In this document: piece by piece, positions 1 through 64,000 of the stretch | How the letters are laid out: each line of letters begins with the position of its first letter | Numbering within the stretch: the first letter of the stretch is position 1 | IMG/VR virus record: IMGVR_UViG_3300044712_002337 | Coordinates: 82,564 to 146,563 of that record | DNA length: 64,000 nt | Reading direction: 5' to 3' (one strand) | Source: a virus | Taxonomy: Duplodnaviria; Heunggongvirae; Uroviricota; Caudoviricetes | Notes under the pieces: model-generated | Seen by the model: the letters and a program-made list of their open reading frames with translations, nothing else | What the model was told of the DNA's origin: nothing | The model's database searches: none | Translations under genes and position numbers: made by a program

Positions 1-7
1 AGCAAAG

Positions 8-523
8 ATGTCAGGATTGCAACCCGGAGGGGAAACAGTGAGTGAAGCGAACATCGACAATCTCTATGCGAACAAAGCGAGCGCCCTCTATTTAATGCAC
101 GCCGAGATGCCCGAGCCGGACGACGACGACCGCATCTACGTGACCGGTTCGTTCGTCGTGTCCGCGTTCCGGGGCGAGGACGCGAAGGAGCGGCTGGCCG
201 ACCGACTGGTCGACATTCTCATCGACAAGTGGAACGGGTGGGTGTGCGGCCGGCAACGGTCGCTGTGCGTGGTGGACGGCGTCGACGGGTTGGGCGAGTT
301 AACCGGGGGTGACGACCTGGTGGAATCCGGCATACGCAGCATCCGGGTGGGGTTCGGGCCGGAGCGAAAGAAGGAGGCGGCGGAACTGGAGGAGTGGCTG
401 GTTCAGCGGGTGCTGGAGGCCGAAAAGACCCGCCGGAAGGAACTCCGAGAAAAGGAAGAAGCGAACGAGCGGGCGGAGTTCGAGAGGCTGCGACAAAAAT
501 ATGGCGGCGAAGCCGCCACCTAA
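8..523 (+). CDS. hypothetical protein (acidic/coiled-coil C-terminus)
   Basis: ORF track 171 aa; plausible composition; followed by GTG-start gene with conserved leader. Confidence 0.5.
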   Translation: MSGLQPGGETVSEANIDNLYANKASALYLMHAEMPEPDDDDRIYVTGSFVVSAFRGEDAKERLADRLVDILIDKWNGWVCGRQRSLCVVDGVDGLGELTGGDDLVESGIRSIRVGFGPERKKEAAELEEWLVQRVLEAEKTRRKELREKEEANERAEFERLRQKYGGEAAT

Positions 524-549
524 AACTTTCTGTGAGTGGAGCGAACGAA

Positions 550-1119
550 GTGAGCAAAACGAACCAGCAAATCGTAGACGACTGCAACAAGCTGGCCCAG
601 ACGTTTTACGCGATGTGCGGGTACGAGGTGCCGGACGACTACAAGATGTATGAAGCGACGCACCCCCAAGAGACCAGCATGTGGACCATGGCGGTGTACG
701 CCTACGACCACATCGAGGGGACGGACGTGGAGTGCGCCCTGGCGGAGATGGAAGGAGATGAGAGCGATTTGAAAGAAGTGCGAGAACACTTCCAGAAGAA
801 CAAACCCGGCCTGGACGAGGCCCTGAAGGCCGCCGGGCAGAGCGAGCCGAAGTCGCTCGGAAAGGTTTTGGAGGAAGCCACCAAGAAGAAGTTGTTAAAG
901 ACGACATACACCGTCTGGAACCGGCCGAAGCGGACGAGCGACCCCGCCCACCACGAGAAGATGGACGCGTACGAAGACCTGGAGACGGCGAAGGAGTTCG
1001 CGACGGCGAACGTCGAGGACGGGCGGGCTTACGAGTCGTACGTGCTCGGCCCGACCGGGGTGTGCGTGTTCGAGGCGCGGAAGTCGGGCGTCCGCCCCGT
1101 TCCGAAGAGGAAGAAATGA
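550..1119 (+). CDS. hypothetical protein
   Basis: GTG at 550 in frame of ORF 394..1119, preceded by leader TGTGAGTGGAGCGAACGAA resembling conserved GTGAGCGGAGCGAAC; upstream part of long ORF overlaps previous gene. Confidence 0.5.
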   Translation: MSKTNQQIVDDCNKLAQTFYAMCGYEVPDDYKMYEATHPQETSMWTMAVYAYDHIEGTDVECALAEMEGDESDLKEVREHFQKNKPGLDEALKAAGQSEPKSLGKVLEEATKKKLLKTTYTVWNRPKRTSDPAHHEKMDAYEDLETAKEFATANVEDGRAYESYVLGPTGVCVFEARKSGVRPVPKRKK

Positions 1120-1379
1120 TTTTCACCCTGGGCAAACGCTCCATCTACGAGCCGCTCTTCGGCGGGCCCGAGCCCCCCTGTATGGCTAGACATAGCAGCG
1201 TGTGGGAGACCGCGGAGGCCGCCGCCGCCCACATCGCCGGCTTCGACTATGAGCCCGAGTTCGCCGTGTACGGGGTGCTGGCCGACTGGGACGACGACAC
1301 CTACGAGGGGGACTACCCGGACTGCGAGTGGCGGTGCCTCGGGCAGTCGATGCCGCTCGTCAAATTGGACGGGGGGTGA
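1115..1379 (+). CDS. hypothetical protein
   Basis: ATG overlapping upstream TGA (ATGA coupling); acidic protein. Confidence 0.4.
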
Positions 1380-1382
1380 CAC

Positions 1383-1682
1383 GTGCGACTACGAAAAGTG
1401 CGGGCCCACCTCCTCCCCTGCCCCTTCTGCGGGCTGTCCGAGCTCGACGTCGGGGTCCAATCTTGCGATTCGTACGGGGTCCGATGTCCCCAGTGTCGAG
1501 TCGGGATGAGCACCGGCCTGCCGGGGAGGTGGCCCCGGGGCGTGTGGCGGAAGGGGCTGACGGCGAACGCCAACATGAAGCGGCTGGCCGAGTGGTGTCT
1601 GAAACAGGCGGTGCTCCGCTGGAACGCCAGGTCGGCCGCGGCGGACCACGGGGTGAAGTACGAGTGCGTGGGATACCTCTAG
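1383..1682 (+). CDS. small zinc-ribbon protein, Lar-like (CPFCG...CPQC)
   Basis: CPFCG and CPQC cysteine pairs typical of Lar-family restriction-alleviation zinc ribbons; GTG start. Confidence 0.4.
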   Translation: MRLRKVRAHLLPCPFCGLSELDVGVQSCDSYGVRCPQCRVGMSTGLPGRWPRGVWRKGLTANANMKRLAEWCLKQAVLRWNARSAAADHGVKYECVGYL

Positions 1683-1740
1683 TGGGGGCAAGCCCCCACG
1701 CCCCGCGGCCCGAAGGGCCGCATGTTAAAAGGAGAAAACC
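1683..1740. repeat. intergenic punctuation cassette: two hairpins + ATGTTAAAAGGAGAAAACC directly before ATG
   Basis: TGGGGGcaagCCCCCA, GCGGCCCgaaGGGCCGC, core. Confidence 0.6.
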
Positions 1741-2226
1741 ATGGGGTCATGGAACGAAACCGACACGGTCACACACGCCCCCGTGTTCCCGGGCGACGAG
1801 GTGGTGATGCTGGTGTACGCCCCCGACCGCGGGCGGGGGACGGAGTTCTTCTCCCGGGACTTCGAGCTCATCGCCAAGGGGAAGTACAACGATTACGGTT
1901 GGCTGGAGAAGACGCCGGGCCAGTGGTCGGACGGGATGAAGTTACGCGCGAAAGGGTTGGACGAGCCGTACGAACGAGCCCTCTTCGTCCACAAGAAGAC
2001 CTGGGACACCATCCTCATCGCCAGCCCGAAGAAGCTCCGCAAGCTGGCCGACCAGGCCGAGTTCGTGCTCAACTTCTGTTCGCGCAACCGTATCAACCCG
2101 GAGGCCGCCCTCGCCTTCAAGGGGATGCAGCACGCGAACCTGAAGGAGTACAAGGCGCTCATCGCCCTGATGGACGCGCGGGCGGCAGCGTGGGAACTCC
2201 GCGAGAGCGAGGAAAGAGATGAGTAA
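1741..2226 (+). CDS. hypothetical protein
   Basis: ATG preceded by AAAAGGAGAAAACC (SD-like) inside conserved ATGTTAAAAGG cassette; non-low-complexity 161 aa. Confidence 0.55.
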   Translation: MGSWNETDTVTHAPVFPGDEVVMLVYAPDRGRGTEFFSRDFELIAKGKYNDYGWLEKTPGQWSDGMKLRAKGLDEPYERALFVHKKTWDTILIASPKKLRKLADQAEFVLNFCSRNRINPEAALAFKGMQHANLKEYKALIALMDARAAAWELRESEERDE

Positions 2227-2812
2227 TCCTGAAACAGGGGCGGCAGACGGGCTCGGCGGGAGCGGAGCCCCTGCCCGCCTGTGGAGCCGCCCCTTCTCCG
2301 CGGACCAGGTAGACAAGTTGAAAGAACTCTTCCCGGACCGATTCCCCAAACCTGCGAGGGAACCGAGTGTGACAAGCTGGACAGAGGCGAACAACTACGG
2401 GAAGGAGCCCGACGACCACGAAGACTTGTTACCGCCGACCGTCCCGGAGAAGCCGGTGAGGGGGGAGCGGTACATGCGGCGACTCGCGTTCGGGTGGACG
2501 GTGTTCGGCTGGTGGAACCCGTCGTGCGAGGCGTGCTGCGAACTCGGCCCGGCGGAGCGGAAGGCGTGTCCGGCCTGCCGGGGGACGGGGGACGGCCCGC
2601 CCGAGCCGGACGCCCTGGCCCGCGAGTTGACCGAGGAGGACGCGCGGCTCCTGGCGTTCGGGCGACAGGCCGTTGCCGCCCTGGCCGCCGCCCCCATCCC
2701 CCGCCTGGGCGAGACGCTCGACGAGTTCCGCGGGCGGTACTCCAAGTGGTACCGGGAGGCCCGCCACCCGGCGATGCGGGCCTTCCCGGGGGTCGACCCG
2801 TTCGTCGGGTGA
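2219..2812 (+). CDS. hypothetical Cys-rich protein
   Basis: ATGA overlap with upstream gene; CxxC..CxxC motifs; stop TGA immediately followed by inverted cassette. Confidence 0.5.
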   Translation: MSNPETGAADGLGGSGAPARLWSRPFSADQVDKLKELFPDRFPKPAREPSVTSWTEANNYGKEPDDHEDLLPPTVPEKPVRGERYMRRLAFGWTVFGWWNPSCEACCELGPAERKACPACRGTGDGPPEPDALARELTEEDARLLAFGRQAVAALAAAPIPRLGETLDEFRGRYSKWYREARHPAMRAFPGVDPFVG

Positions 2813-2889
2813 ATTTCCCTTTTAAAATCGCTGGCGTAGCCCGCGGGGGTCTGGGGTTCACCCCAGATGGGTCTGGGGCGCAGCCCCAG
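2813..2889. repeat. cassette (inverted): TGA-ATTTCCCTTTTAAAATC then GC hairpins
   Basis: CTGGGGttcaCCCCAG, CTGGGGCgcaGCCCCAG. Confidence 0.6.
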
Positions 2890-2939
2890 CCTGAGCACAT
2901 AAATCCAAACAACCTCTTCGAAGTGAGGCGTAGCCGAAC

Positions 2940-3404
2940 GTGAAGAAAGGGACACCGACCGTGAGCGTCCGGGCGGCCGCCGCCCGCGACGTGGCGAACA
3001 TCGCCGAGCTGGAGGCGGACGTCGGCTCGGACTGGACGGCCGAGCGGGTGGCGGCGGCGGTCAAGGCCGTCCGCTCGGCCTCGTACGTGGCGTACGCCGA
3101 CGGGGTGTGCGTCGGGCACGCCCTGGGGGTGCGGGAGCCGGCCCGCATCCGCCTGCTCCGCTGCTGGGCGGAGACGCCGGACGTGTACGCCCGGCTGGCC
3201 CGGCGGGTGGCCGAGCGGGTGGCCCGGGGGCCGGAGCGGCGGGCGGGGGTCGCCCTCCCGGCCGGCCCCGAGCGGTCCGACCTGTACGCCGGGTTCCTGG
3301 CCGCCGACTGGACGTACCAGGCGGCGGACGCCGCCGTGGACCAGGGCGGGCGGGAGTTCCGGTCGGAGGACCGGATGGTGTTCATGGTTTCGAAACCGGC
3401 CTGA
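2940..3404 (+). CDS. hypothetical protein, possibly GNAT-like acetyltransferase
   Basis: ORF track 154 aa; weak GNAT-like pattern; GTG start. Confidence 0.35.
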   Translation: MKKGTPTVSVRAAAARDVANIAELEADVGSDWTAERVAAAVKAVRSASYVAYADGVCVGHALGVREPARIRLLRCWAETPDVYARLARRVAERVARGPERRAGVALPAGPERSDLYAGFLAADWTYQAADAAVDQGGREFRSEDRMVFMVSKPA

Positions 3405-3419
3405 CCGAGGGGGTGACCC

Positions 3420-3626
3420 ATGTGGCGGGAGGACGAGGACGACCGGTCCACCCGGGCGTCCAGCCCGTTCGTGTTCCGCCGGGCGAAGGCCCGGCGGATG
3501 CGCTTCGACGACGACACGGTGGCGTTCTGCCAGCACCTGGTCGAGCACCAGGTGGACCTGTGGAAGGCGATGGACTTCATCAACCTGAAACTGAGCGAAG
3601 TGAGGGCGGGACATGATGTTCGCTGA
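3420..3626 (+). CDS. hypothetical small protein
   Basis: 68-aa ORF, ATG start. Confidence 0.35.
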   Translation: MWREDEDDRSTRASSPFVFRRAKARRMRFDDDTVAFCQHLVEHQVDLWKAMDFINLKLSEVRAGHDVR

Positions 3627-3749
3627 CTACGTGGGCACCCCGGCCGACTACGACCTGCTGGGGTGGGTCATCATGGCCGGGCTGCTGGCCGACACGCTGT
3701 ACAAGTACTGGCGCGGCTCCGCCCGCTAAACCCCTTCGGAGAGTGCGCG

Positions 3750-4190
3750 ATGACCAAAGCGGAGCTAGTGGCCCGCCTGCCCGAATTGGCTGACATTCGG
3801 GCCCGCCTGGCCGCCAACGAGGCTGAGAGGAACGCTCTTCGCGACGAGTGGGAAGAGCTACGCCAGGTTGAGTGGCGGCTGGGCGAGGTGGACGAGGTGT
3901 TCGAAGGGGTTCCCATCCGGGCGTACGGGTCGACCAACCTGCAGTTCCACGAACTCGGGGACGACGGCGAACACCGGTCGGCCTACGTGAACCCCTACTA
4001 CCGGGACGAGGACGAGGGGTGGGACGAGCCGGACGGGTACCTGCTCAGCCTGAGCGGGGCCGAGCGGGGGAGCGTGGAGCGGGAGTGGCGGAGGTACAAG
4101 GACCGCGGGACGGCGGTGGCCGCCGCCAAGCGGTTCGTGGCGCACGGGGTCGTCCCCCTGCCCGACGTCATCGTGGGGGCGAAGGAGTAA
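3750..4190 (+). CDS. hypothetical protein
   Basis: internal ATG (MTKAELVARL...) of ORF 3663..4190. Confidence 0.45.
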   Translation: MTKAELVARLPELADIRARLAANEAERNALRDEWEELRQVEWRLGEVDEVFEGVPIRAYGSTNLQFHELGDDGEHRSAYVNPYYRDEDEGWDEPDGYLLSLSGAERGSVEREWRRYKDRGTAVAAAKRFVAHGVVPLPDVIVGAKE

Positions 4191-4193
4191 GAC

Positions 4194-4496
4194 ATGGCAA
4201 AGGTAGCACCCGTGTTGGAATCGGCCGCGGTGGTCGCTCGGACGGTGAGCGGCCTCCTCCGCCGGGCCGGTCTGAAGGTGGGCCAGACCGTCCGGGGCAA
4301 GCGGACCGAGGGGTTCTGGGTATACCGCGTCGGGTACTCGGGGAGGGTGTCGGTGACGTACTGGTTGCCCGGCTACCGCCCGACCCCGGACGAGCGGGAG
4401 CGGCGGACGAAAGCTTGCCGGGAGGCGTTCGAGGTCCTGCGGGCGAGGGGCTACCCGGTGGACGACCGGGGGTACATCGAGTGCGGGGGCGAGTGA
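4194..4496 (+). CDS. hypothetical protein
   Basis: 100-aa ORF directly after previous stop. Confidence 0.45.
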   Translation: MAKVAPVLESAAVVARTVSGLLRRAGLKVGQTVRGKRTEGFWVYRVGYSGRVSVTYWLPGYRPTPDERERRTKACREAFEVLRARGYPVDDRGYIECGGE

Positions 4497-4537
4497 CTGG
4501 GCTTGTCAACGCGGCTAAAATTCACTATCTTATAAAA

Positions 4538-4948
4538 ATGCAAGACCTCGCCGGCCCGCCCCGCGTCCGCGTGTACCTGGACTCCACCCGGAAAGTCTGG
4601 TCCGTGACCCGCCGGGGGCGGGTGGCGGACAAGCCGCACCGCCTGCTCCTGGGGGACGTGCGGTTCGTGGTGAGCGAGCGGGCCAGGGCCCGCGCCCGGA
4701 AGACCGGGCGGAAGACCCCCCACGCGTACGTCGAGGGCGTGGTGCTCGGGCGGGACTGGTCGGCCCTGCGGCCCCGGGGCGGGCGGCGGTTCGGGTACAA
4801 CCCGTTCGTCCACCGGGGGTTCACCGACGGGGGCGGGCGAGTTCTGGAGGCCGCGAAGGCGGTCTACCTGGAAGTCGGCACGGGCGGGGTGACCTGTGTC
4901 GCGTTCCAGCCTAAAGGCCGGAAGCCGGCCGCCTGGAAGGCGCCCTGA
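4538..4948 (+). CDS. hypothetical protein
   Basis: ATG immediately abutted by CTATCTTATAAAAATG box; in frame of long ORF 3872..4948 whose upstream part is antisense junk. Confidence 0.45.
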   Translation: MQDLAGPPRVRVYLDSTRKVWSVTRRGRVADKPHRLLLGDVRFVVSERARARARKTGRKTPHAYVEGVVLGRDWSALRPRGGRRFGYNPFVHRGFTDGGGRVLEAAKAVYLEVGTGGVTCVAFQPKGRKPAAWKAP

Positions 4949-5000
4949 ACGAGGTGGAGCGGCTGCGGGCTCAGTTGAAAGCCCGAAGGGAGTTTAACTG

Positions 5001-5402
5001 ATGGATTCACAGAAAATGACGGTCGGCGGGCGGGAGATGTATGCCAAGCTGGCCAAGGTGACGGACGCCTGGTGCGGGCTGAACGAGCGGGGCTTCTTCG
5101 ACTGCTGGGTGTTCCTGGACTACGGCGGCTCCGCCCAGGGGTTCGGCGGGTACTGCCTGTCGCGGTACGACAAGGCGAAGGACCGGCAGGTCGGCACGGC
5201 GTGCGGCTTGGACTACGTGCTCGGCATCCTCCGGGCGTTCGGAGCGAGTAAGGTGGAGGACCTGAAGGGGCGGTTCGCGTACGCCCTGTTCGAGGACGAC
5301 AGCTGGAACTCGATGGTGAAGGGGCTGATGACCACCCCGCAGGAGGGCGGCAAGCACTTCCTCACCAGCGAGTGGCGGGAGGAGTGGAATCTGACCTCTT
5401 GA
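5001..5402 (+). CDS. hypothetical protein
   Basis: 133-aa ORF with balanced composition. Confidence 0.5.
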   Translation: MDSQKMTVGGREMYAKLAKVTDAWCGLNERGFFDCWVFLDYGGSAQGFGGYCLSRYDKAKDRQVGTACGLDYVLGILRAFGASKVEDLKGRFAYALFEDDSWNSMVKGLMTTPQEGGKHFLTSEWREEWNLTS

Positions 5403-5412
5403 GGGGGCGACC

Positions 5413-5967
5413 ATGGCGGAAGAAGACAAGCCGGAAGCCCTCCGCCTGGGCGAAGCCCTGCTCGCCCTGGAGCGGTGGGGCCGCAAGCACTACCGCTACG
5501 AAATCCACGGCGGGCCGGGCGTGATGCCGGGCGACGAGGGGTGGGTGCGGCTGTCCGCCGCGGGGCGGACGGTGACCGTCTCCCACTGCGAGATGGACCG
5601 GGGCGGGGAGGACGAGAACGGTGATGACACCACCACCCACTACGGCGACGTCGCCGACTCCATCCGCGAAGCCCTCCGCCTGTGGCACGCCGACACGACC
5701 CCGAAGCGGTTTAGTGTGACCGTGTACACGCCCGGCGGGCACCACCTTCTACCCGCGCCCGAACGGGTGAAGTATTGGGTCCACCCCGAGCAGGTCACCG
5801 TCTGGCTCGTCGCTGGAACCGAGGCCGAAGCGGTCGAGACGGCGAAAGCTCTGGTGCTGCCCAAGCTGGAAATCATCCCCCGGACGTCGGCGACCGAGAA
5901 GTGGGAGGCCGACTCCGACATGGAGCGGTATGTGCCGACCAACGTGTCGGCTACGCCGACATTTTAA
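5413..5967 (+). CDS. hypothetical protein
   Basis: 184-aa ORF; TAA stop lies inside an ACATTTTAAAAG motif. Confidence 0.5.
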   Translation: MAEEDKPEALRLGEALLALERWGRKHYRYEIHGGPGVMPGDEGWVRLSAAGRTVTVSHCEMDRGGEDENGDDTTTHYGDVADSIREALRLWHADTTPKRFSVTVYTPGGHHLLPAPERVKYWVHPEQVTVWLVAGTEAEAVETAKALVLPKLEIIPRTSATEKWEADSDMERYVPTNVSATPTF

Positions 5968-7200
5968 AAGATGTGAAGTCCACATAATTGGGTGTTTGAC
6001 GTGTACTTAACGGTTGATATCAGACTCATCGCAACGTCCGCCCAGGCGGAGTCGCTGGCCCGCACGGCGGTCGCCTTCGCCGCCGCCTGCGACCACGTGA
6101 GCGGGTACGCGTTCGAACACAAGCTATTCGGCCGGTTCGCCCTCCAGAAGGCGGTGTACCGCGACGTCCGGGAGAAGTTCGGCCTGTCCGCCCAGACGGC
6201 CTGCCTGGTCGTCGCCCGGGTGGCCGCCGCGTACAAGCGGGAGCGGGGCGTCCGCCACGAGTTCCGCCGGCCGACCGCCACCTACGACGACCGCGTCCTC
6301 GCCGTCGACCTCCCCGCCCGGACGGTCTCCGTCTGGACGGTGGACGGCCGCCTGAAGGGGGTACCGTTCGTCTGCGGGGCGCGGCAGGCCCGCCAACTGG
6401 AGGGCGAGCGGGGCGAGGCCGACCTGGTGTGCCGGGACGGGCGGTGGTACCTGCTGGTGACGGTGACCGCCCCGGAAAAGCCGCTCCGCCCGGCGACGGA
6501 CTACCTGGGGGTGGACCTCGGGGTGTACACCCTAGCGGCGGACAGCGATGGCGTCCGACACTCGGGCAAAGCGGTCAAGAGCGTCCGCCACCGCCACCGG
6601 CGGCTTCGCCGCAAACTCCAGAAGAAGAACACCAAGTCGGCCCTGCGGCGACTTCGCTTGCTGGCCGGGAAAGAAGGAAGGTTCGCTACCCATGTAAACC
6701 ACGTGTTGTCGAAAAAGTTGGTCTCGGTCGCCGAACGCACCGGCCGCGGGATTGCCCTGGAGGACCTCCGGGGTATTCGCGGGCGGATCAGGGCTAGCAG
6801 GGCGACGCGGGCTCAGCTCCACTCCTGGGCGTTCGCCCAGCTCCGGTCGTTCATCGCCTACAAGGCCGCCCTGGCGGGCGTCCCAGTGGCGGTGGTGGAC
6901 CCGGCGAACACCTCTCGCGCGTGCGCCGCTTGCGGGCACTGCGAGAAGGCCAACCGCCGCGGACGAGAGTTTCTTTGTCGCTCGTGCGGTTTTACCGCCG
7001 ACCCCGACACCAACGCGGCGGAGAACATCCGTCGGGCCGCAGTAAACCGGCCGAACGCCTGGAACGGCTCCGCCGTGGCCGGGTAAAGCTCATGACAAAA
7101 ACCTTGGGCGTTTACGTGGCCCGACTTGTCAACGCAGGGCTTATGAGTGACGGAGTAATAGTCACTCCAAGGCTACCACTTGAGAAGAGGATTAGGGGTC
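5968..7200 (+). mobile_element. IS200/IS605-family (IS1341-like, TnpA-less) element carrying tnpB copy 1; boundaries approximate
   Basis: TnpB ORF with subterminal hairpins (ATGTGaagtcCACAT upstream; GAGTGACggagtaatagTCACTC downstream, candidate omega-RNA region). Confidence 0.5.
5992..7086 (+). CDS. tnpB: TnpB (OrfB) RNA-guided nuclease, IS200/IS605 family
   Basis: RuvC-I GVDLG, RuvC-II ALEDL, C-terminal CxxC..CxxC zinc finger and RuvC-III DPDTNAAENI. Confidence 0.85.
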   Translation: MFDVYLTVDIRLIATSAQAESLARTAVAFAAACDHVSGYAFEHKLFGRFALQKAVYRDVREKFGLSAQTACLVVARVAAAYKRERGVRHEFRRPTATYDDRVLAVDLPARTVSVWTVDGRLKGVPFVCGARQARQLEGERGEADLVCRDGRWYLLVTVTAPEKPLRPATDYLGVDLGVYTLAADSDGVRHSGKAVKSVRHRHRRLRRKLQKKNTKSALRRLRLLAGKEGRFATHVNHVLSKKLVSVAERTGRGIALEDLRGIRGRIRASRATRAQLHSWAFAQLRSFIAYKAALAGVPVAVVDPANTSRACAACGHCEKANRRGREFLCRSCGFTADPDTNAAENIRRAAVNRPNAWNGSAVAG

Positions 7201-7205
7201 TAATT

Positions 7206-7535
7206 ATGAAAATCGAAACAGACTTGACCGTTAAGTGGCCCGACCTGTTCACCGGCGGGCCGGCGTCCAAGGTGTACACGCTCGAATTCCTGGCCGACTG
7301 CGTGCACCGCGCCTTCCAGGGCACCCGGTACAAGGTGCTGCTCCAGCAGGGCGGGGCGGTGAAGACGCCCCACCTGCAACTGGACGCGGACGGGACCGTG
7401 TACGGGTCGGCCAGGCTGAAGGCCGGGGCCGAGTTCCTCCACTCCCTGCCCGACGCCGTCCGGGCCGACCTGAAGGCCCTGCTCGACCCGGTCCGGCTGT
7501 TCGTCGGGGACGGGGCGGACCTGCGGGTTCGGTGA
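7206..7535 (+). CDS. hypothetical protein
   Basis: internal ATG (MKIETDL...) of ORF 6921..7535; TGA followed directly by CTTTCCCTTTTAACAT. Confidence 0.45.
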   Translation: MKIETDLTVKWPDLFTGGPASKVYTLEFLADCVHRAFQGTRYKVLLQQGGAVKTPHLQLDADGTVYGSARLKAGAEFLHSLPDAVRADLKALLDPVRLFVGDGADLRVR

Positions 7536-7570
7536 CTTTCCCTTTTAACATGTGTGGGGCTCCGTCCCAC
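7536..7570. repeat. cassette (inverted): TGA-CTTTCCCTTTTAACATG + hairpin
   Basis: seen directly after stop of 7206..7535. Confidence 0.55.
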
Positions 7571-7591
7571 GACCCCCGAAAGAGAGTAAGC

Positions 7592-7948
7592 GTGAAACTG
7601 CAGGGATTCATGCGGGCGTTGAGCGACGTCGTCGCCCGCCGCAAGTCGAAGGCGACTCATTCGCCCGCCGGCGAGGGGTCCGCCCTCCGCCTCTCGCTCC
7701 GCGTGGACGGCCACGTCTGCGAGCTCTGCCCGGTGACCGCCGTCGTGTGCGACCGGACCGGGTACGTGTACCACCCCGAGCACTACCGCGAGGCGGCCGG
7801 CCACATCCCCCTGGACCAGGACGACGCGGACGCCGTCGCCCGGGCGGCGGACGCGCTGGAGGGGCACGACCCGAAGCTGCGGGCCCGGCTGCTGCGGACT
7901 CTGCAACCGCCCGCGAAGCCGGCGGCGAAGAAGGGGGCAAAAAAGTGA
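7592..7948 (+). CDS. hypothetical protein
   Basis: GTG in frame of ORF 7235..7948 after hairpin; Cys-containing. Confidence 0.4.
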   Translation: MKLQGFMRALSDVVARRKSKATHSPAGEGSALRLSLRVDGHVCELCPVTAVVCDRTGYVYHPEHYREAAGHIPLDQDDADAVARAADALEGHDPKLRARLLRTLQPPAKPAAKKGAKK

Positions 7949-8244
7949 GCCACTCCGAGTCGCCCGCGGCGTTCCAGTCGCCCGCCCCCTTCGTCGACTG
8001 GGGCGTCGAGTACGTCACCCTGGACGGGCTCCGGCTGGAGGACGGCGAGCCGGTGCGGGTGCTCTGGCCGGACGGCTCCGAGACGGACGACGTGGTCCGC
8101 GTGCGGGAGGTGGACGCCCCGTTCTACGACCGCGGGCACCGCTGCCCGGGGAGCAACTTCGTGGCGACCATCCCCCGCGTCATGCGGGGCGCCCCGGTCG
8201 AGGTGCCGGTGCGCATGGTAAAACTGAAACGGAGGACCAGGTGA
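7945..8244 (+). CDS. hypothetical protein
   Basis: GTGA overlap with upstream stop. Confidence 0.4.
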   Translation: MSHSESPAAFQSPAPFVDWGVEYVTLDGLRLEDGEPVRVLWPDGSETDDVVRVREVDAPFYDRGHRCPGSNFVATIPRVMRGAPVEVPVRMVKLKRRTR

Positions 8245-8534
8245 CACGAACCGAACTACTATTGGTGAAGCTCTGGGAAGAGTGTGACGAGGTCGGCCAG
8301 CGGGTGGCGAAGGCCCTCCGCTTCGGGCTGGACGAGGTGCAGCCCGGCCAGGGGTTGACGAACGCGGAGCGGTTGAAGGACGAGTTCCTGGACCTGTGGG
8401 GCGCCTGGGGCCTGCTCTGTCGGGCGGGGGCGGTCCTGCCCATCGCCCCGATGGACGACCCCCTCATCCTGGCGAAACAGGAGAAGTTCGAGGAGACACT
8501 GGACTACTCCCGCGAGTGCAAAACTCTGAACTAA
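8241..8534 (+). CDS. MazG-like nucleotide pyrophosphohydrolase (small)
   Basis: EECDEV (ExxE) metal-binding motif and size typical of small MazG/NTP-PPase. Confidence 0.4.
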   Translation: MTRTELLLVKLWEECDEVGQRVAKALRFGLDEVQPGQGLTNAERLKDEFLDLWGAWGLLCRAGAVLPIAPMDDPLILAKQEKFEETLDYSRECKTLN

Positions 8535-8552
8535 CCACGGCCGGAGGGGGCG

Positions 8553-9560
8553 ATGGGTGAACGAGACGCCTTCCTGGCGGCCATCCGGGCGGCGCCGGAA
8601 AACGACTTACCCCGCCTCGTCTTCGCGGACTGGCTGGACGAGCACGGGGAGCCCGAGCGGGCCCGGTTTATCCGCGTCGGGGTGGAACTGGCGAAATACA
8701 CCCCGCCCCGCAAGGTGGTCGGGGTGCCGCGGAACGAGCGGATTGTCGGCAGCCGGGGCGAGGAGCGGGGCGGGGTGACGACACTCCGCACGGGGAAATA
8801 CGAACGTCCCGAGATGGACTTGGTCTGCTCTTACCACTGGTCCGAAGGCCTGGTGATGGGCGACCTGGTCCGGGTCGAGAGGGCCACGTCCCGGCTGACC
8901 GGGGAGGACCTGGGCGACTGGGTCGTGGTGGGTCGGGCGATGAACCCGGACGACCCGGCCGGGGTGGTGGAACTGACCCTCCGGCGGACCGACTGGCCGC
9001 CCCGCGAGGGCTATGACGCCCTCCTGCGGGAGCAGTACGCCGTCCTGGTGCGACACCTGGAGGAGACGGCCGACCGGCCGCAAGACTGCTGGGCGTTCCG
9101 GGTGGCCGAGTGCGCCATGTGGCACGAGGGGGTGCCCCGTTCGACCGTGACGCCCGCCCCCGGCGACCAGTTCCCCCGCGTCCTCCTGCCCGGCACCCGC
9201 GTGTTCCAGACGTTCCGCCGGGGGTTCGTCGAGCGGGCCGAATGCCCCGTCGACGAGTGGGAGGGGTTGCGCGGCGTGGTGAGGGACAACCCGGTGCGGC
9301 GGGTCGAGTTCGCCCTCGCCCAGCCGGCCCAGATGATTCGCCGGCGCGGAAACGGTGACGACTGGGCGCCCGCCTGGGCGTGGCTGAAAGACTCGCCGGC
9401 CGGGCACGACCCGGCCGAGCTGCCGGCCGAGCTGTTCGACGCCCTGCCGGGGCAGCCGCGACTGACCGACGAGGGGGAACTCCCCTGGATGAAGTTGTTC
9501 CCGTCCGAGGGGTCCGCCCGGACCGCCTTGTCCGACACCGCCCTCCGGCTGGTTTCCTGA
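8553..9560 (+). CDS. TIGR02996-type repeat-companion domain protein (paralog 1)
   Basis: N-terminus MGERDAFLAAIRAAPENDLPRLVFADWLDEHGEPERARFIRV, the signature of the TIGR02996 family abundant in Gemmata and myxobacteria. Confidence 0.6.
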   Translation: MGERDAFLAAIRAAPENDLPRLVFADWLDEHGEPERARFIRVGVELAKYTPPRKVVGVPRNERIVGSRGEERGGVTTLRTGKYERPEMDLVCSYHWSEGLVMGDLVRVERATSRLTGEDLGDWVVVGRAMNPDDPAGVVELTLRRTDWPPREGYDALLREQYAVLVRHLEETADRPQDCWAFRVAECAMWHEGVPRSTVTPAPGDQFPRVLLPGTRVFQTFRRGFVERAECPVDEWEGLRGVVRDNPVRRVEFALAQPAQMIRRRGNGDDWAPAWAWLKDSPAGHDPAELPAELFDALPGQPRLTDEGELPWMKLFPSEGSARTALSDTALRLVS

Positions 9561-9657
9561 TTTGACGGCCCAGCCCCCCTGCCGTTTCTCACCTGGGGGC
9601 GCAGCCCCCTGGAAAATCCCGTTTCCTTAAAGTAGGATAGACGGCGGAGGTGCGGCT

Positions 9658-9894
9658 ATGGGCACAGTCAAATGGCAGCGTGCGGAATACCGCGTGCTCG
9701 GGCACGGGTGGTACGCCCGGAAGAGCGTGCGGGACGGGCGGTGGCGGCTGTACTACGGCCCCAACGCCAAGGGGTCGGACGTGCCCGGCGTCCTCAAAGT
9801 GTTCGCCGGCGAGAAGGCGGGAGAACCCCTGTCGTTCCCGACCCTGGAGGCGTGCCGCCAGCACCTCGACACCCGAACTGGAGGAGGGATTTGA
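9658..9894 (+). CDS. hypothetical protein, tandem paralog A
   Basis: TVKWQRAEYRVLGHGWYAR...RLYYGPNAKGSDVPG; near-duplicate of next gene. Confidence 0.45.
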   Translation: MGTVKWQRAEYRVLGHGWYARKSVRDGRWRLYYGPNAKGSDVPGVLKVFAGEKAGEPLSFPTLEACRQHLDTRTGGGI

Positions 9895-10130
9895 AAACCG
9901 TTAAATGGCACACGCAGGAGTACCACGTGCTCGGGCACAACTGGTACGCCCGGCACGTCGAGCGGACCGGCACCTGGCGGCTGTACTACGGGACGAACGC
10001 CAAGGGGTCGGACGTGCCCGGGTACCTGAAGGCGTTCCGCGAGGGGGGCGAACTGGTCGCCCTGCCCACCCTGGCCGCCTGCCGCGAGTACGTCCAACTG
10101 CGGGCCCGGCCCGCGAAGGCGGGCCGATGA
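9891..10130 (+). CDS. hypothetical protein, tandem paralog B
   Basis: TTG start overlapping TGA of paralog A; TVKWHTQEYHVLGHNWYAR...RLYYGTNAKGSDVPG. Confidence 0.4.
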   Translation: MKTVKWHTQEYHVLGHNWYARHVERTGTWRLYYGTNAKGSDVPGYLKAFREGGELVALPTLAACREYVQLRARPAKAGR

Positions 10131-10393
10131 CCGACACCCAGACGGAGTACTACCTGTACCTGCTCAAGCACGTCGAGGACCACGGGTACCAGCCGAGCTA
10201 CAAGGAGATGGCCGAGGTGTTCGGGGTCACCCCCAAGTCGGTGAAGGACATCTTCCTCAACCTGGAGGCCCAGGGCGTCCTGGAACTCGGGGACTATCGA
10301 CAGGAGCGGTCGATTCGGCTAAAAGGGGTGAAGTTCTGGGCGTACGACGCCCGCCTGTCCCGCCCCCCGTGCCCGAAGTGCGAGAACGCATGA
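10127..10393 (+). CDS. LexA-like winged-helix DNA-binding protein (no peptidase domain)
   Basis: ATGA overlap; YLYLLKHVEDHGYQPSYKEMAEVFGVTPKSVKDIFLNLEAQGVLEL matches LexA N-terminal wHTH pattern. Confidence 0.45.
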   Translation: MTDTQTEYYLYLLKHVEDHGYQPSYKEMAEVFGVTPKSVKDIFLNLEAQGVLELGDYRQERSIRLKGVKFWAYDARLSRPPCPKCENA

Positions 10394-10788
10394 CCCCGCC
10401 CAAGCCGAAGTCCAAGAAGGAGTTGGTGCTCCAGGCCCTGGCCGCCCTCGGGGCGGACGCCGGCCTGCGGGAGGCCCAGGAGTGGGCCAAGAAGACGTAC
10501 AAAGAGAGCTTTCCCCCCACCGCCTATTTCGAGGTGAAAGAGGAAATGAGCAAACGCCTGGCGGCCGTGGCCGCGTCGAAGCCGGCGGCCGTGATGTCAC
10601 CAACCGTTCCCCCGGTCCCGCCGACAGCACCCCCCTCGCCGCCGGCGCCCCCGACCGTCCCGCCGTCGCCGGCGGGCGGCCCCTTCCTGGCCCAGTTGCA
10701 GGAGGTGATGGACGCCGCCCGCACGCTGGTGCGGGTGTGCGGGTCGAAGGAGGAGGCGGTGAAGGCGGTGCACCTGTTCGGCGGCTGA
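10390..10788 (+). CDS. hypothetical Pro/Thr-rich protein
   Basis: ATGA overlap; PTVPPVPPTAPPSPPAPP low-complexity linker; followed by terminator. Confidence 0.4.
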   Translation: MTPPKPKSKKELVLQALAALGADAGLREAQEWAKKTYKESFPPTAYFEVKEEMSKRLAAVAASKPAAVMSPTVPPVPPTAPPSPPAPPTVPPSPAGGPFLAQLQEVMDAARTLVRVCGSKEEAVKAVHLFGG

Positions 10789-10816
10789 CCCGCCGGGCGG
10801 GGAGGCCTGGTCTTCC

Positions 10817-10846
10817 GGGGGGCGAAAGCCCCCTTGTTTTTTACCG
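10817..10846 (+). terminator. intrinsic terminator
   Basis: GGGGGCgaaaGCCCCC followed by TTGTTTTTT. Confidence 0.6.
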
Positions 10847-10854
10847 CCACACAC

Positions 10855-10951
10855 CTATCTTATAAAAATGTGGGGACACCCCACAGCCCCCGCGGGCCGG
10901 TGGCCCGCATGTTAAAAGGGGAAACACACTTCCCGCGAGCGGAGCGAGCCC
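10855..10951. repeat. full-length cassette: CTATCTTATAAAAATG + 2 hairpins + ATGTTAAAAGGGGAAACAC + CGCGAGCGGAGCGAGCCC + ATG
   Basis: hairpins near-identical to copy at 1683. Confidence 0.65.
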
Positions 10952-11350
10952 ATGGCGGTGAGTCCGAAAGAACTGAACCAGAAGCGGGCCGAGGCGGTCG
11001 CGAAGGCCGCCGCCGAGAAGGCCGCCCGCGTCAAGGCGGAAGCCGACGGAATCGAGAGGCACGTCGACCAGGTGTTGCGGGAAAGGTACGCCGGCGGGGA
11101 GGTGGTCGTGCCGTACGCGGACCCCGTCCCCCCGGACGTGTTGGGCGAGGTGGGCCGGCGGTACGGCGCGGCCGGCTGGAAGGTGGCGTACGGCAAGGAG
11201 GGGTTCTCCCTCACGCCGAAGGAGGAGTCGCCCCCGTCCCTCCTGGACCTGCTGAAGGACACCCTGGACGCCCAGAAGGCCGGGTCGCGGGACGGGCAAC
11301 ACCGGACGCCCCCGTACCGGCGAATCTACTGCCTCGTTCCCGGGGAGTGA
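10952..11350 (+). CDS. hypothetical protein
   Basis: ATG preceded by full cassette plus leader CGCGAGCGGAGCGAGCCC. Confidence 0.45.
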   Translation: MAVSPKELNQKRAEAVAKAAAEKAARVKAEADGIERHVDQVLRERYAGGEVVVPYADPVPPDVLGEVGRRYGAAGWKVAYGKEGFSLTPKEESPPSLLDLLKDTLDAQKAGSRDGQHRTPPYRRIYCLVPGE

Positions 11351-11353
11351 GCC

Positions 11354-12247
11354 GTGACCAAGGTGCTGTTCGTGTACGGCGGCCGGCGGGTGGAACTGGC
11401 GAACGAGTTCATCCGTCACCACTGTGTGGTGACAGGTTATGAAGCGTCCGAGCGAGTGCCGCTCGCGTCGATCGCCGAAGTGGGCGTCGGCCTACCCTGG
11501 GACCACCCCGAGTTCGCCGACGACGTGGCCGGGACCGCCGAGGAAATCGGCGCCGACCTGATTGTCCCGCTCGGGTGCGGCGCGGCGGCCGTGCTGGCCG
11601 GGGCCGACGTGCCGTGTCCCGTCGTGGCCCACCCGCCCGGCACGGCGAAAGTCTGCCACGACAAGCTCGCCTTCGCCGAGGCGATGAAAGCCCTGCCCGA
11701 CCTGTACCCGTTCCCCCGCCAGGGGAAGCCGTGCGTCAAGAAGCCGCGGCTGGGCTTCGGGGGGAACGGGGTCGTTTACGAAACCGAATACGACCCGGTC
11801 TTCGCTGACAAGGCGTCGGTCTACCAGGCCCGCTTGCGCGGGCCGGAATATTCGGTCGATGCCTACTTCAACCGGGACGGCAGCCTGGCCGCCGCCACCG
11901 TCCGGGAGCGGCTGCGGGTGGCGGGCGGCGAGGTGATTGAGAGCGTGACGGTCGAAAAACCGGAGCTCGCGCAAGCACTCGCTCGTGTTGGAAACATCCT
12001 CCCCTTCCACGGCCCGGTTTGCGCCCAGTTCATGTGCGGTCCTGACGGACCACAGGTGTTGGAGGTGAACGCGCGGTTCGGCGGCGGCTGCACCCTGAGC
12101 GTCGCGGCCGGGATGGACCTGGTCGGGGCGACGCTGGCCGACTTCGTCCGCGGGGAGTCGGTCGACCTCAAACCGGGCGTGCCCGGGGTGTACCTGACGC
12201 GGTCGTACCGCGACCATGTGTTCCAGCCTGAGATGGCCTCTGCGTGA
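11354..12247 (+). CDS. ATP-grasp family ligase
   Basis: VKKPRLGFGGNGV and LEVNARFGGG motifs of the ATP-grasp fold; GTG start. Confidence 0.6.
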   Translation: MTKVLFVYGGRRVELANEFIRHHCVVTGYEASERVPLASIAEVGVGLPWDHPEFADDVAGTAEEIGADLIVPLGCGAAAVLAGADVPCPVVAHPPGTAKVCHDKLAFAEAMKALPDLYPFPRQGKPCVKKPRLGFGGNGVVYETEYDPVFADKASVYQARLRGPEYSVDAYFNRDGSLAAATVRERLRVAGGEVIESVTVEKPELAQALARVGNILPFHGPVCAQFMCGPDGPQVLEVNARFGGGCTLSVAAGMDLVGATLADFVRGESVDLKPGVPGVYLTRSYRDHVFQPEMASA

Positions 12248-12282
12248 TATTTTACCCTTTTAAAATCACGGGGGCACCCCGT
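12248..12282. repeat. cassette (inverted): TGA-TATTTTACCCTTTTAAAATC + hairpin CACGGGGgcaCCCCGTG
   Basis: after stop of ATP-grasp gene. Confidence 0.55.
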
Positions 12283-12309
12283 GGGCCCCGAAGACAAGGA
12301 GTCATCAAC

Positions 12310-12591
12310 ATGACCGTTTCCGAACTCATCAATAAACTCCAGACCTTCCCGCCGAACGCGGATGTGATTTACCAGTACCACTCCGACTGGAGCCCACTAG
12401 AGGAAGACGAGATTACACTCATCACGGCCGAGGAATCAAAGCGGCGAGTGGACGCCAGCAGCAGCAATTACATCGTGGAACGAGCTATTTGCTTCCGTGG
12501 CGGGCGGTACTGCGAGGCGTACTCGCGCGCCAACTACCCGCCGAGCGAGACACCGGTCTACCGAGACGTGGTCACCTTCCCGGGGAACTAA
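12310..12591 (+). CDS. hypothetical protein
   Basis: ATG after AAGGAG SD; 93 aa. Confidence 0.4.
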   Translation: MTVSELINKLQTFPPNADVIYQYHSDWSPLEEDEITLITAEESKRRVDASSSNYIVERAICFRGGRYCEAYSRANYPPSETPVYRDVVTFPGN

Positions 12592-12638
12592 TCCGGGGCT
12601 CCGCCCCCGACCCCGCAACCCGTGAGCGAAGCGAACTC

Positions 12639-13298
12639 ATGACCGTTATCGACCGGCTGAAAGCCCTCCCCCACCAGCACCCCGACTTCTCGGTGTGGCT
12701 GGAGAACGAAGACCATTACTCTTTCTATTATAAAATTTTCCAGGCCCTGAACCCGGACTCCGTCCTGGAGCTGGGCACCTGCCTGGGGTTCTCGCTGGCC
12801 GCCGCGGCGATGGCCCTGCCGGCCAAGGACCTGCACCTGTCCTGGGTGGACGACGAGTCCTACCTGCCGGGGTCGAACGAACTCGCCTGGGAGAACATCT
12901 GGGGCGTGTTCAAGGGGCGGTTCGAGGGGGAGAGCCCGTTCCACCCCCTGCGGTACTGGACCTCGCCCCCGCCGGCCGGGCGGGTGCGGGGCCTCTACCA
13001 GTTGGTCCACGTGGACGGGGACCATTCTTATGACGGGTGTCTGAAAGACCTGGAGTACGCCGAAGCCGTCCGGCCGCAAATCATCCTCGGGCACGACTAC
13101 CACCTGGAAGAGGGCGTCCGGCGGGCCGTTTCCGGGTTCTGTGCGAAGCACTCCTACGCGCACTTCGTCCTCGACCGGTTCAAGCACGGCCTGTTTTGCG
13201 TCGACCGCACCGCCCGCGCCCCGGACACCCTGTGGCGGCTGGCGGCGGCGGACGTGGGCGGGGTGCGGGTGGTCGTCCCGGGGGCCGTGGGGGCGTAG
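12639..13298 (+). CDS. class I SAM-dependent methyltransferase-like protein
   Basis: VLELGTCLGFS (motif I-like) and VHVDGDHSYD; ATG preceded by CGTGAGCGAAGCGAACTC leader. Confidence 0.5.
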   Translation: MTVIDRLKALPHQHPDFSVWLENEDHYSFYYKIFQALNPDSVLELGTCLGFSLAAAAMALPAKDLHLSWVDDESYLPGSNELAWENIWGVFKGRFEGESPFHPLRYWTSPPPAGRVRGLYQLVHVDGDHSYDGCLKDLEYAEAVRPQIILGHDYHLEEGVRRAVSGFCAKHSYAHFVLDRFKHGLFCVDRTARAPDTLWRLAAADVGGVRVVVPGAVGA

Positions 13299-13321
13299 CC
13301 CCCACATGTTAAAAGGGGAAA
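13281..13321. repeat. cassette: hairpin GTGGGGGcgtagCCCCCAC (contains upstream TAG) + ATGTTAAAAGGGGAAAGTC
   Basis: before HAD-like gene. Confidence 0.55.
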
Positions 13322-13630
13322 GTCATCAAGCGAATCGCGTTCGACATCGACGGGGTGTTGCGGCCCGAGGGCCCGGCCGGCGACCGCTACCTGCAGCGGC
13401 CGGACGTGCGGGTGCGGGAGGCGATGCGGCGGGCCAAGGCGGCCGGTCATTTCGTGATGGCGTTCACGGCCGCCCCCTGGGGGGACTACCGGCTGACGAA
13501 ACTCTGGCTGGACGAGCACGGGTTCCCCGTGGACGTCCTGATTTGCGGAAAACCTAACTACGACTGCTTCTACGACGACCGGACGGTCAACTCGCTCTCC
13601 GCCTTCGAGGAGTTCCTGGATGCCCATTAA
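13322..13630 (+). CDS. HAD-superfamily hydrolase-like protein (start codon unresolved)
   Basis: in-frame VIKRIAFDIDGVL (HAD motif I DxDGV) lies upstream of first canonical start (GTG 13355); frame opens after TAA inside ATGTTAAAAGG. Confidence 0.4.
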   Translation, partial: VIKRIAFDIDGVLRPEGPAGDRYLQRPDVRVREAMRRAKAAGHFVMAFTAAPWGDYRLTKLWLDEHGFPVDVLICGKPNYDCFYDDRTVNSLSAFEEFLDAH

Positions 13631-14375
13631 GGTCGCGGTCTGCTCGTCCTTTCGGGATTCCATGGTCTGGCACGGGCGAAAAATCAACCAGGTCGGAAGG
13701 TACTTCCGACAGACGGAAGCGAACGCGGCGGCGGCCGGCGTGACCCCCTCGTACTACCTGGTCGAGGGGAACAGCGCCGACAGGACCTCCGGCTGGCTGA
13801 AGCGGCATCAGCGGCGACTGTTCCCGCGCGAGATTCGCCTGTTCCACCACCACGTGACGGGCTCGGGCGTCGCCTCGGTGGTGAGCGACACCCGGTTCCG
13901 CAACCTGTCCGCCGTCGGGAACACGGTCCTGCGGCCGGCCCGGGACTCGGGGGCGGACTTCGTCCTCTGGATTGAGTCCGACTTCATCATCTCCGACGAC
14001 CTCCTGAAAACACTCCTCGAAGCGACCGAGCGGCCGGACTGGAAGGACACCCTGGGCGTGTGCCCGGTCCCCCTGGCGGGGGACCAGTTTTATGACACGT
14101 GGGCGTTCCAGGGGTTAGACGGGCGTTGGTGGTCGGGCGGGGAAGCCGAATTCTTCAAGACCTATCCGGACCGGTACCTACCCCTGGCGACCGCGGGGAG
14201 TTGCATCCTTTTTAATGGGTCCGCCCTCCGGGCTCACGATTTAGACTTCGGCGAGGCCGGGTGCCTTCCTGGTTTGTGTGGAGGAGGCCAGGCCGCAGGC
14301 CTGAAACTCCTCTGCGACACGTCTATCGTCATCCAACACCCGAACACCGAGAACGTCGGAGGCCGCCTCATATGA
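13620..14375 (+). CDS. putative glycosyltransferase-like protein
   Basis: 251-aa ORF with acidic WIESDFII DXD-like motif; weak. Confidence 0.35.
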   Translation: MPIKVAVCSSFRDSMVWHGRKINQVGRYFRQTEANAAAAGVTPSYYLVEGNSADRTSGWLKRHQRRLFPREIRLFHHHVTGSGVASVVSDTRFRNLSAVGNTVLRPARDSGADFVLWIESDFIISDDLLKTLLEATERPDWKDTLGVCPVPLAGDQFYDTWAFQGLDGRWWSGGEAEFFKTYPDRYLPLATAGSCILFNGSALRAHDLDFGEAGCLPGLCGGGQAAGLKLLCDTSIVIQHPNTENVGGRLI

Positions 14376-15445
14376 TTCGCCAATATACCCCCTGGGTGGC
14401 GACCAACCAGAAGAAGTATGTCAACGACTGCCTGGACGAGAACTACCTGAGTCACCGCGGGAAGTACGGGAAGCTCTTCGAGGCCGGCCTCGCGGCCGCC
14501 GCCAAGAGGAAGCACGCCGCCCTCACCGGCAGCGGCACGGCCGCCCTGTTCGCCATGTACTACGCCGAAGGGCTGGTGGGGAAACGGGTCCTGGCCCCGA
14601 CGCTCACGTACGCGGCCACGATAAATCAGCTGATTTTAATAGGTGCGACGCCGGTGCTCGTGGACTGCGACGAGCGGCACCAGATGGAGATTAACCAAGT
14701 GCGGGAGGGGCTCGCCCGGGGGTTGGCGGACGCGGTGGTGGTCGCCCCGCTCTACGGCGACGCCCCCAACATGCTCGCGTTCGAACTCGCCTGCCACGAC
14801 TTCGGCGTGCCCCTGCTCGTCGACGGGGCCCAGGCGTTCGGAGCCGACTGGAACGGACGTCCGGTGCTCAGTTATGGCCGCTCGGCCACCCTGTCCTTCT
14901 TTGCCGGGAAAACGCTCGGGACGGGGGAAGGCGGGTGCGTGTTCACTGACGACGAGGAGGTCGACCGCCGCGCCCGCGACGCGGTCAACCACAACACCTA
15001 CACGAATTACCGGCACGGCAGCCCGTACTGCACCAACTCGCGGATGACCAACCTGCAGGCGGCGGTCGGGCTGGCCCAGTTGGAGGACGCCCCCGCCATC
15101 CTGCAGAACAAGCGGCGGGTTCATACCGAGTACGCCCGCCTGCTCCCGGCCGCGGTCCTCCGCCCCCGCACGGGTCTGGCCTGGGTGAACGTCGTCCGGG
15201 TGAAGCCGGGACTCACGTACGCGGAGGTCGAGGCGGTCGCAAGAGCGGCCGGCGTGGAACTCCGCCCGATGTTCGCCCCCCTGCACACCCTGCCCGGGTA
15301 CGCCTCGCGGGTGGACACCCCGTTCCCCCTCCGGGCGAGTGAGGTGGCGGCCGCCACGCACGTCAGCCTGCCGAGCGGGCCGACCCTGACCGCGGAAGAA
15401 ATCGGCCGGGTGGCGGACGCGGTACGGCCGTTCCTGGTTGACTAA
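14372..15445 (+). CDS. DegT/DnrJ/EryC1/StrS-family PLP-dependent sugar aminotransferase
   Basis: SGTAAL and SFFAGKTLGTGEGG (PLP lysine region) motifs; ATGA overlap start. Confidence 0.75.
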   Translation: MIRQYTPWVATNQKKYVNDCLDENYLSHRGKYGKLFEAGLAAAAKRKHAALTGSGTAALFAMYYAEGLVGKRVLAPTLTYAATINQLILIGATPVLVDCDERHQMEINQVREGLARGLADAVVVAPLYGDAPNMLAFELACHDFGVPLLVDGAQAFGADWNGRPVLSYGRSATLSFFAGKTLGTGEGGCVFTDDEEVDRRARDAVNHNTYTNYRHGSPYCTNSRMTNLQAAVGLAQLEDAPAILQNKRRVHTEYARLLPAAVLRPRTGLAWVNVVRVKPGLTYAEVEAVARAAGVELRPMFAPLHTLPGYASRVDTPFPLRASEVAAATHVSLPSGPTLTAEEIGRVADAVRPFLVD

Positions 15446-15494
15446 AACTTGTCTATCTTATAAAATAACCGGACACCCCGCGAGCGGAGCGAAC

Positions 15495-15755
15495 ATGAGC
15501 ATCGCCGCCGACTGCCTGGACCTGGACCACAGCTTCGCCGACTGGCTGGTCCCCAGGCTCCGCCACCTGGCCTGTGACACCGACTGCTACCCGGAGGAGG
15601 TGGGCTCGCTGGAGAACTGGCAGCGCCTCCTGCACCGGATGGCCGACGGGTTCGCGCCGGTCGCCGTCGGGCACGAGCTGTCGCTCGCCGAGGGCGTCGC
15701 CCTGGACGAGGCCCTCGACCTGTTCCGGAAGCACTTCCGGGACTTGTGGCTGTAG
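15495..15755 (+). CDS. hypothetical protein
   Basis: ATG preceded by CTATCTTATAAAATAAC box and GCGAGCGGAGCGAAC leader. Confidence 0.4.
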   Translation: MSIAADCLDLDHSFADWLVPRLRHLACDTDCYPEEVGSLENWQRLLHRMADGFAPVAVGHELSLAEGVALDEALDLFRKHFRDLWL

Positions 15756-15822
15756 GTTTTCCCCTTTTAAAATCCGGGGCTCCCGCCCTCCCCGACACCC
15801 GACCCCGCGAGCGAGCCGAACC
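15756..15822. repeat. cassette (inverted): TAG-GTTTTCCCCTTTTAAAATC + GC-rich region + CCCGCGAGCGAGCCGAACC leader
   Basis: before sigma-like gene. Confidence 0.55.
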
Positions 15823-16632
15823 GTGCCGAACCGTAGCAACCCGACCACCGACCCGACCCGCCCGCCCCGGCACGGGCCGTGGGCGGACCGCGAGTGGAAG
15901 CCGGACGAGGGCCGCTGGCGGGTGTTCCTGAACGCCGCCGGGCTGGCCGAGTTCGACCGGGTGGTCGCCCGGTTCGGCGGGCGGCCGCTCGCCTGCCTGA
16001 AGAACACCCGGCACCACGGCCTGTACGTTCGGGCCACCCGCCCGGGCCGGGCGGAGGAGGCCGGGCAGGCGGCGCTGGTCGGGGTGCTGCACCACGTCCG
16101 CCTGTACGACCCCGCCCGCAGCCCGTGCCCGACCGCCTGCCTGCGGCAGTGGGTGCGGACCGAGGTGGCCACCGCCCTGTACGGCCGCACCCGCCGGGAC
16201 GCGACCGGCCGGTGGACCCGGACGGCCCGCCCGACCGAGCGGCTGGCGGCGGACCCGCCGGCGGCCGGCGGGTGGGAGGCCGAGGTCGACGGCCGCCTGG
16301 ACGCGGCCGCCCTGCTGGCCGCCCTCCCGCCCGGCCGGGCGGCCGCCGTGCGGCTGGCCTTCCTGGAGGGCCGGACGTACGCCGAGGCCGGCAAGAACCG
16401 CGTGAAGAACGGCGTCGCCCAGCTGAAGAAGCTGGTCGGCTCGACCGCCCCGAACCCGCGGTCCCGCCGGGTGTTCGCCCGCGACCTCCGCACCGGCGAG
16501 GTCCGCTGCTACGCCACCATCGCGGACGTGGAGGCGGACGGCTTCCTGCGGAGCTCGGTGAGCGACGCCTGCCGGGGCGCCAAGAAGTCCCACCGCGATT
16601 TCCAGTTCTGGTACGAACAATCCTCCCACTGA
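15823..16632 (+). CDS. sigma-70 family (ECF-like) sigma factor; N-terminal boundary uncertain
   Basis: region-4 HTH AVRLAFLEGRTYAEAGKNRVKNGVAQLKKL; in-frame GTG at 15823. Confidence 0.5.
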   Translation: MPNRSNPTTDPTRPPRHGPWADREWKPDEGRWRVFLNAAGLAEFDRVVARFGGRPLACLKNTRHHGLYVRATRPGRAEEAGQAALVGVLHHVRLYDPARSPCPTACLRQWVRTEVATALYGRTRRDATGRWTRTARPTERLAADPPAAGGWEAEVDGRLDAAALLAALPPGRAAAVRLAFLEGRTYAEAGKNRVKNGVAQLKKLVGSTAPNPRSRRVFARDLRTGEVRCYATIADVEADGFLRSSVSDACRGAKKSHRDFQFWYEQSSH

Positions 16633-16965
16633 CGGAGACCCCCGTGTCCCAACCACCCGACGGCAAGTGCTACTTCTGTCAGGACGACTCCGAGCCGATT
16701 GCTTTTTCGGTCGAGTTCGACACCCACGTGCACGAGGCCTGCCTGGCCGCCCAGTCGCCGGACGACGAGACGGCTGCTGCCATGCGGCGGGAGCTGTACG
16801 GAGAGCCGAACTAAAGGTGGCGTGGATGCACCTCCGCCCCGAGCTGGAGGCCCTGAAGGCGGCCGTCGTGGCCGTGTTCGTGCGGGACGCGTGCAACACC
16901 TGGTAGTGGGGGCTGGGCCCCCACACCCCCCGTGGGCCCGCGGCCCACATCACGAGGAGAAATCA

Positions 16966-17186
16966 TGCCGTTCGACAAAGAGGAGTGGGTCCAGGGGGAC
17001 TACGACGACTTCCTGGGGATGGGACCGGACGAGGTGGCCGTCGTCGAGGCCCGGGGGTTCGCCGACGAGCACGGCCCGGTGATGAGCCGGCGGGGGTGGA
17101 CCAACGCCCAGGTGAAGGCGTTCTTCCGCGAGGCCTTGCCCCGATTTCTAGATGAGTACCACCGCGGGCTACGCCCGCGATGTTAA
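16966..17186 (+). CDS. hypothetical protein
   Basis: ATG after GAGGAG SD and two GC hairpins; TAA stop inside ATGTTAAAAGG. Confidence 0.4.
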
Positions 17187-17198
17187 AAGGTGAAAATC
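17164..17198. repeat. cassette: hairpin CGCGGGCtacGCCCGCG + ATGTTAAAAGGTGAAAATC
   Basis: contains stop TAA of 16966..17186. Confidence 0.55.
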
Positions 17199-17225
17199 AA
17201 CCTACCCCCGCGAGGGCCCCGAGCC

Positions 17226-17495
17226 GTGTCACCCGACCTGAAGCGCCGCCTGTCCGCCGCCGTCGGCGGCGTCATCGAGGCGAACGAGGCGGCCCGCGCC
17301 GCCCACAACCGGGCGGCCGACGCCCGGGCCTGGCTGGAGCAGACGTTCGGCGACTGGACGGGGAAGGTGGTGCTGGAGCACAACGGGAAGCAGATTCTGG
17401 TCACCCGCACGAGGGACGAGGCCCGCCTCGCCCGCTGGTCTTGGGAGGAGATAGAGTCAACCACCCCACGGCTAAAGCCGGGGGCTTGCGGCTGA
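17226..17495 (+). CDS. hypothetical protein (3' end overlaps tnpB copy 2 terminus)
   Basis: GTG preceded by CCCGCGAGGGCCCCGAGCC leader variant; last ~24 nt overlap convergent tnpB. Confidence 0.35.
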   Translation: MSPDLKRRLSAAVGGVIEANEAARAAHNRAADARAWLEQTFGDWTGKVVLEHNGKQILVTRTRDEARLARWSWEEIESTTPRLKPGACG

Positions 17496-18590
17496 CGGGG
17501 CGGACCCCGTCGCCACCATAGGCCGGTTGGCGGCGGCCCGATGAGCGATGTTGAGGGCGGCGTTGTGGTCGGCATTGGCCGTGCGGGAGCACGACTTACA
17601 CCGAAACCGAACGCCCTTGCGGTTGGTTTTGGCGACGTGCCCGCAGGCGGCACACGTCTGCGAGGTGTAGGCGGGCTCGACCGCCCACACCGGCACCCCG
17701 GCGTGAATAGCCTTGTAGGTCACGAACGCCCGCAGTCGAGCGAACGACCAGGAGGAAAAAGCGTGGCGAACCGTTTTCTGAACCCGCCGCCCCCGCCGCC
17801 GAATCCCGGTCAGGTGTTCGAGGGCGATGGCGTGGTTCAGTGCCTTGGCCTTGCTCACAATCTGCGAACTGACGACGTGGTCGACGCCCTTGCGGAAGCG
17901 GGCCTCCCGCCCGCCGTTCTTCTTCAACCGCCGCTTGGCCGACTTCGTGCCGACCGCCTGGAGGGCCGCCCGGCGGCGGGCGTACCGCCCGACGACGGTT
18001 TTGTACTGGTCGTGCCCGAGGGCGGTGCCGTCCGACAGGGTGGCGAGGGTGCGGACGCCGAGGTCCACCCCGAGAACGCCGGTCGTCGGCCGCTCCGGTC
18101 CCGCGGGAACGTCGACGGCCACCGCCAGCCACCAGGACGGGCCTTCCCGGATGAGTTTCGCCTCCCGCCAGCCGTGGGCGAGCAGGGCCGCCTGGTAGTC
18201 GCCGCAGGCGAACGGGAGTTTAATCCGGCCGGCGGTCGCTGTGGTGATTCCGACCTCGCCGGACTTGCGGTCGTCGGCCGGTTTCAGCTTGAACAACCGG
18301 CAGTCCACCGGGACGGCCCCGCCCGGCTTGAACACCGGGCACCGGCGGCGGTCCCGGGCGAACACAGCGGCCGCCTTGGCCACCGCCTTGACGGCCCACT
18401 GGGCGGGCAGGCCGAACCGGTCTCGCAGGGGCCGGTAGACGAGCTTCTGCAGGCGGAACCCGTTGAACTCCTTCTCCCGGAACCCGACCGCGGCCGCCTC
18501 CGACGCGGCGGCGTTCACCGCGGCGAGGGTGGCCGTCAGCAGGGCGGCCTGCTCGGGCGTCGGTCGGAGGTGGAGGCGGACGGTTTTCAC
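17472..18590 (-). CDS. tnpB: TnpB (OrfB) RNA-guided nuclease, IS200/IS605 family, copy 2
   Basis: GTG start after AGGAG; GVDLGVRT, ALEHL, CAACGH...CKSCS zinc finger, NADHNAALNI; long ORF extension upstream rejected. Confidence 0.85.
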   Translation of the reverse strand: MKTVRLHLRPTPEQAALLTATLAAVNAAASEAAAVGFREKEFNGFRLQKLVYRPLRDRFGLPAQWAVKAVAKAAAVFARDRRRCPVFKPGGAVPVDCRLFKLKPADDRKSGEVGITTATAGRIKLPFACGDYQAALLAHGWREAKLIREGPSWWLAVAVDVPAGPERPTTGVLGVDLGVRTLATLSDGTALGHDQYKTVVGRYARRRAALQAVGTKSAKRRLKKNGGREARFRKGVDHVVSSQIVSKAKALNHAIALEHLTGIRRRGRRVQKTVRHAFSSWSFARLRAFVTYKAIHAGVPVWAVEPAYTSQTCAACGHVAKTNRKGVRFRCKSCSRTANADHNAALNIAHRAAANRPMVATGSAPSAASPRL

Positions 18591-18707
18591 TCCTAGTGAG
18601 TACCCCGAACGCCGCCGCGGGCGGTGGGGATTTTTTAAAATCGTCCGGCCGGCTCCGCCGGCACCCCGGGGCTGAAGCCCGGGGCCTCCGGACGAGGAGG
18701 AATTTCG

Positions 18708-19265
18708 GTGACCGAAATCTACGTGTCGACCGACGTCGAGACCGACGGGCCCATCCCGGGGCCGCACTCGATGCTCAGCTTCGGGTCCGCCGCGTTCACC
18801 GCCGAAGGCCGGATGCTGTCCACCTTCGAGGCCAACCTGGAGACCCTGCCGGGCGCGTCCGGGCACCCGGACACCATGCGGTGGTGGGAGACCCAGCCCG
18901 AGGCGTGGGCGGCCCACCGGACGGACTTGCGGACGCCCCTCGAAGCCATGACGAGGTACTCGGCCTGGCTGAAGGGGCTGCCCGGGCTGCCGGTGTTCGT
19001 GGGCTACCCGGCCGGGTTCGACTTCACCTGGATATATCATTATCTAATTATGTTTACGAATCACTCCCCGTTCTCCTTCTCGGCGGTGGACATCAAGACG
19101 TTCGCCATGTGCTTGTTGAAGAAGGACTACCGCCAGTCGACCAAGAAGAACATGCCGAAGCGGTGGTTCGGGGGCGTGAAACACTCCCACAAGGCACTGG
19201 AAGACGCCGTCGGCCAGGGGGAGCTGTTCATCAACATGCTGAAGGAAAGCCGAGGCGAGAAGTGA
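18708..19265 (+). CDS. DnaQ-like (DEDDh) 3'-5' exonuclease
   Basis: Exo [10 protein letters not shown] and Exo III H-x4-D (HKALEDA) motifs. Confidence 0.6.
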
Positions 19266-19528
19266 CCCTCTTGGATTTCGTCAGTCACATCCCCTTCCCC
19301 GACGGGGGCTTCTCCCCCAGTACCAGGGAAGAGGTACTCCAAGCCCTGAAGACGTTCTACTGCCGGTTCTTCGCGGAGGACGGGCGGGAGGGGAGCGTGT
19401 TCGACGGCGAGGTGCTGGACGCCCTGGACGCGGTCGGGCGGGCCAAGCCGGACTGCCCGGACCGGCACGCCGCCGGGCCGTGCGCCTTCTCCGAGGGGCG
19501 GTGCGTGTACTGCTGGCGGCCGAAGTGA
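19262..19528 (+). CDS. hypothetical Cys-containing protein
   Basis: GTGA overlap; 88 aa. Confidence 0.35.
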
Positions 19529-19633
19529 TTTGTCCCTTTCAACATGTGGGCCGCAGGCCCACGAGGCCGTGGGGGTGAGCCCCCACCATGTTAAAAGGAA
19601 AAATCCAACTACCCCCTGTGAGCGGAGCGAACA
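19529..19633. repeat. complete palindromic unit: TGA-TTTGTCCCTTTCAACATG + 2 hairpins + CATGTTAAAAGGAAAAATC + TGTGAGCGGAGCGAACA + GTG
   Basis: left and right arms are reverse complements. Confidence 0.65.
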
Positions 19634-20233
19634 GTGACGGAGCGAGACGCCTTCTTGGCCGCCATCCGGGCGACGCCCGACGACGACCTGCCCCGTCTTG
19701 TGTTCGCCGACTGGTTGGACGAGAACGGGCAGCCGGACCACGCAAGAGCCATCCGACACTACATCCACCGCCGCACGGTCCACACGAGTGCGGCGGGGTA
19801 CCCCGCCGAGTTGTGGTTGTTGGAGGGGGAAGACGGGTGGGCCAAGGAGATTGCTCCGGCTGTCCCGGGGGTGGCGTACACCGTCCGCCGCGGGTTCGTC
19901 AGCGGCGTCGAATGCCGGTGGGCTGACTGGTTCGGCTGGCCATGCTCATGCGAGGCTCGCGACCGGCGGTGCGATGGCGGGTGTACGGGCGGACGCATCG
20001 GCCGCGGTCCCGAATTGGTGAGGACCCACCCGATTGAGCGGGTCCGTTTTAGTGATGTCACCCCGCTCTCCGTTCACAACCCCACCGGCCCTCCGTACTG
20101 GACCCAGGGGCTGTACCCGCATTTAGTCCCGTGGGGGTACGCCCCGCTCACCTTCGAGAGTCCCGAGGCGGCGGAGGAGGCCACCTCCCGGCAGGCGCTG
20201 GCCTGGGCGCGGGGGCACCCCCCTTGTACTTAA
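19634..20233 (+). CDS. TIGR02996-type repeat-companion domain protein (paralog 2)
   Basis: MTERDAFLAAIRATPDDDLPRLVFADWLDENGQPDHARAIR; GTG preceded by TGTGAGCGGAGCGAACA. Confidence 0.55.
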   Translation: MTERDAFLAAIRATPDDDLPRLVFADWLDENGQPDHARAIRHYIHRRTVHTSAAGYPAELWLLEGEDGWAKEIAPAVPGVAYTVRRGFVSGVECRWADWFGWPCSCEARDRRCDGGCTGGRIGRGPELVRTHPIERVRFSDVTPLSVHNPTGPPYWTQGLYPHLVPWGYAPLTFESPEAAEEATSRQALAWARGHPPCT

Positions 20234-20251
20234 TATTTTTAGCAGTATAAT
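20224..20251 (+). promoter_or_regulatory. sigma-70-like promoter for excisionase gene (near-leaderless)
   Basis: TTGTAC -N16- TATAAT; start codon about 9 nt downstream of -10. Confidence 0.5.
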
Positions 20252-20259
20252 TACGGCTA

Positions 20260-20544
20260 GTGACATCCCACTGCCTAGACCTGTTGGCCGAGACGGTCCT
20301 CACCCTGCCCCAGGCGGCGGCGGTGCTGGCGGTCGACGCCGCCACCGTCGGGCGGTACGTGCGGGCGGGCCGGCTGGAGGGGGTGCGGGTGGGCGGGCGG
20401 TGGAAGACCAGCCGGGAGGCGGTCGCCCGGTTCCTGGCCGGCACCCAGCCGCGGGCGAAAGCCGACCCGCCCGCCCGGACGCCCGCCGGCCGCCGCGGGG
20501 AGAAGGCCCTCGCCCGGCTGCGGGCGATGGGGGTGAAGGTCTAG
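20260..20544 (+). CDS. excisionase-like / AlpA-type HTH DNA-binding protein
   Basis: LTLPQAAAVLAVDAATVGRYVRAGRLEGVRVGGRWKTSREAV winged-helix pattern; divergent from integrase. Confidence 0.5.
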   Translation: MTSHCLDLLAETVLTLPQAAAVLAVDAATVGRYVRAGRLEGVRVGGRWKTSREAVARFLAGTQPRAKADPPARTPAGRRGEKALARLRAMGVKV

Positions 20545-21758
20545 CCCGACTTCTTGGCGGCGTCGACCGCGTCCTTGTCCACCGGCCGCGAATACCGCTC
20601 GGTCGTCCGGGCGTTCTTGTGCCCGAGCAGCTTCTGGGCGACGTCCAGCCCGTGCTCGCCCCGGAACTCCACCCCGGCGGCGTGCCGCAGCTGGTTGCTG
20701 GTCCACTTCGCCACCCCCGCCCGCCCGCACGCCCGCTCGATGGCCTGGTTGTACGTCGCCGTCGTGTACCACAGCCCGACCCGGGCGGACGGCCCCTTCT
20801 CCGCCTGCTGCCGCTCCTTCACCTGGGACGGGTACCTCGGCCGCCGCTCGGCCCGCCGCCGGGCGAGCTGCTCGCGGGCGGAGGTGCGGGGGCGGAACAC
20901 CGGCAGGTCGGGCTCGGCCCAGTCCAGGTACGGGGCGAGCACCGCCTGGGCGGCGGGGCCGACGTACACCTCCCGCGTCTCCCCGGCGTGCGCCCGCTTG
21001 TGCCGGTCCGGCCGGAACACCCACACCGCGGCCCCGCGGTCAATCAGGCCGGGCGTCAGCCCGCACACGTCCTGCGGGCGGCACCCGGTCAGCCGGTGGA
21101 ACCGCACCATGGCGGCGACGGTCGGGGTGAGGTGCGGGAGGGTGGCCTCCACGTCCGCGTCGCCCACCGCCTCGACCGTCCGCTGCTCGGGGGCCCTCGT
21201 CTTCCCCTTCTTCAGCCCGTCCACGCTCCGCAGCTGGAACCACTTGCCGGCGGGCACCAGCTCCATCTTCTCCCCCCACCGGAACACCGCCCGCACCCGC
21301 CGCGCCTGGGCGTTCACGTGCTCGCGGGTCCACCCCTTGGCCACCATCGCGTCCCGCACGCGGATGAGCGCCCGCGGCCCGAACTCGGCGGCCGGGTCGA
21401 GCGGGCAGACGGTGCACAGCACCCCGACGGCCGCCTTGTAGTACTTCGTCTCCGACGCCGAGTACCCGACCAGCTCGGCCGCCAGGAACGCCTCGGCCAG
21501 TTCGGCCACGCACACCCCGCCCTTGGGCGGCCGCGCCGGCCCGGGCGGGGCGGGGGGCGGGGCGGGCGGGGCGTCGGGGTGCCCGGCCCGCCACTCGGCC
21601 AGGAACGCCTGGTACGCCGCCTTCGACTCCTCGCTCCCGTACCGGCCCAGGTACACCCGCACCCGGTCCCCCTTCTGTTCGTCGTACACGAAAACGAACG
21701 CCCGGTCGGTGGCGCGGTGGCGGCGGTAGGTGGGGACGACGTTGCGGGGTCGGGACAC
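20541..21758 (-). CDS. int: tyrosine recombinase / phage integrase
   Basis: C-terminal catalytic region LRHAAGVEFRGEHGLDVAQKLLGHKNARTTERYS (R..H-x-x-R..Y). Confidence 0.85.
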   Translation of the reverse strand: MSRPRNVVPTYRRHRATDRAFVFVYDEQKGDRVRVYLGRYGSEESKAAYQAFLAEWRAGHPDAPPAPPPAPPGPARPPKGGVCVAELAEAFLAAELVGYSASETKYYKAAVGVLCTVCPLDPAAEFGPRALIRVRDAMVAKGWTREHVNAQARRVRAVFRWGEKMELVPAGKWFQLRSVDGLKKGKTRAPEQRTVEAVGDADVEATLPHLTPTVAAMVRFHRLTGCRPQDVCGLTPGLIDRGAAVWVFRPDRHKRAHAGETREVYVGPAAQAVLAPYLDWAEPDLPVFRPRTSAREQLARRRAERRPRYPSQVKERQQAEKGPSARVGLWYTTATYNQAIERACGRAGVAKWTSNQLRHAAGVEFRGEHGLDVAQKLLGHKNARTTERYSRPVDKDAVDAAKKSG

Positions 21759-21759
21759 G

Positions 21760-21811
21760 GGGTTTTGGGGTCAGGTTTTCGGGGTCGGGGGGTTTTGGGG
21801 TCAGAAGTGTA
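21760..21811. repeat. arm-type direct repeats GGTTTTGGGGTCAG (x2) between int and tRNA fragment
   Basis: same 13-14-mer recurs at 22083-22130. Confidence 0.55.
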
Positions 21812-21864
21812 CCGCGGATATGCCTGCGTTTCCAGCCTTTTTTCGGTTTTCCCCTCGCGAAGCG

Positions 21865-21907
21865 AGTCGCTTATGAAGCGATTGCTCTAACCACTGAGCT
21901 ACCCCGC
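21865..21907 (-). pseudogene. truncated tRNA-Met(CAT) 5' fragment (positions ~1-43), candidate att core
   Basis: GGCGGGGTAGCTCAGTGGTTAGAGCAATCGCTTCATAAGCGAC: acceptor 5' strand, U8, D-arm, anticodon arm with CAT; no T-arm or 3' acceptor follows. Confidence 0.45.
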
Positions 21908-22082
21908 CTGATACCCTCATCTTAGGCCCCCGCGGCGGGCCGGCAAGGGGAATCGCCCCGCGACTTTTCCCTGGGATTTCAGGCTTCTTTTCCTGGGGCC
22001 CGGCGGGCGGGCGGGCCGCCGGGGCGGGCCGGCGGCGGGGGACGGGCCGGGCGGCAGACCGGGCGAACCGGGCGGTGTTTTG

Positions 22083-22135
22083 GGGTCAGCGGCGGGGGTT
22101 TTGGGGTCAATTGGGGTCAGCTTGACCCCAAAAGG
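22083..22135. repeat. arm-type repeats GTTTTGGGGTCAG (x2) plus 21-nt palindrome TTGGGGTCAGCTTGACCCCAA
   Basis: direct copies of the 21760 repeats; near-perfect inverted repeat. Confidence 0.55.
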
Positions 22136-22156
22136 AACGGGGCGGGTTTTACCCGC
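22127..22156 (-). terminator. intrinsic terminator for gene 22184..23072
   Basis: GGGGCGGGtaaaaCCCGCCCC then GTTCCTTTTGGGG on minus strand. Confidence 0.55.
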
Positions 22157-22183
22157 CCCGGAGGGAATGGTCTGACTTTGTCT

Positions 22184-23072
22184 TCACGGGCGAGCGGAGC
22201 GAGCCCAAGAAAGGAGCCCCTCCGAAACCCAAGACGTCGCCTCGGCGGCGGTCGCGGCGCCGACGTAACGACTGGTGAACGAGTGTTCCCTGGAAGATGA
22301 GTCCGCCAGGCCGGCCCTCAGAACGCACTCGAACACGTCGGCCGGCAGGACGGCCGACTCCGGTACGCCGTCGCTCGGCCGGGGCCGGTCTGCCGAATAG
22401 AAGCAGTAGTACCGCCCGTTCCAGTGCGGGGCCCGGTCGGTCGCCCGCACCGACTCGACCGGGTGGGCCCGCGCGACCCCCGGTCCGAGGCCGGGGGTGA
22501 ACAGGGTGGGCACCCGCCGGGTGCCGGGGCGGTCCATCCGGGACACCTCCGCCGTCTCCCACGTCCCGTACCAGTCGGCGAACCGGCACACCGCCGCGCG
22601 GACGAACCCGCGGCGCCAGAACAGTCCCTCCCCGCTCTCGTCCCGGCCCTGTCCAATTCTCTGCGGGACACCTCTGGTCTCCACCCAGGTGTGGTCCAGC
22701 AGGTGCCGCAGGGCCCGGTCGTCCAGGCCGAACGCACAGTTCGGGTCCGGGCAGTCCCGCCGGGACCAGGCGGAGCACTCCCGGCACGGCGTACACCGGG
22801 CGGCGTGGACTTGGGTTCGGATGAAGTCCGCCCTCGCGGCGTTCGCGTTCGGGGCAACCGCCTTGCCGCGGCAAACCCCGCACTCGTGCCCCCAAACCGG
22901 CTGGGTCACCCCGAGCCGCCGGGACAAGTCACAGACGCCCGTCCCGCCGCACTTCTCGCACCGCGTCGCGGCGGCGTTCTCGTCCAACCAGTCCGCGTAC
23001 ACCAGGCGTTCGAGGTCCGACGCCGGGTTGGCCCGGATGGCGGCGAGCAGGGCTTCTTCCTCGGTCATGCGT
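22184..23072 (-). CDS. TIGR02996-type repeat-companion domain protein (paralog 3), Cys-rich
   Basis: MTEEEALLAAIRANPASDLERLVYADWLDE; ATG preceded by GTGAGCGGAGCGAACGC; longer ORF start rejected. Confidence 0.55.
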
Positions 23073-23175
23073 TCGCTCCGCTCACGTTTCGGGTCTGGGG
23101 CGCAACCCCAGGGGGTGTGGGGTGCAACCCCAGGGGGTGTGGGGCAAAGCCCCACATGTTAAAAGGAGGAAGTCA
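23073..23175. repeat. cassette on minus-gene strand: TGA-CTTCCTCCTTTTAACA + 3 hairpins (22-nt tandem) + GTGAGCGGAGCGAACGC + ATG
   Basis: between TIGR02996 paralogs 4 and 3. Confidence 0.6.
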
Positions 23176-23893
23176 TCCGGGCCTCCGCCAGCAGCTCGGC
23201 GCTCAAGGCCGCCCGCGCCGCCCCGGGGGACTCGAACGACTCGGTGAGGCACCTCGGGCTGGTTGCCCCGGCCATGAAAATCCTCCCAATCCCCCGCGGG
23301 GCGTTCTCGCGGACAGGCACCAGGAAGACTCGGTCTCCCATCCGGTGGGTGGCGATATCGGTGACGTCCACTTTGGTGGCAAGCGGGTAGGACGGGAGAT
23401 TTTTCCGCAGCCAATCCAGCCGCCCCTTCACCCGGTCGACGAACCCGCGGGCGAACGTCACGCCGGCCGCCCCGTCGTGACCGAAGTTGCCGCAGTACGT
23501 CGCCACCCGCCCCGACCAGTCGTGCCAGTTCCGTTCGAGCAGGTCTCGCTCGCGGGAGAGCAACGCCCGCACCTCCCCGCCGAGCGGCCGGATGTTCGGG
23601 CCCGTCATCGGGGCGTTGTCGCAGCACTGTTCGCACTCCGCCGAACAGAGCGACCACCCCTTGTCCTCCGGCCACTCCACCCAGAGGGCGCCGCACGCCG
23701 CGCACGAGTGGGTGGGTGCGGGGGCTCCGTACGGTAGCACGACGCCGCGGCGGTGGAGCTCGACCTGGACGCGGGCGAAGTCCGCCCTTTCCCCCTCCCC
23801 GGTCTCGTCCAAAAAGTCGGCGTACACCAGGCGGGGCAAATCGTCGTGCGGACGTGCCACAATGGCGGCCAGGAGGGCGTCGGAGTCCGTCAT
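23159..23893 (-). CDS. TIGR02996-type repeat-companion domain protein (paralog 4), Cys-rich
   Basis: MTDSDALLAAIVARPHDDLPRLVYADFLDETGEGERADFARV; internal ATG chosen. Confidence 0.55.
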   Translation of the reverse strand: MTDSDALLAAIVARPHDDLPRLVYADFLDETGEGERADFARVQVELHRRGVVLPYGAPAPTHSCAACGALWVEWPEDKGWSLCSAECEQCCDNAPMTGPNIRPLGGEVRALLSRERDLLERNWHDWSGRVATYCGNFGHDGAAGVTFARGFVDRVKGRLDWLRKNLPSYPLATKVDVTDIATHRMGDRVFLVPVRENAPRGIGRIFMAGATSPRCLTESFESPGAARAALSAELLAEARMTSSF

Positions 23894-24037
23894 GGTTCCC
23901 TTTACCACACGGCCGGCGTTCCGCCCGGCCCGGAAGTTTTCGCCCGGCTAAAAAGCACCTTAAAAAACCGACTCCAGCCGCTTTTTTAAGATACCGCACC
24001 GGCCCGGTGTTGGTTAGTATGGGAGCGTGAACTCCCG

Positions 24038-24066
24038 TTGACGCCACCCGCGGTTCCCATTATTAT
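24038..24066 (+). promoter_or_regulatory. sigma-70 promoter
   Basis: TTGACG -N17- TATTAT in AT-rich islet. Confidence 0.55.
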
Positions 24067-24103
24067 TAATACTGGAATTAATACTAAGAAGGCCCGCCGA
24101 AAA

Positions 24104-24526
24104 ATGCAAGTCCGGAAGTTAGACCCTCACGACCTGCCCGCCCTCGCCCACGCCACCCGCGACGCCGCCCCGCTGGCCGACGCCGACCTGCCGCCCCTGC
24201 TGGCCGGCGGCGGCCGGCTGCTGGTGGCCGAGGAGGGGGCCGGGAACGCGGTCGGGTTCGTGCACTTCGTGGCCGGGGACGGCGGGACGCAAATCCGCCG
24301 GGTGACGGTGGACCCGGACTACCGCCGGGCCGGGGTGGGCACCGCCCTGGTGAAGAAGGTGCTGAAGGGGGCGGCGAGGGCGGGGGCGGGGGTGACCGCC
24401 CTGGTGCACGAGGAGGACGCCGACGCCCTGGAGTTCTACAAGGAGGGGTTCGGGGCGTCGTCGCGGCACGTCCGCGGGGCGTTCGGCGACCGGGACGGGG
24501 TGGAATTCACCCTCCCCACCTCTTGA
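24104..24526 (+). CDS. GNAT-family N-acetyltransferase
   Basis: RRVTVDPDYRRAGVGTALVKKVL acetyl-CoA binding motif; AAGAAGG SD. Confidence 0.6.
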   Translation: MQVRKLDPHDLPALAHATRDAAPLADADLPPLLAGGGRLLVAEEGAGNAVGFVHFVAGDGGTQIRRVTVDPDYRRAGVGTALVKKVLKGAARAGAGVTALVHEEDADALEFYKEGFGASSRHVRGAFGDRDGVEFTLPTS

Positions 24527-24591
24527 CGTCTGTACACCGCCCACGTTATCATCCCATACCCGTCCGACGGACCCTACTCAGGAATGCTCGC

Positions 24592-24786
24592 ATGTCGAAT
24601 GCCGACCGTGCCGTGATTTTGGCCCAGGTGGCGGTGGCCGACCTGGCGGTGGTGTGCGACCCGCTGGAGGCGCTGGACCTGTTCCTCACCCGCCTGGCGG
24701 CCGAGCCGCCGCCGGCCGGGCCGCTCGCCCGGTGGGTGCGGGAGGGGCTGGCGGCGGCGGGGCTGGAGCTGGCCGAGGCCGAGTGA
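24592..24786 (+). CDS. hypothetical small protein
   Basis: internal ATG of ORF 24523..24786. Confidence 0.3.
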   Translation: MSNADRAVILAQVAVADLAVVCDPLEALDLFLTRLAAEPPPAGPLARWVREGLAAAGLELAEAE

Positions 24787-24801
24787 ATTCGGCGAATCGG
24801 G

Positions 24802-24831
24802 TTGACAGTTGGGCACGGGGAATCCTATTAT
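24802..24831 (+). promoter_or_regulatory. sigma-70 promoter
   Basis: TTGACA -N18- TATTAT, then hairpin CTGGAGTataaaACTCCAG. Confidence 0.55.
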
Positions 24832-24865
24832 CGACACTGGAGTATAAACTCCAGTACCGAAAGGG

Positions 24866-25252
24866 GTGCCACCCGTGGCCAAGAACGAGGTCCTGACGAA
24901 CGAGCAGTTCGTGGTGATTTGGGAGAAGCACGACAACCTGGAGGCGATCGAGCGGGAGATGGCGGCGGTGTACAAGGCGGCCGGGCTCCGCCCGCCGGGC
25001 CGCCCGACCATCGCCGCCCGGGCCGGGCAGCTGCGGGCCAAGGGGGTGCAAATCTCCCGCAAGAAGGCCGGGCCGAAGGCGAAGACCGACCTGGCCCGGC
25101 TGAACGAGCTGGCCGAGACGGTGCGGGCGGCGGTGGCCGCCGGGAAGGCGCCCGCCTCCCCCGTCGTCCCGCCCGTCCCCCGCCCGCCCGAGCCGCCCGA
25201 CCAGTCGGACGTCATCCGGCGGATGCTCGACGAGCTGCACGCGGCCGGGTGA
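24866..25252 (+). CDS. hypothetical protein
   Basis: 128-aa ORF after promoter and AAAGGGG SD. Confidence 0.45.
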   Translation: MPPVAKNEVLTNEQFVVIWEKHDNLEAIEREMAAVYKAAGLRPPGRPTIAARAGQLRAKGVQISRKKAGPKAKTDLARLNELAETVRAAVAAGKAPASPVVPPVPRPPEPPDQSDVIRRMLDELHAAG

Positions 25253-25262
25253 GCGCGGGAAG

Positions 25263-25286
25263 GGGGCCTTGACGGGGCCCTTTTTT
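25263..25286 (+). terminator. intrinsic terminator
   Basis: GGGGCCttgacGGGGCCC followed by TTTTTT. Confidence 0.65.
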
Positions 25287-25297
25287 CGTGGTTAAAT

Positions 25298-25306
25298 TGA
25301 TATAAT
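25298..25306 (+). promoter_or_regulatory. extended -10 promoter (TGaTATAAT)
   Basis: TGATATAAT about 29 nt upstream of the methylase TTG start at 25335. Confidence 0.45.
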
Positions 25307-25334
25307 TAACAGTACAAATACCGGGGGCGGGAAG

Positions 25335-26186
25335 TTGGTCAAATCACCGTTAAAATTCCCCGGGGCGAAGAGCTACCTCGCCGACTGGCTCGTCTCCCTC
25401 CTCCCCGAGCGGGGCGGGTACACGACCTTCGTCGACCTCTTCGGGGGCGGGGGCTCGGTCTTGCTCGCCCACGACCCGGCCGGCAAGAGCGAGGTGTACA
25501 ACGACCTCGACGAGGGGCTGGTGAACCTGTGGCGGGTGCTCCGGGACCCGGCCCTGTTCGCCGGGTTCGTCCGCCTGTGCCAGGCCACCCCGTTCTCCAA
25601 GCCGGACTGGGAGTACGCCGACCAGTTGGAGTCGCTCATGGGGGTGGACGCGGGGACGGACAAGGCGGTGTCCGACGAGTTCCGCGTCCGCTGGGCGTGG
25701 GCGTACTTCGTCACCGTCCGCCAGTCGATGATGGGGCTGGGGAAGACCTTCGCCCCGCTGTCCACCGGCCGGGTGCGGGCCGGGATGAACGAGCAGGCGA
25801 GCGCCTGGCTGTCGGCCGTCGACCACCTGCCGGCCGTCCACGCCCGCCTCAAGCGGGTGGTGGTGCTGAACGAGGACGCCACCGGGCTGGTCGCCAAGTA
25901 CGACAAGCCGGGGGTGGTGCTCTTCGCCGACCCGCCGTACGCCCCGGACGCCCGCACCCCGGACCTGTACCGGTGCGAGATGGGCGTGGACGAGCACCGG
26001 GCGTTCGTCCGCGCCTGTCTGGGGGTGAGGCACGCCCGGGTGCTGGTGTGCGGGTACGACTCCCCCCTGTACACCGCCCCGCTCGAAGGGGCGGGGTGGA
26101 CGCGGCACGCCAAGGAGGTGGCGTCGGCGATGACCAAGGGGAAGGTGAAGCCGAAGCGGGAGGAGATTTGTTGGACGTCGTATTAG
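25335..26186 (+). CDS. DNA adenine methyltransferase (Dam/D12 class, N6-adenine)
   Basis: N-terminal LKFPGAK, DLFGGGGSV (FxGxG SAM site), catalytic DPPY. Confidence 0.8.
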   Translation: MVKSPLKFPGAKSYLADWLVSLLPERGGYTTFVDLFGGGGSVLLAHDPAGKSEVYNDLDEGLVNLWRVLRDPALFAGFVRLCQATPFSKPDWEYADQLESLMGVDAGTDKAVSDEFRVRWAWAYFVTVRQSMMGLGKTFAPLSTGRVRAGMNEQASAWLSAVDHLPAVHARLKRVVVLNEDATGLVAKYDKPGVVLFADPPYAPDARTPDLYRCEMGVDEHRAFVRACLGVRHARVLVCGYDSPLYTAPLEGAGWTRHAKEVASAMTKGKVKPKREEICWTSY

Positions 26187-26395
26187 AAGAGGTGCTGGCC
26201 GCCGCGGTCGGGCTGGCGACGCTCGCCGGCCTGGGGGCGGCGGCCGCCCCGGTCGCCCTCGCCCTGGTCGAGCCGCGGGTGTTCACCCCCCGGCGGGCGG
26301 CCGCCCTGGCGGCCGGCGGCCTGGCGGTGGCGGCGGCGGCCCTGGCCGCCGGGTACGCGGGCGGGCTGCGGTGGTCCCCCCTGGGGCCGCAGTAA
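26171..26395 (+). CDS. hypothetical Ala-rich small membrane protein
   Basis: TTG start overlapping methylase end; hydrophobic Ala/Leu-rich. Confidence 0.25.
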   Translation: MDVVLEEVLAAAVGLATLAGLGAAAAPVALALVEPRVFTPRRAAALAAGGLAVAAAALAAGYAGGLRWSPLGPQ

Positions 26396-27640
26396 ACGAC
26401 CGCCGGCTTCAGCCGGCGGCTTTGTGCCTCAGCGGTCTGGGCACTGATATGGGTGGTTTACGGCACCCCTAGCCGCGATGTTGCGCGCGGCGTTCTGGTC
26501 GGCGTGGGCGGCGTGCCCGCACGACGTACAGGAGAAGCGGTCTTGGGACTTCCGGCTCGCCTTGTCGATGTGCCCGCAGGCGAAGCACGTCCGCGACGTG
26601 TTGCGGGGGTCCACCGCCACCAGCGGCACCCCGGCCAACTTCGCCTTGTAGGTGAGGCAGTGCCGGAGGTGGTGGAACGCCCAGTTGGACAGCCGGGAGC
26701 GGTGCCGCGTGCGAACCGTTTTCTCCGTCCTGGTGCGGACGCCGTTGAGGTCTTCGACGGCGATACCCACGCCCAGACGGAGTGCCTTGGCGACAACCGT
26801 TTTGGAGATGCGGTGGTTCTCCCCCTTTTGGTAACGGGACTGCTTACCGGCGAGCGCCTTCAGCCGCCGCTTGGCGGACTTGGTTCCCCGGCGTTGGAAG
26901 CTTTGACGGGCCTTCAGGTGCCGCTTGCGGTGGCGTTCCACGTCCGCCCCGGTGTGCCGCTCGCCCTCGGAATCGGTGAGGACGTTGGCGATGCCCAAAT
27001 CCACCCCGAGGAAGGCCGACACCTCGGCGGCGGGCGGTTCGGGCACGTCGGCGGTGCAGTACAGGAAGAACTTCCCCCCGCGGTACACCAAGTCGGCCTG
27101 CCCCTTGAGGGCGTGCAGCGTGCCCGTGAAGTAGTCGCCGGCCACGTAGGGCACCAAAATCCGCCCGCCCATCGTGAGCAGGCTCACCCGGTCGACGCCC
27201 TTGAAGGAGAACGTCCGCTGGTCGTAGGTGACAGCCCCCAGGGGTTTGAACACCGGGCACTGGGTCTTGTCGCGGGCGAAGCACTCGACCGCCTTGCCGA
27301 TGGCGCGGACGGCGGTCTGCGAGGACACGCCGAACGTGTCCCGGAGGGCGCGGTAGCAGAGCTTGTGGATGGACGGCTGGGAGAACACCCGGTTCTCAAA
27401 CCCCACCCGCGCCGCTTCGGTGGCGGCGGCGTTGAAGGCCCGCATGTACGCGAGCAGGGCTGGCGCTTGCCCGGCGTCCGGCAGCAGTTTGATTTGCACG
27501 ACGAGTTTCACGACGGCATTTTAGGATGCCGTTTGTCCGTAATCAACCCCGGAGAGCGGCTTACCTCTGTCGCCTGAAGGCGACAGTCTCACGCCGCGAA
27601 TTTATGAGAGCGGGCTGTCGCCCGCATGTTAAAAAGGAAA
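26396..27640 (-). mobile_element. IS200/IS605-family element carrying tnpB copy 3; boundaries approximate
   Basis: 5' subterminal hairpins CTGTCGCCttcaGGCGACAG and GGCATcctaaaATGCC; 3' hairpin GCCGCCGGCTgaaGCCGGCGG. Confidence 0.5.
26429..27511 (-). CDS. tnpB: TnpB (OrfB) RNA-guided nuclease, IS200/IS605 family, copy 3
   Basis: GVDLGIANV, AVEDL, CFACGH...CTSCG zinc finger, HADQNAARNI. Confidence 0.85.
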   Translation of the reverse strand: MKLVVQIKLLPDAGQAPALLAYMRAFNAAATEAARVGFENRVFSQPSIHKLCYRALRDTFGVSSQTAVRAIGKAVECFARDKTQCPVFKPLGAVTYDQRTFSFKGVDRVSLLTMGGRILVPYVAGDYFTGTLHALKGQADLVYRGGKFFLYCTADVPEPPAAEVSAFLGVDLGIANVLTDSEGERHTGADVERHRKRHLKARQSFQRRGTKSAKRRLKALAGKQSRYQKGENHRISKTVVAKALRLGVGIAVEDLNGVRTRTEKTVRTRHRSRLSNWAFHHLRHCLTYKAKLAGVPLVAVDPRNTSRTCFACGHIDKASRKSQDRFSCTSCGHAAHADQNAARNIAARGAVNHPYQCPDR

Positions 27641-27645
27641 AACCA
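27610..27645. repeat. cassette: hairpin GCGGGCtgtcGCCCGC + ATGTTAAAAAGGAAAAACC + ATG
   Basis: abuts 5' end of IS copy 3. Confidence 0.55.
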
Positions 27646-27809
27646 TGACCGTGACGCTGATTGCCGCCGCCGTCCTGTGCGGCATCGTCGGGGTGGGCGG
27701 GGCGATGGAGTTGACGCTCGACGCCCCCTCCCGGTCCGCCTGGGTGCGGTTCGGGGTGGGCGCCACCGGACTCCTCCTCTGCGGCGGACTATTTTCCCTT
27801 TTAAAATAG
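27646..27809 (+). CDS. hypothetical small membrane protein
   Basis: 54-aa hydrophobic ORF between two cassette copies; TAG stop lies inside TTTTCCCTTTTAAAATAG. Confidence 0.3.
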
Positions 27810-27827
27810 CTTTCGCGGAGTCGCCCC

Positions 27828-28238
27828 GTGATACGAGCGTGCGAACTGTGCGGCCGGCCGGCGGTGAGCTGGTACGCCGCCCGCCGGGCGGCCCGGGCCG
27901 CCCCGCCCTTCCGCCGGCGGATGCGGGCCCCCAAGGTGCGGAAGGACCACCCCCTGTGCCCGGGGTGCCACAGCCGGACGAACCAGCCCAACTACCTGTG
28001 GGAGAGAAGACCGATGTACGGGGTGGGAGAGTACGTGTACGCGGCCGAGTTCAACCCCGCCCGGGTGTACTGCGGGCGGGTGGTGTCGGCCGACCGGGTG
28101 GGGGTGTGCCTGCTCGGGCCGGACGACCGGGTGGCGTTCGTCCCGGCCGACCGGGTGTTCCGCACGGCCGAGGCGGCCACCGCCGAGGCGGCCCGGCTGG
28201 CGGCCGAGTGGGAGGCGGTGCGAGGCCGGGCGGGGTAG
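27828..28238 (+). CDS. hypothetical zinc-ribbon protein
   Basis: CELCG...CPGCH; GTG preceded by CGCGGAGTCGCCCC leader variant. Confidence 0.45.
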   Translation: MIRACELCGRPAVSWYAARRAARAAPPFRRRMRAPKVRKDHPLCPGCHSRTNQPNYLWERRPMYGVGEYVYAAEFNPARVYCGRVVSADRVGVCLLGPDDRVAFVPADRVFRTAEAATAEAARLAAEWEAVRGRAG

Positions 28239-28279
28239 AAGCGGTCGCCCCCTTCGGACCCCGCGAGGCGCAGCCGAGC

Positions 28280-28477
28280 ATGAAGTACTCCGTCACCGTG
28301 TTCGACAAGCACACCAACGACGAGTTCGTCGCCCCCCAGGCGGGCAAGAACCCGGACGCCGCCCTGTCCGCCCTGCGGGCCGCCCTGGCGGCCGACTACG
28401 GGCTGGACGAGGAGGGGTACGACGCCCGTTTCTACGTGCGGCGAATCGTCCCGGCCAAGCCGTCGGGCGCGAAGTAG
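28280..28477 (+). CDS. hypothetical small protein
   Basis: ATG preceded by CCGCGAGGCGCAGCCGAGC leader variant. Confidence 0.35.
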   Translation: MKYSVTVFDKHTNDEFVAPQAGKNPDAALSALRAALAADYGLDEEGYDARFYVRRIVPAKPSGAK

Positions 28478-28536
28478 GCTTCCCCTTTTCGGGCAATTCC
28501 CCTCCCGCCCCGGCCCCCGCCGGGGTATCCCCTTTC

Positions 28537-28941
28537 ATGGACACGCCACGCTTCGACTCGACCGGTGCCGTCTCGGCCGTAGGCGGCGGGGCGCTCGGCG
28601 CCATCGCCGCGCTCGCCATCCGCCAGCCGGCCACCGTCCGGGAGGCGGCGTGGCGGGCGTTCGCCGGCGTCTCCCTGGCCTTCGCGTTCACCGGCCTGGT
28701 GTGCGAGTGGGTCGGGCTGCCGCCGGACAACTACCACCGGGTGCTGGCCGTCGGGTTCGGCCTCGGGTTCGGCGGGTGGGTGCTGCTGTCCATCGCCATG
28801 ACCGCCCTGGACGCCGCCCAGGAGTACTGCCGGAAGAACGGGCTGCTCGGCGGGTTCGACTACATCCTGAAGATGGTGACGTTCATCCGGGGCGGCGGCC
28901 AGCCCCCGGCCCCCCCGGCGGACTCCGGAGAGAAGAAATGA
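28537..28941 (+). CDS. hypothetical membrane protein
   Basis: multiple hydrophobic segments. Confidence 0.45.
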   Translation: MDTPRFDSTGAVSAVGGGALGAIAALAIRQPATVREAAWRAFAGVSLAFAFTGLVCEWVGLPPDNYHRVLAVGFGLGFGGWVLLSIAMTALDAAQEYCRKNGLLGGFDYILKMVTFIRGGGQPPAPPADSGEKK

Positions 28942-29285
28942 CCGTCGAGCAGACCCTGACGTCGGCCACCTTCGTCCTGTCCGCCGGCCTCGCCGGGGCG
29001 GGCGCGGTCGGCATGTTCTCCGTCTTCCGGCGGTTCCGGTACTGGGTGCGGCTGGGGTGCGGGCTGGTGACGCTCTCAGCCGCACTCAACGGGCTGTGCA
29101 TTTACCTGGCGGCCAAGACCGGGGTGGATTTGGGGGAAATTCTCAAGTATAAAAACACGGAAGTGACCGAGCTCGCCCTGGTCACCTCGTGCGCCGTGCT
29201 GATGGGCGCCCTGCTGGCCGGGGCGTACAACGGGCGGGTGCTCGAAGCCCGCCCGGACGAGCCGGTCGAGGTGACGGTCCGCTAA
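28938..29285 (+). CDS. hypothetical membrane protein
   Basis: ATGA overlap; 3 predicted TM segments. Confidence 0.45.
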   Translation: MTVEQTLTSATFVLSAGLAGAGAVGMFSVFRRFRYWVRLGCGLVTLSAALNGLCIYLAAKTGVDLGEILKYKNTEVTELALVTSCAVLMGALLAGAYNGRVLEARPDEPVEVTVR

Positions 29286-29950
29286 CGCGACCGGTTCAGG
29301 TTTCGGAGATACGCCTCGATTAGCGGCTTGTACTTGGGCGGCAGTTCGCGGGTGTACTCCTGCACCACTTTCGCCCGCTCGGCGGGCGGGAGCGTCCCCC
29401 ACACCTCGGCCATCTGCTTGAGCTTCTTCTCGTCCAGCTTCCCCTCCCCGCCCTCGGGCGGGGCGGACGGCCGGTCGTTCGGGCCGATGGGCCGGCCCGG
29501 GGCCTGGGCCTGGGCCTGGGCGTCCGCCCTCTTCCGGTCGGCGTCTTCGAGGTCCCGGATGTTCCGGTCGAGGTCGTCGAGGATTCGCTTCTGCCGGGCC
29601 TGCGTCCCGGCTCCCCCCTTGGCCACGCCCAGCCGCCCGACCACCTCCTTCATCCGGCGGCCGGTGGCCGCCAGGCCCTTCTCCTCCCAGGACGACAGGT
29701 CGTCCAATATCATCTGGCACACGACCCGGTGCCGCTTCTGCGGCGGGCGGAAGGCGTCCACCACGTCCCGGGCGGCCTCCTCGGCCACTTTGCGGTCCAA
29801 AGTGTGGTACGCGGCGACGGCCCGCATGAAGTTCGCCCGCTCGACCCGGGCCGGCGGGCAGTCCGCCTTCAGCAGGGTGAGGGCGGCCTCGTAATCCCCG
29901 GCCGAGAAGGCGGCCGAGGCGGCGGCGAAGAGGGACGTCTTGATGAACAA
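29282..29950 (-). CDS. hypothetical TPR-like helical protein
   Basis: TTG start after AGGAGG SD and ATTTTAAAAAG box; helical repeats. Confidence 0.45.
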   Translation of the reverse strand: MFIKTSLFAAASAAFSAGDYEAALTLLKADCPPARVERANFMRAVAAYHTLDRKVAEEAARDVVDAFRPPQKRHRVVCQMILDDLSSWEEKGLAATGRRMKEVVGRLGVAKGGAGTQARQKRILDDLDRNIRDLEDADRKRADAQAQAQAPGRPIGPNDRPSAPPEGGEGKLDEKKLKQMAEVWGTLPPAERAKVVQEYTRELPPKYKPLIEAYLRNLNRSR

Positions 29951-30141
29951 AAGGGTGGCCTCCTACCTTTACTTTTTAAAATAGGTGTTTTAATACGAGA
30001 CCGTAAGGCCGCCCGCACTTCCCGCACGCCCACAGGCGGAACGCGAACTCCGGCCCGGCCGGGAGGACCTTGTCCACGCCGCCGCCGGCCGGCTTCATCG
30101 CCCCGCCACAGCGGGGAGTGCGGCACGCCTTGGGCGGGGCC

Positions 30142-30178
30142 GCGGGGTGGGACCCCGCGATGTTAAAAGGGGAAGTCA
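30142..30178. repeat. cassette: hairpin + GATGTTAAAAGGGGAAGTCA (TGA of minus gene inside) Confidence 0.55.
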
Positions 30179-30925
30179 TCGCACCTCCGGGTGGGCCTCG
30201 TAGAACGCTCGGACGGCGTCCACCACTTGGGCTCCGCCCAACACCCGATTCACCCCGGTTCCACGCATCCCGGGCGCCACGTTGAAGTCGACGGCGTACA
30301 GGCCGGCCCGGCCGGGGGCGAAGTCGACCGCCCAGAGCGGCTTCTTGACGACCGGGTGGAATCCCGCGTTCAGCCGGTAGTCCACCAGGTCGACGTCCCC
30401 TTCCCCGTCGTTGGACATCCAACTCGCTTCGCTCGTGTACAGAAGGTAGAAGGTGTGGGGGCCGACCTGGAGGAGCCGCAGGCTCTCGGCCTTCTCGACG
30501 GGGACACCCCGGTACCCCTTCGGGTGGACGTACGCCGAGCAGTACAGTTGCTTCTCCCGCCAGTACCGGTCGCCGCCGGGCATCCCCATGTGCGGGTTCG
30601 AGGTGATTTGGCACTTGCGGAGCAGCCGCTTCCCTTCCGCGCAGTGGGCCGTCTCGTCGTCGTAGACGACCACCAGGTTGATGGGCGCCCAGGACGGGCC
30701 GCCGACTGAGTCCTGGTACTCCTCCGGCCAGGACCGGTTCATCACGTCGCCGACTAAGCCGTGCGGCGGAGTCTGGAACCCGGCCTCCTCCAGCAGGCGG
30801 AACTGGTCCCGCTTGGGCGGCCCGGTGTGGCCGCCGGTCCGGTCGAACACGACGGCGTCGTCCGACGGCGGGTCGAAGTAGTTGTCGTAGTACTCCCGCC
30901 ACGTGGAGCGGAGCGAAACCTTCAT
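30176..30925 (-). CDS. hypothetical protein
   Basis: internal ATG preceded by GCGAGCGGAGCGAGCA leader, cassette and hairpin. Confidence 0.5.
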   Translation of the reverse strand: MKVSLRSTWREYYDNYFDPPSDDAVVFDRTGGHTGPPKRDQFRLLEEAGFQTPPHGLVGDVMNRSWPEEYQDSVGGPSWAPINLVVVYDDETAHCAEGKRLLRKCQITSNPHMGMPGGDRYWREKQLYCSAYVHPKGYRGVPVEKAESLRLLQVGPHTFYLLYTSEASWMSNDGEGDVDLVDYRLNAGFHPVVKKPLWAVDFAPGRAGLYAVDFNVAPGMRGTGVNRVLGGAQVVDAVRAFYEAHPEVR

Positions 30926-30995
30926 TGCTCGCTCCGCTCGCAAGAAGAGTACGGTTTTCACCTTTTCAAAATTCGGCCCGCAGGGCCAAGAGGCG
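30926..30995. repeat. cassette (minus strand): hairpin GGCCCtgcGGGCC + GAATTTTGAAAAGGTGAAAACC + GCGAGCGGAGCGAGCA + ATG Confidence 0.55.
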
Positions 30996-31271
30996 ACCGC
31001 CCGAATCGAACGGGCCGGACGGAGAGGGGTTGCGCGCGACAACCGGGTTCCCCAGCCGTCACCCACATCTCAACCCGCCACCCCAGTGGGGTCGCCATGA
31101 CGAGGCCCGCGGGGCCCCGACCGGTTCACCCCGGGGAGGTTTTCCGGGGGCCGGCTGCCGCTGATGTCGGCGAGCTCAGTCGGCTCGCTCACGACTGCCC
31201 GGCCGGGTTGCGACCCCGCGGTCGCCAGTCAGCGGTCGGTCTCGCCCCGTCGCCGGGCGTTCTCTGGGGGC

Positions 31272-31490
31272 TTATGGGGCTACGCCCCCACCACAGCACC
31301 CGTCAGCCACCTTGCACATCTGTTTGGTGTTCATGGTGACGAGCGGCTTGTACGCCCCGCCCAGCGGCTCGTCGATGACCTCGACGGTCACGTTGCAGGC
31401 CTCCTCGCCCGGGCAGACGGCGGTCACCCGGCAGCGGACGACCACCTCGTCCCCGACCTTGATTTCGCGGTTGTTCTTGTCGTGCGGCAC
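31272..31490 (-). CDS. hypothetical small protein
   Basis: 72-aa ORF. Confidence 0.35.
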   Translation of the reverse strand: MPHDKNNREIKVGDEVVVRCRVTAVCPGEEACNVTVEVIDEPLGGAYKPLVTMNTKQMCKVADGCCGGGVAP

Positions 31491-31534
31491 CGCTCGGTCT
31501 CCTCGCGGAAAGATTCAGGTGGCGGCTACGCCGC

Positions 31535-32404
31535 TCACTTTTTGGGTTCAGCCGTTTTGAACACCGGCATGCCGTCGGGGCCGGTCGGAATGTAGATGGT
31601 CGCGTTGTTGTGCTTCGCACTCTCCTTCAACGCCTCGATCCACAAGTATTTGAGGTAGTTCTCGTCCAGGTCCTTCTTGATAATTTGCTGGGCGTCGGCG
31701 ATACCCTTGGCCTCAATCACCTTCGCCTCCGCCTCCAGTTCCTTCTGCCGCTTGTTCGCCATCGCCTCCTGCTCCCGCTGCTTGAACACGCTCTGCATGC
31801 GGAGGGCGTCCTGCTCGGCGGCCACCTTCGCCTCCACCCGCCCGGTCACCACGGCCGGCAGAATCGGGTCCTGGAGCATGACCGACTCGCACACGAACCC
31901 GCGGTCGCCGAGTTCTTTCCCCACCCGTGCCAGAATCTGATTCTCCACCGTCTGCCGGTCGACCGTGTACAGGGCCTCCGGGGCGAACTCGGCGCACACG
32001 TCGCGGACGGCGTTCTTGAAGTACAGGTCGATGATTTTCTCCTCGTACTTCTCGCCGAACTCCTTAATCACCCGCGGGGCTTCGGCCGGGTTCAGCCGGT
32101 ACAGCAGGTACGCCTTCACCTGGACGGACAACCCGCCCTTCGTCGGCACCGTGGCCGGCTCCTCGTTCTTCTCCGTCTGGACGCTCAGCCGATTGACCGA
32201 CGCCCACGGGCGGACCAGGTACGGGCCGCCGGCCGACAGCGGGGTCGGGCTCACGTCGCCGAACGAGGTGATGACACCTACGTGCCCCGGCGGGACAGAC
32301 CATACAACCGAGAGGAGGAGGGTGAAGAGGGCCGTCACCCCCAAAACCAGGGCGACAATCCCGAGGACAGCTTTTGCATCCCGACTCATGTGAAAATTTT
32401 CCAT
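31535..32404 (-). CDS. SPFH/band-7 (prohibitin/HflC-like) membrane protein
   Basis: N-terminal TM then SPFH-like core and coiled-coil tail; ATG inside AATTTTAAAATGG cassette. Confidence 0.7.
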   Translation of the reverse strand: MENFHMSRDAKAVLGIVALVLGVTALFTLLLSVVWSVPPGHVGVITSFGDVSPTPLSAGGPYLVRPWASVNRLSVQTEKNEEPATVPTKGGLSVQVKAYLLYRLNPAEAPRVIKEFGEKYEEKIIDLYFKNAVRDVCAEFAPEALYTVDRQTVENQILARVGKELGDRGFVCESVMLQDPILPAVVTGRVEAKVAAEQDALRMQSVFKQREQEAMANKRQKELEAEAKVIEAKGIADAQQIIKKDLDENYLKYLWIEALKESAKHNNATIYIPTGPDGMPVFKTAEPKK

Positions 32405-32451
32405 TTTAAAATTGGCGGCTACACCGCCCGGAGGCTGTGAAGTGTCTCCAC

Positions 32452-32781
32452 TCAGCCGATTACGTTATCCGGCGGCCAGGCGAACTTGACCACGGTGATG
32501 GGCTGCTCGTCGGCGAAGCCGGGGTGCCACTCCTTCTGGCGGGCCCGCATGCCGGCGGCCGACCCGAACCCGTACGACCGGGCCTCCTCGTCGCTCACGT
32601 CCGCCAGGCGGGTGTGGACCACCTCGCGGACGGTCACCACCACCGCGTTCAGCGGGTCGGCCGGGTCCTCCAGCAGGAGCTGGCCGGCGGCCACCGGCGG
32701 GTTGTCCGCCCGCACGGTCGCCCTCTTCTTGCCGGCGCGAATCAGGTCCAACTGGTCCGGCCGGAGTTTCAACGTCTGCAT
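32452..32781 (-). CDS. ASCH-domain protein
   Basis: MQTLKLRPDQLDLIRAGKKRATVRAD N-terminal ASCH/PUA-like pattern; ATG after hairpin plus ATGTTAAAAGGGCGAAGCCC. Confidence 0.5.
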   Translation of the reverse strand: MQTLKLRPDQLDLIRAGKKRATVRADNPPVAAGQLLLEDPADPLNAVVVTVREVVHTRLADVSDEEARSYGFGSAAGMRARQKEWHPGFADEQPITVVKFAWPPDNVIG

Positions 32782-32828
32782 GGGCTTCGCCCTTTTAACA
32801 TGGGGCGGCGAACGCCGCCCGCGGGGGA
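32782..32828. repeat. cassette (minus strand): hairpin GGGCGGCGttcGCCGCCC + ATGTTAAAAGGGCGAAGCCC + ATG Confidence 0.55.
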
Positions 32829-33230
32829 CTAACGGTCGGCGGGGGAGGACGGGTGGTTCTTGTCCAGCTCGCACAGCTTGTCGAGCACCACCGCGTTCGG
32901 GGCGACGGCCACCTTCACCGCCCGCTGGGCGTGCGGGTAGGCGAGGAACACGAAGAAGGCCACGGCCGCGGACTGCATGACCGTGCCGTACACGTTCACG
33001 AACCGGCGGGCGGCGGTCCCAAGGGCGGGGAACCCGCCCCGCACCAGCTGGGTGCCGACGGCGAACACCACCGCCGCGTACGCGGTGTACAGGAGGAAAG
33101 TCGCCACGGAGTCGACCAGGGCGAACCGCAGGTACTGGTCAATCGTCGTCATCGCCTGGTCGGGGGCGGCGGCCGCCAGGGGCCGGGCGCCGGCGTCGAG
33201 CACGTCGCGGTAGGACACGGGAATCCTCAC
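32829..33230 (-). CDS. hypothetical membrane protein
   Basis: hydrophobic segments. Confidence 0.45.
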   Translation of the reverse strand: MRIPVSYRDVLDAGARPLAAAAPDQAMTTIDQYLRFALVDSVATFLLYTAYAAVVFAVGTQLVRGGFPALGTAARRFVNVYGTVMQSAAVAFFVFLAYPHAQRAVKVAVAPNAVVLDKLCELDKNHPSSPADR

Positions 33231-33571
33231 GGGGTGGCGGGTTCGAACCGGACGACGGTGATGAAGTCGTTCCGGTCGAACTCGGGGTGGCGGTCGGACT
33301 GAATCTCGCTAATCCGGTCGGCCGAGCGGAACCCGAGGCGGCGGGCCTGCTCGTCCGTCATGCCGTTCAGCAGGGTGTAGGTGACCTCGGTGACGCGGAC
33401 CCGGCGGCCCTCGACCAGCCCGTTCGGGACGGCCCCCGAAGGGGACCGGTTGGGGAGGAACAGGAGCGGCCCGGGGGACACGTCCAGCTTGCCCCAGCGG
33501 GCGGTGGTGCGTTTCGTCCCCTGGTCAATCAGGGGGAACTGGTCGGCGTCGAGGTAGAGGGTCTGGCTCAC
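33227..33571 (-). CDS. ASCH-like protein (second copy)
   Basis: similar size and pattern to 32452..32781. Confidence 0.4.
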   Translation of the reverse strand: MSQTLYLDADQFPLIDQGTKRTTARWGKLDVSPGPLLFLPNRSPSGAVPNGLVEGRRVRVTEVTYTLLNGMTDEQARRLGFRSADRISEIQSDRHPEFDRNDFITVVRFEPATP

Positions 33572-33572
33572 G

Positions 33573-33911
33573 TCAGGCTCCGGCGGGCGACAGGGGAATG
33601 ATGGCTCCTACGACCTGGTCGGCGGCCCGCGTCTGCGTGTCCAGGTCCACGAGGGCGTCCCCCAGGTCACACTTTTCGGCCGCGTGCACGCCGTCCACGA
33701 CGCCCCTCGCCATGCCCGCGGCCATAGACATCTTGGCGTACGCCGCCCACAGCTTCTCCCGCCCGGCCGCTTCGGCCGCACACTCCCCCAACGCCGCCTC
33801 GAACCGGGCCTTGTAATCGTCCGGGTCGACCTGCCCGCTCGCCCGGTAGTCGGCGGCGACGGCCCCGAGGAGTTCGCCGAACAGGCCGGCCAGCTTGATG
33901 ACGGCGGTCAT
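33573..33911 (-). CDS. hypothetical protein
   Basis: internal ATG (MTAVIKLAG) after GGGGAAAACC. Confidence 0.4.
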   Translation of the reverse strand: MTAVIKLAGLFGELLGAVAADYRASGQVDPDDYKARFEAALGECAAEAAGREKLWAAYAKMSMAAGMARGVVDGVHAAEKCDLGDALVDLDTQTRAADQVVGAIIPLSPAGA

Positions 33912-34219
33912 TTGGTTTTCCCCAGGAGGGACTTCTCCACCCACCCGTACCCGACCCCGTCCAGGTGGGCCCAGGCGAAGTTCGGGCCGGGGGCGGTGCC
34001 GACGGGCGTGGCCCCCAGGGCGGACTTCGGCGGGGCGAAGGTGGCGGCCAACCGCTGAACCGGCCGCGGGGCGACCGCGCCGAACTGGACCGACCCGCCG
34101 AGCGGGCCGGACAGGGTCACCCCGAACCCGGGCCGGCACTGGCCGCCGGGGCACTGGGCCTGAGCGGCCGCCACTCCGAGGGCCGACGTGAACAAGGCGA
34201 GTGCCGTCTTCGTGACCAT
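33908..34219 (-). CDS. hypothetical small secreted Cys-containing protein
   Basis: signal-peptide-like N-terminus MVTKTALALFTSALGVAAAQA. Confidence 0.4.
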   Translation of the reverse strand: MVTKTALALFTSALGVAAAQAQCPGGQCRPGFGVTLSGPLGGSVQFGAVAPRPVQRLAATFAPPKSALGATPVGTAPGPNFAWAHLDGVGYGWVEKSLLGKTK

Positions 34220-34244
34220 GAACTTCGTCCTTTTTGAAGGGAAC

Positions 34245-34431
34245 GACCCCGAGGGGTCAGTGCGGCGGGATGGGGTCGAACCACCGCGCCCGGCTTGCTT
34301 AGGGCCGTTGCTCTTGCGGCACACTTTCTCGGAAGCGGTATGGCGCCATTCTCGCTCCCGTTCCGGTGAACCGCCCCGGTCCCGCCCGTCTGCAAAACGG
34401 TCAAGGTAACCGGCCTGCTGAGCTACCGCCG
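34245..34431 (-). ncRNA. tRNA-like structured RNA (perfect 7-bp acceptor GCGGCGG/CCGCCGC, T-arm GGTGG-TTCGACC-CCATC, TGC anticodon-like hairpin) with ~100-nt extra region
   Basis: acceptor/T-arm/U8-A9-GCTC elements found by eye; not a canonical tRNA. Confidence 0.3.
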
Positions 34432-34486
34432 CATGGAGGCCCGGGCGTGAGAACCACCGACGGGGGCCGAAGCCCCGCCCAGGCCA

Positions 34487-34553
34487 GTCGGAGGTAAGGG
34501 AGTCGAACACCTTCCACCCGGGTTATGAGCCCGGGGCGAGCACCGGCCCACCT
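34487..34553 (-). ncRNA. tRNA-like element with CAT anticodon stem-loop (CCGGG-CTCATAA-CCCGG), non-canonical D/T arms
   Basis: acceptor GGAGGTG/TACCTCC with G-U; anticodon loop canonical; T-arm fails. Confidence 0.25.
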
Positions 34554-34575
34554 CCGCCGTCACGTCAACACCCGC

Positions 34576-34603
34576 ATATTAACTGTTTTTATAAAGTAGT
34601 CAA
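34576..34603 (-). promoter_or_regulatory. sigma-70-like promoter driving the tRNA-like RNAs / downstream operon
   Basis: minus strand TTGACT -N16- TAATAT. Confidence 0.5.
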
Positions 34604-34690
34604 CACGACTTCGTCGTGATTTTAAAAGGGGTGACTCACACGGGCGATTTTCCTCTTTTAACAGGCGGGCCCCGCCCGCGGGGTGTCCCC
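34604..34690. repeat. composite cassette: GATTTTAAAAGGGGTGACTCA ... GATTTTCCTCTTTTAACAG + hairpins GCGGGCcccGCCCGC / GCGGGGtgtCCCCGC after dnaE-C stop Confidence 0.5.
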
Positions 34691-34691
34691 G

Positions 34692-37190
34692 CTAAATCTG
34701 CCAAAACTCCGTCGCCACGAACCCGTCCCCCCGCCGGGACGGCTCCAGCGCCACCTGCAGCACGTTGCCGTCCCGCAGGAGGGCGCGGTGTTTCTCATAA
34801 TCGTCAGGAAAACAGACGATTTCGTTGAGCGAGCCCGACTCGTCGCCCAGGGTGAGCCAGGCCATGTCCCGCCCCTTCTTGGTGCGGAACGCCCGCGAGC
34901 TTTTCAGGACGGCGCACACGCGGACCTTCTCCTTGCGGCCGTCGAGCAGGTCCTTGATGGGGGCGGTGCGGCCGGACACGTCGGCCCCGGCCAGCTTGGT
35001 GTAGGTGACGGGCACCCCCAGGGCCTTCTCCTCCAGCTCGGCAATCACCCGGGGCGTGTCCGCCTCGCTCGTGGGCGGGTGGTCCAGGAGGTAGGCTTCG
35101 TCCAGGAGGTCCTGAGTCGTGTTTTTGTTGGCGGCGGCGCCGCCCTCCTTCTTCGGCCTGGCAGCCGAACGAATTAGCTCCGCCAGGCTATCGGCTTCAC
35201 CCGCGTGGCTGACCAGCCACGCATGGACGGTCTTCTTGGACTTCAGCCGCGCCACGCACTTGGCCTCGTTCGCCTGACGTAACCGCGGCACCGAAAAGTG
35301 GGCGAACGCCCCCGCGTAGGCGAGCCCCTCCATCACTTTAACGGGCACGGTCGTGCCGACCTTCAGCAGGAAGTGGGTCCAGGTCCAGTCGGACAAAGGC
35401 TTTCCGCTCGACTCCTCTTCGGCTTGGATGGCCTCGACCATCTTTTCCACGTGCCCGTCCCCCACCCCGCTCACGTCGCACAGCCCGAACACGGCCGCGT
35501 CCCCGTCCAGGTCCACGCGGGCCGAGCGGGTGCGGACGTCGGGCGACCGAACCTTAATGTTCGCGGAGCGGGCGTCGTTCACCAGGAGGGACGCCTCCTC
35601 CTCGCACCCCTTCTTCTTCCCCTTGAGGAAGGCCAGGGCGAGCCAGTTGGCGTAGAAGGCGAGGGGGAAGTGGGCCTTCAGGTAGGCGGTCTTCACCGCC
35701 TTACACCCGTACGAATAAGCGTGGCTGTTGCAGACCACCAGCCCGTCGTTCACCACGAAGTTGTGGTTCGGGGCGTCCATAGTCACATCGTACGTCTCGC
35801 ACTCGCCGTCCGGCTCCACCGACACCACCCGCGTTTCCACCCGCGGGGCTCCCTTCTCCCCCCGCTTCACCCGCCCGCAGGCGTACTCCTTCTTCTTGTG
35901 GCAGGAGACGCACAGGAGTTGCAGGTTCTCGGGCTCATTGTTCGAGCGGTCGCCGTCGATGTGGTCCATCTCCAGGCGGCCCTCGGTCTTGCCGCACAGT
36001 TCGCACACCTTCGCCTTGGTCGCCTTCACCGCCTTAAACGAGGTGAACCCGCCGCCGGTGTACGCGTAGTTGTTCTCGCCGAACGCCCCGTTCACGAACC
36101 GGCCTTCCACGTACGGTCGGGTCTCGTTCGTGTACTTGCTGAAGTTGTACCGCTTCCCGTTCCCCTTCTCGTACTCCCCGCGGCGGAACACGACGACCTC
36201 CATCCCGAGCAACACCCGCCGGGCGATTTCAGCCACCGTCAGTTCGCCATCGGTGGTCGGCACCTTATGGTTGCCCGTCAGGCGGACTGACTGACCATCG
36301 GAGGTCGTGAGCCGGAACACCGGGCGGTAGCCGGCCGGCTGGATGTCGCGGATGAGGTTCGGGCGGACCCGCCCGTCCTCGCACATGGACAGCCCCTGGC
36401 CGTAGTGGCCAAGCCGCATCCACTTCCGGCGGAGCACGTCGTGCCCGTGTTTTTGGGCGTACCGGATGTCGTTCCGGATGCGGTACATGTGGCCGACCGT
36501 GTAGCCCACCCCCTTCACCTGCCCGCCCGTGCCGTACCGGACAATAATCGTATCCTCTGACGCGCACTTATTAAATGAGTACCGTGCCGACTCCTGAATC
36601 CAGTCGAACAACTGGACGGCGAGTTCGTAGGGGACGGCCCCGTACTCTTTGGCCCGCTCCAGGAACTTAAGTCGAGTGTCTGCCATGAGCTGCGCATCCT
36701 TCTTCCCGGCTGCCTTCCGTAGGAGCTGCGCCTCGGCTTTAGAAAAACCCGCAACCACTTCCGACAACTTGCAAATCTGTTCTTGAAAGACGACGACGTT
36801 GTAAGTCTTTGCCAGTACTTCATCTACGACGGGGTGTAGAGACTCCGTCTGCTCGTCCCCGTTCTTGCGGAGGACGTAGTGCTCCGTCATCGACACTCCA
36901 TTACTATCACGAGCTTTTAAACAACCGGGCCGGAGCAGACTAACGAGCGCACAGATGTGTTCCTCGTTCTCCGGCTTCAACATCTTGGACCACTTCTGGC
37001 CGAGGTACTCCTCCAGCTGGAACACCCCCTTGGTCTGCCCGTGCGCGAACAGGTTCGCCACCGCCGAGCAGAACGGGGCCTTGCGGATGTCCACGTCCAG
37101 GGCCGGCAGCCCGCCCGGGTAGGCCGGCGGCCCCACGACCGGCCAGGAGCACCCGCATTTTTTAAAGTGGTAAATTTCGTTCGTAGGCAC
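34692..37190 (-). CDS. dnaE: DNA polymerase III alpha (DnaE) C-terminal half with inserted HNH intein
   Basis: GVFQLE, VVFQEQ, FNK|C...intein...N|SHAYSYGCKAVKTAYLKAHFP; GTG start. Confidence 0.8.
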   Translation of the reverse strand: MPTNEIYHFKKCGCSWPVVGPPAYPGGLPALDVDIRKAPFCSAVANLFAHGQTKGVFQLEEYLGQKWSKMLKPENEEHICALVSLLRPGCLKARDSNGVSMTEHYVLRKNGDEQTESLHPVVDEVLAKTYNVVVFQEQICKLSEVVAGFSKAEAQLLRKAAGKKDAQLMADTRLKFLERAKEYGAVPYELAVQLFDWIQESARYSFNKCASEDTIIVRYGTGGQVKGVGYTVGHMYRIRNDIRYAQKHGHDVLRRKWMRLGHYGQGLSMCEDGRVRPNLIRDIQPAGYRPVFRLTTSDGQSVRLTGNHKVPTTDGELTVAEIARRVLLGMEVVVFRRGEYEKGNGKRYNFSKYTNETRPYVEGRFVNGAFGENNYAYTGGGFTSFKAVKATKAKVCELCGKTEGRLEMDHIDGDRSNNEPENLQLLCVSCHKKKEYACGRVKRGEKGAPRVETRVVSVEPDGECETYDVTMDAPNHNFVVNDGLVVCNSHAYSYGCKAVKTAYLKAHFPLAFYANWLALAFLKGKKKGCEEEASLLVNDARSANIKVRSPDVRTRSARVDLDGDAAVFGLCDVSGVGDGHVEKMVEAIQAEEESSGKPLSDWTWTHFLLKVGTTVPVKVMEGLAYAGAFAHFSVPRLRQANEAKCVARLKSKKTVHAWLVSHAGEADSLAELIRSAARPKKEGGAAANKNTTQDLLDEAYLLDHPPTSEADTPRVIAELEEKALGVPVTYTKLAGADVSGRTAPIKDLLDGRKEKVRVCAVLKSSRAFRTKKGRDMAWLTLGDESGSLNEIVCFPDDYEKHRALLRDGNVLQVALEPSRRGDGFVATEFWQI
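35727..36566 (-). mobile_element. intein (Hint + HNH endonuclease) in DnaE at the FNK/SHA site
   Basis: block A CASEDTIIV, block B TGNH, HNH HIDGDRSNNEPENLQLLCVSCH, C-terminal NHNFVVNDGLVVCN followed by Ser. Confidence 0.7.
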
Positions 37191-37191
37191 G

Positions 37192-37569
37192 TCAGCGGCC
37201 CTCCCCCGGCGGGGCCGCCGGCATCCGCCGGGGCACCGGGCGGGTGGCCAGCTGCAGCACGTGCTGCATGTCCTCGTCCCGCCCGCCGCACAGGTGCGGG
37301 GTCATGTGCACCCACTCCCACGAGTCCTTGTGCTTGTCGAACCGGCCGGACGCGTCGATGACCCGGCACACCACCCGGGGCAGGCTGTGCCGGGCGTACA
37401 GCCGGGACCAGGCGGTGTGACACCGCTCGGCCACCTCCGGGGACGGGCTTTGCATCCCGTCCCACAACAGAGGGGCGGCCAGCCAGCCGGCCCGTTCGAG
37501 CCGGGCCTGGTGGGCGTCCCGCACCCGGTACTCGCGGTCGCCCAGGGGGTCACACCCCCCAAGTGCCAT
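37192..37569 (-). CDS. hypothetical protein
   Basis: internal ATG; stop adjacent to dnaE-C GTG. Confidence 0.35.
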   Translation of the reverse strand: MALGGCDPLGDREYRVRDAHQARLERAGWLAAPLLWDGMQSPSPEVAERCHTAWSRLYARHSLPRVVCRVIDASGRFDKHKDSWEWVHMTPHLCGGRDEDMQHVLQLATRPVPRRMPAAPPGEGR

Positions 37570-38209
37570 AGTCAGAAAAATCCACATGCTGGCCGGACTC
37601 CCTGAATTTCGGCGCCATCTGCACGGCGAGCCGCCGGTAGAAGTTCATGAATTTGCACAACACCCACGCCGTGTGCCGCACGTCCGTCATCCCCCGGTGG
37701 GCCCCGTCCTTCGGGATGCCGAAGTAGTCGCGGACGGCGTCCATCCCGATGCTGTCCGTCTGGTTGGTCTGGCCGAACCAGCGGAACAGGTCGTCCAGGG
37801 TGTCCAGCACCACCCGCTTGTTGAACAGGGTGGACTCCCCGGCCTCGTTCACGTACCCAAACCGCTCGGCGTACCGGTCGAGGATGGGCAGGTCAAATCC
37901 CCGAACGTTCTGACCGGCCGGAAAGGGCGCCGTGGAGGGGGACGCGGTCTTGCCGCCGAACCGGCGGACGTGCTCGTAGAACCGCGGGAACACCGTTTTG
38001 ATGGACGGGGCTTTTTCCAAATCCGCAATCGCAATCTTGTTCTTCGCCATCGCCCCGGCTTCCAGGGCGGAGAAGTCCTCCGGCCGGACCAGGGTCTCGA
38101 ACTCGCTCCCCGGAATCGGCGCCCACTTCTTCGGGTCGATGACGAGGGCGGCAATCTCTAAAATCTGGGTGGTCTCCTGCTTCGCGCTGGAGGTCTCCAA
38201 GTCGACCAC
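37550..38209 (-). CDS. DnaQ-like (DEDDh) 3'-5' exonuclease
   Basis: Exo I LEIAALVID, Exo III HRGMTDVRHTAWV. Confidence 0.7.
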   Translation of the reverse strand: MVDLETSSAKQETTQILEIAALVIDPKKWAPIPGSEFETLVRPEDFSALEAGAMAKNKIAIADLEKAPSIKTVFPRFYEHVRRFGGKTASPSTAPFPAGQNVRGFDLPILDRYAERFGYVNEAGESTLFNKRVVLDTLDDLFRWFGQTNQTDSIGMDAVRDYFGIPKDGAHRGMTDVRHTAWVLCKFMNFYRRLAVQMAPKFRESGQHVDFSDYGTWGV

Positions 38210-38284
38210 GATGACGTAGTTGAGGTTGATAACTTCACCCTTTCGAAATGCGGGCGGAGCCCGGGGGGCCGTGGGGCGCCCCCG

Positions 38285-38557
38285 CTAGTCGGCCAGGGCC
38301 AGCACCACCGTGCCGTCGTCCAGCACCTCGGCGGTGAACCCCTCCCCGTCGGCCGCGTCGAGCAGCTCGGGCTCCAGGTCGAGCGGCCCCACCTTGAGCA
38401 GGATGGCGACGAGCAGCCGGCGGGAGTGGCGGGTGCGGTCGGCGTTCGCCGCCGCCTGGTCGGCCACCACCCGGCGGAGGGCGGCCGCCTCGGCGGCCGG
38501 GTCGGCGGGGGCGGGCGGGGCTTCCCGGGCGAACAGCGTCTTGAGTCTGGCGAGCAT
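38285..38557 (-). CDS. hypothetical protein
   Basis: 90-aa ORF after cassette. Confidence 0.4.
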   Translation of the reverse strand: MLARLKTLFAREAPPAPADPAAEAAALRRVVADQAAANADRTRHSRRLLVAILLKVGPLDLEPELLDAADGEGFTAEVLDDGTVVLALAD

Positions 38558-38585
38558 GGGAGGCTGGCTCGGGGGTTCGGGGCCG

Positions 38586-38622
38586 CGGGGGCGGGCCCCC
38601 GCATGTTAAAAGGGGAAAGTCA
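38586..38622. repeat. cassette: hairpin GCGGGGGCggGCCCCCGC + CATGTTAAAAGGGGAAAGTCA Confidence 0.55.
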
Positions 38623-39177
38623 GGCGGGCAGGTACCGCTTCACCTCCGCCAGCACGTCGACGACGCAGAACGTGCCGTCCGGGCGGAGGTCTCCCCGCCG
38701 ACAATTCCAGGGACGTGGAACCAACACCGCACACCCGCCCCGCTTGCGGAAGGCGTCCACGTTGTCGTCGTGGTCGTCGACCAGGATGTTGTCCGGGCCG
38801 GCGGCGGCCGCCTTGCCCCCGCCCAGGAGGGCCCGGCGGGCGAACTGCGGCCCGACCTCCCGGCGGAGCCAGTCCCGCTTACCGGCTTCACACCCGTCGG
38901 TGGCGCACGGGCTGGACAGGGCGGTGACGTTCTCCTCCCCGACCAGATGGACCAGCCCGTGGAAGAGGGCCTTCCCCTCCCGGGTCCAGGGCAGGTTCGC
39001 CCAGAACTCCCGCCCCATCGGGGCCCAGAAGTCGGCCTGCCGGCCCTGGAACCCGATTTGCTCGAAGAAGTCCCAGCGGACGTCGAGGTACGGGACGGAC
39101 GCCCCGTGCAGGGCGAAGGCCGCCTCGGTGAACGAACACTTGACCCCGTCCATGTCGAGCAGGATGTGCTTGTGCAT
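38620..39177 (-). CDS. HAD-family 5'(3')-deoxyribonucleotidase-like
   Basis: motif I LLDMDGV, motif IV ILVDDHDDNV. Confidence 0.6.
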   Translation of the reverse strand: MHKHILLDMDGVKCSFTEAAFALHGASVPYLDVRWDFFEQIGFQGRQADFWAPMGREFWANLPWTREGKALFHGLVHLVGEENVTALSSPCATDGCEAGKRDWLRREVGPQFARRALLGGGKAAAAGPDNILVDDHDDNVDAFRKRGGCAVLVPRPWNCRRGDLRPDGTFCVVDVLAEVKRYLPA

Positions 39178-39215
39178 GGGGGTATTCTAGCCGAGGATTA
39201 GTTTTTGTAAAGTAG

Positions 39216-39602
39216 TCATTTCTGATGGGAAACCCACTCCCACATCGCGTCCCGGGCGGCCTGGTAATAGTCTTTCTTCACCCGCTCGTACCGCCCGCAC
39301 GCCGGCCACGACTCCAGCATGGCGTCGACCATCCGCAGCCACGTCGAAACCTGCCCCACGGTCAAGTCGTGGGCGAACTCCAGCTTGTGCAGGCGGCTGT
39401 CCAGCCAGCCGTCGTACCCGCCGTCGCACTCGAACCAGGAAACGCCCGCGCCGAGCAGCCGGTCGACGGACTCCAGGTACGAATGACGATTCACCCCGTC
39501 GGCCTGCCACTCCGCCCACGGCCGGGTCAGCACCCGCGGGTCGATATCTTCTCGCCCCGGCCACCAACACCCCGTCGGGGCCGGGACGCGGATGTCAATC
39601 AT
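39216..39602 (-). CDS. hypothetical protein
   Basis: 128-aa Trp-rich ORF. Confidence 0.45.
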   Translation of the reverse strand: MIDIRVPAPTGCWWPGREDIDPRVLTRPWAEWQADGVNRHSYLESVDRLLGAGVSWFECDGGYDGWLDSRLHKLEFAHDLTVGQVSTWLRMVDAMLESWPACGRYERVKKDYYQAARDAMWEWVSHQK

Positions 39603-41682
39603 CTTCGTCCTCCTGGGTCTCTTCGAGCCCTTTCATCCAGCGGTAGTCGGGCACCCGGTGCGTCCGGATGGTCTCCAGACAGCCGACCAGCTTGTCCTCG
39701 ACCGCCACCCCGAGAAAGTCTAATTTAGGCACACCTAATTGTTCTAACTCAGGATAATCCATTCCGGCGATGAGTTCGCCCGCCTTGGCGTCCCACACCA
39801 GCGGGCACATCTCGGCCAGCGGGCGGGCGGAAATGACGATGCCGCTGGCGTGGGTGCCCCGCCCCCGCTTGCACCCCTCCAGCCGGGAGGCCTGGGCGAA
39901 GAGCGGGCCGAGCGGCCCCTCGAACGCCCCGTCCGGGGTGAGCTTGACGAACTCCTGGAAGTCCTCCGGGTGGTGCGTGAGCACGTACTTGATGATGCTC
40001 GCCTCGCCCGTCTCCTCCCGCATCTCCTGCAGCTTGTCGGCAATCTGGTCCTTGCCGGGGAGCCGCTTGGTGATTTCCTTCCGCTCCTTGTAGTCCCCCC
40101 ACCCGTGGGCCGAGAACACGGCGGTCAGGGCGCTCGCCCCGTGCAGGCTCTGGAAGGTGGCGATGTGGGCCACCCGGTCGCTCCCGTACTTCTTGCGGAC
40201 GTACCGGATGACCGCCTCCCGCCGGCCGACCGGGAAGTCCATGTCGATGTCCGGCAGCATGGCCGGCTTCCCGGGCTGGTTACGGGAGTCGTCGTAGAAC
40301 CGCTCGAACGACAGGTCGGCCTTGATGGGGTCGGTGTCGTGGATGTCGAGCAAGTACCCAACAATCGTACCGGCGGCCGAGCCACGCCCTTCGACGGCCC
40401 TCGCCCCGATGGAGATGGCGTACCGGCAGACGTCGGCGGCGATGAGGAAGTAGCCGTGCAGGTTCGCCTTGTCGTACACGGCGTACTCGTGTTCGAGCTG
40501 GGCGCGGTACCTGTCCTGCTCGTGAGCGGGGACCACCCCCGCCACCTTCCGCTCCCACCCCTCCTTGCACAGCGCCCGCAGGTGCTCGCCCTCGGCCTCG
40601 CCGCCCGGCGTGGGGAAGCCCGGCAGTTCGGGCGGGCCGGACAGGCTGTAGCTCTCGCACATGTCCGCGAAGTGGAGGGAGGCCTCCAGCTCGCCCGGCT
40701 CGTGGCGGGCGGCCATGTGTTCGACGGACGGGATGTGGAACTGGCTCGACCGGAAGAAGCCGCCGAGCGTCACGTCTTCGCCGTTGTCGGCCTGCTGTTG
40801 GACCTTGGCCAAAGTCGTCTTGAACGCGTTGCAGAGGAGCACCCGCTGGTCCGGCGCGTCCTCCGGGCGGGCCATGTGGGCGTCCGGGGTGGCCACCACC
40901 CGCGTCCCCGTCTCCTTCCCCGCCCACCGCATGATGTTGGCCAGCACCTGGGCGGCGGGCGAGTTCAGCCTCCCCTCGTCGTCCACGTCGTACAGTTGGA
41001 CTTCGAGCCCGACGTTCTCCTTGCCGAACAGGTCGTGGTACCGGCCAATCTCGCGGACCAAATCGACCTTCAAGGCCGACCAGTCCTTCACGTAAGACTT
41101 GGCCCGCTCGTACGTGGCCGCCTTGTAAGCCGCCTTCGGGTCGGCGAAGACGAAGTCGGCCAGGGTGCTGCCGATGTGCCCGGTGAGGGCAATCAGGTTG
41201 CCGCCCGCGAAGCCGCCCAGTCTTTCTAAATCAAGCCTTGGCTTGTAGTAGAAGTGGTCCGGGTGGTTCGAGGCCGAGGTGGCCTTCAGGAGAGACTGCC
41301 ACCCGGCGCGGTTCTTGGCGAGGATGACCAGGTGGGACAGGCCGCGGTCGTCCTTGTCCTTGACGGTCGCGTCCTTGCGACAGACGTAAAACTCATTTCC
41401 CAGGATGAGCTTCTTCTTCGACGGCTCGTACGCCGGGCACGCCTCCCCGGCAATCAGACACCGCCCCTTCCCCCCGTCCGCGTGCGAGCTCTTCGGCCGC
41501 CCGCACACGCCGCACGCGTCCGCCATCGCCCGCTGGTACGCCGGGGCCCCGCTGACGCTGCCGTGCTCCGTAATCGCCGCGCCGGGCAGGCCGCACTTCA
41601 CCACCCGGGCGGCCATGTCCTGGGGTGATGTAAGTCCGTCTAATAAACTATGTTGACCGTGACAATGAAGAGGATAATACAT
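39595..41682 (-). CDS. dnaE: DNA polymerase III alpha (DnaE) N-terminal half (PHP + palm)
   Basis: PHP LHCHGQHSLLDG...ITEHG, GRGSAAGTIVGYLLDI, catalytic PDIDMDF, HASGIVIS, KLDFLGV; ends with acidic tail and stop before fingers domain. Confidence 0.85.
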   Translation of the reverse strand: MYYPLHCHGQHSLLDGLTSPQDMAARVVKCGLPGAAITEHGSVSGAPAYQRAMADACGVCGRPKSSHADGGKGRCLIAGEACPAYEPSKKKLILGNEFYVCRKDATVKDKDDRGLSHLVILAKNRAGWQSLLKATSASNHPDHFYYKPRLDLERLGGFAGGNLIALTGHIGSTLADFVFADPKAAYKAATYERAKSYVKDWSALKVDLVREIGRYHDLFGKENVGLEVQLYDVDDEGRLNSPAAQVLANIMRWAGKETGTRVVATPDAHMARPEDAPDQRVLLCNAFKTTLAKVQQQADNGEDVTLGGFFRSSQFHIPSVEHMAARHEPGELEASLHFADMCESYSLSGPPELPGFPTPGGEAEGEHLRALCKEGWERKVAGVVPAHEQDRYRAQLEHEYAVYDKANLHGYFLIAADVCRYAISIGARAVEGRGSAAGTIVGYLLDIHDTDPIKADLSFERFYDDSRNQPGKPAMLPDIDMDFPVGRREAVIRYVRKKYGSDRVAHIATFQSLHGASALTAVFSAHGWGDYKERKEITKRLPGKDQIADKLQEMREETGEASIIKYVLTHHPEDFQEFVKLTPDGAFEGPLGPLFAQASRLEGCKRGRGTHASGIVISARPLAEMCPLVWDAKAGELIAGMDYPELEQLGVPKLDFLGVAVEDKLVGCLETIRTHRVPDYRWMKGLEETQEDEDD

Positions 41683-41694
41683 CGTCAGAATGAC

Positions 41695-42009
41695 TCACGA
41701 GTAGACGGTGACGGCCGGGGCGTACGCCGGGGCGGAAACGGTCAGCGCCGCCGGCGGCCGCTCGACCACCGGGGCAGGGTCCACCCACAGGGCGTTCGAC
41801 TCGGCCGGGATGGTGAGGAGGGTCCCGCGCTGGCGGGTTAGCGAGCCCAGGACGGAAGCGGGAAGCCCGCCGAAACCCGGCGCTATCGCGGCCGGGACGA
41901 AATCGCCCGCCACCCGCAAGCGCCCGGCCGAGACGGCCGGGGCCGACGGCTTCAGCCCGCAGGCGGCCGCCGCCGCCCCGACCGCCGAGAAGAACTTCCG
42001 CCGAATCAT
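41695..42009 (-). CDS. hypothetical small secreted protein
   Basis: MIRRKFFSAVGAAAAACGL signal/lipobox-like. Confidence 0.35.
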   Translation of the reverse strand: MIRRKFFSAVGAAAAACGLKPSAPAVSAGRLRVAGDFVPAAIAPGFGGLPASVLGSLTRQRGTLLTIPAESNALWVDPAPVVERPPAALTVSAPAYAPAVTVYS

Positions 42010-42020
42010 GCTCGCTCCGC

Positions 42021-42542
42021 TCACGAGGGGAGAACGGGAGCGTCGACCTCCCGCGTGTCGCCGGCGCCCGAGATGGTGTTCGTCTTCTTCCGCGCGGTCA
42101 GCTTGTCCAGGTTCCCCTGGGCGACGTCGGCGGCGTTCAGCCCCATGTCCCCCATCACCTTGTTGGCGTACCACATTTGGCCGTCCCCGATTTCTTTGGA
42201 GATGGGGGTGATGTCCATCCCGAAGAGGAGGCCGCGGAACTTGCTGCACCACGCCTTGTCCGCCTCGCCGAACCCGCCCTGGTCGCGGACCCGCTTCTTC
42301 TCGGCCTCGGCCAGTTTCCCGACGCGGGTGAACCCCTCCAAGGCGCCCTTGAACATGATGGCGGTGAGCGACCCCCCGTCCGGGATTTGGGCCGCGACGG
42401 CGAGCAGCTTTTCGCACAGTTCGCCCGTCTCGCCCATGAGGCCGAGCATGGGGTACACCACCGCCGCCTCGGTCGGGTACATGGCGAAGGCCGCCGCCTG
42501 GGTCTGGTAGTCGGTGAAGGTCAGGTCGTTCGCTTCGTTCAC
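42021..42542 (-). CDS. MazG-family nucleoside triphosphate pyrophosphohydrolase
   Basis: LGLMGETGELCEKL EExxE-type motif. Confidence 0.6.
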   Translation of the reverse strand: MNEANDLTFTDYQTQAAAFAMYPTEAAVVYPMLGLMGETGELCEKLLAVAAQIPDGGSLTAIMFKGALEGFTRVGKLAEAEKKRVRDQGGFGEADKAWCSKFRGLLFGMDITPISKEIGDGQMWYANKVMGDMGLNAADVAQGNLDKLTARKKTNTISGAGDTREVDAPVLPS

Positions 42543-42615
42543 AGGGGTCTCCGGGCGGGCACGGCCCGCGGGGGTTAGGGGGCAGAGCCCCCGGATGTTA
42601 AAAGGGGGAAGTCCG

Positions 42616-42924
42616 CTACCGCGATTTCGTTCCGACGGTCAGGGCCCACCCCAGCGGGCGGAGGACCCAGAACCAGACGGCGACGCCGGCCAGCCACACG
42701 GGCCACGTGACCACCACCATCCCGCCGAAGAACATCACCTCGTCGTCGTCCGGTCCGCCGCCGTAACACCCGCCGCTGAGCGGCCCCCACCGCCGGCTCA
42801 CGAAGAGCCGGCCCGTCAGGACGCCGCCCAGCAGGTAGGCGAAAACGCCCAGGGCCCACCACACCGCCGGCGGGACGCCGGTCCAGAAGTCGGGGATTTC
42901 AATGACCACGTGCGCTGCGCTCAC
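42616..42924 (-). CDS. hypothetical membrane protein
   Basis: 3 hydrophobic segments, Trp-rich. Confidence 0.45.
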   Translation of the reverse strand: MSAAHVVIEIPDFWTGVPPAVWWALGVFAYLLGGVLTGRLFVSRRWGPLSGGCYGGGPDDDEVMFFGGMVVVTWPVWLAGVAVWFWVLRPLGWALTVGTKSR

Positions 42925-42994
42925 GAAAAGGGGAATTTTTCACCTTTCAACATCCGGGCCGCAGGCCCGCGGGGCACTGGGGGCGGAGCCCCGG

Positions 42995-43315
42995 TCACTC
43001 CATCAGCCGCCGAATCCCGTCCGTCAGCCCGACCGCCTCGAAGTCGGACCTGTGCCGGTCGAAGAACGCGGCCGCCACCCCGGCCAGCCGCTCCGCCTGC
43101 TCGTGCGAGCGGTGGGCCATGGGGGAGGCGGACGCGAGGGACTTGCCGTCCGAAGACAGGACCGCCTCCCCGCCCCGGAGGGACGCCAGGACGGCGTCCA
43201 CGACGTCGCCGGCGGGCACCCCCACGTAGGCCATCAGCCGCTGGTAGGCGGCCAGCGACACCGGGGACGGGTGCCCGCGGAGGAGGTCGGACAGGGTGGC
43301 TCGGGGGTCGACCAT
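42995..43315 (-). CDS. hypothetical protein
   Basis: 106-aa ORF. Confidence 0.45.
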   Translation of the reverse strand: MVDPRATLSDLLRGHPSPVSLAAYQRLMAYVGVPAGDVVDAVLASLRGGEAVLSSDGKSLASASPMAHRSHEQAERLAGVAAAFFDRHRSDFEAVGLTDGIRRLME

Positions 43316-43357
43316 GTTTTTATAAGATAGGTGTTATTCGGGCGGGCGTCAAGGGGG

Positions 43358-44359
43358 CTAGGCGGCCGGCTTGGTGTCCCGGTCGGTCTGGCCGCCGCCG
43401 CTGCCGTAATTCTTATAAGCGTTAGGCTTTCCAAACTTGGCCACCACCCGGTCGGTGCCGAGCCCCACCATCTGCCCGTACAGGTGGTCGCACACGCTCT
43501 GCCCGGAGTCCTTCCACTGCGTCTTCCCCCAGTAGCAGAACGTCTCGCACGGGCGGTCTTTCCCCCGCCACCGGTCGTCCTCCTTAATCCGCTTGGGAAG
43601 GACCGTGTCCCGCACCCCCTCGAAGTACTTCCGCAGCACGCTCTCGGCCTCGACCAGGTCCGAGTCGTCGAACGGGATGGTGATGGGGCCGACCGCCTTG
43701 GCGAAGAAGATGGTGAGGGCGACCACGTCATCCGGATAAAGCGTGCGGAGGGCCAGGTAGTAGAGCAGCAGCTGGTGGTCTTTCCGGAGGGTCGTCGGCG
43801 ACTTGGCACTCCCGTTCGGGCAGGACCAGTCCCGCATCGACCCGGACTTCCAGTCGGTGTATGCAATCACCCCTGGCTCCGGGCGGAGCACCAGGTCCAT
43901 CGCCCCGCGGATGCGGTACCGGCCGGCCACCCGCTCGCCCGTGTGCGGGTCGGGGAAATCGTACGTCGCCCAGTCGTACGGCAGTTCCAGGTCAAAAAAT
44001 TGTTCGGGGTACAGGACGTCCGCGGTGAGCGGGGAGTACGGGCCGGCCAGCACCCCGTCCACCAGCCGCCGCATCTCCCGCTTGTCCGCCGGGCGGAACT
44101 TCGGGTGGCCGTCGACGTACGCGTCCCAGCCGATGTCGCAGGCCCGGTCGACCGTCATCTCCGCCGCGACGTACTCGCCACCCGACTCGTCGTCCTTGAA
44201 CGACGGCGTGCCGGACGTTTCGGCCAGCCGCTTCTTGGCAAGGAGTTCGAGGGCCTTGTGGACCATGGACCCGAGGAGCGTCGCCTTGTTCGGTTTACTC
44301 TCAAGGCCCAGGACGTAGCTCAGTGCATAATCCATCTGACATAATTTAAACGTTCCCAT
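43358..44359 (-). CDS. PD-(D/E)XK nuclease, Cas4/RecB-exonuclease-like with C-terminal Cys cluster
   Basis: DLVL..YTDWKSG motifs; CETFCYWGKTQWKDSGQSVC; internal ATG start. Confidence 0.6.
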   Translation of the reverse strand: MGTFKLCQMDYALSYVLGLESKPNKATLLGSMVHKALELLAKKRLAETSGTPSFKDDESGGEYVAAEMTVDRACDIGWDAYVDGHPKFRPADKREMRRLVDGVLAGPYSPLTADVLYPEQFFDLELPYDWATYDFPDPHTGERVAGRYRIRGAMDLVLRPEPGVIAYTDWKSGSMRDWSCPNGSAKSPTTLRKDHQLLLYYLALRTLYPDDVVALTIFFAKAVGPITIPFDDSDLVEAESVLRKYFEGVRDTVLPKRIKEDDRWRGKDRPCETFCYWGKTQWKDSGQSVCDHLYGQMVGLGTDRVVAKFGKPNAYKNYGSGGGQTDRDTKPAA

Positions 44360-44379
44360 GGCCGAGGAACGGGCGAAGG

Positions 44380-44889
44380 TCACTTGCACGGGGCCCCCTT
44401 CAGGAGTCCGGCGAAGGCGGCCAGCCGGTCCAGCTTGCGGTAGAAGTCGGCGAGCGAGCCGTGGTTCTCGATAATCACGTCGCAGACTTCGGGCCCGAAC
44501 TTGATGGTCGGGTCCCAGGCGACCCGGCCGTTCGCCACCCACACGTACAGGTCGAACAGCCCCTCGGCCTGGCACGCCTTCACCTCGGCGTCGTCCCGCA
44601 GCCCGCCCGTGATGGGGCCGACTTCGAGGGCGCGGCGGGCGAGGGTGGACGGCCCGGCCAGTCGCAGTTCGTTCCCGCCGTTGTACCAGGCCGTCCGCAT
44701 CTCGTTCGACTCGTGGCGGCGGCGGTAGGCTTCCTCGGCGGATAAACCGAGCTTCTCGCCCATGTGCCTGGCCAGGTACAGGCTGGTGGTCCCGGCGAAC
44801 TTGAGCCCGGTGACGAGCTCCAGGTACTCGCCGGCGGTGTCTTTTCCGCTTCGACCAGCGCCTAATAGACAGATTGTTTTAGTCTTCAA
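44380..44889 (-). CDS. P-loop nucleotide/nucleoside kinase (dNMP kinase-like)
   Basis: Walker A ICLLGAGRSGKDT. Confidence 0.55.
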   Translation of the reverse strand: MKTKTICLLGAGRSGKDTAGEYLELVTGLKFAGTTSLYLARHMGEKLGLSAEEAYRRRHESNEMRTAWYNGGNELRLAGPSTLARRALEVGPITGGLRDDAEVKACQAEGLFDLYVWVANGRVAWDPTIKFGPEVCDVIIENHGSLADFYRKLDRLAAFAGLLKGAPCK

Positions 44890-45100
44890 TCGGCACTTCC
44901 TTTAAGAGCTTGGGGAGGCGACCGCCGCTGTAGGCCAGGTCGTCGGAGTACTCTTGGGAGGGGTAGACGTTCTTCAGGTAAGAGCCGAGGGCGGCCGCCA
45001 CGTCGTCGGGCGTGATGCGGTGCCCCTGGGTGGCCAACTCCCCGTTCAGGTACAGCCCCTCCCAGTCCTCCAGGCTCACCACCACCAGTTCGGGTTTCAT
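44879..45100 (-). CDS. hypothetical small protein
   Basis: 73-aa ORF. Confidence 0.4.
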   Translation of the reverse strand: MKPELVVVSLEDWEGLYLNGELATQGHRITPDDVAAALGSYLKNVYPSQEYSDDLAYSGGRLPKLLKEVPIED

Positions 45101-45162
45101 GCTCGGCTTCGCCTCACTCCCGGGGTTGTGGGGCGGAGCCCCACATTTTAAAAGGGTGAAAA

Positions 45163-45629
45163 CTACGTTCGGGAGGACGCCCCGTTCAACTCGAACGTCA
45201 GTTCGAGGTGGTTCCGCCGCCCGCAGAAGTGCGAGCCGACGAACCCGGCGGCGAGCAGGTTCTTGAGCGACGCGAAGTTGTCCAGGTCGACGGCGGTCAC
45301 CAGCCGGGCCACCTTCTTCTTGCGGGCGTACGCGACGCGCGCCTCTAACAGGCGAAGCTGAAGGCCCCGCCCGCGGAACTGCGGCAGGACATAGGTGGGC
45401 CCGGCCCAGGCGATGCCGCCCGCCGGCGCCGGGTCCATGCCGCCGTACCCGGCCAACCTCCCGTCGACCACGGCCCGCCAGTAGTGCCGCTCTTGCGGCA
45501 CGGACAACCCCGCGTCCACCATGTCATGCAGAACCAGCGGGGACAACTGCTCCCACTTGTGCGGGCCGTCCACGTGGACCCCGGGTGGGAACCCGTTGAC
45601 CAGCAGGGAAATCCGTTCGCGAAGCGTCA
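45163..45629 (-). CDS. GNAT-family acetyltransferase (start approximate)
   Basis: LPQFRGRGLQLRLLEARVAYAR motif; TTG start overlapping primase stop. Confidence 0.45.
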
Positions 45630-46661
45630 AAGGCCCAACCTCCTCTTGATGTCGTCCGGCGGCGTCGCCGCCCAGTCCTTCTCCGGCGGCCGGCACCGCC
45701 GCACGTTGAACAGCCGGGACAGCCGGCTCAGCACGGTGGCGTACCCCTTCTCCCCGGCCTCGTCGTTGTCGGTGGCCACCACCACCTCCAGGGCCCCGCT
45801 CTGTTCGAGCAGGAACTGCTGGCCGTCCTTGAGGGTCTGGCCGAACAGGCCGACCACGTCCGGAACCCCGGCCGCCCGGCACGCCCACACGTCCCCGGGG
45901 CCTTCCACCAGGACCACCCGCTGCGTCGCCCGAATGCCGGGCTGGGCTCGTCCCAGCCCGTACAAGTGGCGGCCGCTGTGGAACCCGTGGTGCCGCCACT
46001 TCGGGGTGGCGTCGTCCCACTCCCGCTCCCCCGTCACCCGCCCGGAGAAGCCCACCACCCGGGTGCCCTCGCCGTTGAGGACGGGGGCCAGGGCCCGCCC
46101 CCGCAACGCCCGCGCCTTCGGCTCCGCCCGGGGCTCGCCGACCAGGAACTCCTCTAGCACGGCGGGGGCGAAGCCCCGGCCGAGGAAGTACGGGCTGGGG
46201 GTCACCAGCCACCGCCGCACCTCCTCGACCGGTATCCCGTCCTCCTCTCTCGGGGGCGTCAGCCGCCCCATCGCCTTCACGAACGCCGCGCCCGGGGCCG
46301 CCGGCGGGAGGGGGGCGACCTGGCCCCCCAGGAACCCCTCGGCCCACCGGGCCGCCTCGACGGCCCCGACCTCCCGGCCCTCCCGGGCCGACAGGACCGC
46401 CCGGACGAGACCCAGGCAGTTGTCCGGGGCGTGCCCGTGGCAGCCGTTCGTCCAGCACCGCCAGCGGTCGTTCGGGTACAGGGTGAACGCCGTCGGGTTG
46501 TCCCCGCAGTGCACCGGGCACGGGCCGTTCAGGTACCCGGGGCCCGGGCTGACGGCGGCCCCCAGGGCGGCCAGCAGGTCCTCGGACCGGGCCACCAGGG
46601 CGGCCGACACCGCCTTAAAATCGTACGGCTTCGTCGGCGCCGCCGGCCTTCGAGTACTCAT
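45627..46661 (-). CDS. DNA primase (DnaG-like zinc-binding + TOPRIM)
   Basis: CPVHCGD...CWTNGCHGH and TOPRIM VVLVEGPGDVWA...ATDNDEAGEKG. Confidence 0.75.
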   Translation of the reverse strand: MSTRRPAAPTKPYDFKAVSAALVARSEDLLAALGAAVSPGPGYLNGPCPVHCGDNPTAFTLYPNDRWRCWTNGCHGHAPDNCLGLVRAVLSAREGREVGAVEAARWAEGFLGGQVAPLPPAAPGAAFVKAMGRLTPPREEDGIPVEEVRRWLVTPSPYFLGRGFAPAVLEEFLVGEPRAEPKARALRGRALAPVLNGEGTRVVGFSGRVTGEREWDDATPKWRHHGFHSGRHLYGLGRAQPGIRATQRVVLVEGPGDVWACRAAGVPDVVGLFGQTLKDGQQFLLEQSGALEVVVATDNDEAGEKGYATVLSRLSRLFNVRRCRPPEKDWAATPPDDIKRRLGL

Positions 46662-48009
46662 GCAGCGTCGGCCCCTCGGACAGCCGACACGTGCCGGGGT
46701 CCATTTTCATGTAGATGAAATCGCCCGCCCGCCACTTGCCCCCGTGCCGGGTGTCCTGCGGGGTGAGGGCGTGGGTGAACTCGCGGTCCTTCAGCTGGGC
46801 CACCTCCTCCTCTTCCAGCCACCGCAGGTCGGACAGCGACGTGCAGAACCACCGCAGCCGGTCGCTCTGGGACACGTCCAGCTGGCGGTTCAGCTGGACG
46901 AACGCCACGCACCGCCCGGAGTACTTGGCCATCAGGTCCTTGACCGCGGTGGCCAGGAACCCCATGGCCTGGAACTCGGCCATCTCCCCCAGGTCCTTGG
47001 ACGAGGTGAGCTTGAAGTAGTCGAGGAAGATGACGCACGGCTTCACCTGCGACTCGGGGGTGAGGCCCACCTTGGTGAGCATCCACCGCCGCATGGCGGA
47101 CACGATTTCGTCCATCGTCCTGCCGGCCACGCACTCGTGGTAGAACGGCAGCCGCTCCAGCCCGTCGTACACCGCCCGCAGGGAGTCCAGCAGGGCCGGG
47201 TCGCCGGCCACCTGCCCGTCCCGGATGAGCCGCTCCCGCACCCCCGAGGCGTTCGCCGCCATCCGGCGAATCTGCTCCTCCAGGGTCATCTCCGTGTCCA
47301 CGTACAGGACCGGGTACCCGTTGCGGGCGACGTTCATCGCAATCGACAACGCGCAGACGCTCTTGCCCGTCTTGGGGCGAGCCGCGATGATGTCGAGCGA
47401 GTTCGGCAGGAGCCCCCCGCCCAGGGCCTCGTCCCACCGCGGGAACCCGGTCGGGATGCCCATCGGCCGGGCCGTCCCGAGCAGCGCCTCCAGGTACCCC
47501 CGCACCCGCTCGCCCACCCGGACGAGGCCGTCGTGCTCGTCGGCCCGGCGGCCGAAGTCGAGCACCCGCCCCTCCACCCTGGCCATCAGCTCGGCGATGG
47601 GGTCGGCCGGGTCGTACCCGGCCACGTCCGCCTTGGCCGCCTCCAGCTCGCCGGCGAAGTCCCGCACCAGGTGCAGCTTCCGCACCCGCTGAGCCAGCTT
47701 GCGGGCGTTCCCCAGGTCGGCCGGGAAGTTGGTGATGGCCCGCAGGTAGTCGACGTGCTCGGCCCTGTCGGCGAACTCCCTGAACCCGAGCTCCTCGGCC
47801 TTGGACAGGACGGTGGCCAGGTCGGGCCTGGCCTGGGGGTCGTCGTCCAGGAGCCGCGTCAGCACGCGGTACAGGACGGCGGCCACCGGGATGGTGAAGC
47901 TCGTCGGGGAGAGGAGGCCGCCGACGTCGGCGTACACCCCGTTCCCGCCGCGGAACAGGCAGGCGATCACCCCCCGCTCGGCGGCCGGGTCGCAGTGGCT
48001 CGTCATCAC
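46615..48009 (-). CDS. dnaB: replicative DNA helicase DnaB
   Basis: N-terminal ERGVIACL, Walker A IIAARPKTGKS, RecA-like core. Confidence 0.85.
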   Translation of the reverse strand: MMTSHCDPAAERGVIACLFRGGNGVYADVGGLLSPTSFTIPVAAVLYRVLTRLLDDDPQARPDLATVLSKAEELGFREFADRAEHVDYLRAITNFPADLGNARKLAQRVRKLHLVRDFAGELEAAKADVAGYDPADPIAELMARVEGRVLDFGRRADEHDGLVRVGERVRGYLEALLGTARPMGIPTGFPRWDEALGGGLLPNSLDIIAARPKTGKSVCALSIAMNVARNGYPVLYVDTEMTLEEQIRRMAANASGVRERLIRDGQVAGDPALLDSLRAVYDGLERLPFYHECVAGRTMDEIVSAMRRWMLTKVGLTPESQVKPCVIFLDYFKLTSSKDLGEMAEFQAMGFLATAVKDLMAKYSGRCVAFVQLNRQLDVSQSDRLRWFCTSLSDLRWLEEEEVAQLKDREFTHALTPQDTRHGGKWRAGDFIYMKMDPGTCRLSEGPTLHEYSKAGGADEAVRF

Positions 48010-48030
48010 ACCCTCGTGTTCGATTTCGGG

Positions 48031-48078
48031 ACCCGCGGGGTACCCCCGCGGATTTTAAAAGGGTGAAATCACACTCAG
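48031..48078. repeat. cassette: hairpin CCGCGGGGtacCCCCGCGG + GATTTTAAAAGGGTGAAATCACACTCA Confidence 0.55.
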
Positions 48079-48530
48079 CACGACGGCCGGGGCACGCGCC
48101 CCCCGGCGGCCGGCGACGCCGCCTCCATCGCGTCCGTCTTCGGCCCCACGGGCGGCAGGTCGGCCTCGTTGTTGTCGTACACCCGCGGGCCGGAGGCCGC
48201 GCACCGGGCGAGGCCGCCGGTCGGCCAGGCGGACGGGGTGTACGGGAACGGGGAGGGCGGTGGCGACACGGGGCCGCACACGACGCGGGGGAGCTTGAGC
48301 CCCGGCGTCACCCCCGGCGGCGTGTCCTGCCAGTACGGGTAGTACGGCACCGTGAGGGGGTTTACACTCGGGGCCGGGGTCTGGGGCGGAGCCCCGGTGA
48401 CCTTGTTGAACACCAGCGCCAGGTGCTCCCGGACCATGTCCGTTTGCTCGGCGGTGAGGGCCTGGCCGGGTTTGACGCCCTGGAGTTCGAACAACCCCCA
48501 CAGCCAGAAACAGAAATTTTGTTCCGACAC
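48075..48530 (-). CDS. hypothetical Pro-rich protein
   Basis: GTG start after hairpin and cassette. Confidence 0.4.
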   Translation of the reverse strand: MSEQNFCFWLWGLFELQGVKPGQALTAEQTDMVREHLALVFNKVTGAPPQTPAPSVNPLTVPYYPYWQDTPPGVTPGLKLPRVVCGPVSPPPSPFPYTPSAWPTGGLARCAASGPRVYDNNEADLPPVGPKTDAMEAASPAAGGRVPRPSC

Positions 48531-48563
48531 CGCTCACCTCGTTCGCAGAAAGAGTATGGACTT

Positions 48564-48594
48564 CGTCCTTTTAAAATGAGCGGCTTCGCCGCTC
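48564..48594. repeat. cassette (inverted): CGTCCTTTTAAAAT + hairpin GAGCGGCttcGCCGCTC Confidence 0.5.
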
Positions 48595-48605
48595 TGTCCC
48601 CCACA

Positions 48606-48941
48606 TCACCGCTCCCGCCGCCGCTTACTGTGCGCCAGCCCCTCGAACGACTTCGCCACCTCCCAGACGCCGTTCGCCAGCTCGCGGAGCCGAACCAGTT
48701 TCAACTCCACGCCCAGCCGGGCCTTGTCCAGTTCCAACGCGTCCGGGTTGTTCATCACCGCCTTCCACGCCCGCTCCTCGCGGGAGTACCCCTGGTAGTC
48801 GTCCACCCGGCTCACAATCAGGCGGTCCCGCTGGTACACCAGGAAGCGGAGGTGCCCCTCCTCCTCGGCCAGAATGCGGGCGACGTAGCCGGCGTACGCC
48901 TTGAGCGAGATGGCCGCGTCGTCGCAGTTCTCCGCGCTCAT
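48606..48941 (-). CDS. hypothetical protein
   Basis: internal ATG chosen to avoid overlap with 48958..49473. Confidence 0.3.
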   Translation of the reverse strand: MSAENCDDAAISLKAYAGYVARILAEEEGHLRFLVYQRDRLIVSRVDDYQGYSREERAWKAVMNNPDALELDKARLGVELKLVRLRELANGVWEVAKSFEGLAHSKRRRER

Positions 48942-48957
48942 CAGCCGGCGGTCGGCC

Positions 48958-49473
48958 TCATCCGAGTCGAGCAGCTCCAGGGCCTTCTCCGTCGCCCTCG
49001 GCCGCTTCGGCGGGGGGAGCCCCTTCTGCTCCTCCCAGAGGGCGAGGTTCGCCCTCACCCGCTCCCAGGAGGAGGGCGCGCCAGGTTTCGGGCTTGTCGT
49101 CATCGAGGGTGACGAATCGCCATCCGTTCCGCTCGCAATACTGTCGCTTCCCGGCGTCTCGCTTTCGCTGCTCACGGAATTTCTCCTCGGTGCCGTGCAA
49201 AAAAGGGGAAAACCGGCGGTGCTGGGCCCCTTGCACCTCAACGGCGAGGGGCGTGAGCAGGGTCGGGACGAACAGGTCGAGGTACAGCGGCCACCTCGCC
49301 CCGGGCAAAAACACCTCCTCGAACACGCGGTCGTGCGGGTAGAGCGTGGCGAGCATCGCCCTCGCCGCCCGGTGCCCGGCGGACCGCGTCCGGTCGTCCG
49401 TGTAATCGTTCCGGGCGACACTGGCGTGCAACGCCAGCTTGTACTCGCGGCCGTTCGGGGCGGTGACTCTCAT
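48958..49473 (-). CDS. DUF559/Vsr-like endonuclease-domain protein
   Basis: YLDLFVP..LAVEVQGAQH pattern; ATGA overlap with upstream stop. Confidence 0.45.
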   Translation of the reverse strand: MRVTAPNGREYKLALHASVARNDYTDDRTRSAGHRAARAMLATLYPHDRVFEEVFLPGARWPLYLDLFVPTLLTPLAVEVQGAQHRRFSPFLHGTEEKFREQRKRDAGKRQYCERNGWRFVTLDDDKPETWRALLLGAGEGEPRPLGGAEGAPPAEAAEGDGEGPGAARLG

Positions 49474-50545
49474 GCCGCGGTCGCCTTGCGGATTTCGTCG
49501 TGCAGCCGGTCGGCCAGTTTCGGGTTCTCGGTGAGCAGGTCGTACATCTTCTGCATGCCGTGCGCCTTCACCCCGTCCGCCCACGGCAGGTTGTACCACG
49601 CCCCGGACTGCACCACCTTCCCCAGCTCAGTGCCGAGCTGGATGAGCTCCCACACCTTGTCCACCCCCACCCCGAACCGCATGTGCAGGGTGAACTCCCC
49701 GCCCGGCGGACCGAGGGCCGACGTGTTCACGAACAACTCGGGGATGAGGCCGATTTGCGGCCCAGTGTCGTTGTTCCCCAGTCGCCACCGCTCCATCTTC
49801 TTGATGGTTAGCTTGGTGGTCGCCTGGTACTCGAACGAGCTGGGAATCTTATCCTTCTTGCCCGCCCCGTACCCGCTGGTGTTCGCGTACTGGTGGGCGA
49901 CGGCGATGACGATGGCCCGGTTGGCCGGGACGACGCTCTCCATCATCGAGCAGAACTGGGCGGCCAGCTTGTACCCGCTCGACCGGTCGCCCCCCTCGTT
50001 CACCCCCTTCTCCATCGTGCTCGGCGCGCACATGGCGCTCACGCTGTCGAACACGACCACCGCCCCGGGCACCGTCTTGATGATGCGCTCGGCAATCTTG
50101 TAGTGGTCCTCGCTGGTGAGCGGCCTTCCCTCCTGCGAGCGGAGGAAGTGGAAGTGCGGCTGGTCCAGCTTCAGCCCCTTGATGCCGTGCAGGTCTCTCT
50201 GTTCGACCCGGCACTCGACGTCGAGGTAGAACACCGGCCGCTCGCCGTTCTCCGGCTTCTGGGCTTCGGCGCAAATCTGGAGGGCGAGCAGCGACTTCCC
50301 ATGCTTGGGCGGACCCACTAGCAAGTTCCATGAACCTTCTGGGATGCCGCCCACCGCCATGTCGAACGCCGGGCTCACTTTGATGACGTGCCGCGGGCGG
50401 TCGGCGTGCTCGGCGCCGCTGCGGGCGATGCCGCCGTACGCCTTGTTCAGTTCGGCCAACAGCTTGTCGGTGGCCGCGGACAGGCCAGCCCCCGTGGTCA
50501 CCTCTTCGCCGCCCTCGACCGCGTCGGTCGCCTTCTTCTTCGCCA
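49470..50545 (-). CDS. RecA-like recombinase/ATPase (UvsX/Sak4/RecA family)
   Basis: Walker A LLVGPPKHGKSLLAL, VVFDSVSAM; GTG after AATTTTAAAAAGGGAAGAATCC. Confidence 0.6.
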
Positions 50546-50584
50546 CGGATTCTTCCCTTTTTAAAATTGCGGCCGACAGGCCGC

Positions 50585-51037
50585 CTAGTCGAGGTCGTGG
50601 AACACGGACGCCTTGCGGGCCGACGGCGGCGGGGCCTGGGGGCCGCATTTCGGCGGGTCGGGAGCAGGCGCCGGCGGAGGCGGTAACGGGGTCGTCGGCT
50701 CCGCCTCCCAGTTCCCTCGGGCTTTCAACAGGGTGGCCCGCTTGGCGACCGCCTTCATCAGCGGGGGCGAGCCGAGGGAGTACCCCCAGTTGAACTCTTT
50801 GTCTTTTAAGAGGGATATTAACGGCTCATGCCCGTAGTCCTTGACCATCCCGTTCGCGTACGTCACCTGCTGGCGGAAGAACTTGAGCCACCTGGCCTGC
50901 TTCCAGAACTGCGGGGGGAGCGGGCCGAGCCCCTCGGCGGCGGCCCGCCGCTCGCACATCCGCTCGGCCGCCCACTGGGCGGCGGTCACCTTCTTGTCGG
51001 TGTACTTGCTGTCGAAGCGGGGGGACTTGGTGGCCAT
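50585..51037 (-). CDS. hypothetical protein
   Basis: 150-aa ORF. Confidence 0.45.
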   Translation of the reverse strand: MATKSPRFDSKYTDKKVTAAQWAAERMCERRAAAEGLGPLPPQFWKQARWLKFFRQQVTYANGMVKDYGHEPLISLLKDKEFNWGYSLGSPPLMKAVAKRATLLKARGNWEAEPTTPLPPPPAPAPDPPKCGPQAPPPSARKASVFHDLD

Positions 51038-51096
51038 GGGGGCATGTTACCACGCCCCGCCGGGAAATCAATACTCGTAATTATACTAATTACGTT

Positions 51097-51480
51097 TTAG
51101 ACGGCGAAGGCGGAGACTTCGCCCCACGGCCGCTCGAACTCCTGGACGTGCCCGGTGAACGGGCGGGGGAAGCGGGTGCACCGGGCGACGGGGCCGGACC
51201 GGACGGCGACGGTGGTCGAGTTCCCCTTGTCCCCGGCGGACGAGGCGAACACGGAGTTGTACACGGCGACCCCCCGGGCCGCCTCGAAGGTGGCCAGGTG
51301 CACCTGGCCGAGCCACATGGAGAGCGTCCTCACCCCCAGCCGGTTCGCCCGGCAGTGGGCCTGCAGGCGGGCCCAGGCGGACGGCCGGCCCGGCTCCTCC
51401 ACCTGGACCGCCACGCCGCCGTCGGACAGCGCGGCCGTCCAGTACACCGGCGGGTCGGCCTGGTCCGGGGGCAGGGTCAC
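51097..51480 (-). CDS. hypothetical protein
   Basis: 127-aa ORF. Confidence 0.4.
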   Translation of the reverse strand: MTLPPDQADPPVYWTAALSDGGVAVQVEEPGRPSAWARLQAHCRANRLGVRTLSMWLGQVHLATFEAARGVAVYNSVFASSAGDKGNSTTVAVRSGPVARCTRFPRPFTGHVQEFERPWGEVSAFAV

Positions 51481-52010
51481 AGGGCCGCCTCGGCCAGGGA
51501 GAGGTGGAGGGGCAGGCCGGTCTCCAGGAACGTGACGTAGTTCCAGTAGGCCGGCTCGGCCGCCGGCCGCATCTCGGGCGTGGCGGCCGCCCCGAACGGG
51601 TCGTACAGCCCGTCGGCCACGAACGGGAGCTCCTTCACGACGCCCTGCCTCAGCAGGGCTTCCAGCATGCTGTCAGCCGACAAGTTCGACCTCCACGGTC
51701 ATCCGGTCGCCCGCCTTCCGCGGGGTGGTCACCAGGCGGGTCACCGCCGCCCAGTCGTCCGGGCACACCACCGACACGAACACCCCGTCGTCCGTCTCGA
51801 CCGGGCGTTCGGCCGCCACGTCCACCGTCACCGGGGCGACCGCCGGGGACACGACCGCCCGGCAGGCCACCCACTCGGGCAGGCCGGCGTCCCCGCACGC
51901 CGGGCACGGGCACACCACCCCGTACGGGGGCTCGGGCTTGGCCGGGTCGAGCAGCAGCTCGCACAGCGGCTGGCCGCACGCCAGGCAGGACAGCTTCTGG
52001 ATGGTACCGG

Positions 52011-52352
52011 TCACGCGACGTCCTTCCCCTTGAGCACCTCTTTGAGCGCCCCGCGGTCCACCCGCCGGGTGCTCGTCTTCCGGTTCGCCGGGCCGGCCGC
52101 CGCCCGCCGCCGCTTCAGCTCGTCCGGGTTGTCCCGCTGCAGCCTGCGGCGGTTCCGCTCGGCCAGCTGGCCGATGGTCTTCGGGTCGTCGTCGGCGTAG
52201 TTTATCCCGTTGGGAACGCTGAACTTGCGGCGGCACGGCTGGCCGGTCTCGGGGTGGGCGGTGAGCGACTCGTCCCGCATGCGTTGGACCCAGTCGAACG
52301 TCCCCGCCGCCTCCCCGTCCGGGCCGATGAGCTCGTACTCGTACACTGGCAC
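52011..52352 (-). CDS. FmdB-like small protein (degenerate zinc ribbon)
   Basis: N-terminus MPVYEYELIGPDGE resembles FmdB MPIYEY but lacks Cys. Confidence 0.35.
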   Translation of the reverse strand: MPVYEYELIGPDGEAAGTFDWVQRMRDESLTAHPETGQPCRRKFSVPNGINYADDDPKTIGQLAERNRRRLQRDNPDELKRRRAAAGPANRKTSTRRVDRGALKEVLKGKDVA

Positions 52353-52448
52353 CGCTACCGCCCCCGGGGCCGCGGGGCTGCGCCCCGCATTTTAAAAGGG
52401 TGAAATGTCACCTCTCACCCCCTCATACCCGCCCGGGGCCCCGCGCGG

Positions 52449-53381
52449 TCAGCCCACCCGCAGGTCGTCCTCCTGGCGGCTCGCCAGGTACGCCCGGACG
52501 GCGTCCCGGAACCCCGGCTTGAGCTCGGTCAGCTTGAGCAGCCCCTCGTCGTCCGGGAACACGTCGGCGGCCGGGTCGTACTGGTGGTCGCGGAGGATTT
52601 TCCACCGCCAGTTGTACCCCCGCGAGTTCCGGCTGCCGTGGAACTGGTGGGTGAGGGCGCAGTTGACGAAGCCGACGTTCCGGTTCACCTTCCGGTGGGC
52701 CCGCTCCTGCCAGATTTTGATGTACTTCTTGTACGCGTCCCCGCACTCCCGGGTGTCGTACGTCAGCTCCTTCGACCCGATGAGGCCCATCGCCATGTGC
52801 AGGTCGGCCGACCCGAGCACGCACCGGTCCATCAGGCTGCCGCACGCCTCGAACGCCTCCCGGCGGAACGCCCACGCGAACCCCGGCGACCCGAGCCGCC
52901 AGTACTCGCTCTCCCCGTCCTTGGGCGGCGCGTCCCCGGTCACCTGGGCCTCCACCCCCTTCTGGTACAGGTAGGCCATGCCGTACCGCGTCTTCAGCAC
53001 CTCGTGGTTCGGCCCCAGGTCGGTGTGCGAGCTGAACGGCTGCACCCAGTCGTACACGGCCAGCTGGTGGATGGTCTCCAGGGCCCAGTCCTGGCGGTTG
53101 AACATGACGTCGCCGTCGCACCAGCAGCCGAACTCCCAGGACTTGTCGAACCGCCAGATGACCTGGTTGAGGACGTTCTCCTTGTGCCACAGGAGGTCCC
53201 GCGTGCGGAACTGGAAGTCGTCCGGGTTGCTCGCCGAGGTGACCTCCCAGTTCCGGTCGCCCACCGCCACCTCACCGACGTAAAGCCTTACGTTCGGCAT
53301 GGTTGCGATGTACCGGCGGAAGTTGTTGAACAGGTGGAGGCGGGACTTGTACCGCAGCGGGTTGCTGTACATGACGGCCAT
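52449..53381 (-). CDS. putative glycosyltransferase-like protein (DXD)
   Basis: FGCWCDGDVMF; internal ATG chosen, start uncertain. Confidence 0.35.
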   Translation of the reverse strand: MAVMYSNPLRYKSRLHLFNNFRRYIATMPNVRLYVGEVAVGDRNWEVTSASNPDDFQFRTRDLLWHKENVLNQVIWRFDKSWEFGCWCDGDVMFNRQDWALETIHQLAVYDWVQPFSSHTDLGPNHEVLKTRYGMAYLYQKGVEAQVTGDAPPKDGESEYWRLGSPGFAWAFRREAFEACGSLMDRCVLGSADLHMAMGLIGSKELTYDTRECGDAYKKYIKIWQERAHRKVNRNVGFVNCALTHQFHGSRNSRGYNWRWKILRDHQYDPAADVFPDDEGLLKLTELKPGFRDAVRAYLASRQEDDLRVG

Positions 53382-53558
53382 GTGCAGCGTCTGGGACTGT
53401 GCCCAGTCAGCGTGGGCGGCCGTCCCGTTCGGGTGGGCCACGTCGTGCCGGACGGCGGTGCAACTGCGGGCGGCCTCGCTGGCCGAATGTCGGAACGTGG
53501 ACACAGGACGACTCCGGCGGCGGGGCGGGCGAGCGGGGGACACCGCTCATACCCCGGT

Positions 53559-53603
53559 GGGGCCCGCCGAAGTCAATTTTTTAAAAGGGTGAATTAACCT
53601 TCA
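53559..53603. repeat. cassette: CCCCaccGGGG + CAATTTTTTAAAAGGGTGAATTAACC abutting RNR stop Confidence 0.5.
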
Positions 53604-55865
53604 CACCTCGCACGCCCCGCCGGCGCACGCCACCTCCCCGCCCAGGTTCACCCCGCTCCGCTCCTCCACCATCCCGGCGTAGTCCACCTCCACGTACTCG
53701 GCCTTCAGCCGCTGGTGCAGGTAGTAGCAGTACACGTCTTTCAGACAGTAGGAGGTGAGTTTGACGTCCGAAGCGAAGAGGGCGGCGGCCAGGTCCTTCA
53801 CCTGGTCCAGCCACCACGCCGCCTGCTCCGTCCGCCCCCGCAGGCCGAGCAGCATGTCGCACCACTGCCACAGGGTGACGCTGTCGCCCGCCGGCAGGGC
53901 GTTGAGGAGGGCCGACGCGCGGGCGACCGCCGGGTGCCCGTACCGGGCGAGCATTTCCTCGGCCGTGGGCACGGCGGTGAACGGCGCCTGCACGTAGTCC
54001 TTGTCCCCGCTCTGGGAGATGAGGGACACGCCGGCGTAGTCGGCCTGGTGGGTGAAAATCTGCTCGGCCACCTCCGCCCACTCGTGCTCCCGCACCTTCA
54101 CCGTGTTCGACGTGTTGTGGCACAGGCCGGGCACCACGCACCGGGCCGGGACCGTCCCCGGCCGCACCCAGTTGTTCTGCACCGTCCGCACGTGCCCGAG
54201 GAACTCGACCGCCGTCATGTCGTCCTCCAGCAGCCCCTCGTACTCGACGCAGAAGCGGATGACGTCGTCCGTCCCCTCCCGCGACCAGGCCGACGGCTCG
54301 CACGCCGCCTCGTTCCGGCTCTTGAAGTGCCGGTACGGGGCCTCCTGCCGGTTCGCCTGGACGGTGCGGAACCCGCGGCGGATTTTGCCCGGGTGGCACC
54401 CCGAGTACGAGCCGAGGAGCGACGCCAGGTTGCCGTCCGGCTTCACGCACGTGGTGCGGGCGGCCGGGTTGATGCCGATGCGGGCGGCCACCCGCTCGTT
54501 CCGGGCGACCACCCGCGCCGCGCCCTCCCGCAGGGCGGCCGGGTCCAGGAATATCTCCGGGTGGTGCATCATCCCGCACACGGACACCCCGATGAGCGAT
54601 TCGGCGCGGAAGATGTCCTCGCTCACCGGGCCGACGAACGGCATCTTCGTCATGCCGGCCTGCCAGGTGCCGATTTCCGCCGCCGCCTCCGCCCGCTCGA
54701 AGAAGTCGTCTTTGTCCCGGACGGTCTTACCGTTGACAGAGGACAGGTTGCACCCCTGGAAACCGGACAGCCGGACCTTGCCCGGGGTGTGCGCCCGGTC
54801 CACCGGGCCGTCGTACGCGGCGAAGTACCGGCCCAGTCGGGCCGAGTCGGCCTCGTCCACGAGTAGGTACGGGTACATCCCAATCTCGACACACGGGTTA
54901 TAGCAAAAATCCAGGTCGTCCAACCAGATGAACCCCGGTTCGCCGAACTGCCGGGTGCACTCGAACAGGGCGAAGAACTCCTCCCAGGTGACCTTCCCGC
55001 GGGGCAGCGCGGCCGACATGTTCGCCCGCCCCCGCTGCGGGTTGGCCTCGAACCAGTTGCCCGTCTTGTACGCCCGCATCCGCGGGGAGTCGCGGTCGAA
55101 CACCCCCAGGTTGGCGCTCCGCCGCACCCCGCCGGACACCACCGCGTCCGACCCGTTCAGGTGGTAGTCGGACGCCTGCTCGTCGGTCAGCCGGGTGTGC
55201 CCCTCCCCAATCGCCCGGGCGAGCAGCCGCTTGTTCCGGGCGAGCGCCTGGGCGAGGGGTTTGGGGCCGGGGGCGGTGCCCACCCCGTAGGACAGGGGCG
55301 AGCCGGCCGGGCGGACGTCGTCGAACTCGAACTCCACCTCGCAATCGAAATACTCCTCGTACCCGGGCACCGGCCGGTCGAAGTGGCTGGACAGCTGGAC
55401 GTGGGCGCAGGACGCCCACCCCTCGATGGAGTCGGGCACGCGGTACGGCTTCTTCGGCAGCTTCCGCCCGGCCAGCCGGGCCTTGCTGAACCCGGGCAGG
55501 TGGCGGATGTGCCGCTCCTGCACGCTGTACCCGACCCCGGACCCGGCCAGGAGGAGGTACATGGCCTGGCCGAAGAAGCTGAGGCGGTCGACGTTGGAGC
55601 TGCAGCAGTTGTAGGTGCGAGCCTCGTGTTTGAGCAGCGGCGGGCCGCCGAACTGCAGGCTCCGCATGCTCGGCAGAACGTCCATCGGCCGGACGTAGCG
55701 GTCGGCCAGGTGGCGAATCCGGCCGGCCTCGCCCGGGTACTTGGTGGCGAACCCGTCCGCCCACCGCTCGACCGTCTCCGGCCACACCTCGCGGCGGTTG
55801 AGCTCCTGGATGTGGCGGGCGTATTTGGAGACGGACGTGTACTTCTGGAGTTCGGCGACGGACAT
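53601..55865 (-). CDS. ribonucleotide reductase catalytic protein (class II-like)
   Basis: CYNPCVEIGM (NPC(G/V)EI) catalytic motif, C-terminal Cys pair CAGGACEV; internal ATG start. Confidence 0.8.
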   Translation of the reverse strand: MSVAELQKYTSVSKYARHIQELNRREVWPETVERWADGFATKYPGEAGRIRHLADRYVRPMDVLPSMRSLQFGGPPLLKHEARTYNCCSSNVDRLSFFGQAMYLLLAGSGVGYSVQERHIRHLPGFSKARLAGRKLPKKPYRVPDSIEGWASCAHVQLSSHFDRPVPGYEEYFDCEVEFEFDDVRPAGSPLSYGVGTAPGPKPLAQALARNKRLLARAIGEGHTRLTDEQASDYHLNGSDAVVSGGVRRSANLGVFDRDSPRMRAYKTGNWFEANPQRGRANMSAALPRGKVTWEEFFALFECTRQFGEPGFIWLDDLDFCYNPCVEIGMYPYLLVDEADSARLGRYFAAYDGPVDRAHTPGKVRLSGFQGCNLSSVNGKTVRDKDDFFERAEAAAEIGTWQAGMTKMPFVGPVSEDIFRAESLIGVSVCGMMHHPEIFLDPAALREGAARVVARNERVAARIGINPAARTTCVKPDGNLASLLGSYSGCHPGKIRRGFRTVQANRQEAPYRHFKSRNEAACEPSAWSREGTDDVIRFCVEYEGLLEDDMTAVEFLGHVRTVQNNWVRPGTVPARCVVPGLCHNTSNTVKVREHEWAEVAEQIFTHQADYAGVSLISQSGDKDYVQAPFTAVPTAEEMLARYGHPAVARASALLNALPAGDSVTLWQWCDMLLGLRGRTEQAAWWLDQVKDLAAALFASDVKLTSYCLKDVYCYYLHQRLKAEYVEVDYAGMVEERSGVNLGGEVACAGGACEV

Positions 55866-56016
55866 CACTGTTCCTTGGCTCGGGGCGGCGGACCGGAATC
55901 GGCGAGGTGCTAGTACCCCCGGCGGAGACGGGTATTGTACAGGTTTTTGTAAAATAGAAAAGGCCACCCGGAGGCGGCCCCGTCCCCTTTTCCTCGCCCC
56001 GCCCGTAGGCCGGGCG

Positions 56017-56415
56017 TCACCGCCGCCCGCGGAACTCCCGCCACAGCTTGAAGAGCTCGACGGCCAGCCCGGCGATGGTGACCAGGTCCGTCAGGCCGAA
56101 CTTGGCGGCTTCCGCCCGCAGCTCGTCGGCCGCCGCCGTCAACTCCCGCACCGCCAGGGCGACCGACGGGTCCGCCAGGGCGGCCGCGACGTCGGCCCGG
56201 AGGGCCGCCATAACGGGAGCGGCGGCAACGCCTTCGGGAACGGCCCGCGGGGCCGGCGAGAGCCGGTCGGCGACCGGGGCGACGGCGACGAGCACCCGCC
56301 CGCCGGACCGGCACGCGTCGCCGTACCGCTGGCCCCGCACGGCCTCGGTCAGCTCCTTCATCTCGGCCGTCACGTTCCGCACGGCGGCCAGGTAGTCTTG
56401 GATGGTGTCGAACAT
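56017..56415 (-). CDS. hypothetical protein
   Basis: internal ATG preceded by TTTGCGAGCGTCGCGAACAA leader, hairpins and cassette. Confidence 0.4.
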   Translation of the reverse strand: MFDTIQDYLAAVRNVTAEMKELTEAVRGQRYGDACRSGGRVLVAVAPVADRLSPAPRAVPEGVAAAPVMAALRADVAAALADPSVALAVRELTAAADELRAEAAKFGLTDLVTIAGLAVELFKLWREFRGRR

Positions 56416-56429
56416 TTGTTCGCGACGCT

Positions 56430-56528
56430 CGCAAAGAGTGGGTGGAATGTTTCCTTTTACCGTCACGCGGGGGGCGGAGCCCCCGAAGCCCCGTCGGCCC
56501 GCGGCCGACATTTTAAAAGGGGAAATTA
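56430..56528. repeat. cassette: leader + hairpins + ACATTTTAAAAGGGGAAATTA Confidence 0.5.
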
Positions 56529-56724
56529 CACGTCCGGGCAGACCGGCCGGACCGCCTTGTCGCCCAGCGGGTGCTTCGCCACCTCCACCCGGAACGGGCG
56601 GGGCCGGGCGTCCGGGCCGGACACGGCGTTCAGCCGGGCCCACAGGTCGCCGGCATACACGTCGTATTCCAAAGAATAACTCCGTAGGGGGTGAACGAAC
56701 CGCTCACCGGCACCCGGCCGGGGT

Positions 56725-57102
56725 TCAGGTCCCGCCCAGCTGGGCGGCGTAGCTCGGGAAGGCGGGGGCCGCCGCCGGGGCGGGCCGGAAGACGACGGCG
56801 GGGGCGGCCGCCCGCTCGACCGTCGGCACCCCGTTGCGGAGGGCGCACACCACCGCGTCCCCGGCCCGGGTGACCGACCCGTCGCTCAGGGTGATCCCGA
56901 CCAGGGGGTCGCCGGCCGGGTCGGCGCCCAGGCGGACGGCGACGGCCTCGCCGCCCGCCACGCGGGCCACCAGCCGCTCGTACGGCGACGGCCCGGGGGG
57001 CGGGGCGGCTTCCGGGGGGAAGGCGGGCGGCGGGTCGGCCGGGGCGGGCTCGACCATCGCCGGGGCGTCGAAGAACTTCGGCTCGGGAACGTCTGCGTCC
57101 AC
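56725..57102 (-). CDS. hypothetical Pro/Ala-rich protein
   Basis: GTG after GGAG; low complexity. Confidence 0.25.
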   Translation of the reverse strand: MDADVPEPKFFDAPAMVEPAPADPPPAFPPEAAPPPGPSPYERLVARVAGGEAVAVRLGADPAGDPLVGITLSDGSVTRAGDAVVCALRNGVPTVERAAAPAVVFRPAPAAAPAFPSYAAQLGGT

Positions 57103-57105
57103 GGG

Positions 57106-57978
57106 TCACTCCGCGAAGTTGGGGGTCGGGACGTCCAGGTCGTCGTTGAGGAGGTACACCGTCCGCAGGGCCCAGCACCCGTACAGGGGGGCGCCCCGCT
57201 CCACCCGCTCGACCGGCACCACCCCGAACCCGTCGTCCCCCCACACGGGGAACTTCAGCTGGCGGCCCCGCTCGTCGCGGAACGCCGGCGTGTGCGAGTC
57301 GCCGTGGTGGTTGTTGAACAGGATGCCGACGCCGGACGGGCTGAGGGCGTACCCCATCACCACCCCGCAGGCGAGCACCGAGTGCCCGCCCTTCCCGCCC
57401 CGCCCGGCCACCGGCAAATGGCCGGTCGGCCCGGGGTTGGCGTCCGAGTCCCACCAGTCGATGCCGATGTTCACCGGGTCGTTGTTCAGCAGGGCGGACA
57501 CCACGTCCTCCCGCGTCACGCACTGCTCCCACTCGTCGGCGCGGAACAGGGCCCGCCGCCGCTGGGCGTCCTCCGGGAACCGCCGCGGGCGGTCGTACCA
57601 CTCGGGCAGGTCCGGGGTGACCGGGAACAGACCCCGCTCGGCGATGGCCCGGATGCTCTCCAGCGGCATGGTGCCGACGTTGAAGTCGTTGCCCGTGTCC
57701 TCGGCGAACCCGGCCACGTAGCTCACCTCCGGGTACTTGCCCGGGGTGCCGGCCATGAACGCGTACTTCGTCTGGTACGCCTTGCCGGTGGTGTGCCAGT
57801 TGCACGAGGGGACGTGCCTCTGACACTTACCCCTTGGCACATAAGGCTTGAGAGCGTCCGACGACCGCCACTCGCCCGGGGGGATTCGCGCCCCCGTGTA
57901 CGGGGCGCAACATTTGCCCACCCGCGTGTCCATGGGCTGCGGCAGGCAGCCGGTCGCCATCTTGATGGTGTCGTCCAC
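57106..57978 (-). CDS. hypothetical protein (Cys/His-rich)
   Basis: 290-aa ORF. Confidence 0.45.
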   Translation of the reverse strand: MDDTIKMATGCLPQPMDTRVGKCCAPYTGARIPPGEWRSSDALKPYVPRGKCQRHVPSCNWHTTGKAYQTKYAFMAGTPGKYPEVSYVAGFAEDTGNDFNVGTMPLESIRAIAERGLFPVTPDLPEWYDRPRRFPEDAQRRRALFRADEWEQCVTREDVVSALLNNDPVNIGIDWWDSDANPGPTGHLPVAGRGGKGGHSVLACGVVMGYALSPSGVGILFNNHHGDSHTPAFRDERGRQLKFPVWGDDGFGVVPVERVERGAPLYGCWALRTVYLLNDDLDVPTPNFAE

Positions 57979-57979
57979 G

Positions 57980-58768
57980 TCAGCCCCCGATGCGGTCGAG
58001 GATGGAAATGAGTTCGGCGGGGGTGGCCGGGGCCGGCCCCTCGTACAGCACGGCGTTGGTGGCCAGGTCGACCAGGTACAGTTGCGGGAGCGTCTTCCCC
58101 TTCGCCCGGTCGACGTACGGCTTCAGCTTGTCCGGCGTCGTCTTCGTCACCGGGTCCTTGACGTTCTGGTCGACCACGACGGGGGCCGCGTGCCCCTTCG
58201 CCTTCCACCGCTCGGCCAACGCTTTGTCGGTGAAGAACTCGGCCCGCTTGGCGGTGGCGTCGGCCGTCTCCTCCACCACCACCGCCTTCAGCTTGACCGC
58301 CCGGGGGGCGGGCTTCGGGTCGACCACCGGCGGCTTCCCCTTGCCGTCGTCCGGGGGCGGCTCGCCGGCGTCGGCGTACAGCGTCCGCCGCACCACCTCC
58401 GCCTCCCCCTTCAGCCCGACCGGGGCGACCAGGAGTTCCACCCGCCCGGTGGCCGCCGCCTCCACCGAGTAGACGAACTTCCCCTTGTACTCCCGCGTCT
58501 CCGTCTTCCCGCCGCCGTCCACGAACCGCCCGCGGACGCGGAGCGGCCCCGGCTCGGCCGTCACCCGCACCAGCCCCTTCGGGCTGGACAGGACCACCAG
58601 CTCGACGTCCGAGTCGAGCATGTACAGCCGGTCGGGGGCCAGCTTGGGCACCACCGCCGGGGCGGCCGGCTCGGCCGGGCAGTCGGCCGGCAGGCGGACC
58701 GGCGGGTCGGCGGCGGCCGCCGCCCCCACGGCCAGGACGAGGGCCAGCGGCCCGAACCAGTTACGCAT
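57980..58768 (-). CDS. hypothetical secreted protein
   Basis: signal peptide MRNWFGPLALVLAVGAAAAA. Confidence 0.45.
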   Translation of the reverse strand: MRNWFGPLALVLAVGAAAAADPPVRLPADCPAEPAAPAVVPKLAPDRLYMLDSDVELVVLSSPKGLVRVTAEPGPLRVRGRFVDGGGKTETREYKGKFVYSVEAAATGRVELLVAPVGLKGEAEVVRRTLYADAGEPPPDDGKGKPPVVDPKPAPRAVKLKAVVVEETADATAKRAEFFTDKALAERWKAKGHAAPVVVDQNVKDPVTKTTPDKLKPYVDRAKGKTLPQLYLVDLATNAVLYEGPAPATPAELISILDRIGG

Positions 58769-59297
58769 GAGTCTCGGTCTCCTCGGTATGGAGCTCCGCC
58801 ACTTCGCGGAGCTTGGCCAGCCCCTGGCGGAGCAGGCGGGCGAACACGTTCTTCCCCACCCCCAGCTCGGCCGCCGCCTCCCGGCGGGTCTTCCCCTCCA
58901 GGAACACCTTGGTGACCGCCGCCCGCTGGGCGGCCGGCAGGCACCCCCGCACCCACCCGGCCACCCGCCCGACGGCCGCCGCGTGGGCGGGGGCGGGGGG
59001 CGGGGGCGGCTCGGCCGGGCGGTCGAGCAGCAGCCCGGCCGGCACCGGGGCGCGGGCGTACGCCTTGGCCAGGGAGGCGAGCCGCTTCTTCAGGAAGAAG
59101 CGGACGGTGCTGGTGAACTTCTGCCCGCCGTCCCGGTGCCCCTTCACCGCCCGCCGCACCGCCTCGTACCCGGCGCTCTCCACGTCGTCCGGGTCGGCCC
59201 AGGCGGTGGCCCGGTGGTAGTACCGCAGCAGCCGGGCCACCGCCGGGCGGGCCAGGGCGGCCTCCACCGACCGCGGGTTGGTCAGTTCCTCATCCAC
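58761..59297 (-). CDS. ECF-type sigma-70 family sigma factor
   Basis: region 4 VTKVFLEGKTRREAAAELGVGKNVFARLLRQGLAKLRE. Confidence 0.6.
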   Translation of the reverse strand: MDEELTNPRSVEAALARPAVARLLRYYHRATAWADPDDVESAGYEAVRRAVKGHRDGGQKFTSTVRFFLKKRLASLAKAYARAPVPAGLLLDRPAEPPPPPAPAHAAAVGRVAGWVRGCLPAAQRAAVTKVFLEGKTRREAAAELGVGKNVFARLLRQGLAKLREVAELHTEETETHA

Positions 59298-59847
59298 GCG
59301 CCGCCACCCCCCACAGCCCGCCGGCGGCGGCCACCGCCCGCTCCACCTCGCCCCCGGTCCGCCGGCCGACGCACCGGTAGGTGGGCTCGTCCCGGTCGGG
59401 GTTGCTCGGCGGCCCTTCGAGCACCGCCCAGTGGCGGTGCCGGGCCAACCCCCGGCACAGCTTTTCGAGCCGGGACCGCCGCCGCGGGCCGCACAGGGCC
59501 TCCTCGATGCGGCCGCGGACCTCCTCGTCCTCGAACTGGGTGCCGATCCCGACCAGGAACCGGTAGCGGGTGAGCGGCTCCAGGATTTCCACCCCGCGGA
59601 CCGCCTCCACCCGGCCGAGGTCGGCCTCGGTCACGTCGAACGGGGCGGCGGCCACCCACATGGCGCAGTGGCGGGTGAGCAGGTTGCGGCGGTCGTTGCA
59701 CACCAGCCCCAGGTTGGTGGCCGCGACGGGCGGGTCGACGAAGGTGATTCTCCCCCGCACCTCGTCCGCCAGGTCCTCCCACGGGGCCCCGCCGGGCGGC
59801 TCGGGGCGGGCGAGGGGGTCGACCCACGGGAGCCATCGGATGGTCAT
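59290..59847 (-). CDS. hypothetical protein
   Basis: 185-aa ORF. Confidence 0.45.
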   Translation of the reverse strand: MTIRWLPWVDPLARPEPPGGAPWEDLADEVRGRITFVDPPVAATNLGLVCNDRRNLLTRHCAMWVAAAPFDVTEADLGRVEAVRGVEILEPLTRYRFLVGIGTQFEDEEVRGRIEEALCGPRRRSRLEKLCRGLARHRHWAVLEGPPSNPDRDEPTYRCVGRRTGGEVERAVAAAGGLWGVAARG

Positions 59848-60650
59848 ACTTTCCGGAACTCCGTGGTCAGTTCGAACGTGCCGTCCGGGAGTGGGACTTT
59901 TTGATAATCACCGAACAAATTAGGTGAGTCCGAAACCAAGACGTCCAACATCGCGGCCGCCAGCTTGCGGATTTCCGGCTCGGCGTGGCGGCTCCCCCGC
60001 TGCTCCAGGAAGTGCCGGGCGGCGCGGGCGTTCAGCGTGCAGGTGATTTTCGTCTCGGTCGCGTTCGGCAGGACGGAGCGGGCGGCCTGGCGGGCGGCCT
60101 TGCGGATGTCCGTTTTAGAAGCGTCCGCCGGGAGCATGGCCGCCGCCCGCGAATCCGGGTCGGCCAGTTTTGCGGCCAGTTTGTTGGACAGCGACACGTA
60201 CATGTTGTGAGCGTTGACCATCGCCACCCCCCACATCGCCCGCAGTTCCGGGTCTGCCGCGATGACGTCCGGGCACACGTACTCGGCCACCGACTCGTCC
60301 ACGTACCGCTGGCTCAACTGGCTGTACGCCCAGCCGGCCCGATGCCGGACTAGTTCATGGGAGAGCGAGCGGGAGATGCCGGTGATGATAAAAGTCCAGA
60401 CGGCGTGCTCGGCGACTGAGCCATGCCCCGTCTCCAGAATGTGTCCGAGGTACGCCTTATTCCCGCCGGGGCGAGGTTTGGCGTAGCTCATGTAACAAAT
60501 CCGGCCGGCCGTCTCGGTGACCACCTCGGCGGCCACCTCGCTGTCGCTCTCCCAGGTCACCTCGTGGTCCGCCAGGAAGCGGTCCAGTTCGCCCTGGACG
60601 AGGGTCTGCTTGCTCAGCAGGTAGACCGACGGCTCGGTGATGAGTTTCAT
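59844..60650 (-). CDS. thyX: flavin-dependent thymidylate synthase ThyX
   Basis: ThyX signature ELVRHRAGWAYSQLSQRY (RHRxxxxxxxSxR). Confidence 0.8.
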   Translation of the reverse strand: MKLITEPSVYLLSKQTLVQGELDRFLADHEVTWESDSEVAAEVVTETAGRICYMSYAKPRPGGNKAYLGHILETGHGSVAEHAVWTFIITGISRSLSHELVRHRAGWAYSQLSQRYVDESVAEYVCPDVIAADPELRAMWGVAMVNAHNMYVSLSNKLAAKLADPDSRAAAMLPADASKTDIRKAARQAARSVLPNATETKITCTLNARAARHFLEQRGSRHAEPEIRKLAAAMLDVLVSDSPNLFGDYQKVPLPDGTFELTTEFRKV

Positions 60651-60706
60651 TTCACCCTTTTAACATTGCGGGCGGGGCCCGCGGGGGTGTGGGGGCGTCC
60701 CCCACG

Positions 60707-61003
60707 TCAGAGGCGGACGGCCCGCGGCCCGACCGCCGGCCCCGACTCCCGGGCGTGCCCGGCCACGCCCCACAGGTGGTCGACGCTGTCGGCCAGCCGC
60801 CCGTCCCCGAATTTCTCCCCGACGGCCGCCAGCAGGCGGGCCAGCTTCGGGTTCCAGTCGGCCAGGCTCTCCATCAGCCGGCCGAGGTCGCGGGCCGACC
60901 CGCCGGGCGGGAGCACCAGGCGGGCCGTGTACCCGTCCGCGTCGGCCTCGAACACGACCGCCGGCTTGGCGGGCTCGGACGGGGGGCGGGGGAAGGGCCA
61001 CAT
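60707..61003 (-). CDS. hypothetical protein (leaderless candidate)
   Basis: ATG 6 nt downstream of TAAAAT. Confidence 0.4.
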   Translation of the reverse strand: MWPFPRPPSEPAKPAVVFEADADGYTARLVLPPGGSARDLGRLMESLADWNPKLARLLAAVGEKFGDGRLADSVDHLWGVAGHARESGPAVGPRAVRL

Positions 61004-61009
61004 GTTACT

Positions 61010-61038
61010 ATTTTACAGAAACCAGGCCGAAGAGTCAA
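61010..61038 (-). promoter_or_regulatory. sigma-70-like promoter, leaderless arrangement
   Basis: minus strand TTGACT -N17- TAAAAT -agtaac- ATG. Confidence 0.5.
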
Positions 61039-61040
61039 CC

Positions 61041-61072
61041 CCTCCCCGGGCCCGCGGGGCGTCCGATTTATT
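61041..61072. repeat. cassette: CCCGCGGG + GATTTATTTTAAAAGGGTAAAATATCA abutting minus-gene stop Confidence 0.5.
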
Positions 61073-61654
61073 TTAAAAGGGTAAAATATCATCTGGGGCT
61101 CCGCCCCAGCCCCCAGACGGCGGCGGGCCCCCGCCCCCGCCGAACAGGTCGAGCAGCAGCAGCCCGAGCGGCAGCTCGTGCAGGTGGTCGACGCGGGTGA
61201 ACACCGGGCCGAGCAGGTCCGCCCCGCGGTACAGCCGGCAGGCGGCGTTCCCGCTCGGGGAGGTGACCTCCCGCACGCCCTCGGTCCGCTCGAAGAACGC
61301 CTTGAACCGGCCCGTCGGGCACACCCACACCTCGTCCCCGAGCACGTAGCACCACAGGTCGGAGGTGGACGCCGCCAGGCCGGTCGGGACACCTTTCTTG
61401 GGGTTACTATGTTCGACCGCGAGATTACCCGTCGACTGGAACCTCACATCGAACTTGATTTCCGCCTTCCGCCACACGCCCCCGACCTGGAACAGGACGT
61501 CGTTCGTGCGGCACTCGGACACCCGCACCGGGACGGCCCGCTGGAGCACCTGCAGGAGCCGCTGCTCGCCTAGCTTGCCGTAGGCGAGGTCGCGGACGAA
61601 CCCGCCTTTGGATTCCGAGCGAACTCGCGGAGTTCGGACGCCGTTTTTAGCCAC
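61073..61654 (-). CDS. hypothetical protein
   Basis: 193-aa ORF; start uncertain. Confidence 0.4.
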   Translation of the reverse strand: MAKNGVRTPRVRSESKGGFVRDLAYGKLGEQRLLQVLQRAVPVRVSECRTNDVLFQVGGVWRKAEIKFDVRFQSTGNLAVEHSNPKKGVPTGLAASTSDLWCYVLGDEVWVCPTGRFKAFFERTEGVREVTSPSGNAACRLYRGADLLGPVFTRVDHLHELPLGLLLLDLFGGGGGPPPSGGWGGAPDDILPF

Positions 61655-62724
61655 GTGTGCTTCCTGGCGAACAGGGGGCCGAGGGGATTGGGGGTGTACG
61701 AAGAAGGAGAAGTCCGGTACCGCTCGTACTCGCCGCGGAGGGCGGCCGCGGCGGCGTCCAGCTCGTCATCCGCGCATTCGTACCAGCCGGCTTCCCCGGT
61801 GTACGGGATGAACGGCGGCTCCCGCATCGGGGCGTGCCGCGACGCCTTCAGCATGAACGCCCCGGCCTCGGGCCCGTACTCGTGCCCCGAGTTGTCGCTC
61901 ATGAAAACGCGGCCGCCCACGGCGGCCACTTCGGCCGCCTCCAGGTTCCACCCCTCCGCCCGGGCGGGGAACAGGCCGACCTGGGCCCGCCTCATGAGCG
62001 AGGCGAGTTCGCCCTGCGTTTGGAACCGGGTCGCGGACACGTGGACCTTTCCGGCCCGGCCCATCGGCGACCGCGTCGCCCACTTCCCCCACTGCCGCGA
62101 GACGTCCGGGCCGTCGAACCCGGGGGCCTTGAGCCAGTTGTGCGAGTGCATCACCAGCAAGGCGTCGTCGTCCGGCCGGAACGCCCGGTTGAAAATGTCG
62201 ACCACCTGGTCGCACCCCTTGCGGACCTCCCACTTGCCGGCAAACAGGACGACGAAAGTGGAGTCCGCGACCCCGGGGAGAGCGGCCGGGGTGACGCCGG
62301 GGTGAAAGATGGCTGTGTCTACACCGGGCCGGACCACGGCGACCGGGACGGTCACCCCGCTGTCCCGCAGCACCTTCTCCGCCCACCGGGTGGGGACCGC
62401 CACCCCGTCCAGCGTGTTGAGACCGCGGGCGCGGTCCCCGGGGAGTCGGTCGAGTTCGAAGAAGGTGTAGAGGACCCGGGGCCCGTTGAGGCCCCGGAGG
62501 GGGCTCAGGTCGAAGTCGTGCCACACCAGCAGGGTGGGGTCTTCGGGGTCCGGCTCCGGCAATTGCCCCAGCAGGTGTTCGAACTCGTCCGCGTACTCCC
62601 CCGACAGGTCCGGCTCGTGGACGCACCGGAACGCGAAGGGTTCCCCGAGCTGGGCGAGGCCGCGGAGGACGCCCTTCCCCGTCTGGCCGAATCCTGTGGA
62701 ATTTAAACAGGTCACCAAATTCAC
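61570..62724 (-). CDS. glycosyltransferase family 1 (GT4-like)
   Basis: EGWNLEAAEVAAVGGRV; GTGA overlap with upstream stop. Confidence 0.6.
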   Translation of the reverse strand: MNLVTCLNSTGFGQTGKGVLRGLAQLGEPFAFRCVHEPDLSGEYADEFEHLLGQLPEPDPEDPTLLVWHDFDLSPLRGLNGPRVLYTFFELDRLPGDRARGLNTLDGVAVPTRWAEKVLRDSGVTVPVAVVRPGVDTAIFHPGVTPAALPGVADSTFVVLFAGKWEVRKGCDQVVDIFNRAFRPDDDALLVMHSHNWLKAPGFDGPDVSRQWGKWATRSPMGRAGKVHVSATRFQTQGELASLMRRAQVGLFPARAEGWNLEAAEVAAVGGRVFMSDNSGHEYGPEAGAFMLKASRHAPMREPPFIPYTGEAGWYECADDELDAAAAALRGEYERYRTSPSSYTPNPLGPLFARKHTWLKTASELREFARNPKAGSSATSPTAS

Positions 62725-63797
62725 TGGAGATAACCCTCCAGAAATCGTTCCGCGACGTCCCATTTTCGCCTCAGACGATGTGGGACCGTTGCTTTGTGAT
62801 TATGCAGGGGGAAAAGAAAACCACGAGCTTTGTTATGAGTAGCAGACATTTTGAATGTAAGGCCATCTTTACAATCACTACGTCTACAAATTGAGTATTT
62901 TTGACCGCTCACGAGAGACATCCATTCAAGCATCGGACGCGTGCCAGTTATCGAGACCACTGGGTACTCATATCCGGTCTTCTTGTTCCGGGCGAACGAT
63001 ATGGTGCCGTCACCGTCAATAAAACCGGTGATAAAAGAAAGCGAGCAGTCACGGTCAAGGTGTTTCGGTGGCCGGAGCGTGAGACTTTTGGCTGGCGTTA
63101 TAAAGTAGTTATTTTTTAGGTCATCAACCATTTGCTGCGATGCGAATGAGATGGAGTTCTCAATCGTGAACCCGCGGTCGCGATTCAAGATTTTGCACGT
63201 GTGACCGATTTCAGCACGGAGCTTTTCCAGCGGCTCAATTTCACGCTGATAGAAAGTGACGTTATTCTTATAAATACTGCCATCGGCAGCTAGAAAACCG
63301 GCCCAGTAGCTGTTAACCGAATTCGGAATTGAAAAGTAGGCCTCGTTGAACGGAGTGAGTCTACGGTTCGTGACGTGACGATTAGCCTTCAAACCTCGCA
63401 TAGCGGCTTGGTAGGCGATGGCGTAAGGCGTCCTAGCTGGTAGTAGTTTGACGAGTTCTTGCTTCTTGACTTTACCGTAATAAGCATCGAGTGTATTCAA
63501 CTCTTCTACTGTCCAAACCCCCAATCGTGAGCACCCACAGGATAGCCACTTACAGTTGTCAGCGCGAATACCACTTAAGCACGGATTACATACGTTTCCG
63601 CAGTCACAAACACACTTCCATCGGAAGTTCGTTGTACCGGGGATACTCTCACGTCCACCCGGAAGACAAGTAAGTTTTCCGTACCGCTTATTCGAGTGGT
63701 CGACTGGTTTACGGGCCATGGTGATGAGCTTGCCGAGCGAACCGGCGAATTGCCGAATCGTCTCTCGAACGCTACTACCCCAGCCAGAGTAGTTCAT
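62721..63797 (-). CDS. LAGLIDADG homing endonuclease (two-motif) with N-terminal Cys-rich zinc-binding region
   Basis: YWAGFLAADGSIY and FITGFIDGDGTISF; CVCDCGNVCNPC; GC content drops sharply across this gene. Confidence 0.7.
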   Translation of the reverse strand: MNYSGWGSSVRETIRQFAGSLGKLITMARKPVDHSNKRYGKLTCLPGGRESIPGTTNFRWKCVCDCGNVCNPCLSGIRADNCKWLSCGCSRLGVWTVEELNTLDAYYGKVKKQELVKLLPARTPYAIAYQAAMRGLKANRHVTNRRLTPFNEAYFSIPNSVNSYWAGFLAADGSIYKNNVTFYQREIEPLEKLRAEIGHTCKILNRDRGFTIENSISFASQQMVDDLKNNYFITPAKSLTLRPPKHLDRDCSLSFITGFIDGDGTISFARNKKTGYEYPVVSITGTRPMLEWMSLVSGQKYSICRRSDCKDGLTFKMSATHNKARGFLFPLHNHKATVPHRLRRKWDVAERFLEGYLQ

Positions 63798-63821
63798 AGG
63801 GCTTATAAAGTAGAAATTATT

Positions 63822-64000
63822 CAGCACGGCTTGGGGGGCTCCACCCGGATTTGGACGTGGGTGCCGGCCGGGCCACCCGTCACCTGGTCGTACTCCCACG
63901 TCAGCCGCGGGTCGCCGTCGTCCAGGTCCAGCTTCTCGGCGAGCCGGTCGCGGACGGCCTTGAACCCGCCCGCTAAATTGTCACTATCAAGCGAACGTCC
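63822..64000 (-). CDS. hypothetical protein (5' partial, continues beyond window)
   Basis: open frame to window edge, TGA at 63822. Confidence 0.3.

What the first reader, a model, noticed from the sequence alone, without database searches (positions are those of the whole stretch)
4523..63815. TTATAAAA box abutting start codons: candidate leaderless genes
A second AT box, CTA(T/C)(C/T)TTATAAAA(T), recurs at 4523 (immediately followed by ATG 4538), 10855 (followed by a 15-codon mini-ORF running through the hairpins), 15454 (with TTGACT 17 nt upstream), 23985 (minus strand, GGTATCTTAAAAAAG upstream of paralog 4), 34585 (minus strand, inside a TTGACT-N16-TAATAT promoter) and 63798 (minus strand, CTACTTTATAAGCCCT-ATG of the homing endonuclease). 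Clear sigma-70-like promoters place the -10 only 6-9 nt before the start codon at 20246 (xis) and 61010 (gene 60707..61003). These arrangements imply leaderless mRNAs for a subset of genes.
Basis: partly seen in the sequence, partly recalled or inferred. Interest (0 to 1): 0.55.

Follow-up and report, generated by a model that had tools for sequence, protein, structure and literature searches.

The report
AT-rich phage promoter box, leaderless genes
A 13-base AT-rich box recurs in the gene-free gaps of an uncharacterised high-GC phage, always overlapping ordinary bacterial-type promoters. At two of its copies, and at five or six other promoters without the box, the promoter sits flush against a start codon, so those genes are probably translated from leaderless mRNAs, a known arrangement rather than a new mechanism.

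Summary
The box is real. CTAYYTTAYAAAA occurs 7 times in the window and 9 times in the 72.5 kb of the source contig I could read. Every copy is intergenic and co-oriented with the downstream genes; shuffles give 0 expected. It is not a start-codon element. Only 2 of 9 copies abut a gene start (ATG 4538; ATG 43315, 2 nt away). One copy lies in the promoter of a tRNA-Met gene. Three precede SD-led genes with 20-65 nt leaders. The "mini-ORF" at 10868 is a -26 kcal/mol 5' hairpin. The sites at 23985 and 63798 are degenerate.

Each copy overlaps a sigma-70/sigma-A-type promoter, but in at least three registers: as the -10 hexamer TATCTT plus discriminator, as the end of the -35 plus the spacer, or as a TTTACA -35.

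The leaderless idea holds up, largely without the box. Five genes show -35/N16-17/TANNNT/N6/ATG-or-GTG exactly (4538, 27511, 39177, 51037, 61003) and three more show N5 or N8. None of the eight has an SD, against 72% of all genes. Distant relatives show the same geometry.

No transcription start site data exist and the host is unknown. Why 13 bases are conserved across registers is unexplained; a dispersed operator is the main rival. This is a new member of a known kind.

The parts
4525..4537 (+). Box A, CTATCTTATAAAA. Bases 2-7 (TATCTT, 4526-4531) serve as the -10 hexamer and the rest as an AT-rich discriminator.
4503..4540 (+). Promoter A: TTGTCA-N17-TATCTT-N6-ATG. The ATG at 4538 starts the L5-gp82-like gene 4538-4948. 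An overlapping alternative, GTGACT-N17-TAAAAT (4493-4521), would give a leader of about 10 nt with no SD.
   Evidence: The same start was called in the source assembly. Pfam and PHROG alignments begin at residues 7-9.
10855..10867 (+). Box B. It follows an intrinsic terminator (10817-10842) and has TTGTTT 16 nt upstream of TATCTT.
10868..10885 (+). ATG of the 15-codon 'mini-ORF'. Its bases are part of the hairpin TGTGGGGACACCCCACA, so it is a 5' stem-loop of a long leader rather than a gene start. The real gene starts at 10952 and has an SD.
15438..15466 (+). Promoter C: TTGACT-N17-TAAAAT. Box C (15453-15465) fills the spacer and most of the -10. Gene 15495-15755 follows with GAGCGGAGCGAAC-ATG, so it is leadered and SD-led.
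34576..34603 (-). Promoter D: TTGACT-N16-TAATAT. Box D (34587-34599) supplies the last 2 nt of the -35 and most of the spacer. It drives tRNA-Met 34487-34556.
43313..43352 (-). Promoter E: TTGACG-N17-TATCTT-N8-ATG, with box E at 43318-43330. ATG 43315 starts gene 42995-43315. The predicted leader is 0-2 nt.
   Evidence: The N-terminus MVD is shared with the orthologue in L104, where the gene is SD-coupled instead.
55934..55961 (-). Promoter G: TTTTCT-N16-TACAAT after a terminator (55981-55960), with box G at 55945-55957. It drives the ribonucleotide reductase gene 53601-55865 through a leader of about 65 nt that has an SD.
39175..39215 (-). Promoter H: box H (39203-39215, CTACTTTACAAAA) supplies the -35 TTTACA, followed by N16-TAGAAT-N6-ATG 39177. 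It drives gene 38620-39177, a deoxyribonucleotidase-like protein.
   Evidence: The PHROG alignment starts at residue 1-2.
61001..61038 (-). Box-less leaderless-type promoter: TTGACT-N17-TAAAAT-N6-ATG, preceded by a terminator-like hairpin (61109-61093). It drives gene 60707-61003.
51035..51071 (-). Box-less leaderless-type promoter: TTGATT-N16-TAACAT-N6-ATG. It drives gene 50585-51037.
27509..27546 (-). Box-less leaderless-type promoter: TTGATT-N17-TAAAAT-N6-GTG. It drives the TnpB gene 26429-27511.
   Evidence: The N-terminus aligns 1:1 with the other TnpB.
20224..20262 (+). TTGTAC-N16-TATAAT-N8-GTG. It drives the excisionase-like gene 20260-20544 and has no SD.
23982..23994 (-). Degenerate match, GTATCTTAAAAAA. 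It lies 88 nt upstream of the SD-led gene 23159-23893 and is not start-proximal.
63801..63813 (-). Degenerate match, CTACTTTATAAGC. It lies in the low-GC LAGLIDADG gene region, inside the ORF as called from GTG 63827.

Best explanation
The box is the shared AT-rich core of a small family of strong promoters read by the host RNA polymerase with its housekeeping (sigma-70/sigma-A-type) sigma factor. These promoters drive early or replication-type transcription units: DNA polymerase III, ribonucleotide reductase, SSB, tRNA-Met and sugar-modification genes.

In the CTATCTTATAAAA subfamily, TATCTT is the -10 hexamer, ATAAAA is an easily melted discriminator, and transcription starts at the first base after the box. 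Where a gene's ATG sits at that base (4538), or 2 nt later (43315), the mRNA has no leader and no Shine-Dalgarno sequence. It would then be translated by direct ribosome binding to the 5'-terminal AUG. Elsewhere the same box lies further upstream in the promoter and the transcript is leadered or non-coding.

Leaderless expression is a general habit of this phage that does not depend on the box: at least five further box-less promoters have the same -10/N5-N8/start-codon geometry.

Shown here: the motif, its positions, the hexamers and their spacings, the absence of SD, and the validity of the start codons. Inferred: promoter activity, the transcription start sites, and leaderless translation.
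For: - **Motif statistics.** All 9 copies are intergenic and co-oriented with transcription, with 0 expected.
- **Independent promoter scan.** The scan found 11 sigma-70-like sites in 55 kb against about 2.2 expected. These include the sites at boxes A, C, D, E and H and at 27546 and 61038. My own scan found 28 sites against 13.7 +/- 3 in shuffles.
- **Distance from -10 to the annotated start.** It is exactly 6 nt at 4538, 27511, 39177, 51037 and 61003, 5 nt at 67434, and 8 nt at 43315 and 20260. TANNNT starts peak at offset -12, with 5 cases against a mean of 0.9 per offset.
- **SD absence.** None of the 8 candidates has an SD-like core, against 84 of 116 genes overall.
- **Terminator then promoter.** Boxes B and G and the 61003 promoter each follow a terminator-like hairpin, so transcription probably restarts there.
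- **Start codons.** They are supported by the source assembly's gene calls, by Pfam and PHROG N-terminal alignments, by the 1:1 TnpB alignment, and by the shared MVD N-terminus in L104.
- **5' ends.** The predicted 5' ends of the candidates are no more structured than average, unlike the mini-ORF at B.
- **Relatives.** Phages with about 51% PolIII-alpha identity show the same geometry. L102 has TTGACT-N16-TATCAT-N6-ATG before PolIII-alpha. L100 has two copies of TTGACTATTTC(C)AAAAA, each 28 nt before an ATG.
Against: - No transcription start sites are available, and the host is unknown, so its ability to translate leaderless mRNA is assumed.
- The box occupies at least three registers relative to the best -35/-10 pairs (about -13..-1, -30..-18 and -38..-26). 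Four copies are identical over 13 of 13 nt. That is more conservation than a sigma hexamer needs, and it is not explained by shared flanks.
- Other leaderless-type promoters have GC-rich discriminators, so ATAAAA is not a general requirement.
- Site A has an overlapping alternative promoter that would give a leader of about 10 nt.
- There is no terminator upstream of A or E, so read-through transcripts in which these AUGs are internal probably also exist.
- The box is not found in the relatives or in any high-GC contig of IMG/VR.
Confidence: 0.6

Rival explanations
1. The box is an asymmetric operator for a phage-encoded (or host) DNA-binding protein that sits on many dispersed promoters. It would work like the 13-mer operators and 'stoperators' of the mycobacteriophage L5 repressor, or like the scattered C1 operators of phage P1. 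Binding anywhere between about -40 and +1 would occlude RNA polymerase. That would explain why the register varies while the 13-mer is conserved.
For: - Four copies are identical over 13 of 13 nt and five more are near-identical, with unrelated flanks.
- The box lies in at least three registers relative to the -35/-10 hexamers.
- All 9 copies are co-oriented with transcription, as reported for L5 sites (PMC9283540).
- The phage has an integrase and an excisionase, so it needs a repressor.
- Candidate small HTH proteins exist, for example the LexA-like wHTH protein 10127-10393 just upstream of box B.
Against: - No repressor has been identified and no binding data exist.
- Every copy coincides with a plausible promoter, and none sits alone inside an operon as a pure 'stoperator'.
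- The box itself contains TANNNT and TTTACA, so sigma can use it directly.
- Another promoter module (AGTATAATTACG) is also conserved beyond its hexamer, so extended identity may simply reflect promoter cassettes.
Confidence: 0.25
2. The box is the recognition element of the phage's own sigma-like protein (58761-59297), or of a polymerase modified by the phage. This would give a second, temporally distinct start point about 1 nt after the box at all nine sites, overlapping the host-type promoters.
For: - The phage encodes a 178-aa protein with a C-terminal sigma-70 region 4.
- Box bases 2-7 fit TANNNT at all nine sites, and base 14 is A at 7 of 9.
- TATAAAA resembles the T4 late promoter TATAAATA (from my own knowledge).
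Against: - A sigma that retains region 4 should need a -35 element at fixed spacing. Only A, B and E have one, and it is the ordinary TTGNNN.
- Sites D, F, G, H and I have good host-type hexamers in other registers.
- The sigma-like protein is not related to T4 gp55, and only its region 4 is detectable.
- The much more abundant 'first AT box' is an equally good candidate target.
Confidence: 0.08
3. The box acts at the RNA level on read-through transcripts. It would be an unstructured AU-rich patch in a GC-rich mRNA that allows SD-independent internal initiation at the adjacent AUG (4538, 43315), or that serves as an RNase E-type processing site.
For: - There is no terminator between the upstream genes and boxes A and E, so polycistronic transcripts are likely.
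- These two genes lack an SD.
- AU-rich single-stranded RNA is the usual RNase E target and a known translational enhancer (from my own knowledge).
Against: - Seven of 9 copies are not next to a start codon, and one precedes a tRNA.
- Near-consensus -35 hexamers at correct spacing (TTGTCA, TTGACG, TTGACT) would be unexplained.
- Boxes B and G follow terminators.
Confidence: 0.05
4. There is no common function. The copies are chance similarity among AT-rich promoter regions in a GC-rich genome.
For: AT-rich hexamers are needed at any promoter, and intergenic DNA is more AT-rich (63% GC) than the genome (69%).
Against: One thousand shuffles of the intergenic DNA produced no match, against 9 observed. 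Four copies are identical over 13 nt.
Confidence: 0.02

Closest known systems
Leaderless genes of Actinobacteria (about 14% of annotated genes in Mycobacterium smegmatis and M. tuberculosis, PMC7148126). From my own knowledge: also Deinococcus, lambda cI transcribed from PRM, and several mycobacteriophage repressor genes.
   Same: A -10 of the TANNNT type ends 6-7 nt before an ATG or GTG. There is no Shine-Dalgarno sequence, and the start codon is the first base of the predicted transcript. A -35 of the TTGACN type lies 16-17 nt upstream.
   Different: No transcription start sites have been mapped here and the host is unknown. Two of the eight cases share a 13-nt box that has no counterpart in those systems.
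Mycobacteriophage L5 / Cluster A repressor sites (13-mer asymmetric operators and stoperators; PMC9283540, PMC6550527)
   Same: A 13-nt asymmetric motif in many copies, found in promoters and short intergenic gaps, with orientation tied to the direction of transcription, in a temperate phage.
   Different: The sequence is unrelated and AT-only. There are only 9 copies in 72 kb, and all are at promoter-like sites. No cognate repressor has been identified. The box itself carries usable -10 and -35 hexamers.
Start-associated sequences (SAS) of Cluster K mycobacteriophages (PMC3203893)
   Same: A short asymmetric repeat in one orientation, in the non-structural part of a phage genome, sometimes immediately before an ATG.
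   Different: SASs lie 3-7 bp before nearly every associated start codon and contain the SD core AGGAG. This box has no SD and abuts a start codon in only 2 of 9 cases. The better SAS analogue in this phage is a different repeat, GYGAGCGGAGCGAAC.
Phage T4 late promoters (TATAAATA read by gp55) and phage P1 C1 operators (both from my own knowledge)
   Same: An AT-rich motif of 8-17 nt repeated across a large phage genome at transcription start regions.
   Different: No gp55 or C1 homologue was found. The geometry at 4538 requires the start site to be at or before the base after the box, which does not fit a TATAAATA-type -10 centred on TATAAAA.

Membership tests
sigma-70/sigma-A-type promoter | A -35 hexamer close to TTGACA | tested here: met
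   The hexamers are TTGTCA (A), TTGACG (E), TTGACT (C, D, F, 61038), TTTACA (H, I) and TTGATT (27546, 51071). They are weak at B (TTGTTT) and G (TTTTCT).
sigma-70/sigma-A-type promoter | A 16-18 nt spacer and a -10 with A at position 2 and T at position 6 | tested here: met
   All listed sites have N16 or N17 and TANNNT. The scan found 11 sites against about 2.2 expected.
sigma-70/sigma-A-type promoter | Transcription initiates 6-8 nt downstream of the -10 | not testable with these tools
   This needs 5'-end mapping or in vitro transcription.
leaderless gene | The transcription start site coincides with the first base of the start codon | not testable with these tools
   Only the geometry is available: the -10 ends 6 nt before the ATG or GTG at 5 genes, and 5 or 8 nt before it at 3 more.
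leaderless gene | No Shine-Dalgarno sequence upstream of the start codon | tested here: met
   None of the 8 candidates has an SD-like core in -18..-4, against 84 of 116 genes overall.
leaderless gene | The codon next to the promoter is the true N-terminus | tested here: met
   It is the first start codon in the ORF for 27511, 39177, 43315, 51037 and 61003. It matches the source assembly's calls, the family alignments, the 1:1 TnpB alignment and the L104 orthologue. No homologue evidence exists for 51037 or 61003.
leaderless gene | The host translates 5'-terminal AUG/GUG efficiently | not testable with these tools
   The host was not identified. There are only weak hints of an actinobacterial affinity.
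L5-type operator/stoperator | An asymmetric 13-mer in many intergenic copies, oriented with transcription | tested here: met
   There are 9 copies, all intergenic and all co-oriented.
L5-type operator/stoperator | Bound by the phage immunity repressor | not testable with these tools
   No repressor has been identified. Only candidate HTH proteins exist.
L5-type operator/stoperator | Copies inside operons, away from promoters, that block elongation | tested here: inconclusive
   Every copy overlaps a promoter-like site. Boxes A, C and E lie between co-directional genes with no terminator, so both readings fit.
Cluster K start-associated sequence | Lies 3-7 bp before the start codon of nearly every associated gene | tested here: not met
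   Only 2 of 9 copies are within 2 nt of a start codon. The others are 20-85 nt away or precede a tRNA.
Cluster K start-associated sequence | Contains the SD core | tested here: not met
   The box contains no G at all.
T4-type late promoter | TATAAATA as the sole element, read by a gp55-type sigma | tested here: not met
   The phage's sigma-like protein shows only region 4 and no gp55 match. A -10 centred on TATAAAA would place the start site inside gene 4538-4948.

The most novel reading that the evidence does not exclude
The 13-15-nt asymmetric box (CTAYYTTAYAAAA followed by A/T then C/T) is not a sigma element. It is the binding site of one phage regulator that sits on about ten dispersed promoters of a roughly 176-kb temperate phage in whatever register they offer. 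That would be a single-factor master switch of the L5-stoperator or P1-C1 kind, but with an AT-only site in a 69% GC genome. Alternatively, it is the specificity element of the phage's own divergent sigma-like protein.
Probability: 0.3. Interest if true: 0.5.

Novelty: new member of a known kind. Interest (0 to 1): 0.3.

Why it matters
The phage lineage is unstudied. The genome is about 176 kb and 69% GC, and I found no close relative in the phage, IMG/VR or JGI collections searched. The result gives a first transcription map for it. That map contains about a dozen housekeeping-type promoters, of which seven or eight are predicted to make leaderless mRNAs, including those for an excisionase, a TnpB and a nucleotidase.

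It predicts that the host is proficient in leaderless translation, which narrows the host search. It also gives a small, cleanly testable set of sites for 5'-end mapping.

The result corrects the idea that the AT box is a start-codon signal. It leaves one real open point: why a 13-mer is conserved in several promoter registers. Beyond that, leaderless genes and conserved phage promoter modules are well known, so the general interest is modest.

Tried and rejected
- **Close relatives, to test conservation.** Megablast against phages found nothing. Protein-seeded scans of IMG/VR and JGI metagenomes found only relatives with 41% identity or less and low GC. The large protein search found relatives at 50-58% identity. 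Their contigs L100, L102 and L104 lack the box.
- **Exact-pattern scans of IMG/VR.** TTGACTAYTTTAYAAAAAC and CCTATCTTATAAAAA matched only single copies in contigs of 35-51% GC, which I take as chance.
- **Host identification.** TnpB homologues are spread over many phyla at 50% identity or less. tblastn against phages was uninformative. Accession searches in the literature found nothing. The host stays unknown.
- **Known RNA families.** Rfam found no family in the window.
- **Archaeal TATA box.** I rejected this because the replication genes are bacterial-type (DnaE, DnaB), SD sequences and a sigma-like gene are present, and -35 hexamers sit at sigma-70 spacing.
- **T4-late-type -10 on TATAAAA.** I rejected this because the start site would fall inside gene 4538-4948, whose N-terminus is supported by family alignments.
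- **Mini-ORF at 10868 as a leaderless peptide gene.** I rejected this because its AUG is buried in a -26 kcal/mol hairpin.
- **One fixed register for all nine boxes (box bases 2-7 as the -10).** This cannot be excluded. It is disfavoured because D, F, G, H and I have much better hexamer pairs in other registers and no -35 in that one.
- **Reach of the source contig.** Only 1-72,575 of its 95,375 bp could be reached. The JGI contig of 176 kb that carries the identical polymerase could not be reached.

Full report
**What the window is**

The window is 69% GC and has no nucleotide match among 50,697 phage records. It encodes:
- a DnaE-type polymerase split into two genes, one with an HNH intein;
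- DnaB, primase and RecA;
- a class II ribonucleotide reductase and ThyX;
- a tyrosine integrase with an adjacent excisionase;
- two TnpB genes and a tRNA-Met;
- a small sigma-like protein.

It comes from a 95,375-bp Logan contig of run SRR26046407, and window position equals contig position minus 1,572. A protein identical to its polymerase is also recorded on a 176-kb JGI contig. I could read contig positions 1-72,575. Genes run rightward up to about 20.5 kb and leftward from about 29 kb.

**Checking the observation**

TTATAAAA occurs 6 times against 0.01 expected. CTAYYTTATAAAA with up to 2 mismatches occurs 17 times against 0.12 expected.

Exact copies lie at 4525, 10855 and 15453 on the + strand and at 34599 and 43330 on the - strand. 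Allowing one T-to-C change (TTTACAAAA) adds 39215 and 55957 on the - strand. Two more copies lie just outside the window, at 67987 (+) and about 67399 (-).

All nine copies fall in the 11.8% of the sequence that is intergenic. One thousand shuffles of the intergenic DNA gave none. All nine point the same way as the genes downstream. The first is 88 nt from an SD-led start. The second lies inside the LAGLIDADG ORF as called in the source assembly.

**Where the box sits**

The built-in promoter scan found 11 sigma-70-like sites in 55 kb against about 2.2 expected. Boxes A, C, D, E and H are among them. My own scan agrees.

The register differs between copies:
- **A (4503-4540):** TTGTCA-N17-TATCTT-N6-ATG.
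- **E (43352-43313):** TTGACG-N17-TATCTT-N8-ATG.
- **B:** TTGTTT-N16-TATCTT, directly after a terminator.
- **C:** TTGACT-N17-TAAAAT, using the 3' end of the box.
- **D, F and G:** the box supplies the last two bases of the -35 and most of a 16-nt spacer (TTGACT-N16-TAATAT, TTGACT-N16-TATGAT, TTTTCT-N16-TACAAT).
- **H and I:** the TTTACA inside the box is the -35 (N16-TAGAAT, N17-TAGACT).

The box therefore marks promoters but is not a fixed sigma-contact element.

**What lies downstream**

Only A (0 nt) and E (2 nt) abut a gene start. D drives tRNA-Met. C, F and G drive genes with 20-65-nt leaders and clear SD sequences. B is followed by ATG, but that ATG is the foot of a -26.4 kcal/mol hairpin, against a gene mean of -10.9 with sd 4.8. 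The real gene starts 84 nt later with an SD. The box is therefore not a start-codon signal.

**The leaderless inference**

This inference stands largely without the box. The distance from the end of the -10 to the annotated start is:
- exactly 6 nt at 4538, 27511, 39177, 51037 and 61003;
- 5 nt at 67434;
- 8 nt at 43315 and at the excisionase GTG 20260.

Across 116 genes, TANNNT starts peak at offset -12, with 5 cases against a mean of 0.9 per offset. None of the eight candidates has an SD-like core, whereas 84 of 116 genes do.

The start codons are credible:
- They are the first available in their ORFs for five of the genes.
- They match the source assembly's gene calls.
- Family alignments begin at residues 1-9.
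- The two TnpB proteins align 1:1 from residue 1.
- Gene E shares its MVD N-terminus with the orthologue in L104, where that gene is SD-coupled instead.

The 61003 promoter follows a terminator-like hairpin, so its transcript probably starts there. Predicted 5' ends are not unusually structured.

Relatives at about 51% polymerase identity show the same architecture. L102 has TTGACT-N16-TATCAT-N6-ATG before its polymerase gene. L100 has two copies of CAATTGACTATTTC(C)AAAAA, each 28 nt before an ATG.

This is the geometry described for leaderless genes in mycobacteria, where about 14% of genes are leaderless (PMC7148126). From my own knowledge it is also found in other Actinobacteria, in Deinococcus, and in lambda cI.

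**What remains unexplained**

Four copies are identical over 13 nt and five more are nearly so. Their flanks are unrelated and their promoter registers differ. Box-less leaderless promoters have GC-rich discriminators, so ATAAAA is not a general need.

Two readings fit. The first is a family of promoter cassettes kept for strength. A second module, AGTATAATTACG, is likewise conserved beyond its hexamer. An AT-rich TATAAAA-like spacer is also shared with relatives. The second reading is an asymmetric operator for a dispersed regulator, as in L5, where 13-mer sites lie in promoters and intergenic gaps and follow the direction of transcription (PMC9283540).

The phage's sigma-like protein is a weaker candidate reader. 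An RNA-level role, as an AU-rich SD-independent initiation site or a processing site, could add to A and E but cannot explain the other seven copies.

**Comparison and verdict**

The finding is a member of known kinds: housekeeping-type phage promoters and leaderless genes. It fails the defining features of Cluster K start-associated sequences (PMC3203893), because it has no SD core and is not start-proximal. It also fails those of T4 late promoters. It meets the descriptive but not the biochemical features of L5-type operators.

The box was absent from relatives and from high-GC viral contigs, so it looks lineage-specific.

Interest is modest at 0.3. There is roughly a 30% chance that the box is a dispersed regulator site, or the target of the phage's own sigma-like protein, which would be somewhat more interesting.

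Noticed in passing
window, 20 sites, e.g. 1721+, 10908+, 13305+, 19587+, 30159+, 38602+, 42594+, 52388+, 2829-, 7552-, 32802-: The 'first AT box', [CG]AT[GT]TTAAAAGG, occurs 20 times, always next to G4-5/C4-5 hairpins and in both orientations relative to transcription. In sense orientation it carries the SD (TTAAAAGGAGAAAACC-ATG at 1721). In antisense orientation it follows stop codons. Its function is unclear.
   Followed up: partly
window 534+, 10937+, 12624+, 15482+, 15809+, 19620+, 23083-, 30939-, 42022-, 42922-, 56430-: A 13-15-nt repeat, GYGAGCGGAGCGAAC, lies 0-4 nt before at least 11 start codons. It keeps its flanks even where the GGAG core is mutated (GAAG, GAGC, GCAG, GTCG). It looks like an analogue of the Cluster K 'start-associated sequences' (PMC3203893).
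   Followed up: partly
window 51076-51094 and 20244-20255: A perfect 19-bp palindrome, CGTAATTAGTATAATTACG, lies immediately upstream of the leaderless-type promoter of gene 50585-51037. It shares AGTATAATTACG with the excisionase promoter. It is a plausible dimer operator.
   Followed up: no
window 39595-41616 (-) and 34692-37190 (-): The DnaE-type polymerase III alpha is split into two genes separated by five small genes. The second gene carries an HNH-type intein. The split is conserved in relatives L100, L102 and L104.
   Followed up: partly
window 6001-7086 (+) and 26429-27511 (-): There are two TnpB (IS605 OrfB / Cas12f-like) genes, 42% identical. The second has a leaderless-type promoter with a GTG start.
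   Followed up: partly
window 58761-59297 (-): A 178-aa protein has a C-terminal sigma-70 region 4 and no detectable region 2. It is possibly a divergent phage sigma factor, and its promoter target is unknown.
   Followed up: partly
outside the window, window-equivalent 66647-67433 (L091 3571-4357): A 787-nt stretch has no called gene. It is bounded by back-to-back promoters: box I reading leftward and TTGATT-N16-TATCAT-N5-ATG reading rightward into a 92-aa gene. It could be a regulatory or origin region, or a non-coding RNA.
   Followed up: no
window 62721-63827 (-): A LAGLIDADG homing-endonuclease gene sits in a low-GC patch (58% against 69%), as expected for a recent mobile insertion. Several box-like AT strings there are probably compositional.
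   Followed up: no
L100 7690-7727 and 13555-13599: A relative phage (NCBI JAWVHA010000244.1, 176 kb, 58% GC) has its own repeated CAATTGACTATTTC(C)AAAAA. Both copies lie exactly 28 nt before an ATG and resemble the TTGACTAYTTTAYAAAAAC module of this phage.
   Followed up: partly
window 25335-26186 (+): A D12-class N6-adenine DNA methyltransferase lies in the mixed-orientation region next to the integrase. Several AT-rich promoter-like islands lie nearby (24057-24090, 25289-25320).
   Followed up: no

Follow-up and report, generated by a model that had tools for sequence, protein, structure and literature searches.

The palindrome of about 80 bases that lies between two genes of this phage, at 19526-19607 of the window (the whole stretch of 64,000 nucleotides that was analysed), belongs, as one junction, to a dense system of gene-boundary signals specific to this phage. 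We consider it probable that this palindrome is nothing but the place where two mutually independent copies of a module meet head to head, the module consisting of a conserved box and of a hairpin adjoining it.

Anatomy of the gap at 19526-19634

Direct reading of 19300-19900 on the + strand confirmed every part that the original prediction had placed in this gap, namely two arms, two hairpins, a leader and a GTG start. Gene limits come from independent calls on a Logan contig (SRR26046407), which agrees with the window at every position compared (0 mismatches over 19,560 nt; offset 1448) and adds 1.4 kb upstream of it. The features are the following:

19262..19528, + strand: upstream gene, 88 aa (independent gene call on the identical Logan contig)
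19526-19528, + strand: TGA stop codon of the upstream gene
19529-19546, + strand: left arm, TTTGTCCCTTTCAACATG
19526..19546, + strand: L box (gene-end copy), TGATTTGTCCCTTTCAACATG, PWM score 29.0
19546..19562: hairpin 1, GTGGGCC gca GGCCCAC, 7-bp perfect stem and 3-nt loop, adjoining the L box
19563..19568: spacer GAGGCC between the two modules
19569..19586: hairpin 2, GTGGGGG tgag CCCCCAC, 7-bp perfect stem and 4-nt loop, adjoining the R box
19587-19605, + strand: right arm, CATGTTAAAAGGAAAAATC
19587..19607, - strand: R box (gene-start copy), reading CATGTTAAAAGGAAAAATCCA on the + strand, PWM score 34.7, consensus-like
19608..19616, + strand: C-rich linker, ACTACCCCC
19617..19633, + strand: leader, TGTGAGCGGAGCGAACA, 17 nt, with GGAG 7 nt 5' of the start and its end 0 nt before GTG
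19634..20233, + strand: downstream gene, 199 aa, start GTG at 19634, N-terminal TIGR02996 domain

In the L box the T-rich strand is the sense strand, the first base lies at the stop codon and three positions depart from the consensus; in the R box the T-rich strand is the - strand. Both internal hairpins had been correctly foreseen, the only correction being that the second loop measures 4 nt (tgag) and not 3. The arms had been described as reverse complements forming an imperfect inverted repeat, and this palindrome is real: the repeat finder aligned 19530-19546 with 19587-19603 over 17 nt, 14/17 (82%) of which are complementary, the two arms being 40 nt apart. The right arm has 4 matches in the window at <=3 mismatches, against 0.00 expected. 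The R box is 29 nt away from the start codon; hence it is the GGAG of the leader, and not the box, which stands at Shine-Dalgarno distance in this gap. The upstream gene has no match in Pfam or NCBIfam, and no relatives of its ORF were found among viral contigs.

The box and its hairpin

We scanned the 64 kb of the window, out of a genome of about 176 kb, with a weight matrix of 21 positions and took 20 shuffles as control. The scan returned 42 matches, corresponding to about 36 distinct sites, as against 0-2 per shuffle (a mean expectation of about 0.2 in 64 kb). Their alignment gives the consensus TGAyTTTCCCCTTTTAAMAT, which is about 21 nt long and carries about 32 bits, with nine near-invariant positions. 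The core of the box, CCTTTTAA[C/A]AT (CCTTTTAAMAT), is found 32 times at <=1 mismatch, and 31 of these matches are intergenic. The conservation of the box goes far beyond what base composition or ribosome binding could account for by themselves.

A hairpin begins 0-2 nt past the final AT of the box in 30 of the approximately 36 copies, and the end of the box which touches the hairpin is always ...AAMAT. Hence, a single box of about 21 nt and its own adjoining hairpin make up the basic unit, and the box is never a bare half-site. This reverses the hierarchy of the original prediction, in which the two-arm form was the complete unit and the single-arm copies were half-sites: single-arm copies do exist, but each of them is a complete unit with a hairpin of its own. 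The conservation of the single boxes, more than 30 in number, equals or exceeds that of the two boxes of 19526-19607.

Of 33 hairpins, 27 are perfect Watson-Crick palindromes, mostly with a 7-bp stem and a 3-nt loop. Their sequence varies from copy to copy (stems GTGGGCC, GCGGCCC, CACGGGG, GAGCGGC and others, with a loose common pattern G[CT]GGG[GC]C), while the box is invariant. As to a G.U asymmetry, which bears on RNA-level versus DNA-level function, the stems are perfectly Watson-Crick and relatives of the phage carry the same kind of hairpin. A search of the whole window with Rfam at gathering thresholds returned no family.

Placement and orientation of the boxes

The boxes follow a placement rule: the T-rich strand points toward the nearest coding region and the hairpin lies away from it. 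There are 17 L copies and 17 R copies. In the L copies one reads on the sense strand the stop codon, the box and then the hairpin, the start of the box falling -4 to +4 nt from the stop. The R copies read hairpin, ATGTTAAAAGGRGAAA, start codon; the 21-mer ends -4 to +3 nt from the start codon in eight of them, and in five others a C-rich linker and a leader come between, putting the start another 20-30 nt downstream. The starts which follow R boxes match independently called gene starts (for example 1741, 32389, 32781 and 50546), and the R box offers AAAGGRG at Shine-Dalgarno distance. In gaps devoid of box, a plain GAGGAG or AAGGAG occupies the place of the R box, as in 16815-16964, which reads hairpin-hairpin-ATCACGAGGAGAAATC-ATG, and the nearest relative of the phage has a stop-hairpin-SD-start layout without any AT-rich box. 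It is from these two kinds of box-less layout that we infer the R box to be a putative elaborated translation-initiation region. The CCC ahead of TTTT is present in 16 of the 17 L copies, versus 4 of the 12 strict R copies (p = 9e-4), a constraint which thus differs with the orientation.

Neighbouring copies alternate in orientation, in 25 of 31 pairs overall (p = 4e-4) and in 10/10 within the + block, and blocks of 1-4 genes are bracketed by inverted copies of the box. This alternation may stem from the bracketing of expression units or, just as well, from selection against deletion-prone direct repeats. Core replication genes have boxes beside them as often as accessory genes do. Sequence reading and the PWM scan also revealed an "empty" module:

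34618..34665, - strand: hairpin, R box, GTG-TGA, L box, hairpin

This is the inverse of the layout at 19526-19607, with the two boxes turned towards each other, and TTGACT-17-TAATAT and tRNA-Met come next. The stretch 10817-10951 comprises, in this order, a U-tract terminator, the promoter-like CTATCTTATAAAA, two hairpins, an R box, a leader and ATG; the R module of this gap lies within the 5' UTR of the gene, for which it is neither promoter nor terminator.

The 17-nt leader

The leader TGTGAGCGGAGCGAACA occurs 10 times in the window at <=3 mismatches, where 0.20 copies would be expected. A looser pattern has 31 matches versus about 8.5 expected, 12 of which are in sense orientation with a start codon 0-3 nt downstream. 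With two further copies (37-53 and 42527-43), the family comprises about 14 leaders, all in sense orientation and 0-3 nt from a start; their consensus is YGYGAGCGGAGCGAAC. The genes which they precede are unrelated. The GGAG stands 6-9 nt from the start codon, and the conservation extends well past it.

Most leaders lie downstream of an L or R module. Among the approximately 14 of them, two arms are present in 2 cases and the R arm alone in 5, and the layout of R box, linker and leader is also seen before the genes starting at 10952, 17226, 30925 (- strand) and 56414 (- strand). One leader-like copy precedes a gene in a relative of the phage (L008, 18476-18497), and none was found beside a start codon in 276 kb of host loci of Gemmataceae. 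A 3-bp mini-stem around the leader, looked for by eye in the 14 copies, pairs in 11 of 14 versus about 9.5 expected, which is not significant.

The phage, its relatives and its host

The window has a GC content of 69%. It encodes a split DNA polymerase III alpha, the C-terminal part of which carries an intein/HNH insertion, together with DnaB, a Toprim primase, a RecA-like protein, a PD-(D/E)XK protein, a class II ribonucleotide reductase, ThyX, a Dam-type methylase, sugar-modifying enzymes, a tyrosine recombinase (20541-21758), three TnpB (IS605 OrfB), one tRNA-Met and the small helix-turn-helix proteins HTH_17 (20260-20544) and LexA-like wHTH (10127-10393). After a 100% match, the next best relative of the DNA polymerase III alpha is 58% identical, and catalogued phages reach at most about 32%. 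The relatives with 50-58% identity in this protein have hairpins after their stop codons and no box.

The gene at 19634 matches TIGR02996 (NCBIfam) with 59.8 bits for a cut-off of 29 (E = 1.6e-16); this is the Gemmata "repeat-companion" domain. The N-terminus of the protein has relatives in Gemmataceae alone (Fimbriiglobus, Gemmata, Frigoriglobus), so that the host probably belongs to this bacterial family. The box was not found in 276 kb of Gemmataceae DNA, and a scan with its exact pattern gave 0 matches in the viral collection and in the genome collection. In the metagenome collection the scan gave 3 matches, lying in contigs of 32-59% GC that hold no further copies, which we attribute to chance. 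By these scans and the comparison with the relatives, the box is restricted to this phage lineage.

Two-arm gaps and the palindrome

The sample consisted of 66 co-directional gaps with independent gene calls, the gap 19526-19634 falling just outside it. Boxes are present in 21 of the 36 gaps of at least 30 nt. An L box is found in 9 of the 66 gaps, an R box in 13 and both in 1, while 1.8 gaps with both would be expected; the co-occurrence of the arms above chance, as envisaged in the original prediction, is thus not observed. The two-arm gaps amount in all to this one, the gap 19526-19634 and a degenerate case, which is the only other gap with the same layout:

56414..56532, - strand: TAA, L box, two hairpins, degenerate R box, C-rich linker, leader, ATG

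Its R box, GGTAAAAGGAAACATTCC, is displaced by 8 nt from its own hairpin. As the three deviations of the left arm of 19526-19607 from the consensus are not compensated in the right arm, which is consensus-like, the two arms appear to be complementary only since both copy one consensus, and not through a need to pair. No covariation of the A/C variant was found between neighbouring L and R copies, and most L and R copies have no local partner.

It is unlikely that the palindrome is a dedicated operator, on which a dimeric DNA-binding protein would hold both arms, the single arms being weak half-sites. The length of the arms (17-20 nt), their 82% complementarity and the one consensus shared by the L and R sets would suit such a site, as would the integrase and the small HTH_17 and LexA-like proteins encoded nearby; precedents for multi-site operators exist among temperate phages of high-GC hosts (PMC3203893; PMC4351075), and binding to both arms has been proposed for the ESAS inverted repeats. 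However, two-arm gaps occur at chance frequency, the arms are separated by 40 nt containing two unrelated hairpins, the right arm of 56414..56532 is degenerate and displaced, the single boxes, of which there are more than 30, are at least equally conserved, and every box is tied to its own hairpin.

It is quite unlikely, too, that the arms pair in the RNA and close a three-way junction, which would be an RNase III-type processing site or a switch opened by the ribosome, through which termination at UGA 19526 would be coupled to the translation of the next gene. The RNA of 19526-19607 (82 nt) has a minimum free energy of -37 kcal/mol (z = -3.8), and the arms of the full unit are indeed paired in both the MFE and the centroid structures. 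The bulk of this energy is nevertheless that of the two hairpins: with the left arm forced open, the RNA still folds at -29.8 kcal/mol, and the pairing of the arms is worth only about -7 kcal/mol (about -3.6 with DNA parameters), with three uncompensated mismatches. The footprint of a ribosome at a stop codon reaches the region of the left arm, which starts at this codon and which a terminating ribosome would therefore unwind, and the L box is anti-Shine-Dalgarno-like, the R box Shine-Dalgarno-like. Yet the GGAG of the leader is not sequestered, forcing the L box open does not change the accessibility of the ribosome-binding site, either in the 19526 gap or in 9/10 other L sites, and a switch of this kind would be at odds with the scarcity of local partners and with the absence of covariation noted above. 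Masking of the next ribosome-binding site by the L box (translational coupling) was rejected, the pairing probability being about 0 in 10 of 11 sites.

Proposed role of the modules

We propose that the boxes and their hairpins are phage-specific, mirror-oriented signals which punctuate expression at gene boundaries, a role that their position makes probable. In the gap 19526-19634, the left copy (stop-box-hairpin) would close the gene 19262-19528, and the right copy (hairpin-box'), together with the C-rich linker and the 17-nt leader, would form the 5' UTR of the TIGR02996 gene. The hairpins would be stem-loops insulating or stabilising the transcripts, such as the relatives carry directly past their stops. 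The box would be the recognition site of a sequence-specific factor, most likely encoded by the phage, the existence of such a reader being implied by its 32 bits or so. In the R orientation AAAGGRG would double as a Shine-Dalgarno or A-rich translation-initiation region, and the leader would act like the start-associated sequences of the Cluster K phages.

A reader of duplex DNA would explain why the consensus is identical in both orientations; alone, it would not explain the fixed end facing the hairpin or the stricter CCC of the L copies. Roles at the RNA level explain the position relative to codons; they need two functions, or else the complementarity between L and R, for one consensus, and an RNA-level factor would meet different RNAs in L and R. 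The alternation of orientations is not predicted by the punctuation of gene boundaries.

The complementarity between L and R could be used in a phage-wide RNA-RNA network, where the L seed would pair with R boxes in trans or across a block; we regard this as quite improbable. The L module, with its G-free, C/U-rich seed CCCUUUUAAMAU and its stable hairpin, would have the architecture of a small RNA derived from a 3' UTR, and the seed would pair with the A/G-rich R boxes and their ribosome-binding sites, resulting in a timing of translation or in hairpin-capped mRNA ends. If true, such a network would explain why one consensus is used both ways, why the CCC is strict only in L and why the orientations alternate.

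We find it very improbable that the modules are recombination linkers, that is, intergenic joints for the exchange of cassettes after the manner of PeSLs, each cassette being bracketed as hairpin-box'...box-hairpin and the palindrome being the junction of two cassettes. The succession R, L, R, L described above speaks for such joints, as do the bracket at 34618-34665, "empty" but for GTG-TGA, the RecA-like and PD-(D/E)XK proteins of the phage and the precedent of the PeSLs (PMC2839356). But PeSLs are direct repeats with sigma-70 promoters, while the copies found here are inverted, so that recombination between them would invert and not excise; no promoter is predicted in the unit 19526-19634; accessory genes are not flanked more often than core replication genes; and the selection against deletion-prone direct repeats could equally produce the alternation.

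Mobile elements, terminators and promoters

The original prediction saw in the palindrome a resemblance to a MITE. Like MITEs (for example the Correia elements), the modules are short, non-coding, multicopy and intergenic, with terminal inverted repeats in the present case (the 82% complementary arms). We rejected this assignment, since the modules lack target-site duplications and a conserved interior, have a fixed position relative to stop and start codons, and are confined to one phage. Around 27 modules, the longest word shared by the flanks averages 3.63 nt versus 3.57 nt in mismatched controls (p = 0.41), and no direct repeat is common to the two sides of either two-arm unit. Over the whole length, the box alone is conserved, and the only other two-arm copy is degenerate.

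More generally, it is highly improbable that the modules belong to any mobile or copy-paste element, be it a MITE, a REP/REPIN-like element or a derivative of IS200/IS605, of which the two-arm form would be the intact version. Many copies in both orientations, the inverted arms flanking the unit 19526-19607, the three TnpB genes, the loose pattern shared by the hairpin stems and the constant association of box and hairpin would all fit such an origin. Beside the lack of target-site duplications, however, the hairpins differ and the box is invariant, which is the reverse of what recent copying would leave; the placement at stop and start codons is fixed; no copies were found outside this phage in the collections, the relatives or the host DNA; neither a RAYT (Y1/HUH) nor a DDE transposase appears among the Pfam matches of the 64-kb window; and the TnpB genes resemble one another only in patches, at about 70% identity.

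It is most improbable that the gap contains a bidirectional transcription terminator or an integron attC-like site, despite its two strong GC hairpins between co-directional genes. The 9 nt past each hairpin (AUGUUAAAA) would give a weak RNA:DNA hybrid in a genome of 69% GC, but no T run comes after the hairpin on either strand, which defeats the terminator reading for this gap as for the L copies in general; the order T-rich, hairpin, A-rich is the mirror image of a bidirectional terminator, and the scan which detects genuine U-tract terminators elsewhere, at 10817-10843 and 22160-22129, omits the hairpins of the gap. An intergenic regulatory role, as suggested in the original prediction, stays plausible. 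The sequences TTTCAAC and GTTAAAA each agree at 6/7 positions with the attC core sites RYYYAAC ... GTTRRRY, and a tyrosine recombinase gene lies 1 kb downstream; however, this recombinase (20541-21758) scores 16.7 bits on TIGR02249, for which the cut-off is 265, and most sites are one-armed and in both orientations (17 L versus 17 R), unlike attC arrays.

No promoter-like site was found in 19400-19700, the sole one in 10-24 kb being 15438-15466. The box itself was rejected as a promoter: no -35 stands 17 bp away from it, half the copies would drive antisense transcription, and promoter-like motifs distinct from the box are present in the phage (TTGACn-17-TAAAAT; CTATCTTATAAAA, 7 copies). A -1 frameshift site (CCCUUUU, 5 nt, hairpin) was ruled out by the position past the stop codon.

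Comparison with known systems

Among known systems, the closest parallels to this gene-boundary system are the SAS and ESAS sequences, the PeSLs and the extragenic palindromes of the REP/BIME type. SAS, in the Cluster K mycobacteriophages, is an asymmetric motif of 13-17 nt with GGAG, situated just upstream of many starts, in one orientation only, absent from the host and specific to one phage lineage (PMC3203893). A subset of SAS is preceded by ESAS, imperfect 17-nt inverted repeats 4-13 nt apart, whose departures from the consensus are uncompensated, an argument used by Pope et al. (PMC3203893). Our leader is like SAS in its GGAG motif, its sense-only orientation, its position 0-3 nt from starts, its specificity to a lineage and its rarity in the host, and the arms are like the ESAS repeats in being 17 nt long and imperfect, with uncompensated deviations. 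The sequences of leader and SAS are unrelated, however (GAGCGGAGCGAAC here versus GGGATAGGAGCCC in SAS): the leader family, with its own consensus, does not match GGGATAGGAGCCC at <=2 mismatches. The arms are here 40 nt apart with two GC hairpins between them, as against 4-13 nt for ESAS; they are mostly single, each fused to a hairpin, and half of them lie at stop codons, while ESAS lie at starts; and the host is a planctomycete here, an actinobacterium for Cluster K. Because sequences and spacing differ, the leader is an analogue of SAS and not a member of it.

The PeSLs of T4-type phages have a sigma-70 promoter inside and are directly oriented (Arbiol et al. 2010; PMC2839356). The likeness lies in a composite intergenic cassette, with a stop in an AT-rich stretch, a GC stem-loop, a Shine-Dalgarno sequence and a start, and in many copies flanking small genes (PMC2839356). 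The modules differ in lacking a -35/-10 pair and in being mirror-oriented, the promoter-like motifs of this phage (CTATCTTATAAAA) being separate. Cluster O phages carry invariant 17-bp palindromes, made of a 7-bp inverted repeat and a 3-bp spacer (PMC4351075), a geometry shared with most of our hairpins. Like these palindromes and the stoperators of L5 and Cluster A, our modules are short intergenic sites present by tens in a temperate phage. In Cluster O it is the palindrome that is invariant in sequence; in this phage invariance belongs to the flanking box, and the palindromes vary. Stoperators are found in one orientation relative to transcription, a uniformity which the L and R modules do not have.

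REP, BIME and REPIN sequences are extragenic palindromes located after stops, either single or in inverted pairs, with neighbours alternating, and REP/REPIN have a conserved single-stranded motif beside the hairpin. The modules have in common with REP/BIME the palindromes past stops, the occurrence either alone or as inverted pairs, the alternating orientation and the conserved motif beside the hairpin. We nonetheless rejected their assignment to REP/REPIN: REP hairpins are conserved within families and linked to a RAYT, while the present palindromes vary in sequence and no RAYT appears among the Pfam matches of the 64-kb window, inverted doublets are not enriched (1/66 gaps versus 1.8), and half of the copies are gene-start regions.

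Significance

In uncultured phages, gene regulation is approached chiefly through dense, lineage-specific intergenic motifs, and we know of nothing published on the expression signals of phages infecting Planctomycetes. This phage displays an unusually explicit intergenic grammar: a stop, an optional T-rich box, one or several GC hairpins, an optional A-rich box, an optional leader and a start, in which one box of 32 bits is used mirror-wise at gene ends and at gene starts. For the scanning of genomes, the lesson is that two oriented motifs lying side by side can make up a palindrome, which should not then be taken for a transposon. If the factor which reads the box were found, it would provide a second independent example of the still-unexplained SAS/ESAS phenomenon, as well as portable expression parts for Gemmataceae.

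Orientation of the boxes

The boxes are AT-rich sites of about 21 nt which abut a GC hairpin and form a module with it; we call them L boxes at gene ends (stop, box, hairpin) and R boxes at gene starts (hairpin, box, start). When all box sites of the window between 1721 and 61089 are considered, neighbouring boxes of the plus-strand block alternate R, L, R, L at 11 of 11 sites, and over the whole set 25 of 31 adjacent pairs differ in orientation (binomial p = 4e-4). This alternation possibly reflects the bracketing of gene blocks or the avoidance of direct repeats. One module is "empty":

34618-34665, minus strand: hairpin, R box, GTG directly followed by TGA, L box, hairpin

This module would be a start-stop mini-ORF or else a scar left behind by gene loss. 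On its 3' side stand a strong promoter-like sequence, TTGACT-17-TAATAT (within 34557-34617), and then tRNA-Met (34487-34556).

Upstream genes sometimes reach into the modules. Gene 12639-13298 has its TAG stop within the loop and stem of a hairpin (13287-13305), and the TAA of the R box itself serves as the stop of genes 16965-17186 (at 17184-17186) and 5413-5967 (at 5965-5967); hence the hairpin there is coding sequence. The ORF lying 3' of the R box 13305-13325 encodes ...IKRIAFDIDGVL, with a HAD-like DxDG motif (13316-13354), upstream of the first canonical start, GTG 13355, which is the called start. Its LNS2 match is weak (E = 0.08). Translation of this ORF may begin at a non-canonical ATC, 0-9 nt 3' of the box.

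A promoter-like motif

A second conserved motif, CTATCTTATAAAA, has 7 copies in the window versus 0.02 expected, in sense orientation in 7 of 7 cases and with TTGACn-like hexamers 5' of it.

Copies of CTATCTTATAAAA and similar leaderless layouts
4525-4537, plus strand: copy
10855-10867, plus strand: copy
15453-15465, plus strand: copy
43318-43330, minus strand: copy
23982-23994, minus strand: weaker copy
34587-34599, minus strand: weaker copy
55945-55957, minus strand: weaker copy
39178-39215: similar layout, TTTACA-17-TAGAAT-ACCCCC-ATG
51038-51096: similar layout, TTGATT-16-TAACAT-GCCCCC-ATG

In two gaps an ATG follows the motif after 0-2 nt (4538 and 43315); this arrangement points to promoters of a type that yields leaderless mRNAs.

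Neighbouring genes

The phage carries three TnpB genes (IS605 OrfB/Cas12f-like TNB), at 6001-7086 (plus), 17472-18590 (minus) and 26429-27511 (minus), which share only about 70% identity, in patches. No TnpA was seen in the window. The gene block ending at the two-arm palindrome contains one of the three.

Two separate genes, with about 2.4 kb between them, encode a split DNA polymerase III alpha (34692-37190 and 39595-41616, both minus). Its C-terminal part has an intein-splicing/HNH insertion, which is missing from the homologues in relatives; these are shorter, at 609, 550 and 818 aa.

About 0.7 kb downstream of the palindrome, an HTH_17 (excisionase-like) gene (20260-20544, plus) converges with a tyrosine recombinase gene (20541-21758, minus). 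A second TIGR02996-domain gene (22184-23068, minus) also has upstream of it an L box, three hairpins and the leader, a 17-nt GGAG-containing sequence that ends 0-3 nt before start codons. These three genes may constitute a lysogeny or host-interaction module.

The leader and host repeats

In a relative (L008 18411-18500; 52% polymerase identity), a canonical U-tract terminator is followed by TGAGCGTAGCGAAGCAGCGAAC-ATG. This shows that the leader motif, unlike the box, reaches beyond the phage. Fimbriiglobus/Planctomycetia MAGs contain a host repeat family whose inverted pairs, GTGCTCTGCTCGCTCCGCGAGCGG...CCGCTCGCGGAGCGAGCAGAGCAC, form long REPIN-like hairpins:

L055 2930-2974 and 5837-6031
L047 2936-2979
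L032 4561-4648

In L047 and L055, a host TIGR02996 gene begins 25-30 nt downstream of the repeat. The family has 12 nt (GCGGAGCGAGCA) in common with the phage leader variants 30926-30942 and 42009-42025. This sharing may be due to chance, or may reflect the origin of the leader.

Follow-up and report, generated by a model that had tools for sequence, protein, structure and literature searches.

We read the segment 21763-22133 as the intact attP of a temperate Gemmataceae (Planctomycetota) phage of ~95 kb, which would integrate into a tRNA-Met(CAT) gene by a 5'-type exchange, and we give this reading a probability of roughly 0.7. At this site the window (the whole stretch of phage DNA that was analysed, 64 kb) carries the gene's 5' part and a candidate promoter of host type, set between two groups of arm-type repeats and next to an integrase and an excisionase-like gene. 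An attP built on the 5' half of a tRNA is a rare arrangement that has already been described, and it is the mirror image of standard tRNA insertion. It gives a clean sequence-level case of an integrase using a tRNA in this reversed way, and it comes from the Gemmataceae, whose phage-host system has barely been studied.

Integration genes and arm-type repeats

The int product matched PF00589 with 40.4 bits (cutoff 27.1). In an alignment of relatives, R227, K254, R358, H380 and Y389 were kept across the clade, and the His-II position was Asn355 in nearly the whole clade. The AlphaFold model (pLDDT 84) consisted of three domains, an N-terminal beta-sheet/helix domain (three strands and a helix in residues 12-59, followed by a flexible linker), a core-binding domain and a catalytic domain. 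Its top PDB matches were full-length lambda Int, and the fold also matched XerH and Cre. By catalytic set and fold the protein is a tyrosine recombinase of the phage integrase family, and the original prediction of a tyrosine integrase at this place was borne out by the Pfam and PHROG assignments, the catalytic residues and the lambda-Int-like model. The N-terminal domain, together with the arm-type sites that flank the core, suggests a heterobivalent enzyme of the lambda type, for which arm binding is predicted. No relative of the integrase was found among cultured phages in the relatives search.

The xis-like product scored 32.5 bits against TIGR01764 'excise' (cutoff 28.8). Its domain and its place in the integration module point to the excisionase family, with a predicted role in directionality. 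The excisionase-like HTH protein had been anticipated, and the TIGR01764 and HTH_17 matches agree with it, but the divergent promotion proposed along with it did not hold, as the xis-like gene and int are convergent and their stop codons overlap at 20541-20544. A generic sigma-70 consensus scan upstream of the xis-like gene gave no promoter match.

Table 1. Features of the integration module and of the tRNA-like gene elsewhere in the window. Coordinates are positions in the window; P' and P denote the int-proximal and int-distal arms.
Feature	Position	Strand	Description
AT-rich stretch with TATAAT	20224-20259		Just upstream of the xis-like gene
xis-like gene	20260..20544	+	Winged-HTH, 94 aa; PF12728 HTH_17 at 4.3e-10; PHROG excisionase families
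int	20541..21758	-	Lambda-type tyrosine integrase, 405 aa; PF00589, phrog_1
P' arm repeats	21763..21803	-	TGACCCCAAAA on the int strand; exact 21763-21773, 21793-21803; degenerate 21775-21787
Motif CGAAAAAAGGCTGGAAACGCAGG	21823..21845	-	Also follows the tRNA 3' end in relatives' attP/attL (alignment)
Filler CTCGCTTCGCGAGGGGAAAAC	21846..21866	-	21 nt, in place of tRNA variable region, T-arm and 3' acceptor strand
Putative crossover region TTCATAAGCGA	21877..21867	-	tRNA positions 32-42
Anticodon loop TTCATAA	21877..21871	-	Within the identity block
tRNA-Met identity block, positions 1-42	21908..21867	-	42/42 identical to Gemmataceae tRNA-Met(CAT)
Candidate promoter boxes TTGCCG-N16-TAAGAT	21919..21946	-	End 10 nt ahead of tRNA position 1
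Spacer, distal arm to promoter	21947..22077	-	AGCCTGAAATCCCAGG element (about 21970-21985) and GC-rich run
P arm repeats	22078..22133	-	Copies 22078-22088, 22099-22109, 22111-22119 (partial), 22123-22133
Terminator-like GC hairpin	22138..22160	-	10-bp stem, then T-rich tail; outer attP edge
tRNA-Met(cat)-like gene	34487..34556	-	ARAGORN; sole tRNA call in the window

Five exact copies of TTTTGGGGTCA were found, at 21763, 21793, 22078 and 22099 on the plus strand and at 22123-22133 on the minus strand, with degenerate copies at 21775-21787 and 22111-22119. The repeats were confined to the two flanks of the tRNA fragment, and nothing comparable occurred elsewhere in the 64-kb window (0.65 chance matches expected). 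The last P' copy stops 4 nt short of the int start codon, and relatives carry analogous repeats immediately ahead of their int starts. The first three P copies are oriented as the P' copies are; the fourth is inverted and so creates palindromes in the P arm, at 22111-22131 (9+3+9 nt) and 22099-22133 (12-nt arms). Direct repeats predicted at 21760 and 21798, and further copies with a 21-nt palindrome predicted on the distal side, are real, with coordinates a few bases off (the second proximal copy begins at 21791-21793).

Between the distal arm and the core the spacing is ~70-90 bp longer than in relatives, which could impair intasome geometry. Motifs of the CCTGAAA/TTTCAGG type occupy the equivalent place in relatives' attP. 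On the other side of the core, the match of the CGAAAAAAGGCTGGAAACGCAGG region to the relative L030 was equalled by 1 of 3000 shuffles. The terminator-like hairpin closes the upstream TIGR02996-domain gene (22184..23068).

The tRNA-Met fragment, its candidate promoter and the host genes

The host comparison set comprised 22 Gemmataceae species-representative genomes; the tRNA-Met gene was intact in 21, and the sequence of the remaining locus ends inside the gene. The 42-mer was identical to tRNA-Met(CAT) at 22 Gemmataceae genome loci, including those of Gemmata, Limnoglobus and Fimbriiglobus. Position 43 is C in the phage and T in the hosts, and the identity block is therefore 42 nt and not 43. 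Past position 42 the fragment diverges fully from all host tRNA-Met genes, with no T-arm and no acceptor strand; aligned to it without a T-arm, the Rfam tRNA model scored 28.2 bits (E = 0.0015). No intact tRNA was found at the fragment site by ARAGORN (default and relaxed threshold) or by Rfam at the gathering threshold, and the 64-kb window contained no second copy of the core and no tRNA 3' part anywhere. A classical attP restores the 3' end by carrying the tRNA from the crossover onward, and the phage attP does not do so; a 5'-replacing attP carries the tRNA up to the crossover, as the phage attP does with its host-identical positions 1-42. In all but its length of 43 nt, the original prediction of a tRNA-Met match starting at position 1, without T-arm or 3' end, with no intact tRNA at the site and shared with host genomes, agrees with these results, as does its description of the core as the 5' half of a host tRNA in a less common arrangement. 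It did not mention the host-type promoter boxes, the classical 3' block that the closest relatives carry for this tRNA, or the unusual tRNA(CAT)-like gene at 34487..34556.

The promoter boxes ahead of the fragment have the same geometry in 13 of the 22 host tRNA-Met loci, and in six further loci the distance is off by no more than 2 nt or the spacer by 1 nt. The pattern TTGYCR-N16-TARRWT had a single match in the 64-kb window, at the attP (0.04 expected). A generic sigma-70 scan of the attP gave no matches, TTGCCG-N16-TAAGAT lying below the scan threshold, and the element is called a candidate host-style tRNA promoter solely by comparison with the host loci. By the same analogy, it may drive the rebuilt gene.

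Probable crossover position and predicted products of integration

All readable integrase relatives (47-59% identical) carry the tRNA 3' part. The attP sites of L029, L030, L035 and L037 contain the 3' part of the same tRNA-Met or a variant of it, from position about 30-32, and that of L032 contains the tRNA-Met 3' part inverted relative to int. An intact tRNA-Met with int 90-130 nt downstream was present at five loci, two of which (L031 and L033, with host-type genes upstream) were read directly and three (L018, L007 and L022) by BLAST coordinates. The relatives' tRNA block (about 31-76) lies on the int side of the crossover, whereas the 1-42 block and promoter of the phage lie on the far side. 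In the alignment, the only block common to the phage and the relatives' identity blocks was TTCATAAGCGA (about positions 30/32-42). Because all identity blocks overlap there, we infer a crossover at the anticodon loop and 3' stem, at tRNA positions 32-42; it is because close relatives have kept a classical attP for this tRNA that the crossover could be pinned to an 11-bp stretch without experiment.

In the proposed reaction the integrase would bind the TGACCCCAAAA arm sites flanking the core and swap strands with the host tRNA-Met(CAT) in the anticodon loop and 3' stem, TTCATAAGCGA. One junction would then join the host promoter and 5' part to the phage filler, the P' arm and int, and at the other a wild-type tRNA-Met would be rebuilt, with its promoter and 5' part coming from the phage and its 3' part from the host. 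The predicted attL consists of host upstream sequence, tRNA 1-42 and CTCGCTTCGCGAGG, and the predicted attR of TAAGATGAGGGTATCA, tRNA 1-42 and TGGGTCGCCGGTTCAAA. A tRNA-type promoter would be directed into int in the free and the integrated state alike.

Among the 22 Gemmataceae genome loci, none showed a lysogen carrying the predicted attL and attR. At all 21 intact host tRNA-Met loci the upstream sequence was host-type or host-derived, and the loci of the genome scan were ordinary host loci or classical attL loci only. L007 and L018, which have odd upstream sequences, were considered as lysogens and rejected, as a leader separates the promoter from the tRNA. When metagenomes were scanned with the integrase, a single match came up, short and weak, and nothing was found in four viral-contig scans.

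Williams, in 2002, reportedly described classical lambda-type integrase modules as having an anticodon-loop crossover and a core with the tRNA 3' half. [quoted passage not shown] The phage resembles these modules in its putatively heterobivalent tyrosine integrase, in the arm repeats flanking the core, in a core within the anticodon stem-loop, in the adjacent excisionase-like HTH gene and in an identity block long enough for gene rebuilding; L029, L030, L035 and L037 are ordinary members of the class on the same tRNA. It differs in that its block lies 5' of the crossover (1-42) and comes with a promoter and without the 3' part.

Elements that replace the 5' part of a tRNA gene are called 'considerably less frequent' in a citing sentence of PMC6563490. 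As far as that sentence goes, the phage is like them in that the tRNA gene would have its 5' rather than its 3' part replaced, and unlike them in being a large Planctomycetota phage, in having an integrase whose other read clade members use the 3' part, mostly that of the same tRNA-Met or a variant, and in a conserved host-type promoter geometry that can be read from the sequence. A further comparison is offered by ICEKp1, in which the state of the element decides whether int is transcribed from the host tRNA promoter (PMC13023037). In both, int lies downstream of a tRNA promoter (a candidate one in the phage) on the same strand and could be reached by read-through; unlike ICEKp1, the phage would have such a promoter ahead of int whether free (its own copy, in attP) or integrated (that of the host, in attL), and no switch is predicted.

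A more tentative proposal, for which we would not claim even odds, is that within one integrase clade using one tRNA-Met crossover the identity block has recently shifted from the 3' to the 5' side, so that in lysogens the phage supplies the promoter of the host tRNA(CAU) and the displaced host promoter reads into int. The shift may have gone by way of an attP that held a captured tRNA gene in full. Tested as the remains of a T-arm or acceptor strand, CTCGCTTCGCGAGGGGAAAAC scored no better than shuffles and was not tRNA-like, and for this reason the route from a full tRNA through decay stays conjectural. If the proposal is true, the phage and L032, with its inverted core, would form a natural series in the evolution of attP geometry and in the takeover of host tRNA expression by prophages. 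The ends of such prophages would be wrongly placed by software that expects to find the 3' tRNA fragment displaced. The int and attP are also a candidate pair for integration tools in Gemmata and Limnoglobus.

Alternative readings of the site

The tRNA(CAT)-like gene at 34487..34556 bears on a different account, in which the host effectively loses its tRNA(CAU) gene through integration (if, say, the rebuilt copy is poorly expressed), the phage gene compensates and the 5' block is a by-product. The gene has the anticodon of the target. It fell below the Rfam tRNA threshold, had a fold z-score of -0.42 and is non-canonical, with three G:C pairs by the anticodon loop, unlike the ATCGC/GCGAT stem of the target. 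Three G:C pairs adjoining the anticodon loop are a trait of initiator tRNAs. [quoted passage not shown] It was also considered as the intact partner of an integrated element and rejected, being unrelated in sequence, non-canonical and without a shared core.

Phages that disrupt the tRNA at attB while carrying a cognate tRNA are documented (PMC10865867). Like Fionnbharth and the other actinobacteriophages with such tRNA-dependent lysogeny (PMC10865867), the phage has a tyrosine integrase, a tRNA gene as its putative attB and a tRNA-like gene of its own that bears the target anticodon. Their cores are short, about 10 bp, whereas the phage has 42 bp and a promoter, enough for a wild-type gene, so that the tRNA should be rebuilt, and its tRNA-like gene is of doubtful isotype. 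We consider this account unlikely. Since the phage has a tRNA(CAT)-like gene, tRNA restoration may nonetheless not be what makes lysogeny tolerable.

It is quite unlikely, too, that the attP is a non-functional relic (a classical attP minus its tRNA 3' part) or an assembly join of the left side of attR with the right side of attL over the 42-bp repeat of a lysogen. The 21 nt past position 42 are filler-like, the phage is known from metagenome/SRA assemblies alone and the same integrase occurs on a 176,391 bp JGI contig, all of which would suit such an origin. Yet the core, both arm sets, the int catalytic residues and xis are all intact, and a decaying site would not be expected to keep a promoter at the exact host spacing. 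As for a join, collapsed lysogen junctions would still make the 5'-type arrangement real.

The original prediction had allowed for either an attP or an att junction. A 5' tRNA fragment followed by int does look like the unrestored left junction of a prophage that disrupted a chromosomal tRNA-Met gene, but it is very improbable that the site is such an attL or attR. Because TTTTGGGGTCA repeats flank the fragment on both sides, 21763-22133 reads as an intact attP and not as a junction. The far side holds phage replication genes, not host genes, and the window lacks a 3' fragment. Mobile-element genes stand on both flanks, with int and xis on one side and Dam, split PolIII alpha, DnaB, primase, RecA-like, RNR and exonuclease genes on the other, placing the attP within the replication and accessory gene set of the phage. 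The phage contig is 95,375 bp long, and a relative whose attP is internal measures 95,951 bp.

Common as tRNA genes and fragments are in phages, the idea that this one is what is left of a phage-borne tRNA gene that has nothing to do with integration and lies next to int by chance is hardly credible for a fragment that shows 100% identity with the host gene, sits in the middle between the two groups of arm repeats and ends exactly where the relatives' attP blocks start overlapping.

The phage tRNA fragment and host tRNA-Met genes

Exact copies of the 42-nt tRNA part upstream of the tyrosine integrase gene (int) occur at 22 loci of species-representative genomes. These carry the labels Gemmata, Limnoglobus (the complete L. 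roseus chromosome included), Fimbriiglobus and further planctomycetes, plus one contig under the label Alcaligenaceae. At 21 of these loci the 42 nt open an intact tRNA-Met(CAT) of 73-74 nt, and at the remaining one (L012) the fetched DNA stops within the tRNA gene. This CAU tRNA may be either an elongator Met or a lysidine-type Ile2 tRNA. Identity between phage and host runs from tRNA position 1 to 42; position 43 is C in the phage and T in every host, and comparison with the host loci gave no alignment beyond position 43 and no identity upstream of position 1. The 5' tRNA-Met fragment of the original prediction is therefore identical to the 5' part of the host gene, with its extent corrected from positions 1-43 to 1-42. 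ARAGORN called no tRNA at the fragment site, where the Rfam tRNA model scored 28.2 bits and skipped the T-arm.

The pattern TTG(T/C)C(A/G)-N16-TA(A/G)(A/G)(A/T)T-N10 precedes tRNA-Met at 13 of the 22 host loci, and six more are at most 2 nt off in the distance to position 1 or 1 nt off in the spacer. The phage carries TTGCCG-N16-TAAGAT-N10 at exactly the host promoter position. This degenerate pattern had one match on both strands of the window, at attP (0.04 expected), and by our own arithmetic the chance that one such match falls on the correct strand and no more than 2 nt from the expected place is ~1e-6. A generic sigma-70 scan did not report the phage boxes because they match 8 of 12 consensus positions, so the promoter call depends on comparison with the host loci. 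By that comparison, the phage fragment is accompanied by a predicted host-style tRNA promoter.

Organization of the attP site

Judged from sequence organization, the fragment site is attP and not a junction, because the fragment is bracketed by copies of one 11-mer repeat and has mobile-element genes on either flank; the original prediction had left both options standing. One flank holds int and the excisionase-like gene xis, and the other Dam, split DNA polymerase III alpha, DnaB, Toprim primase, a RecA-like protein, RNR and a PD-(D/E)XK exonuclease. The 11-mer TTTTGGGGTCA has five exact copies at attP and zero elsewhere in 64 kb (chance expectation 0.65 in 64 kb, counting exact or one-mismatch matches). 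No second core copy or tRNA 3' part was found within the 64-kb window. The source contig is 95,375 bp, and that of a relative with a likewise internal attP is 95,951 bp. No lysogen was found in the 22 host genome loci or in metagenome and viral-contig scans. The JGI protein record P0001 is the same integrase, differing only in GTG start translation; its contig (176,391 bp) is nearly twice as long as the Logan source contig and may represent a lysogen, a concatemer or a genome of larger size.

Described earlier as divergently promoted, int and xis are in fact convergent, with overlapping stop codons. The integrase active site is intact in alignment with relatives. The modelled protein has three domains, with full-length lambda Int as best structural matches, a predicted architecture that fits arm-type binding to the repeats. 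Three proteins with a TIGR02996 domain (model name rpt_mate_G_obs, Gemmata-type) bracket the int/attP module, which fits a Gemmataceae host.

Coordinates of phage features; attP features are listed on the int strand, read toward the int start codon
Feature	Position	Strand	Remarks
Tyrosine integrase int, 405 aa	20541..21758	-	profile families
Excisionase-family HTH protein xis, 94 aa	20260..20544	+	profile families
Terminator-like hairpin	22160..22138	int strand	outermost attP feature upstream of int
11-mer, four copies, one inverted	22133..22078	int strand	after hairpin, then spacer
TTGCCG-N16-TAAGAT	21946..21919	int strand	ten-base spacer, then tRNA part
tRNA 5' part, 42 nt	21908..21867	int strand	then 21 nt filler, then motif CGAAAAAAGGCTGGAAACGCAGG
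11-mer, three more copies	21803..21763	int strand	after CGAAAAAAGGCTGGAAACGCAGG; int start codon four bases on
TCAGGC / CCTGAAA-type motif	21823-21845, 21970-21985		relatives: L029 5860-5875; L030 5903-5925; L033 4918-4932; L037 1008-1025
TIGR02996-domain proteins	19634..20233 (+), 22184..23068 (-), 23159..23893 (-)		
tRNA-Met(cat), 70 nt	34487..34556	-	ARAGORN call; AT-rich stretch at about 34565-34620
DNA polymerase III alpha, two ORFs about 2.4 kb apart	39595..41682 and 34692..37190	-	
TnpB-type ORFs, three, scattered	5992..7086 (+), 17472..18590 (-), 26429..27511 (-)		OrfB_IS605 plus Cas12f1-like TNB domain
ATP-grasp, methyltransferase-like, CAP59-type transferase-like and DegT/DnrJ aminotransferase genes	11354..15445	+	

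Integrase relatives and the predicted crossover

Contexts were readable for integrase relatives of 47-59% identity. Arm-like repeats lie on both sides of the core in the five co-oriented attP sites and in L032, where the tRNA-Met 3' part (1225-1278; int starts at 1435) is inverted relative to int. For one and the same tRNA the clade thus has attP sites of three geometries: the classical form, the inverted form and the window's 5'-type.

attP sites of the phage and of loci carrying integrase relatives
Locus	Integrase identity	Site	tRNA part	Orientation to int
Window	query	attP	Met positions 1-42 plus predicted promoter	same strand
L029	59%	attP	Met, position 32 to 3' end	same strand
L032	57%	attP	Met 3' part	inverted
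L037	55%	attP	Met variant, from position 30	same strand
L030	53%	attP	Met, from position 30/31	same strand
L035	53%	attP	Met variant, from about position 31	same strand
L002	47%	attP	3' part of different, Ile-like tRNA	same strand

In L031, L033 (also seen as L034), L018, L007 and L022, int lies 90-130 nt downstream of an intact tRNA-Met, which is the classical attL layout; L031 and L033 were read directly, with host-type genes upstream, and the three Gemmataceae MAG loci from BLAST coordinates. Judging from the relatives' attP parts and these five attL-type loci, the tRNA-Met gene is the clade's habitual target. An (A/T)(A/T)TCAGGC / CCTGAAA-type motif lies 10-25 nt past the tRNA 3' end across the clade's attP or attL, with a further occurrence between core and distal arm; it may be an accessory-protein site (Xis or host factor).

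Aligned together, the window, the classical attP sites, the attL sites and attB share a single block, TTCATAAGCGA, preceded by G(C/T), at positions 30/32-42. If the clade cleaves attB at one place, both cuts would fall in this block, the anticodon loop and 3' stem. The stretch AAAAAGGCTGGAAA..CAGG is common to the window and to the L030 sequence after the tRNA, at a score reached by only 1 of 3000 shuffles; this makes the int-proximal arm homologous, with only the core region remodelled.

Strand exchange within positions 32-42 would yield attL (host promoter, tRNA 1-42, filler, int-proximal P' arm, int) and attR (int-distal P arm, phage promoter, phage 5' part, host 3' part); attR would be wild-type tRNA-Met, as the phage 5' part does not differ from that of the host. 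The usual tRNA scheme has a 30-45 bp common core that includes the 3' half (PMC10865867), and the proposed scheme would be its mirror. In ICEKp1 the host tRNA promoter drives int only in the integrated state (PMC13023037), whereas here a tRNA-type promoter is predicted to face int in both the free and integrated states. PMC6563490 refers to Zhao & Williams 2002 and to archaeal cases for recombination with the 5'-distal tRNA part, which it calls "considerably less frequent" than use of the 3' part. The phage attP is assigned to this rare, already documented kind; what it adds is the contrast between members of one clade at a single tRNA, a promoter that can be read from the sequence, and the group of hosts. 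Capture of a whole tRNA gene followed by loss of its 3' part is a plausible origin, but the 21-nt filler carries no T-arm trace that is significant against shuffles.

A tRNA(CAT)-like gene in the phage, whose anticodon is that of the integration target, brings tRNA-dependent lysogeny into question. This reading is improbable: the phage-host identity is not confined to the short core that defines such lysogeny, and the gene is non-canonical. The gene has a perfect 7-bp acceptor stem and a CTCATAA anticodon loop, with poor D and T arms; its 6-bp anticodon stem (CCCGGG/CCCGGG) places three G:C pairs beside the loop, which we take to be an initiator-like trait. It fell below the Rfam tRNA threshold, matched tRNA-Sec weakly (29.4 bits) and had a fold z-score of -0.42. 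A non-functional relic or an assembly collapse is improbable as the source of the site, and even after a collapse the layout would have to be of the 5'-type. Two other readings, a junction in a chromosome and a truncated tRNA unrelated to integration, conflict with the presence of arms on either side and with the exact fit of the fragment to the clade core.

Other phage genes

One of the two DNA polymerase III alpha ORFs carries the PHP and NTPase domains and the other the finger, HhH and OB domains; the latter ORF also contains an HNH/intein-like insert at about aa 285-488. A block at 62760-63830 has about 50% GC, against about 69% for the genome, and lies inside an ORF (62721..63899, -) with a LAGLIDADG_3 match; a homing endonuclease or an intein has probably inserted there. 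The ATP-grasp to aminotransferase gene cluster suggests a sugar or DNA-modification pathway.
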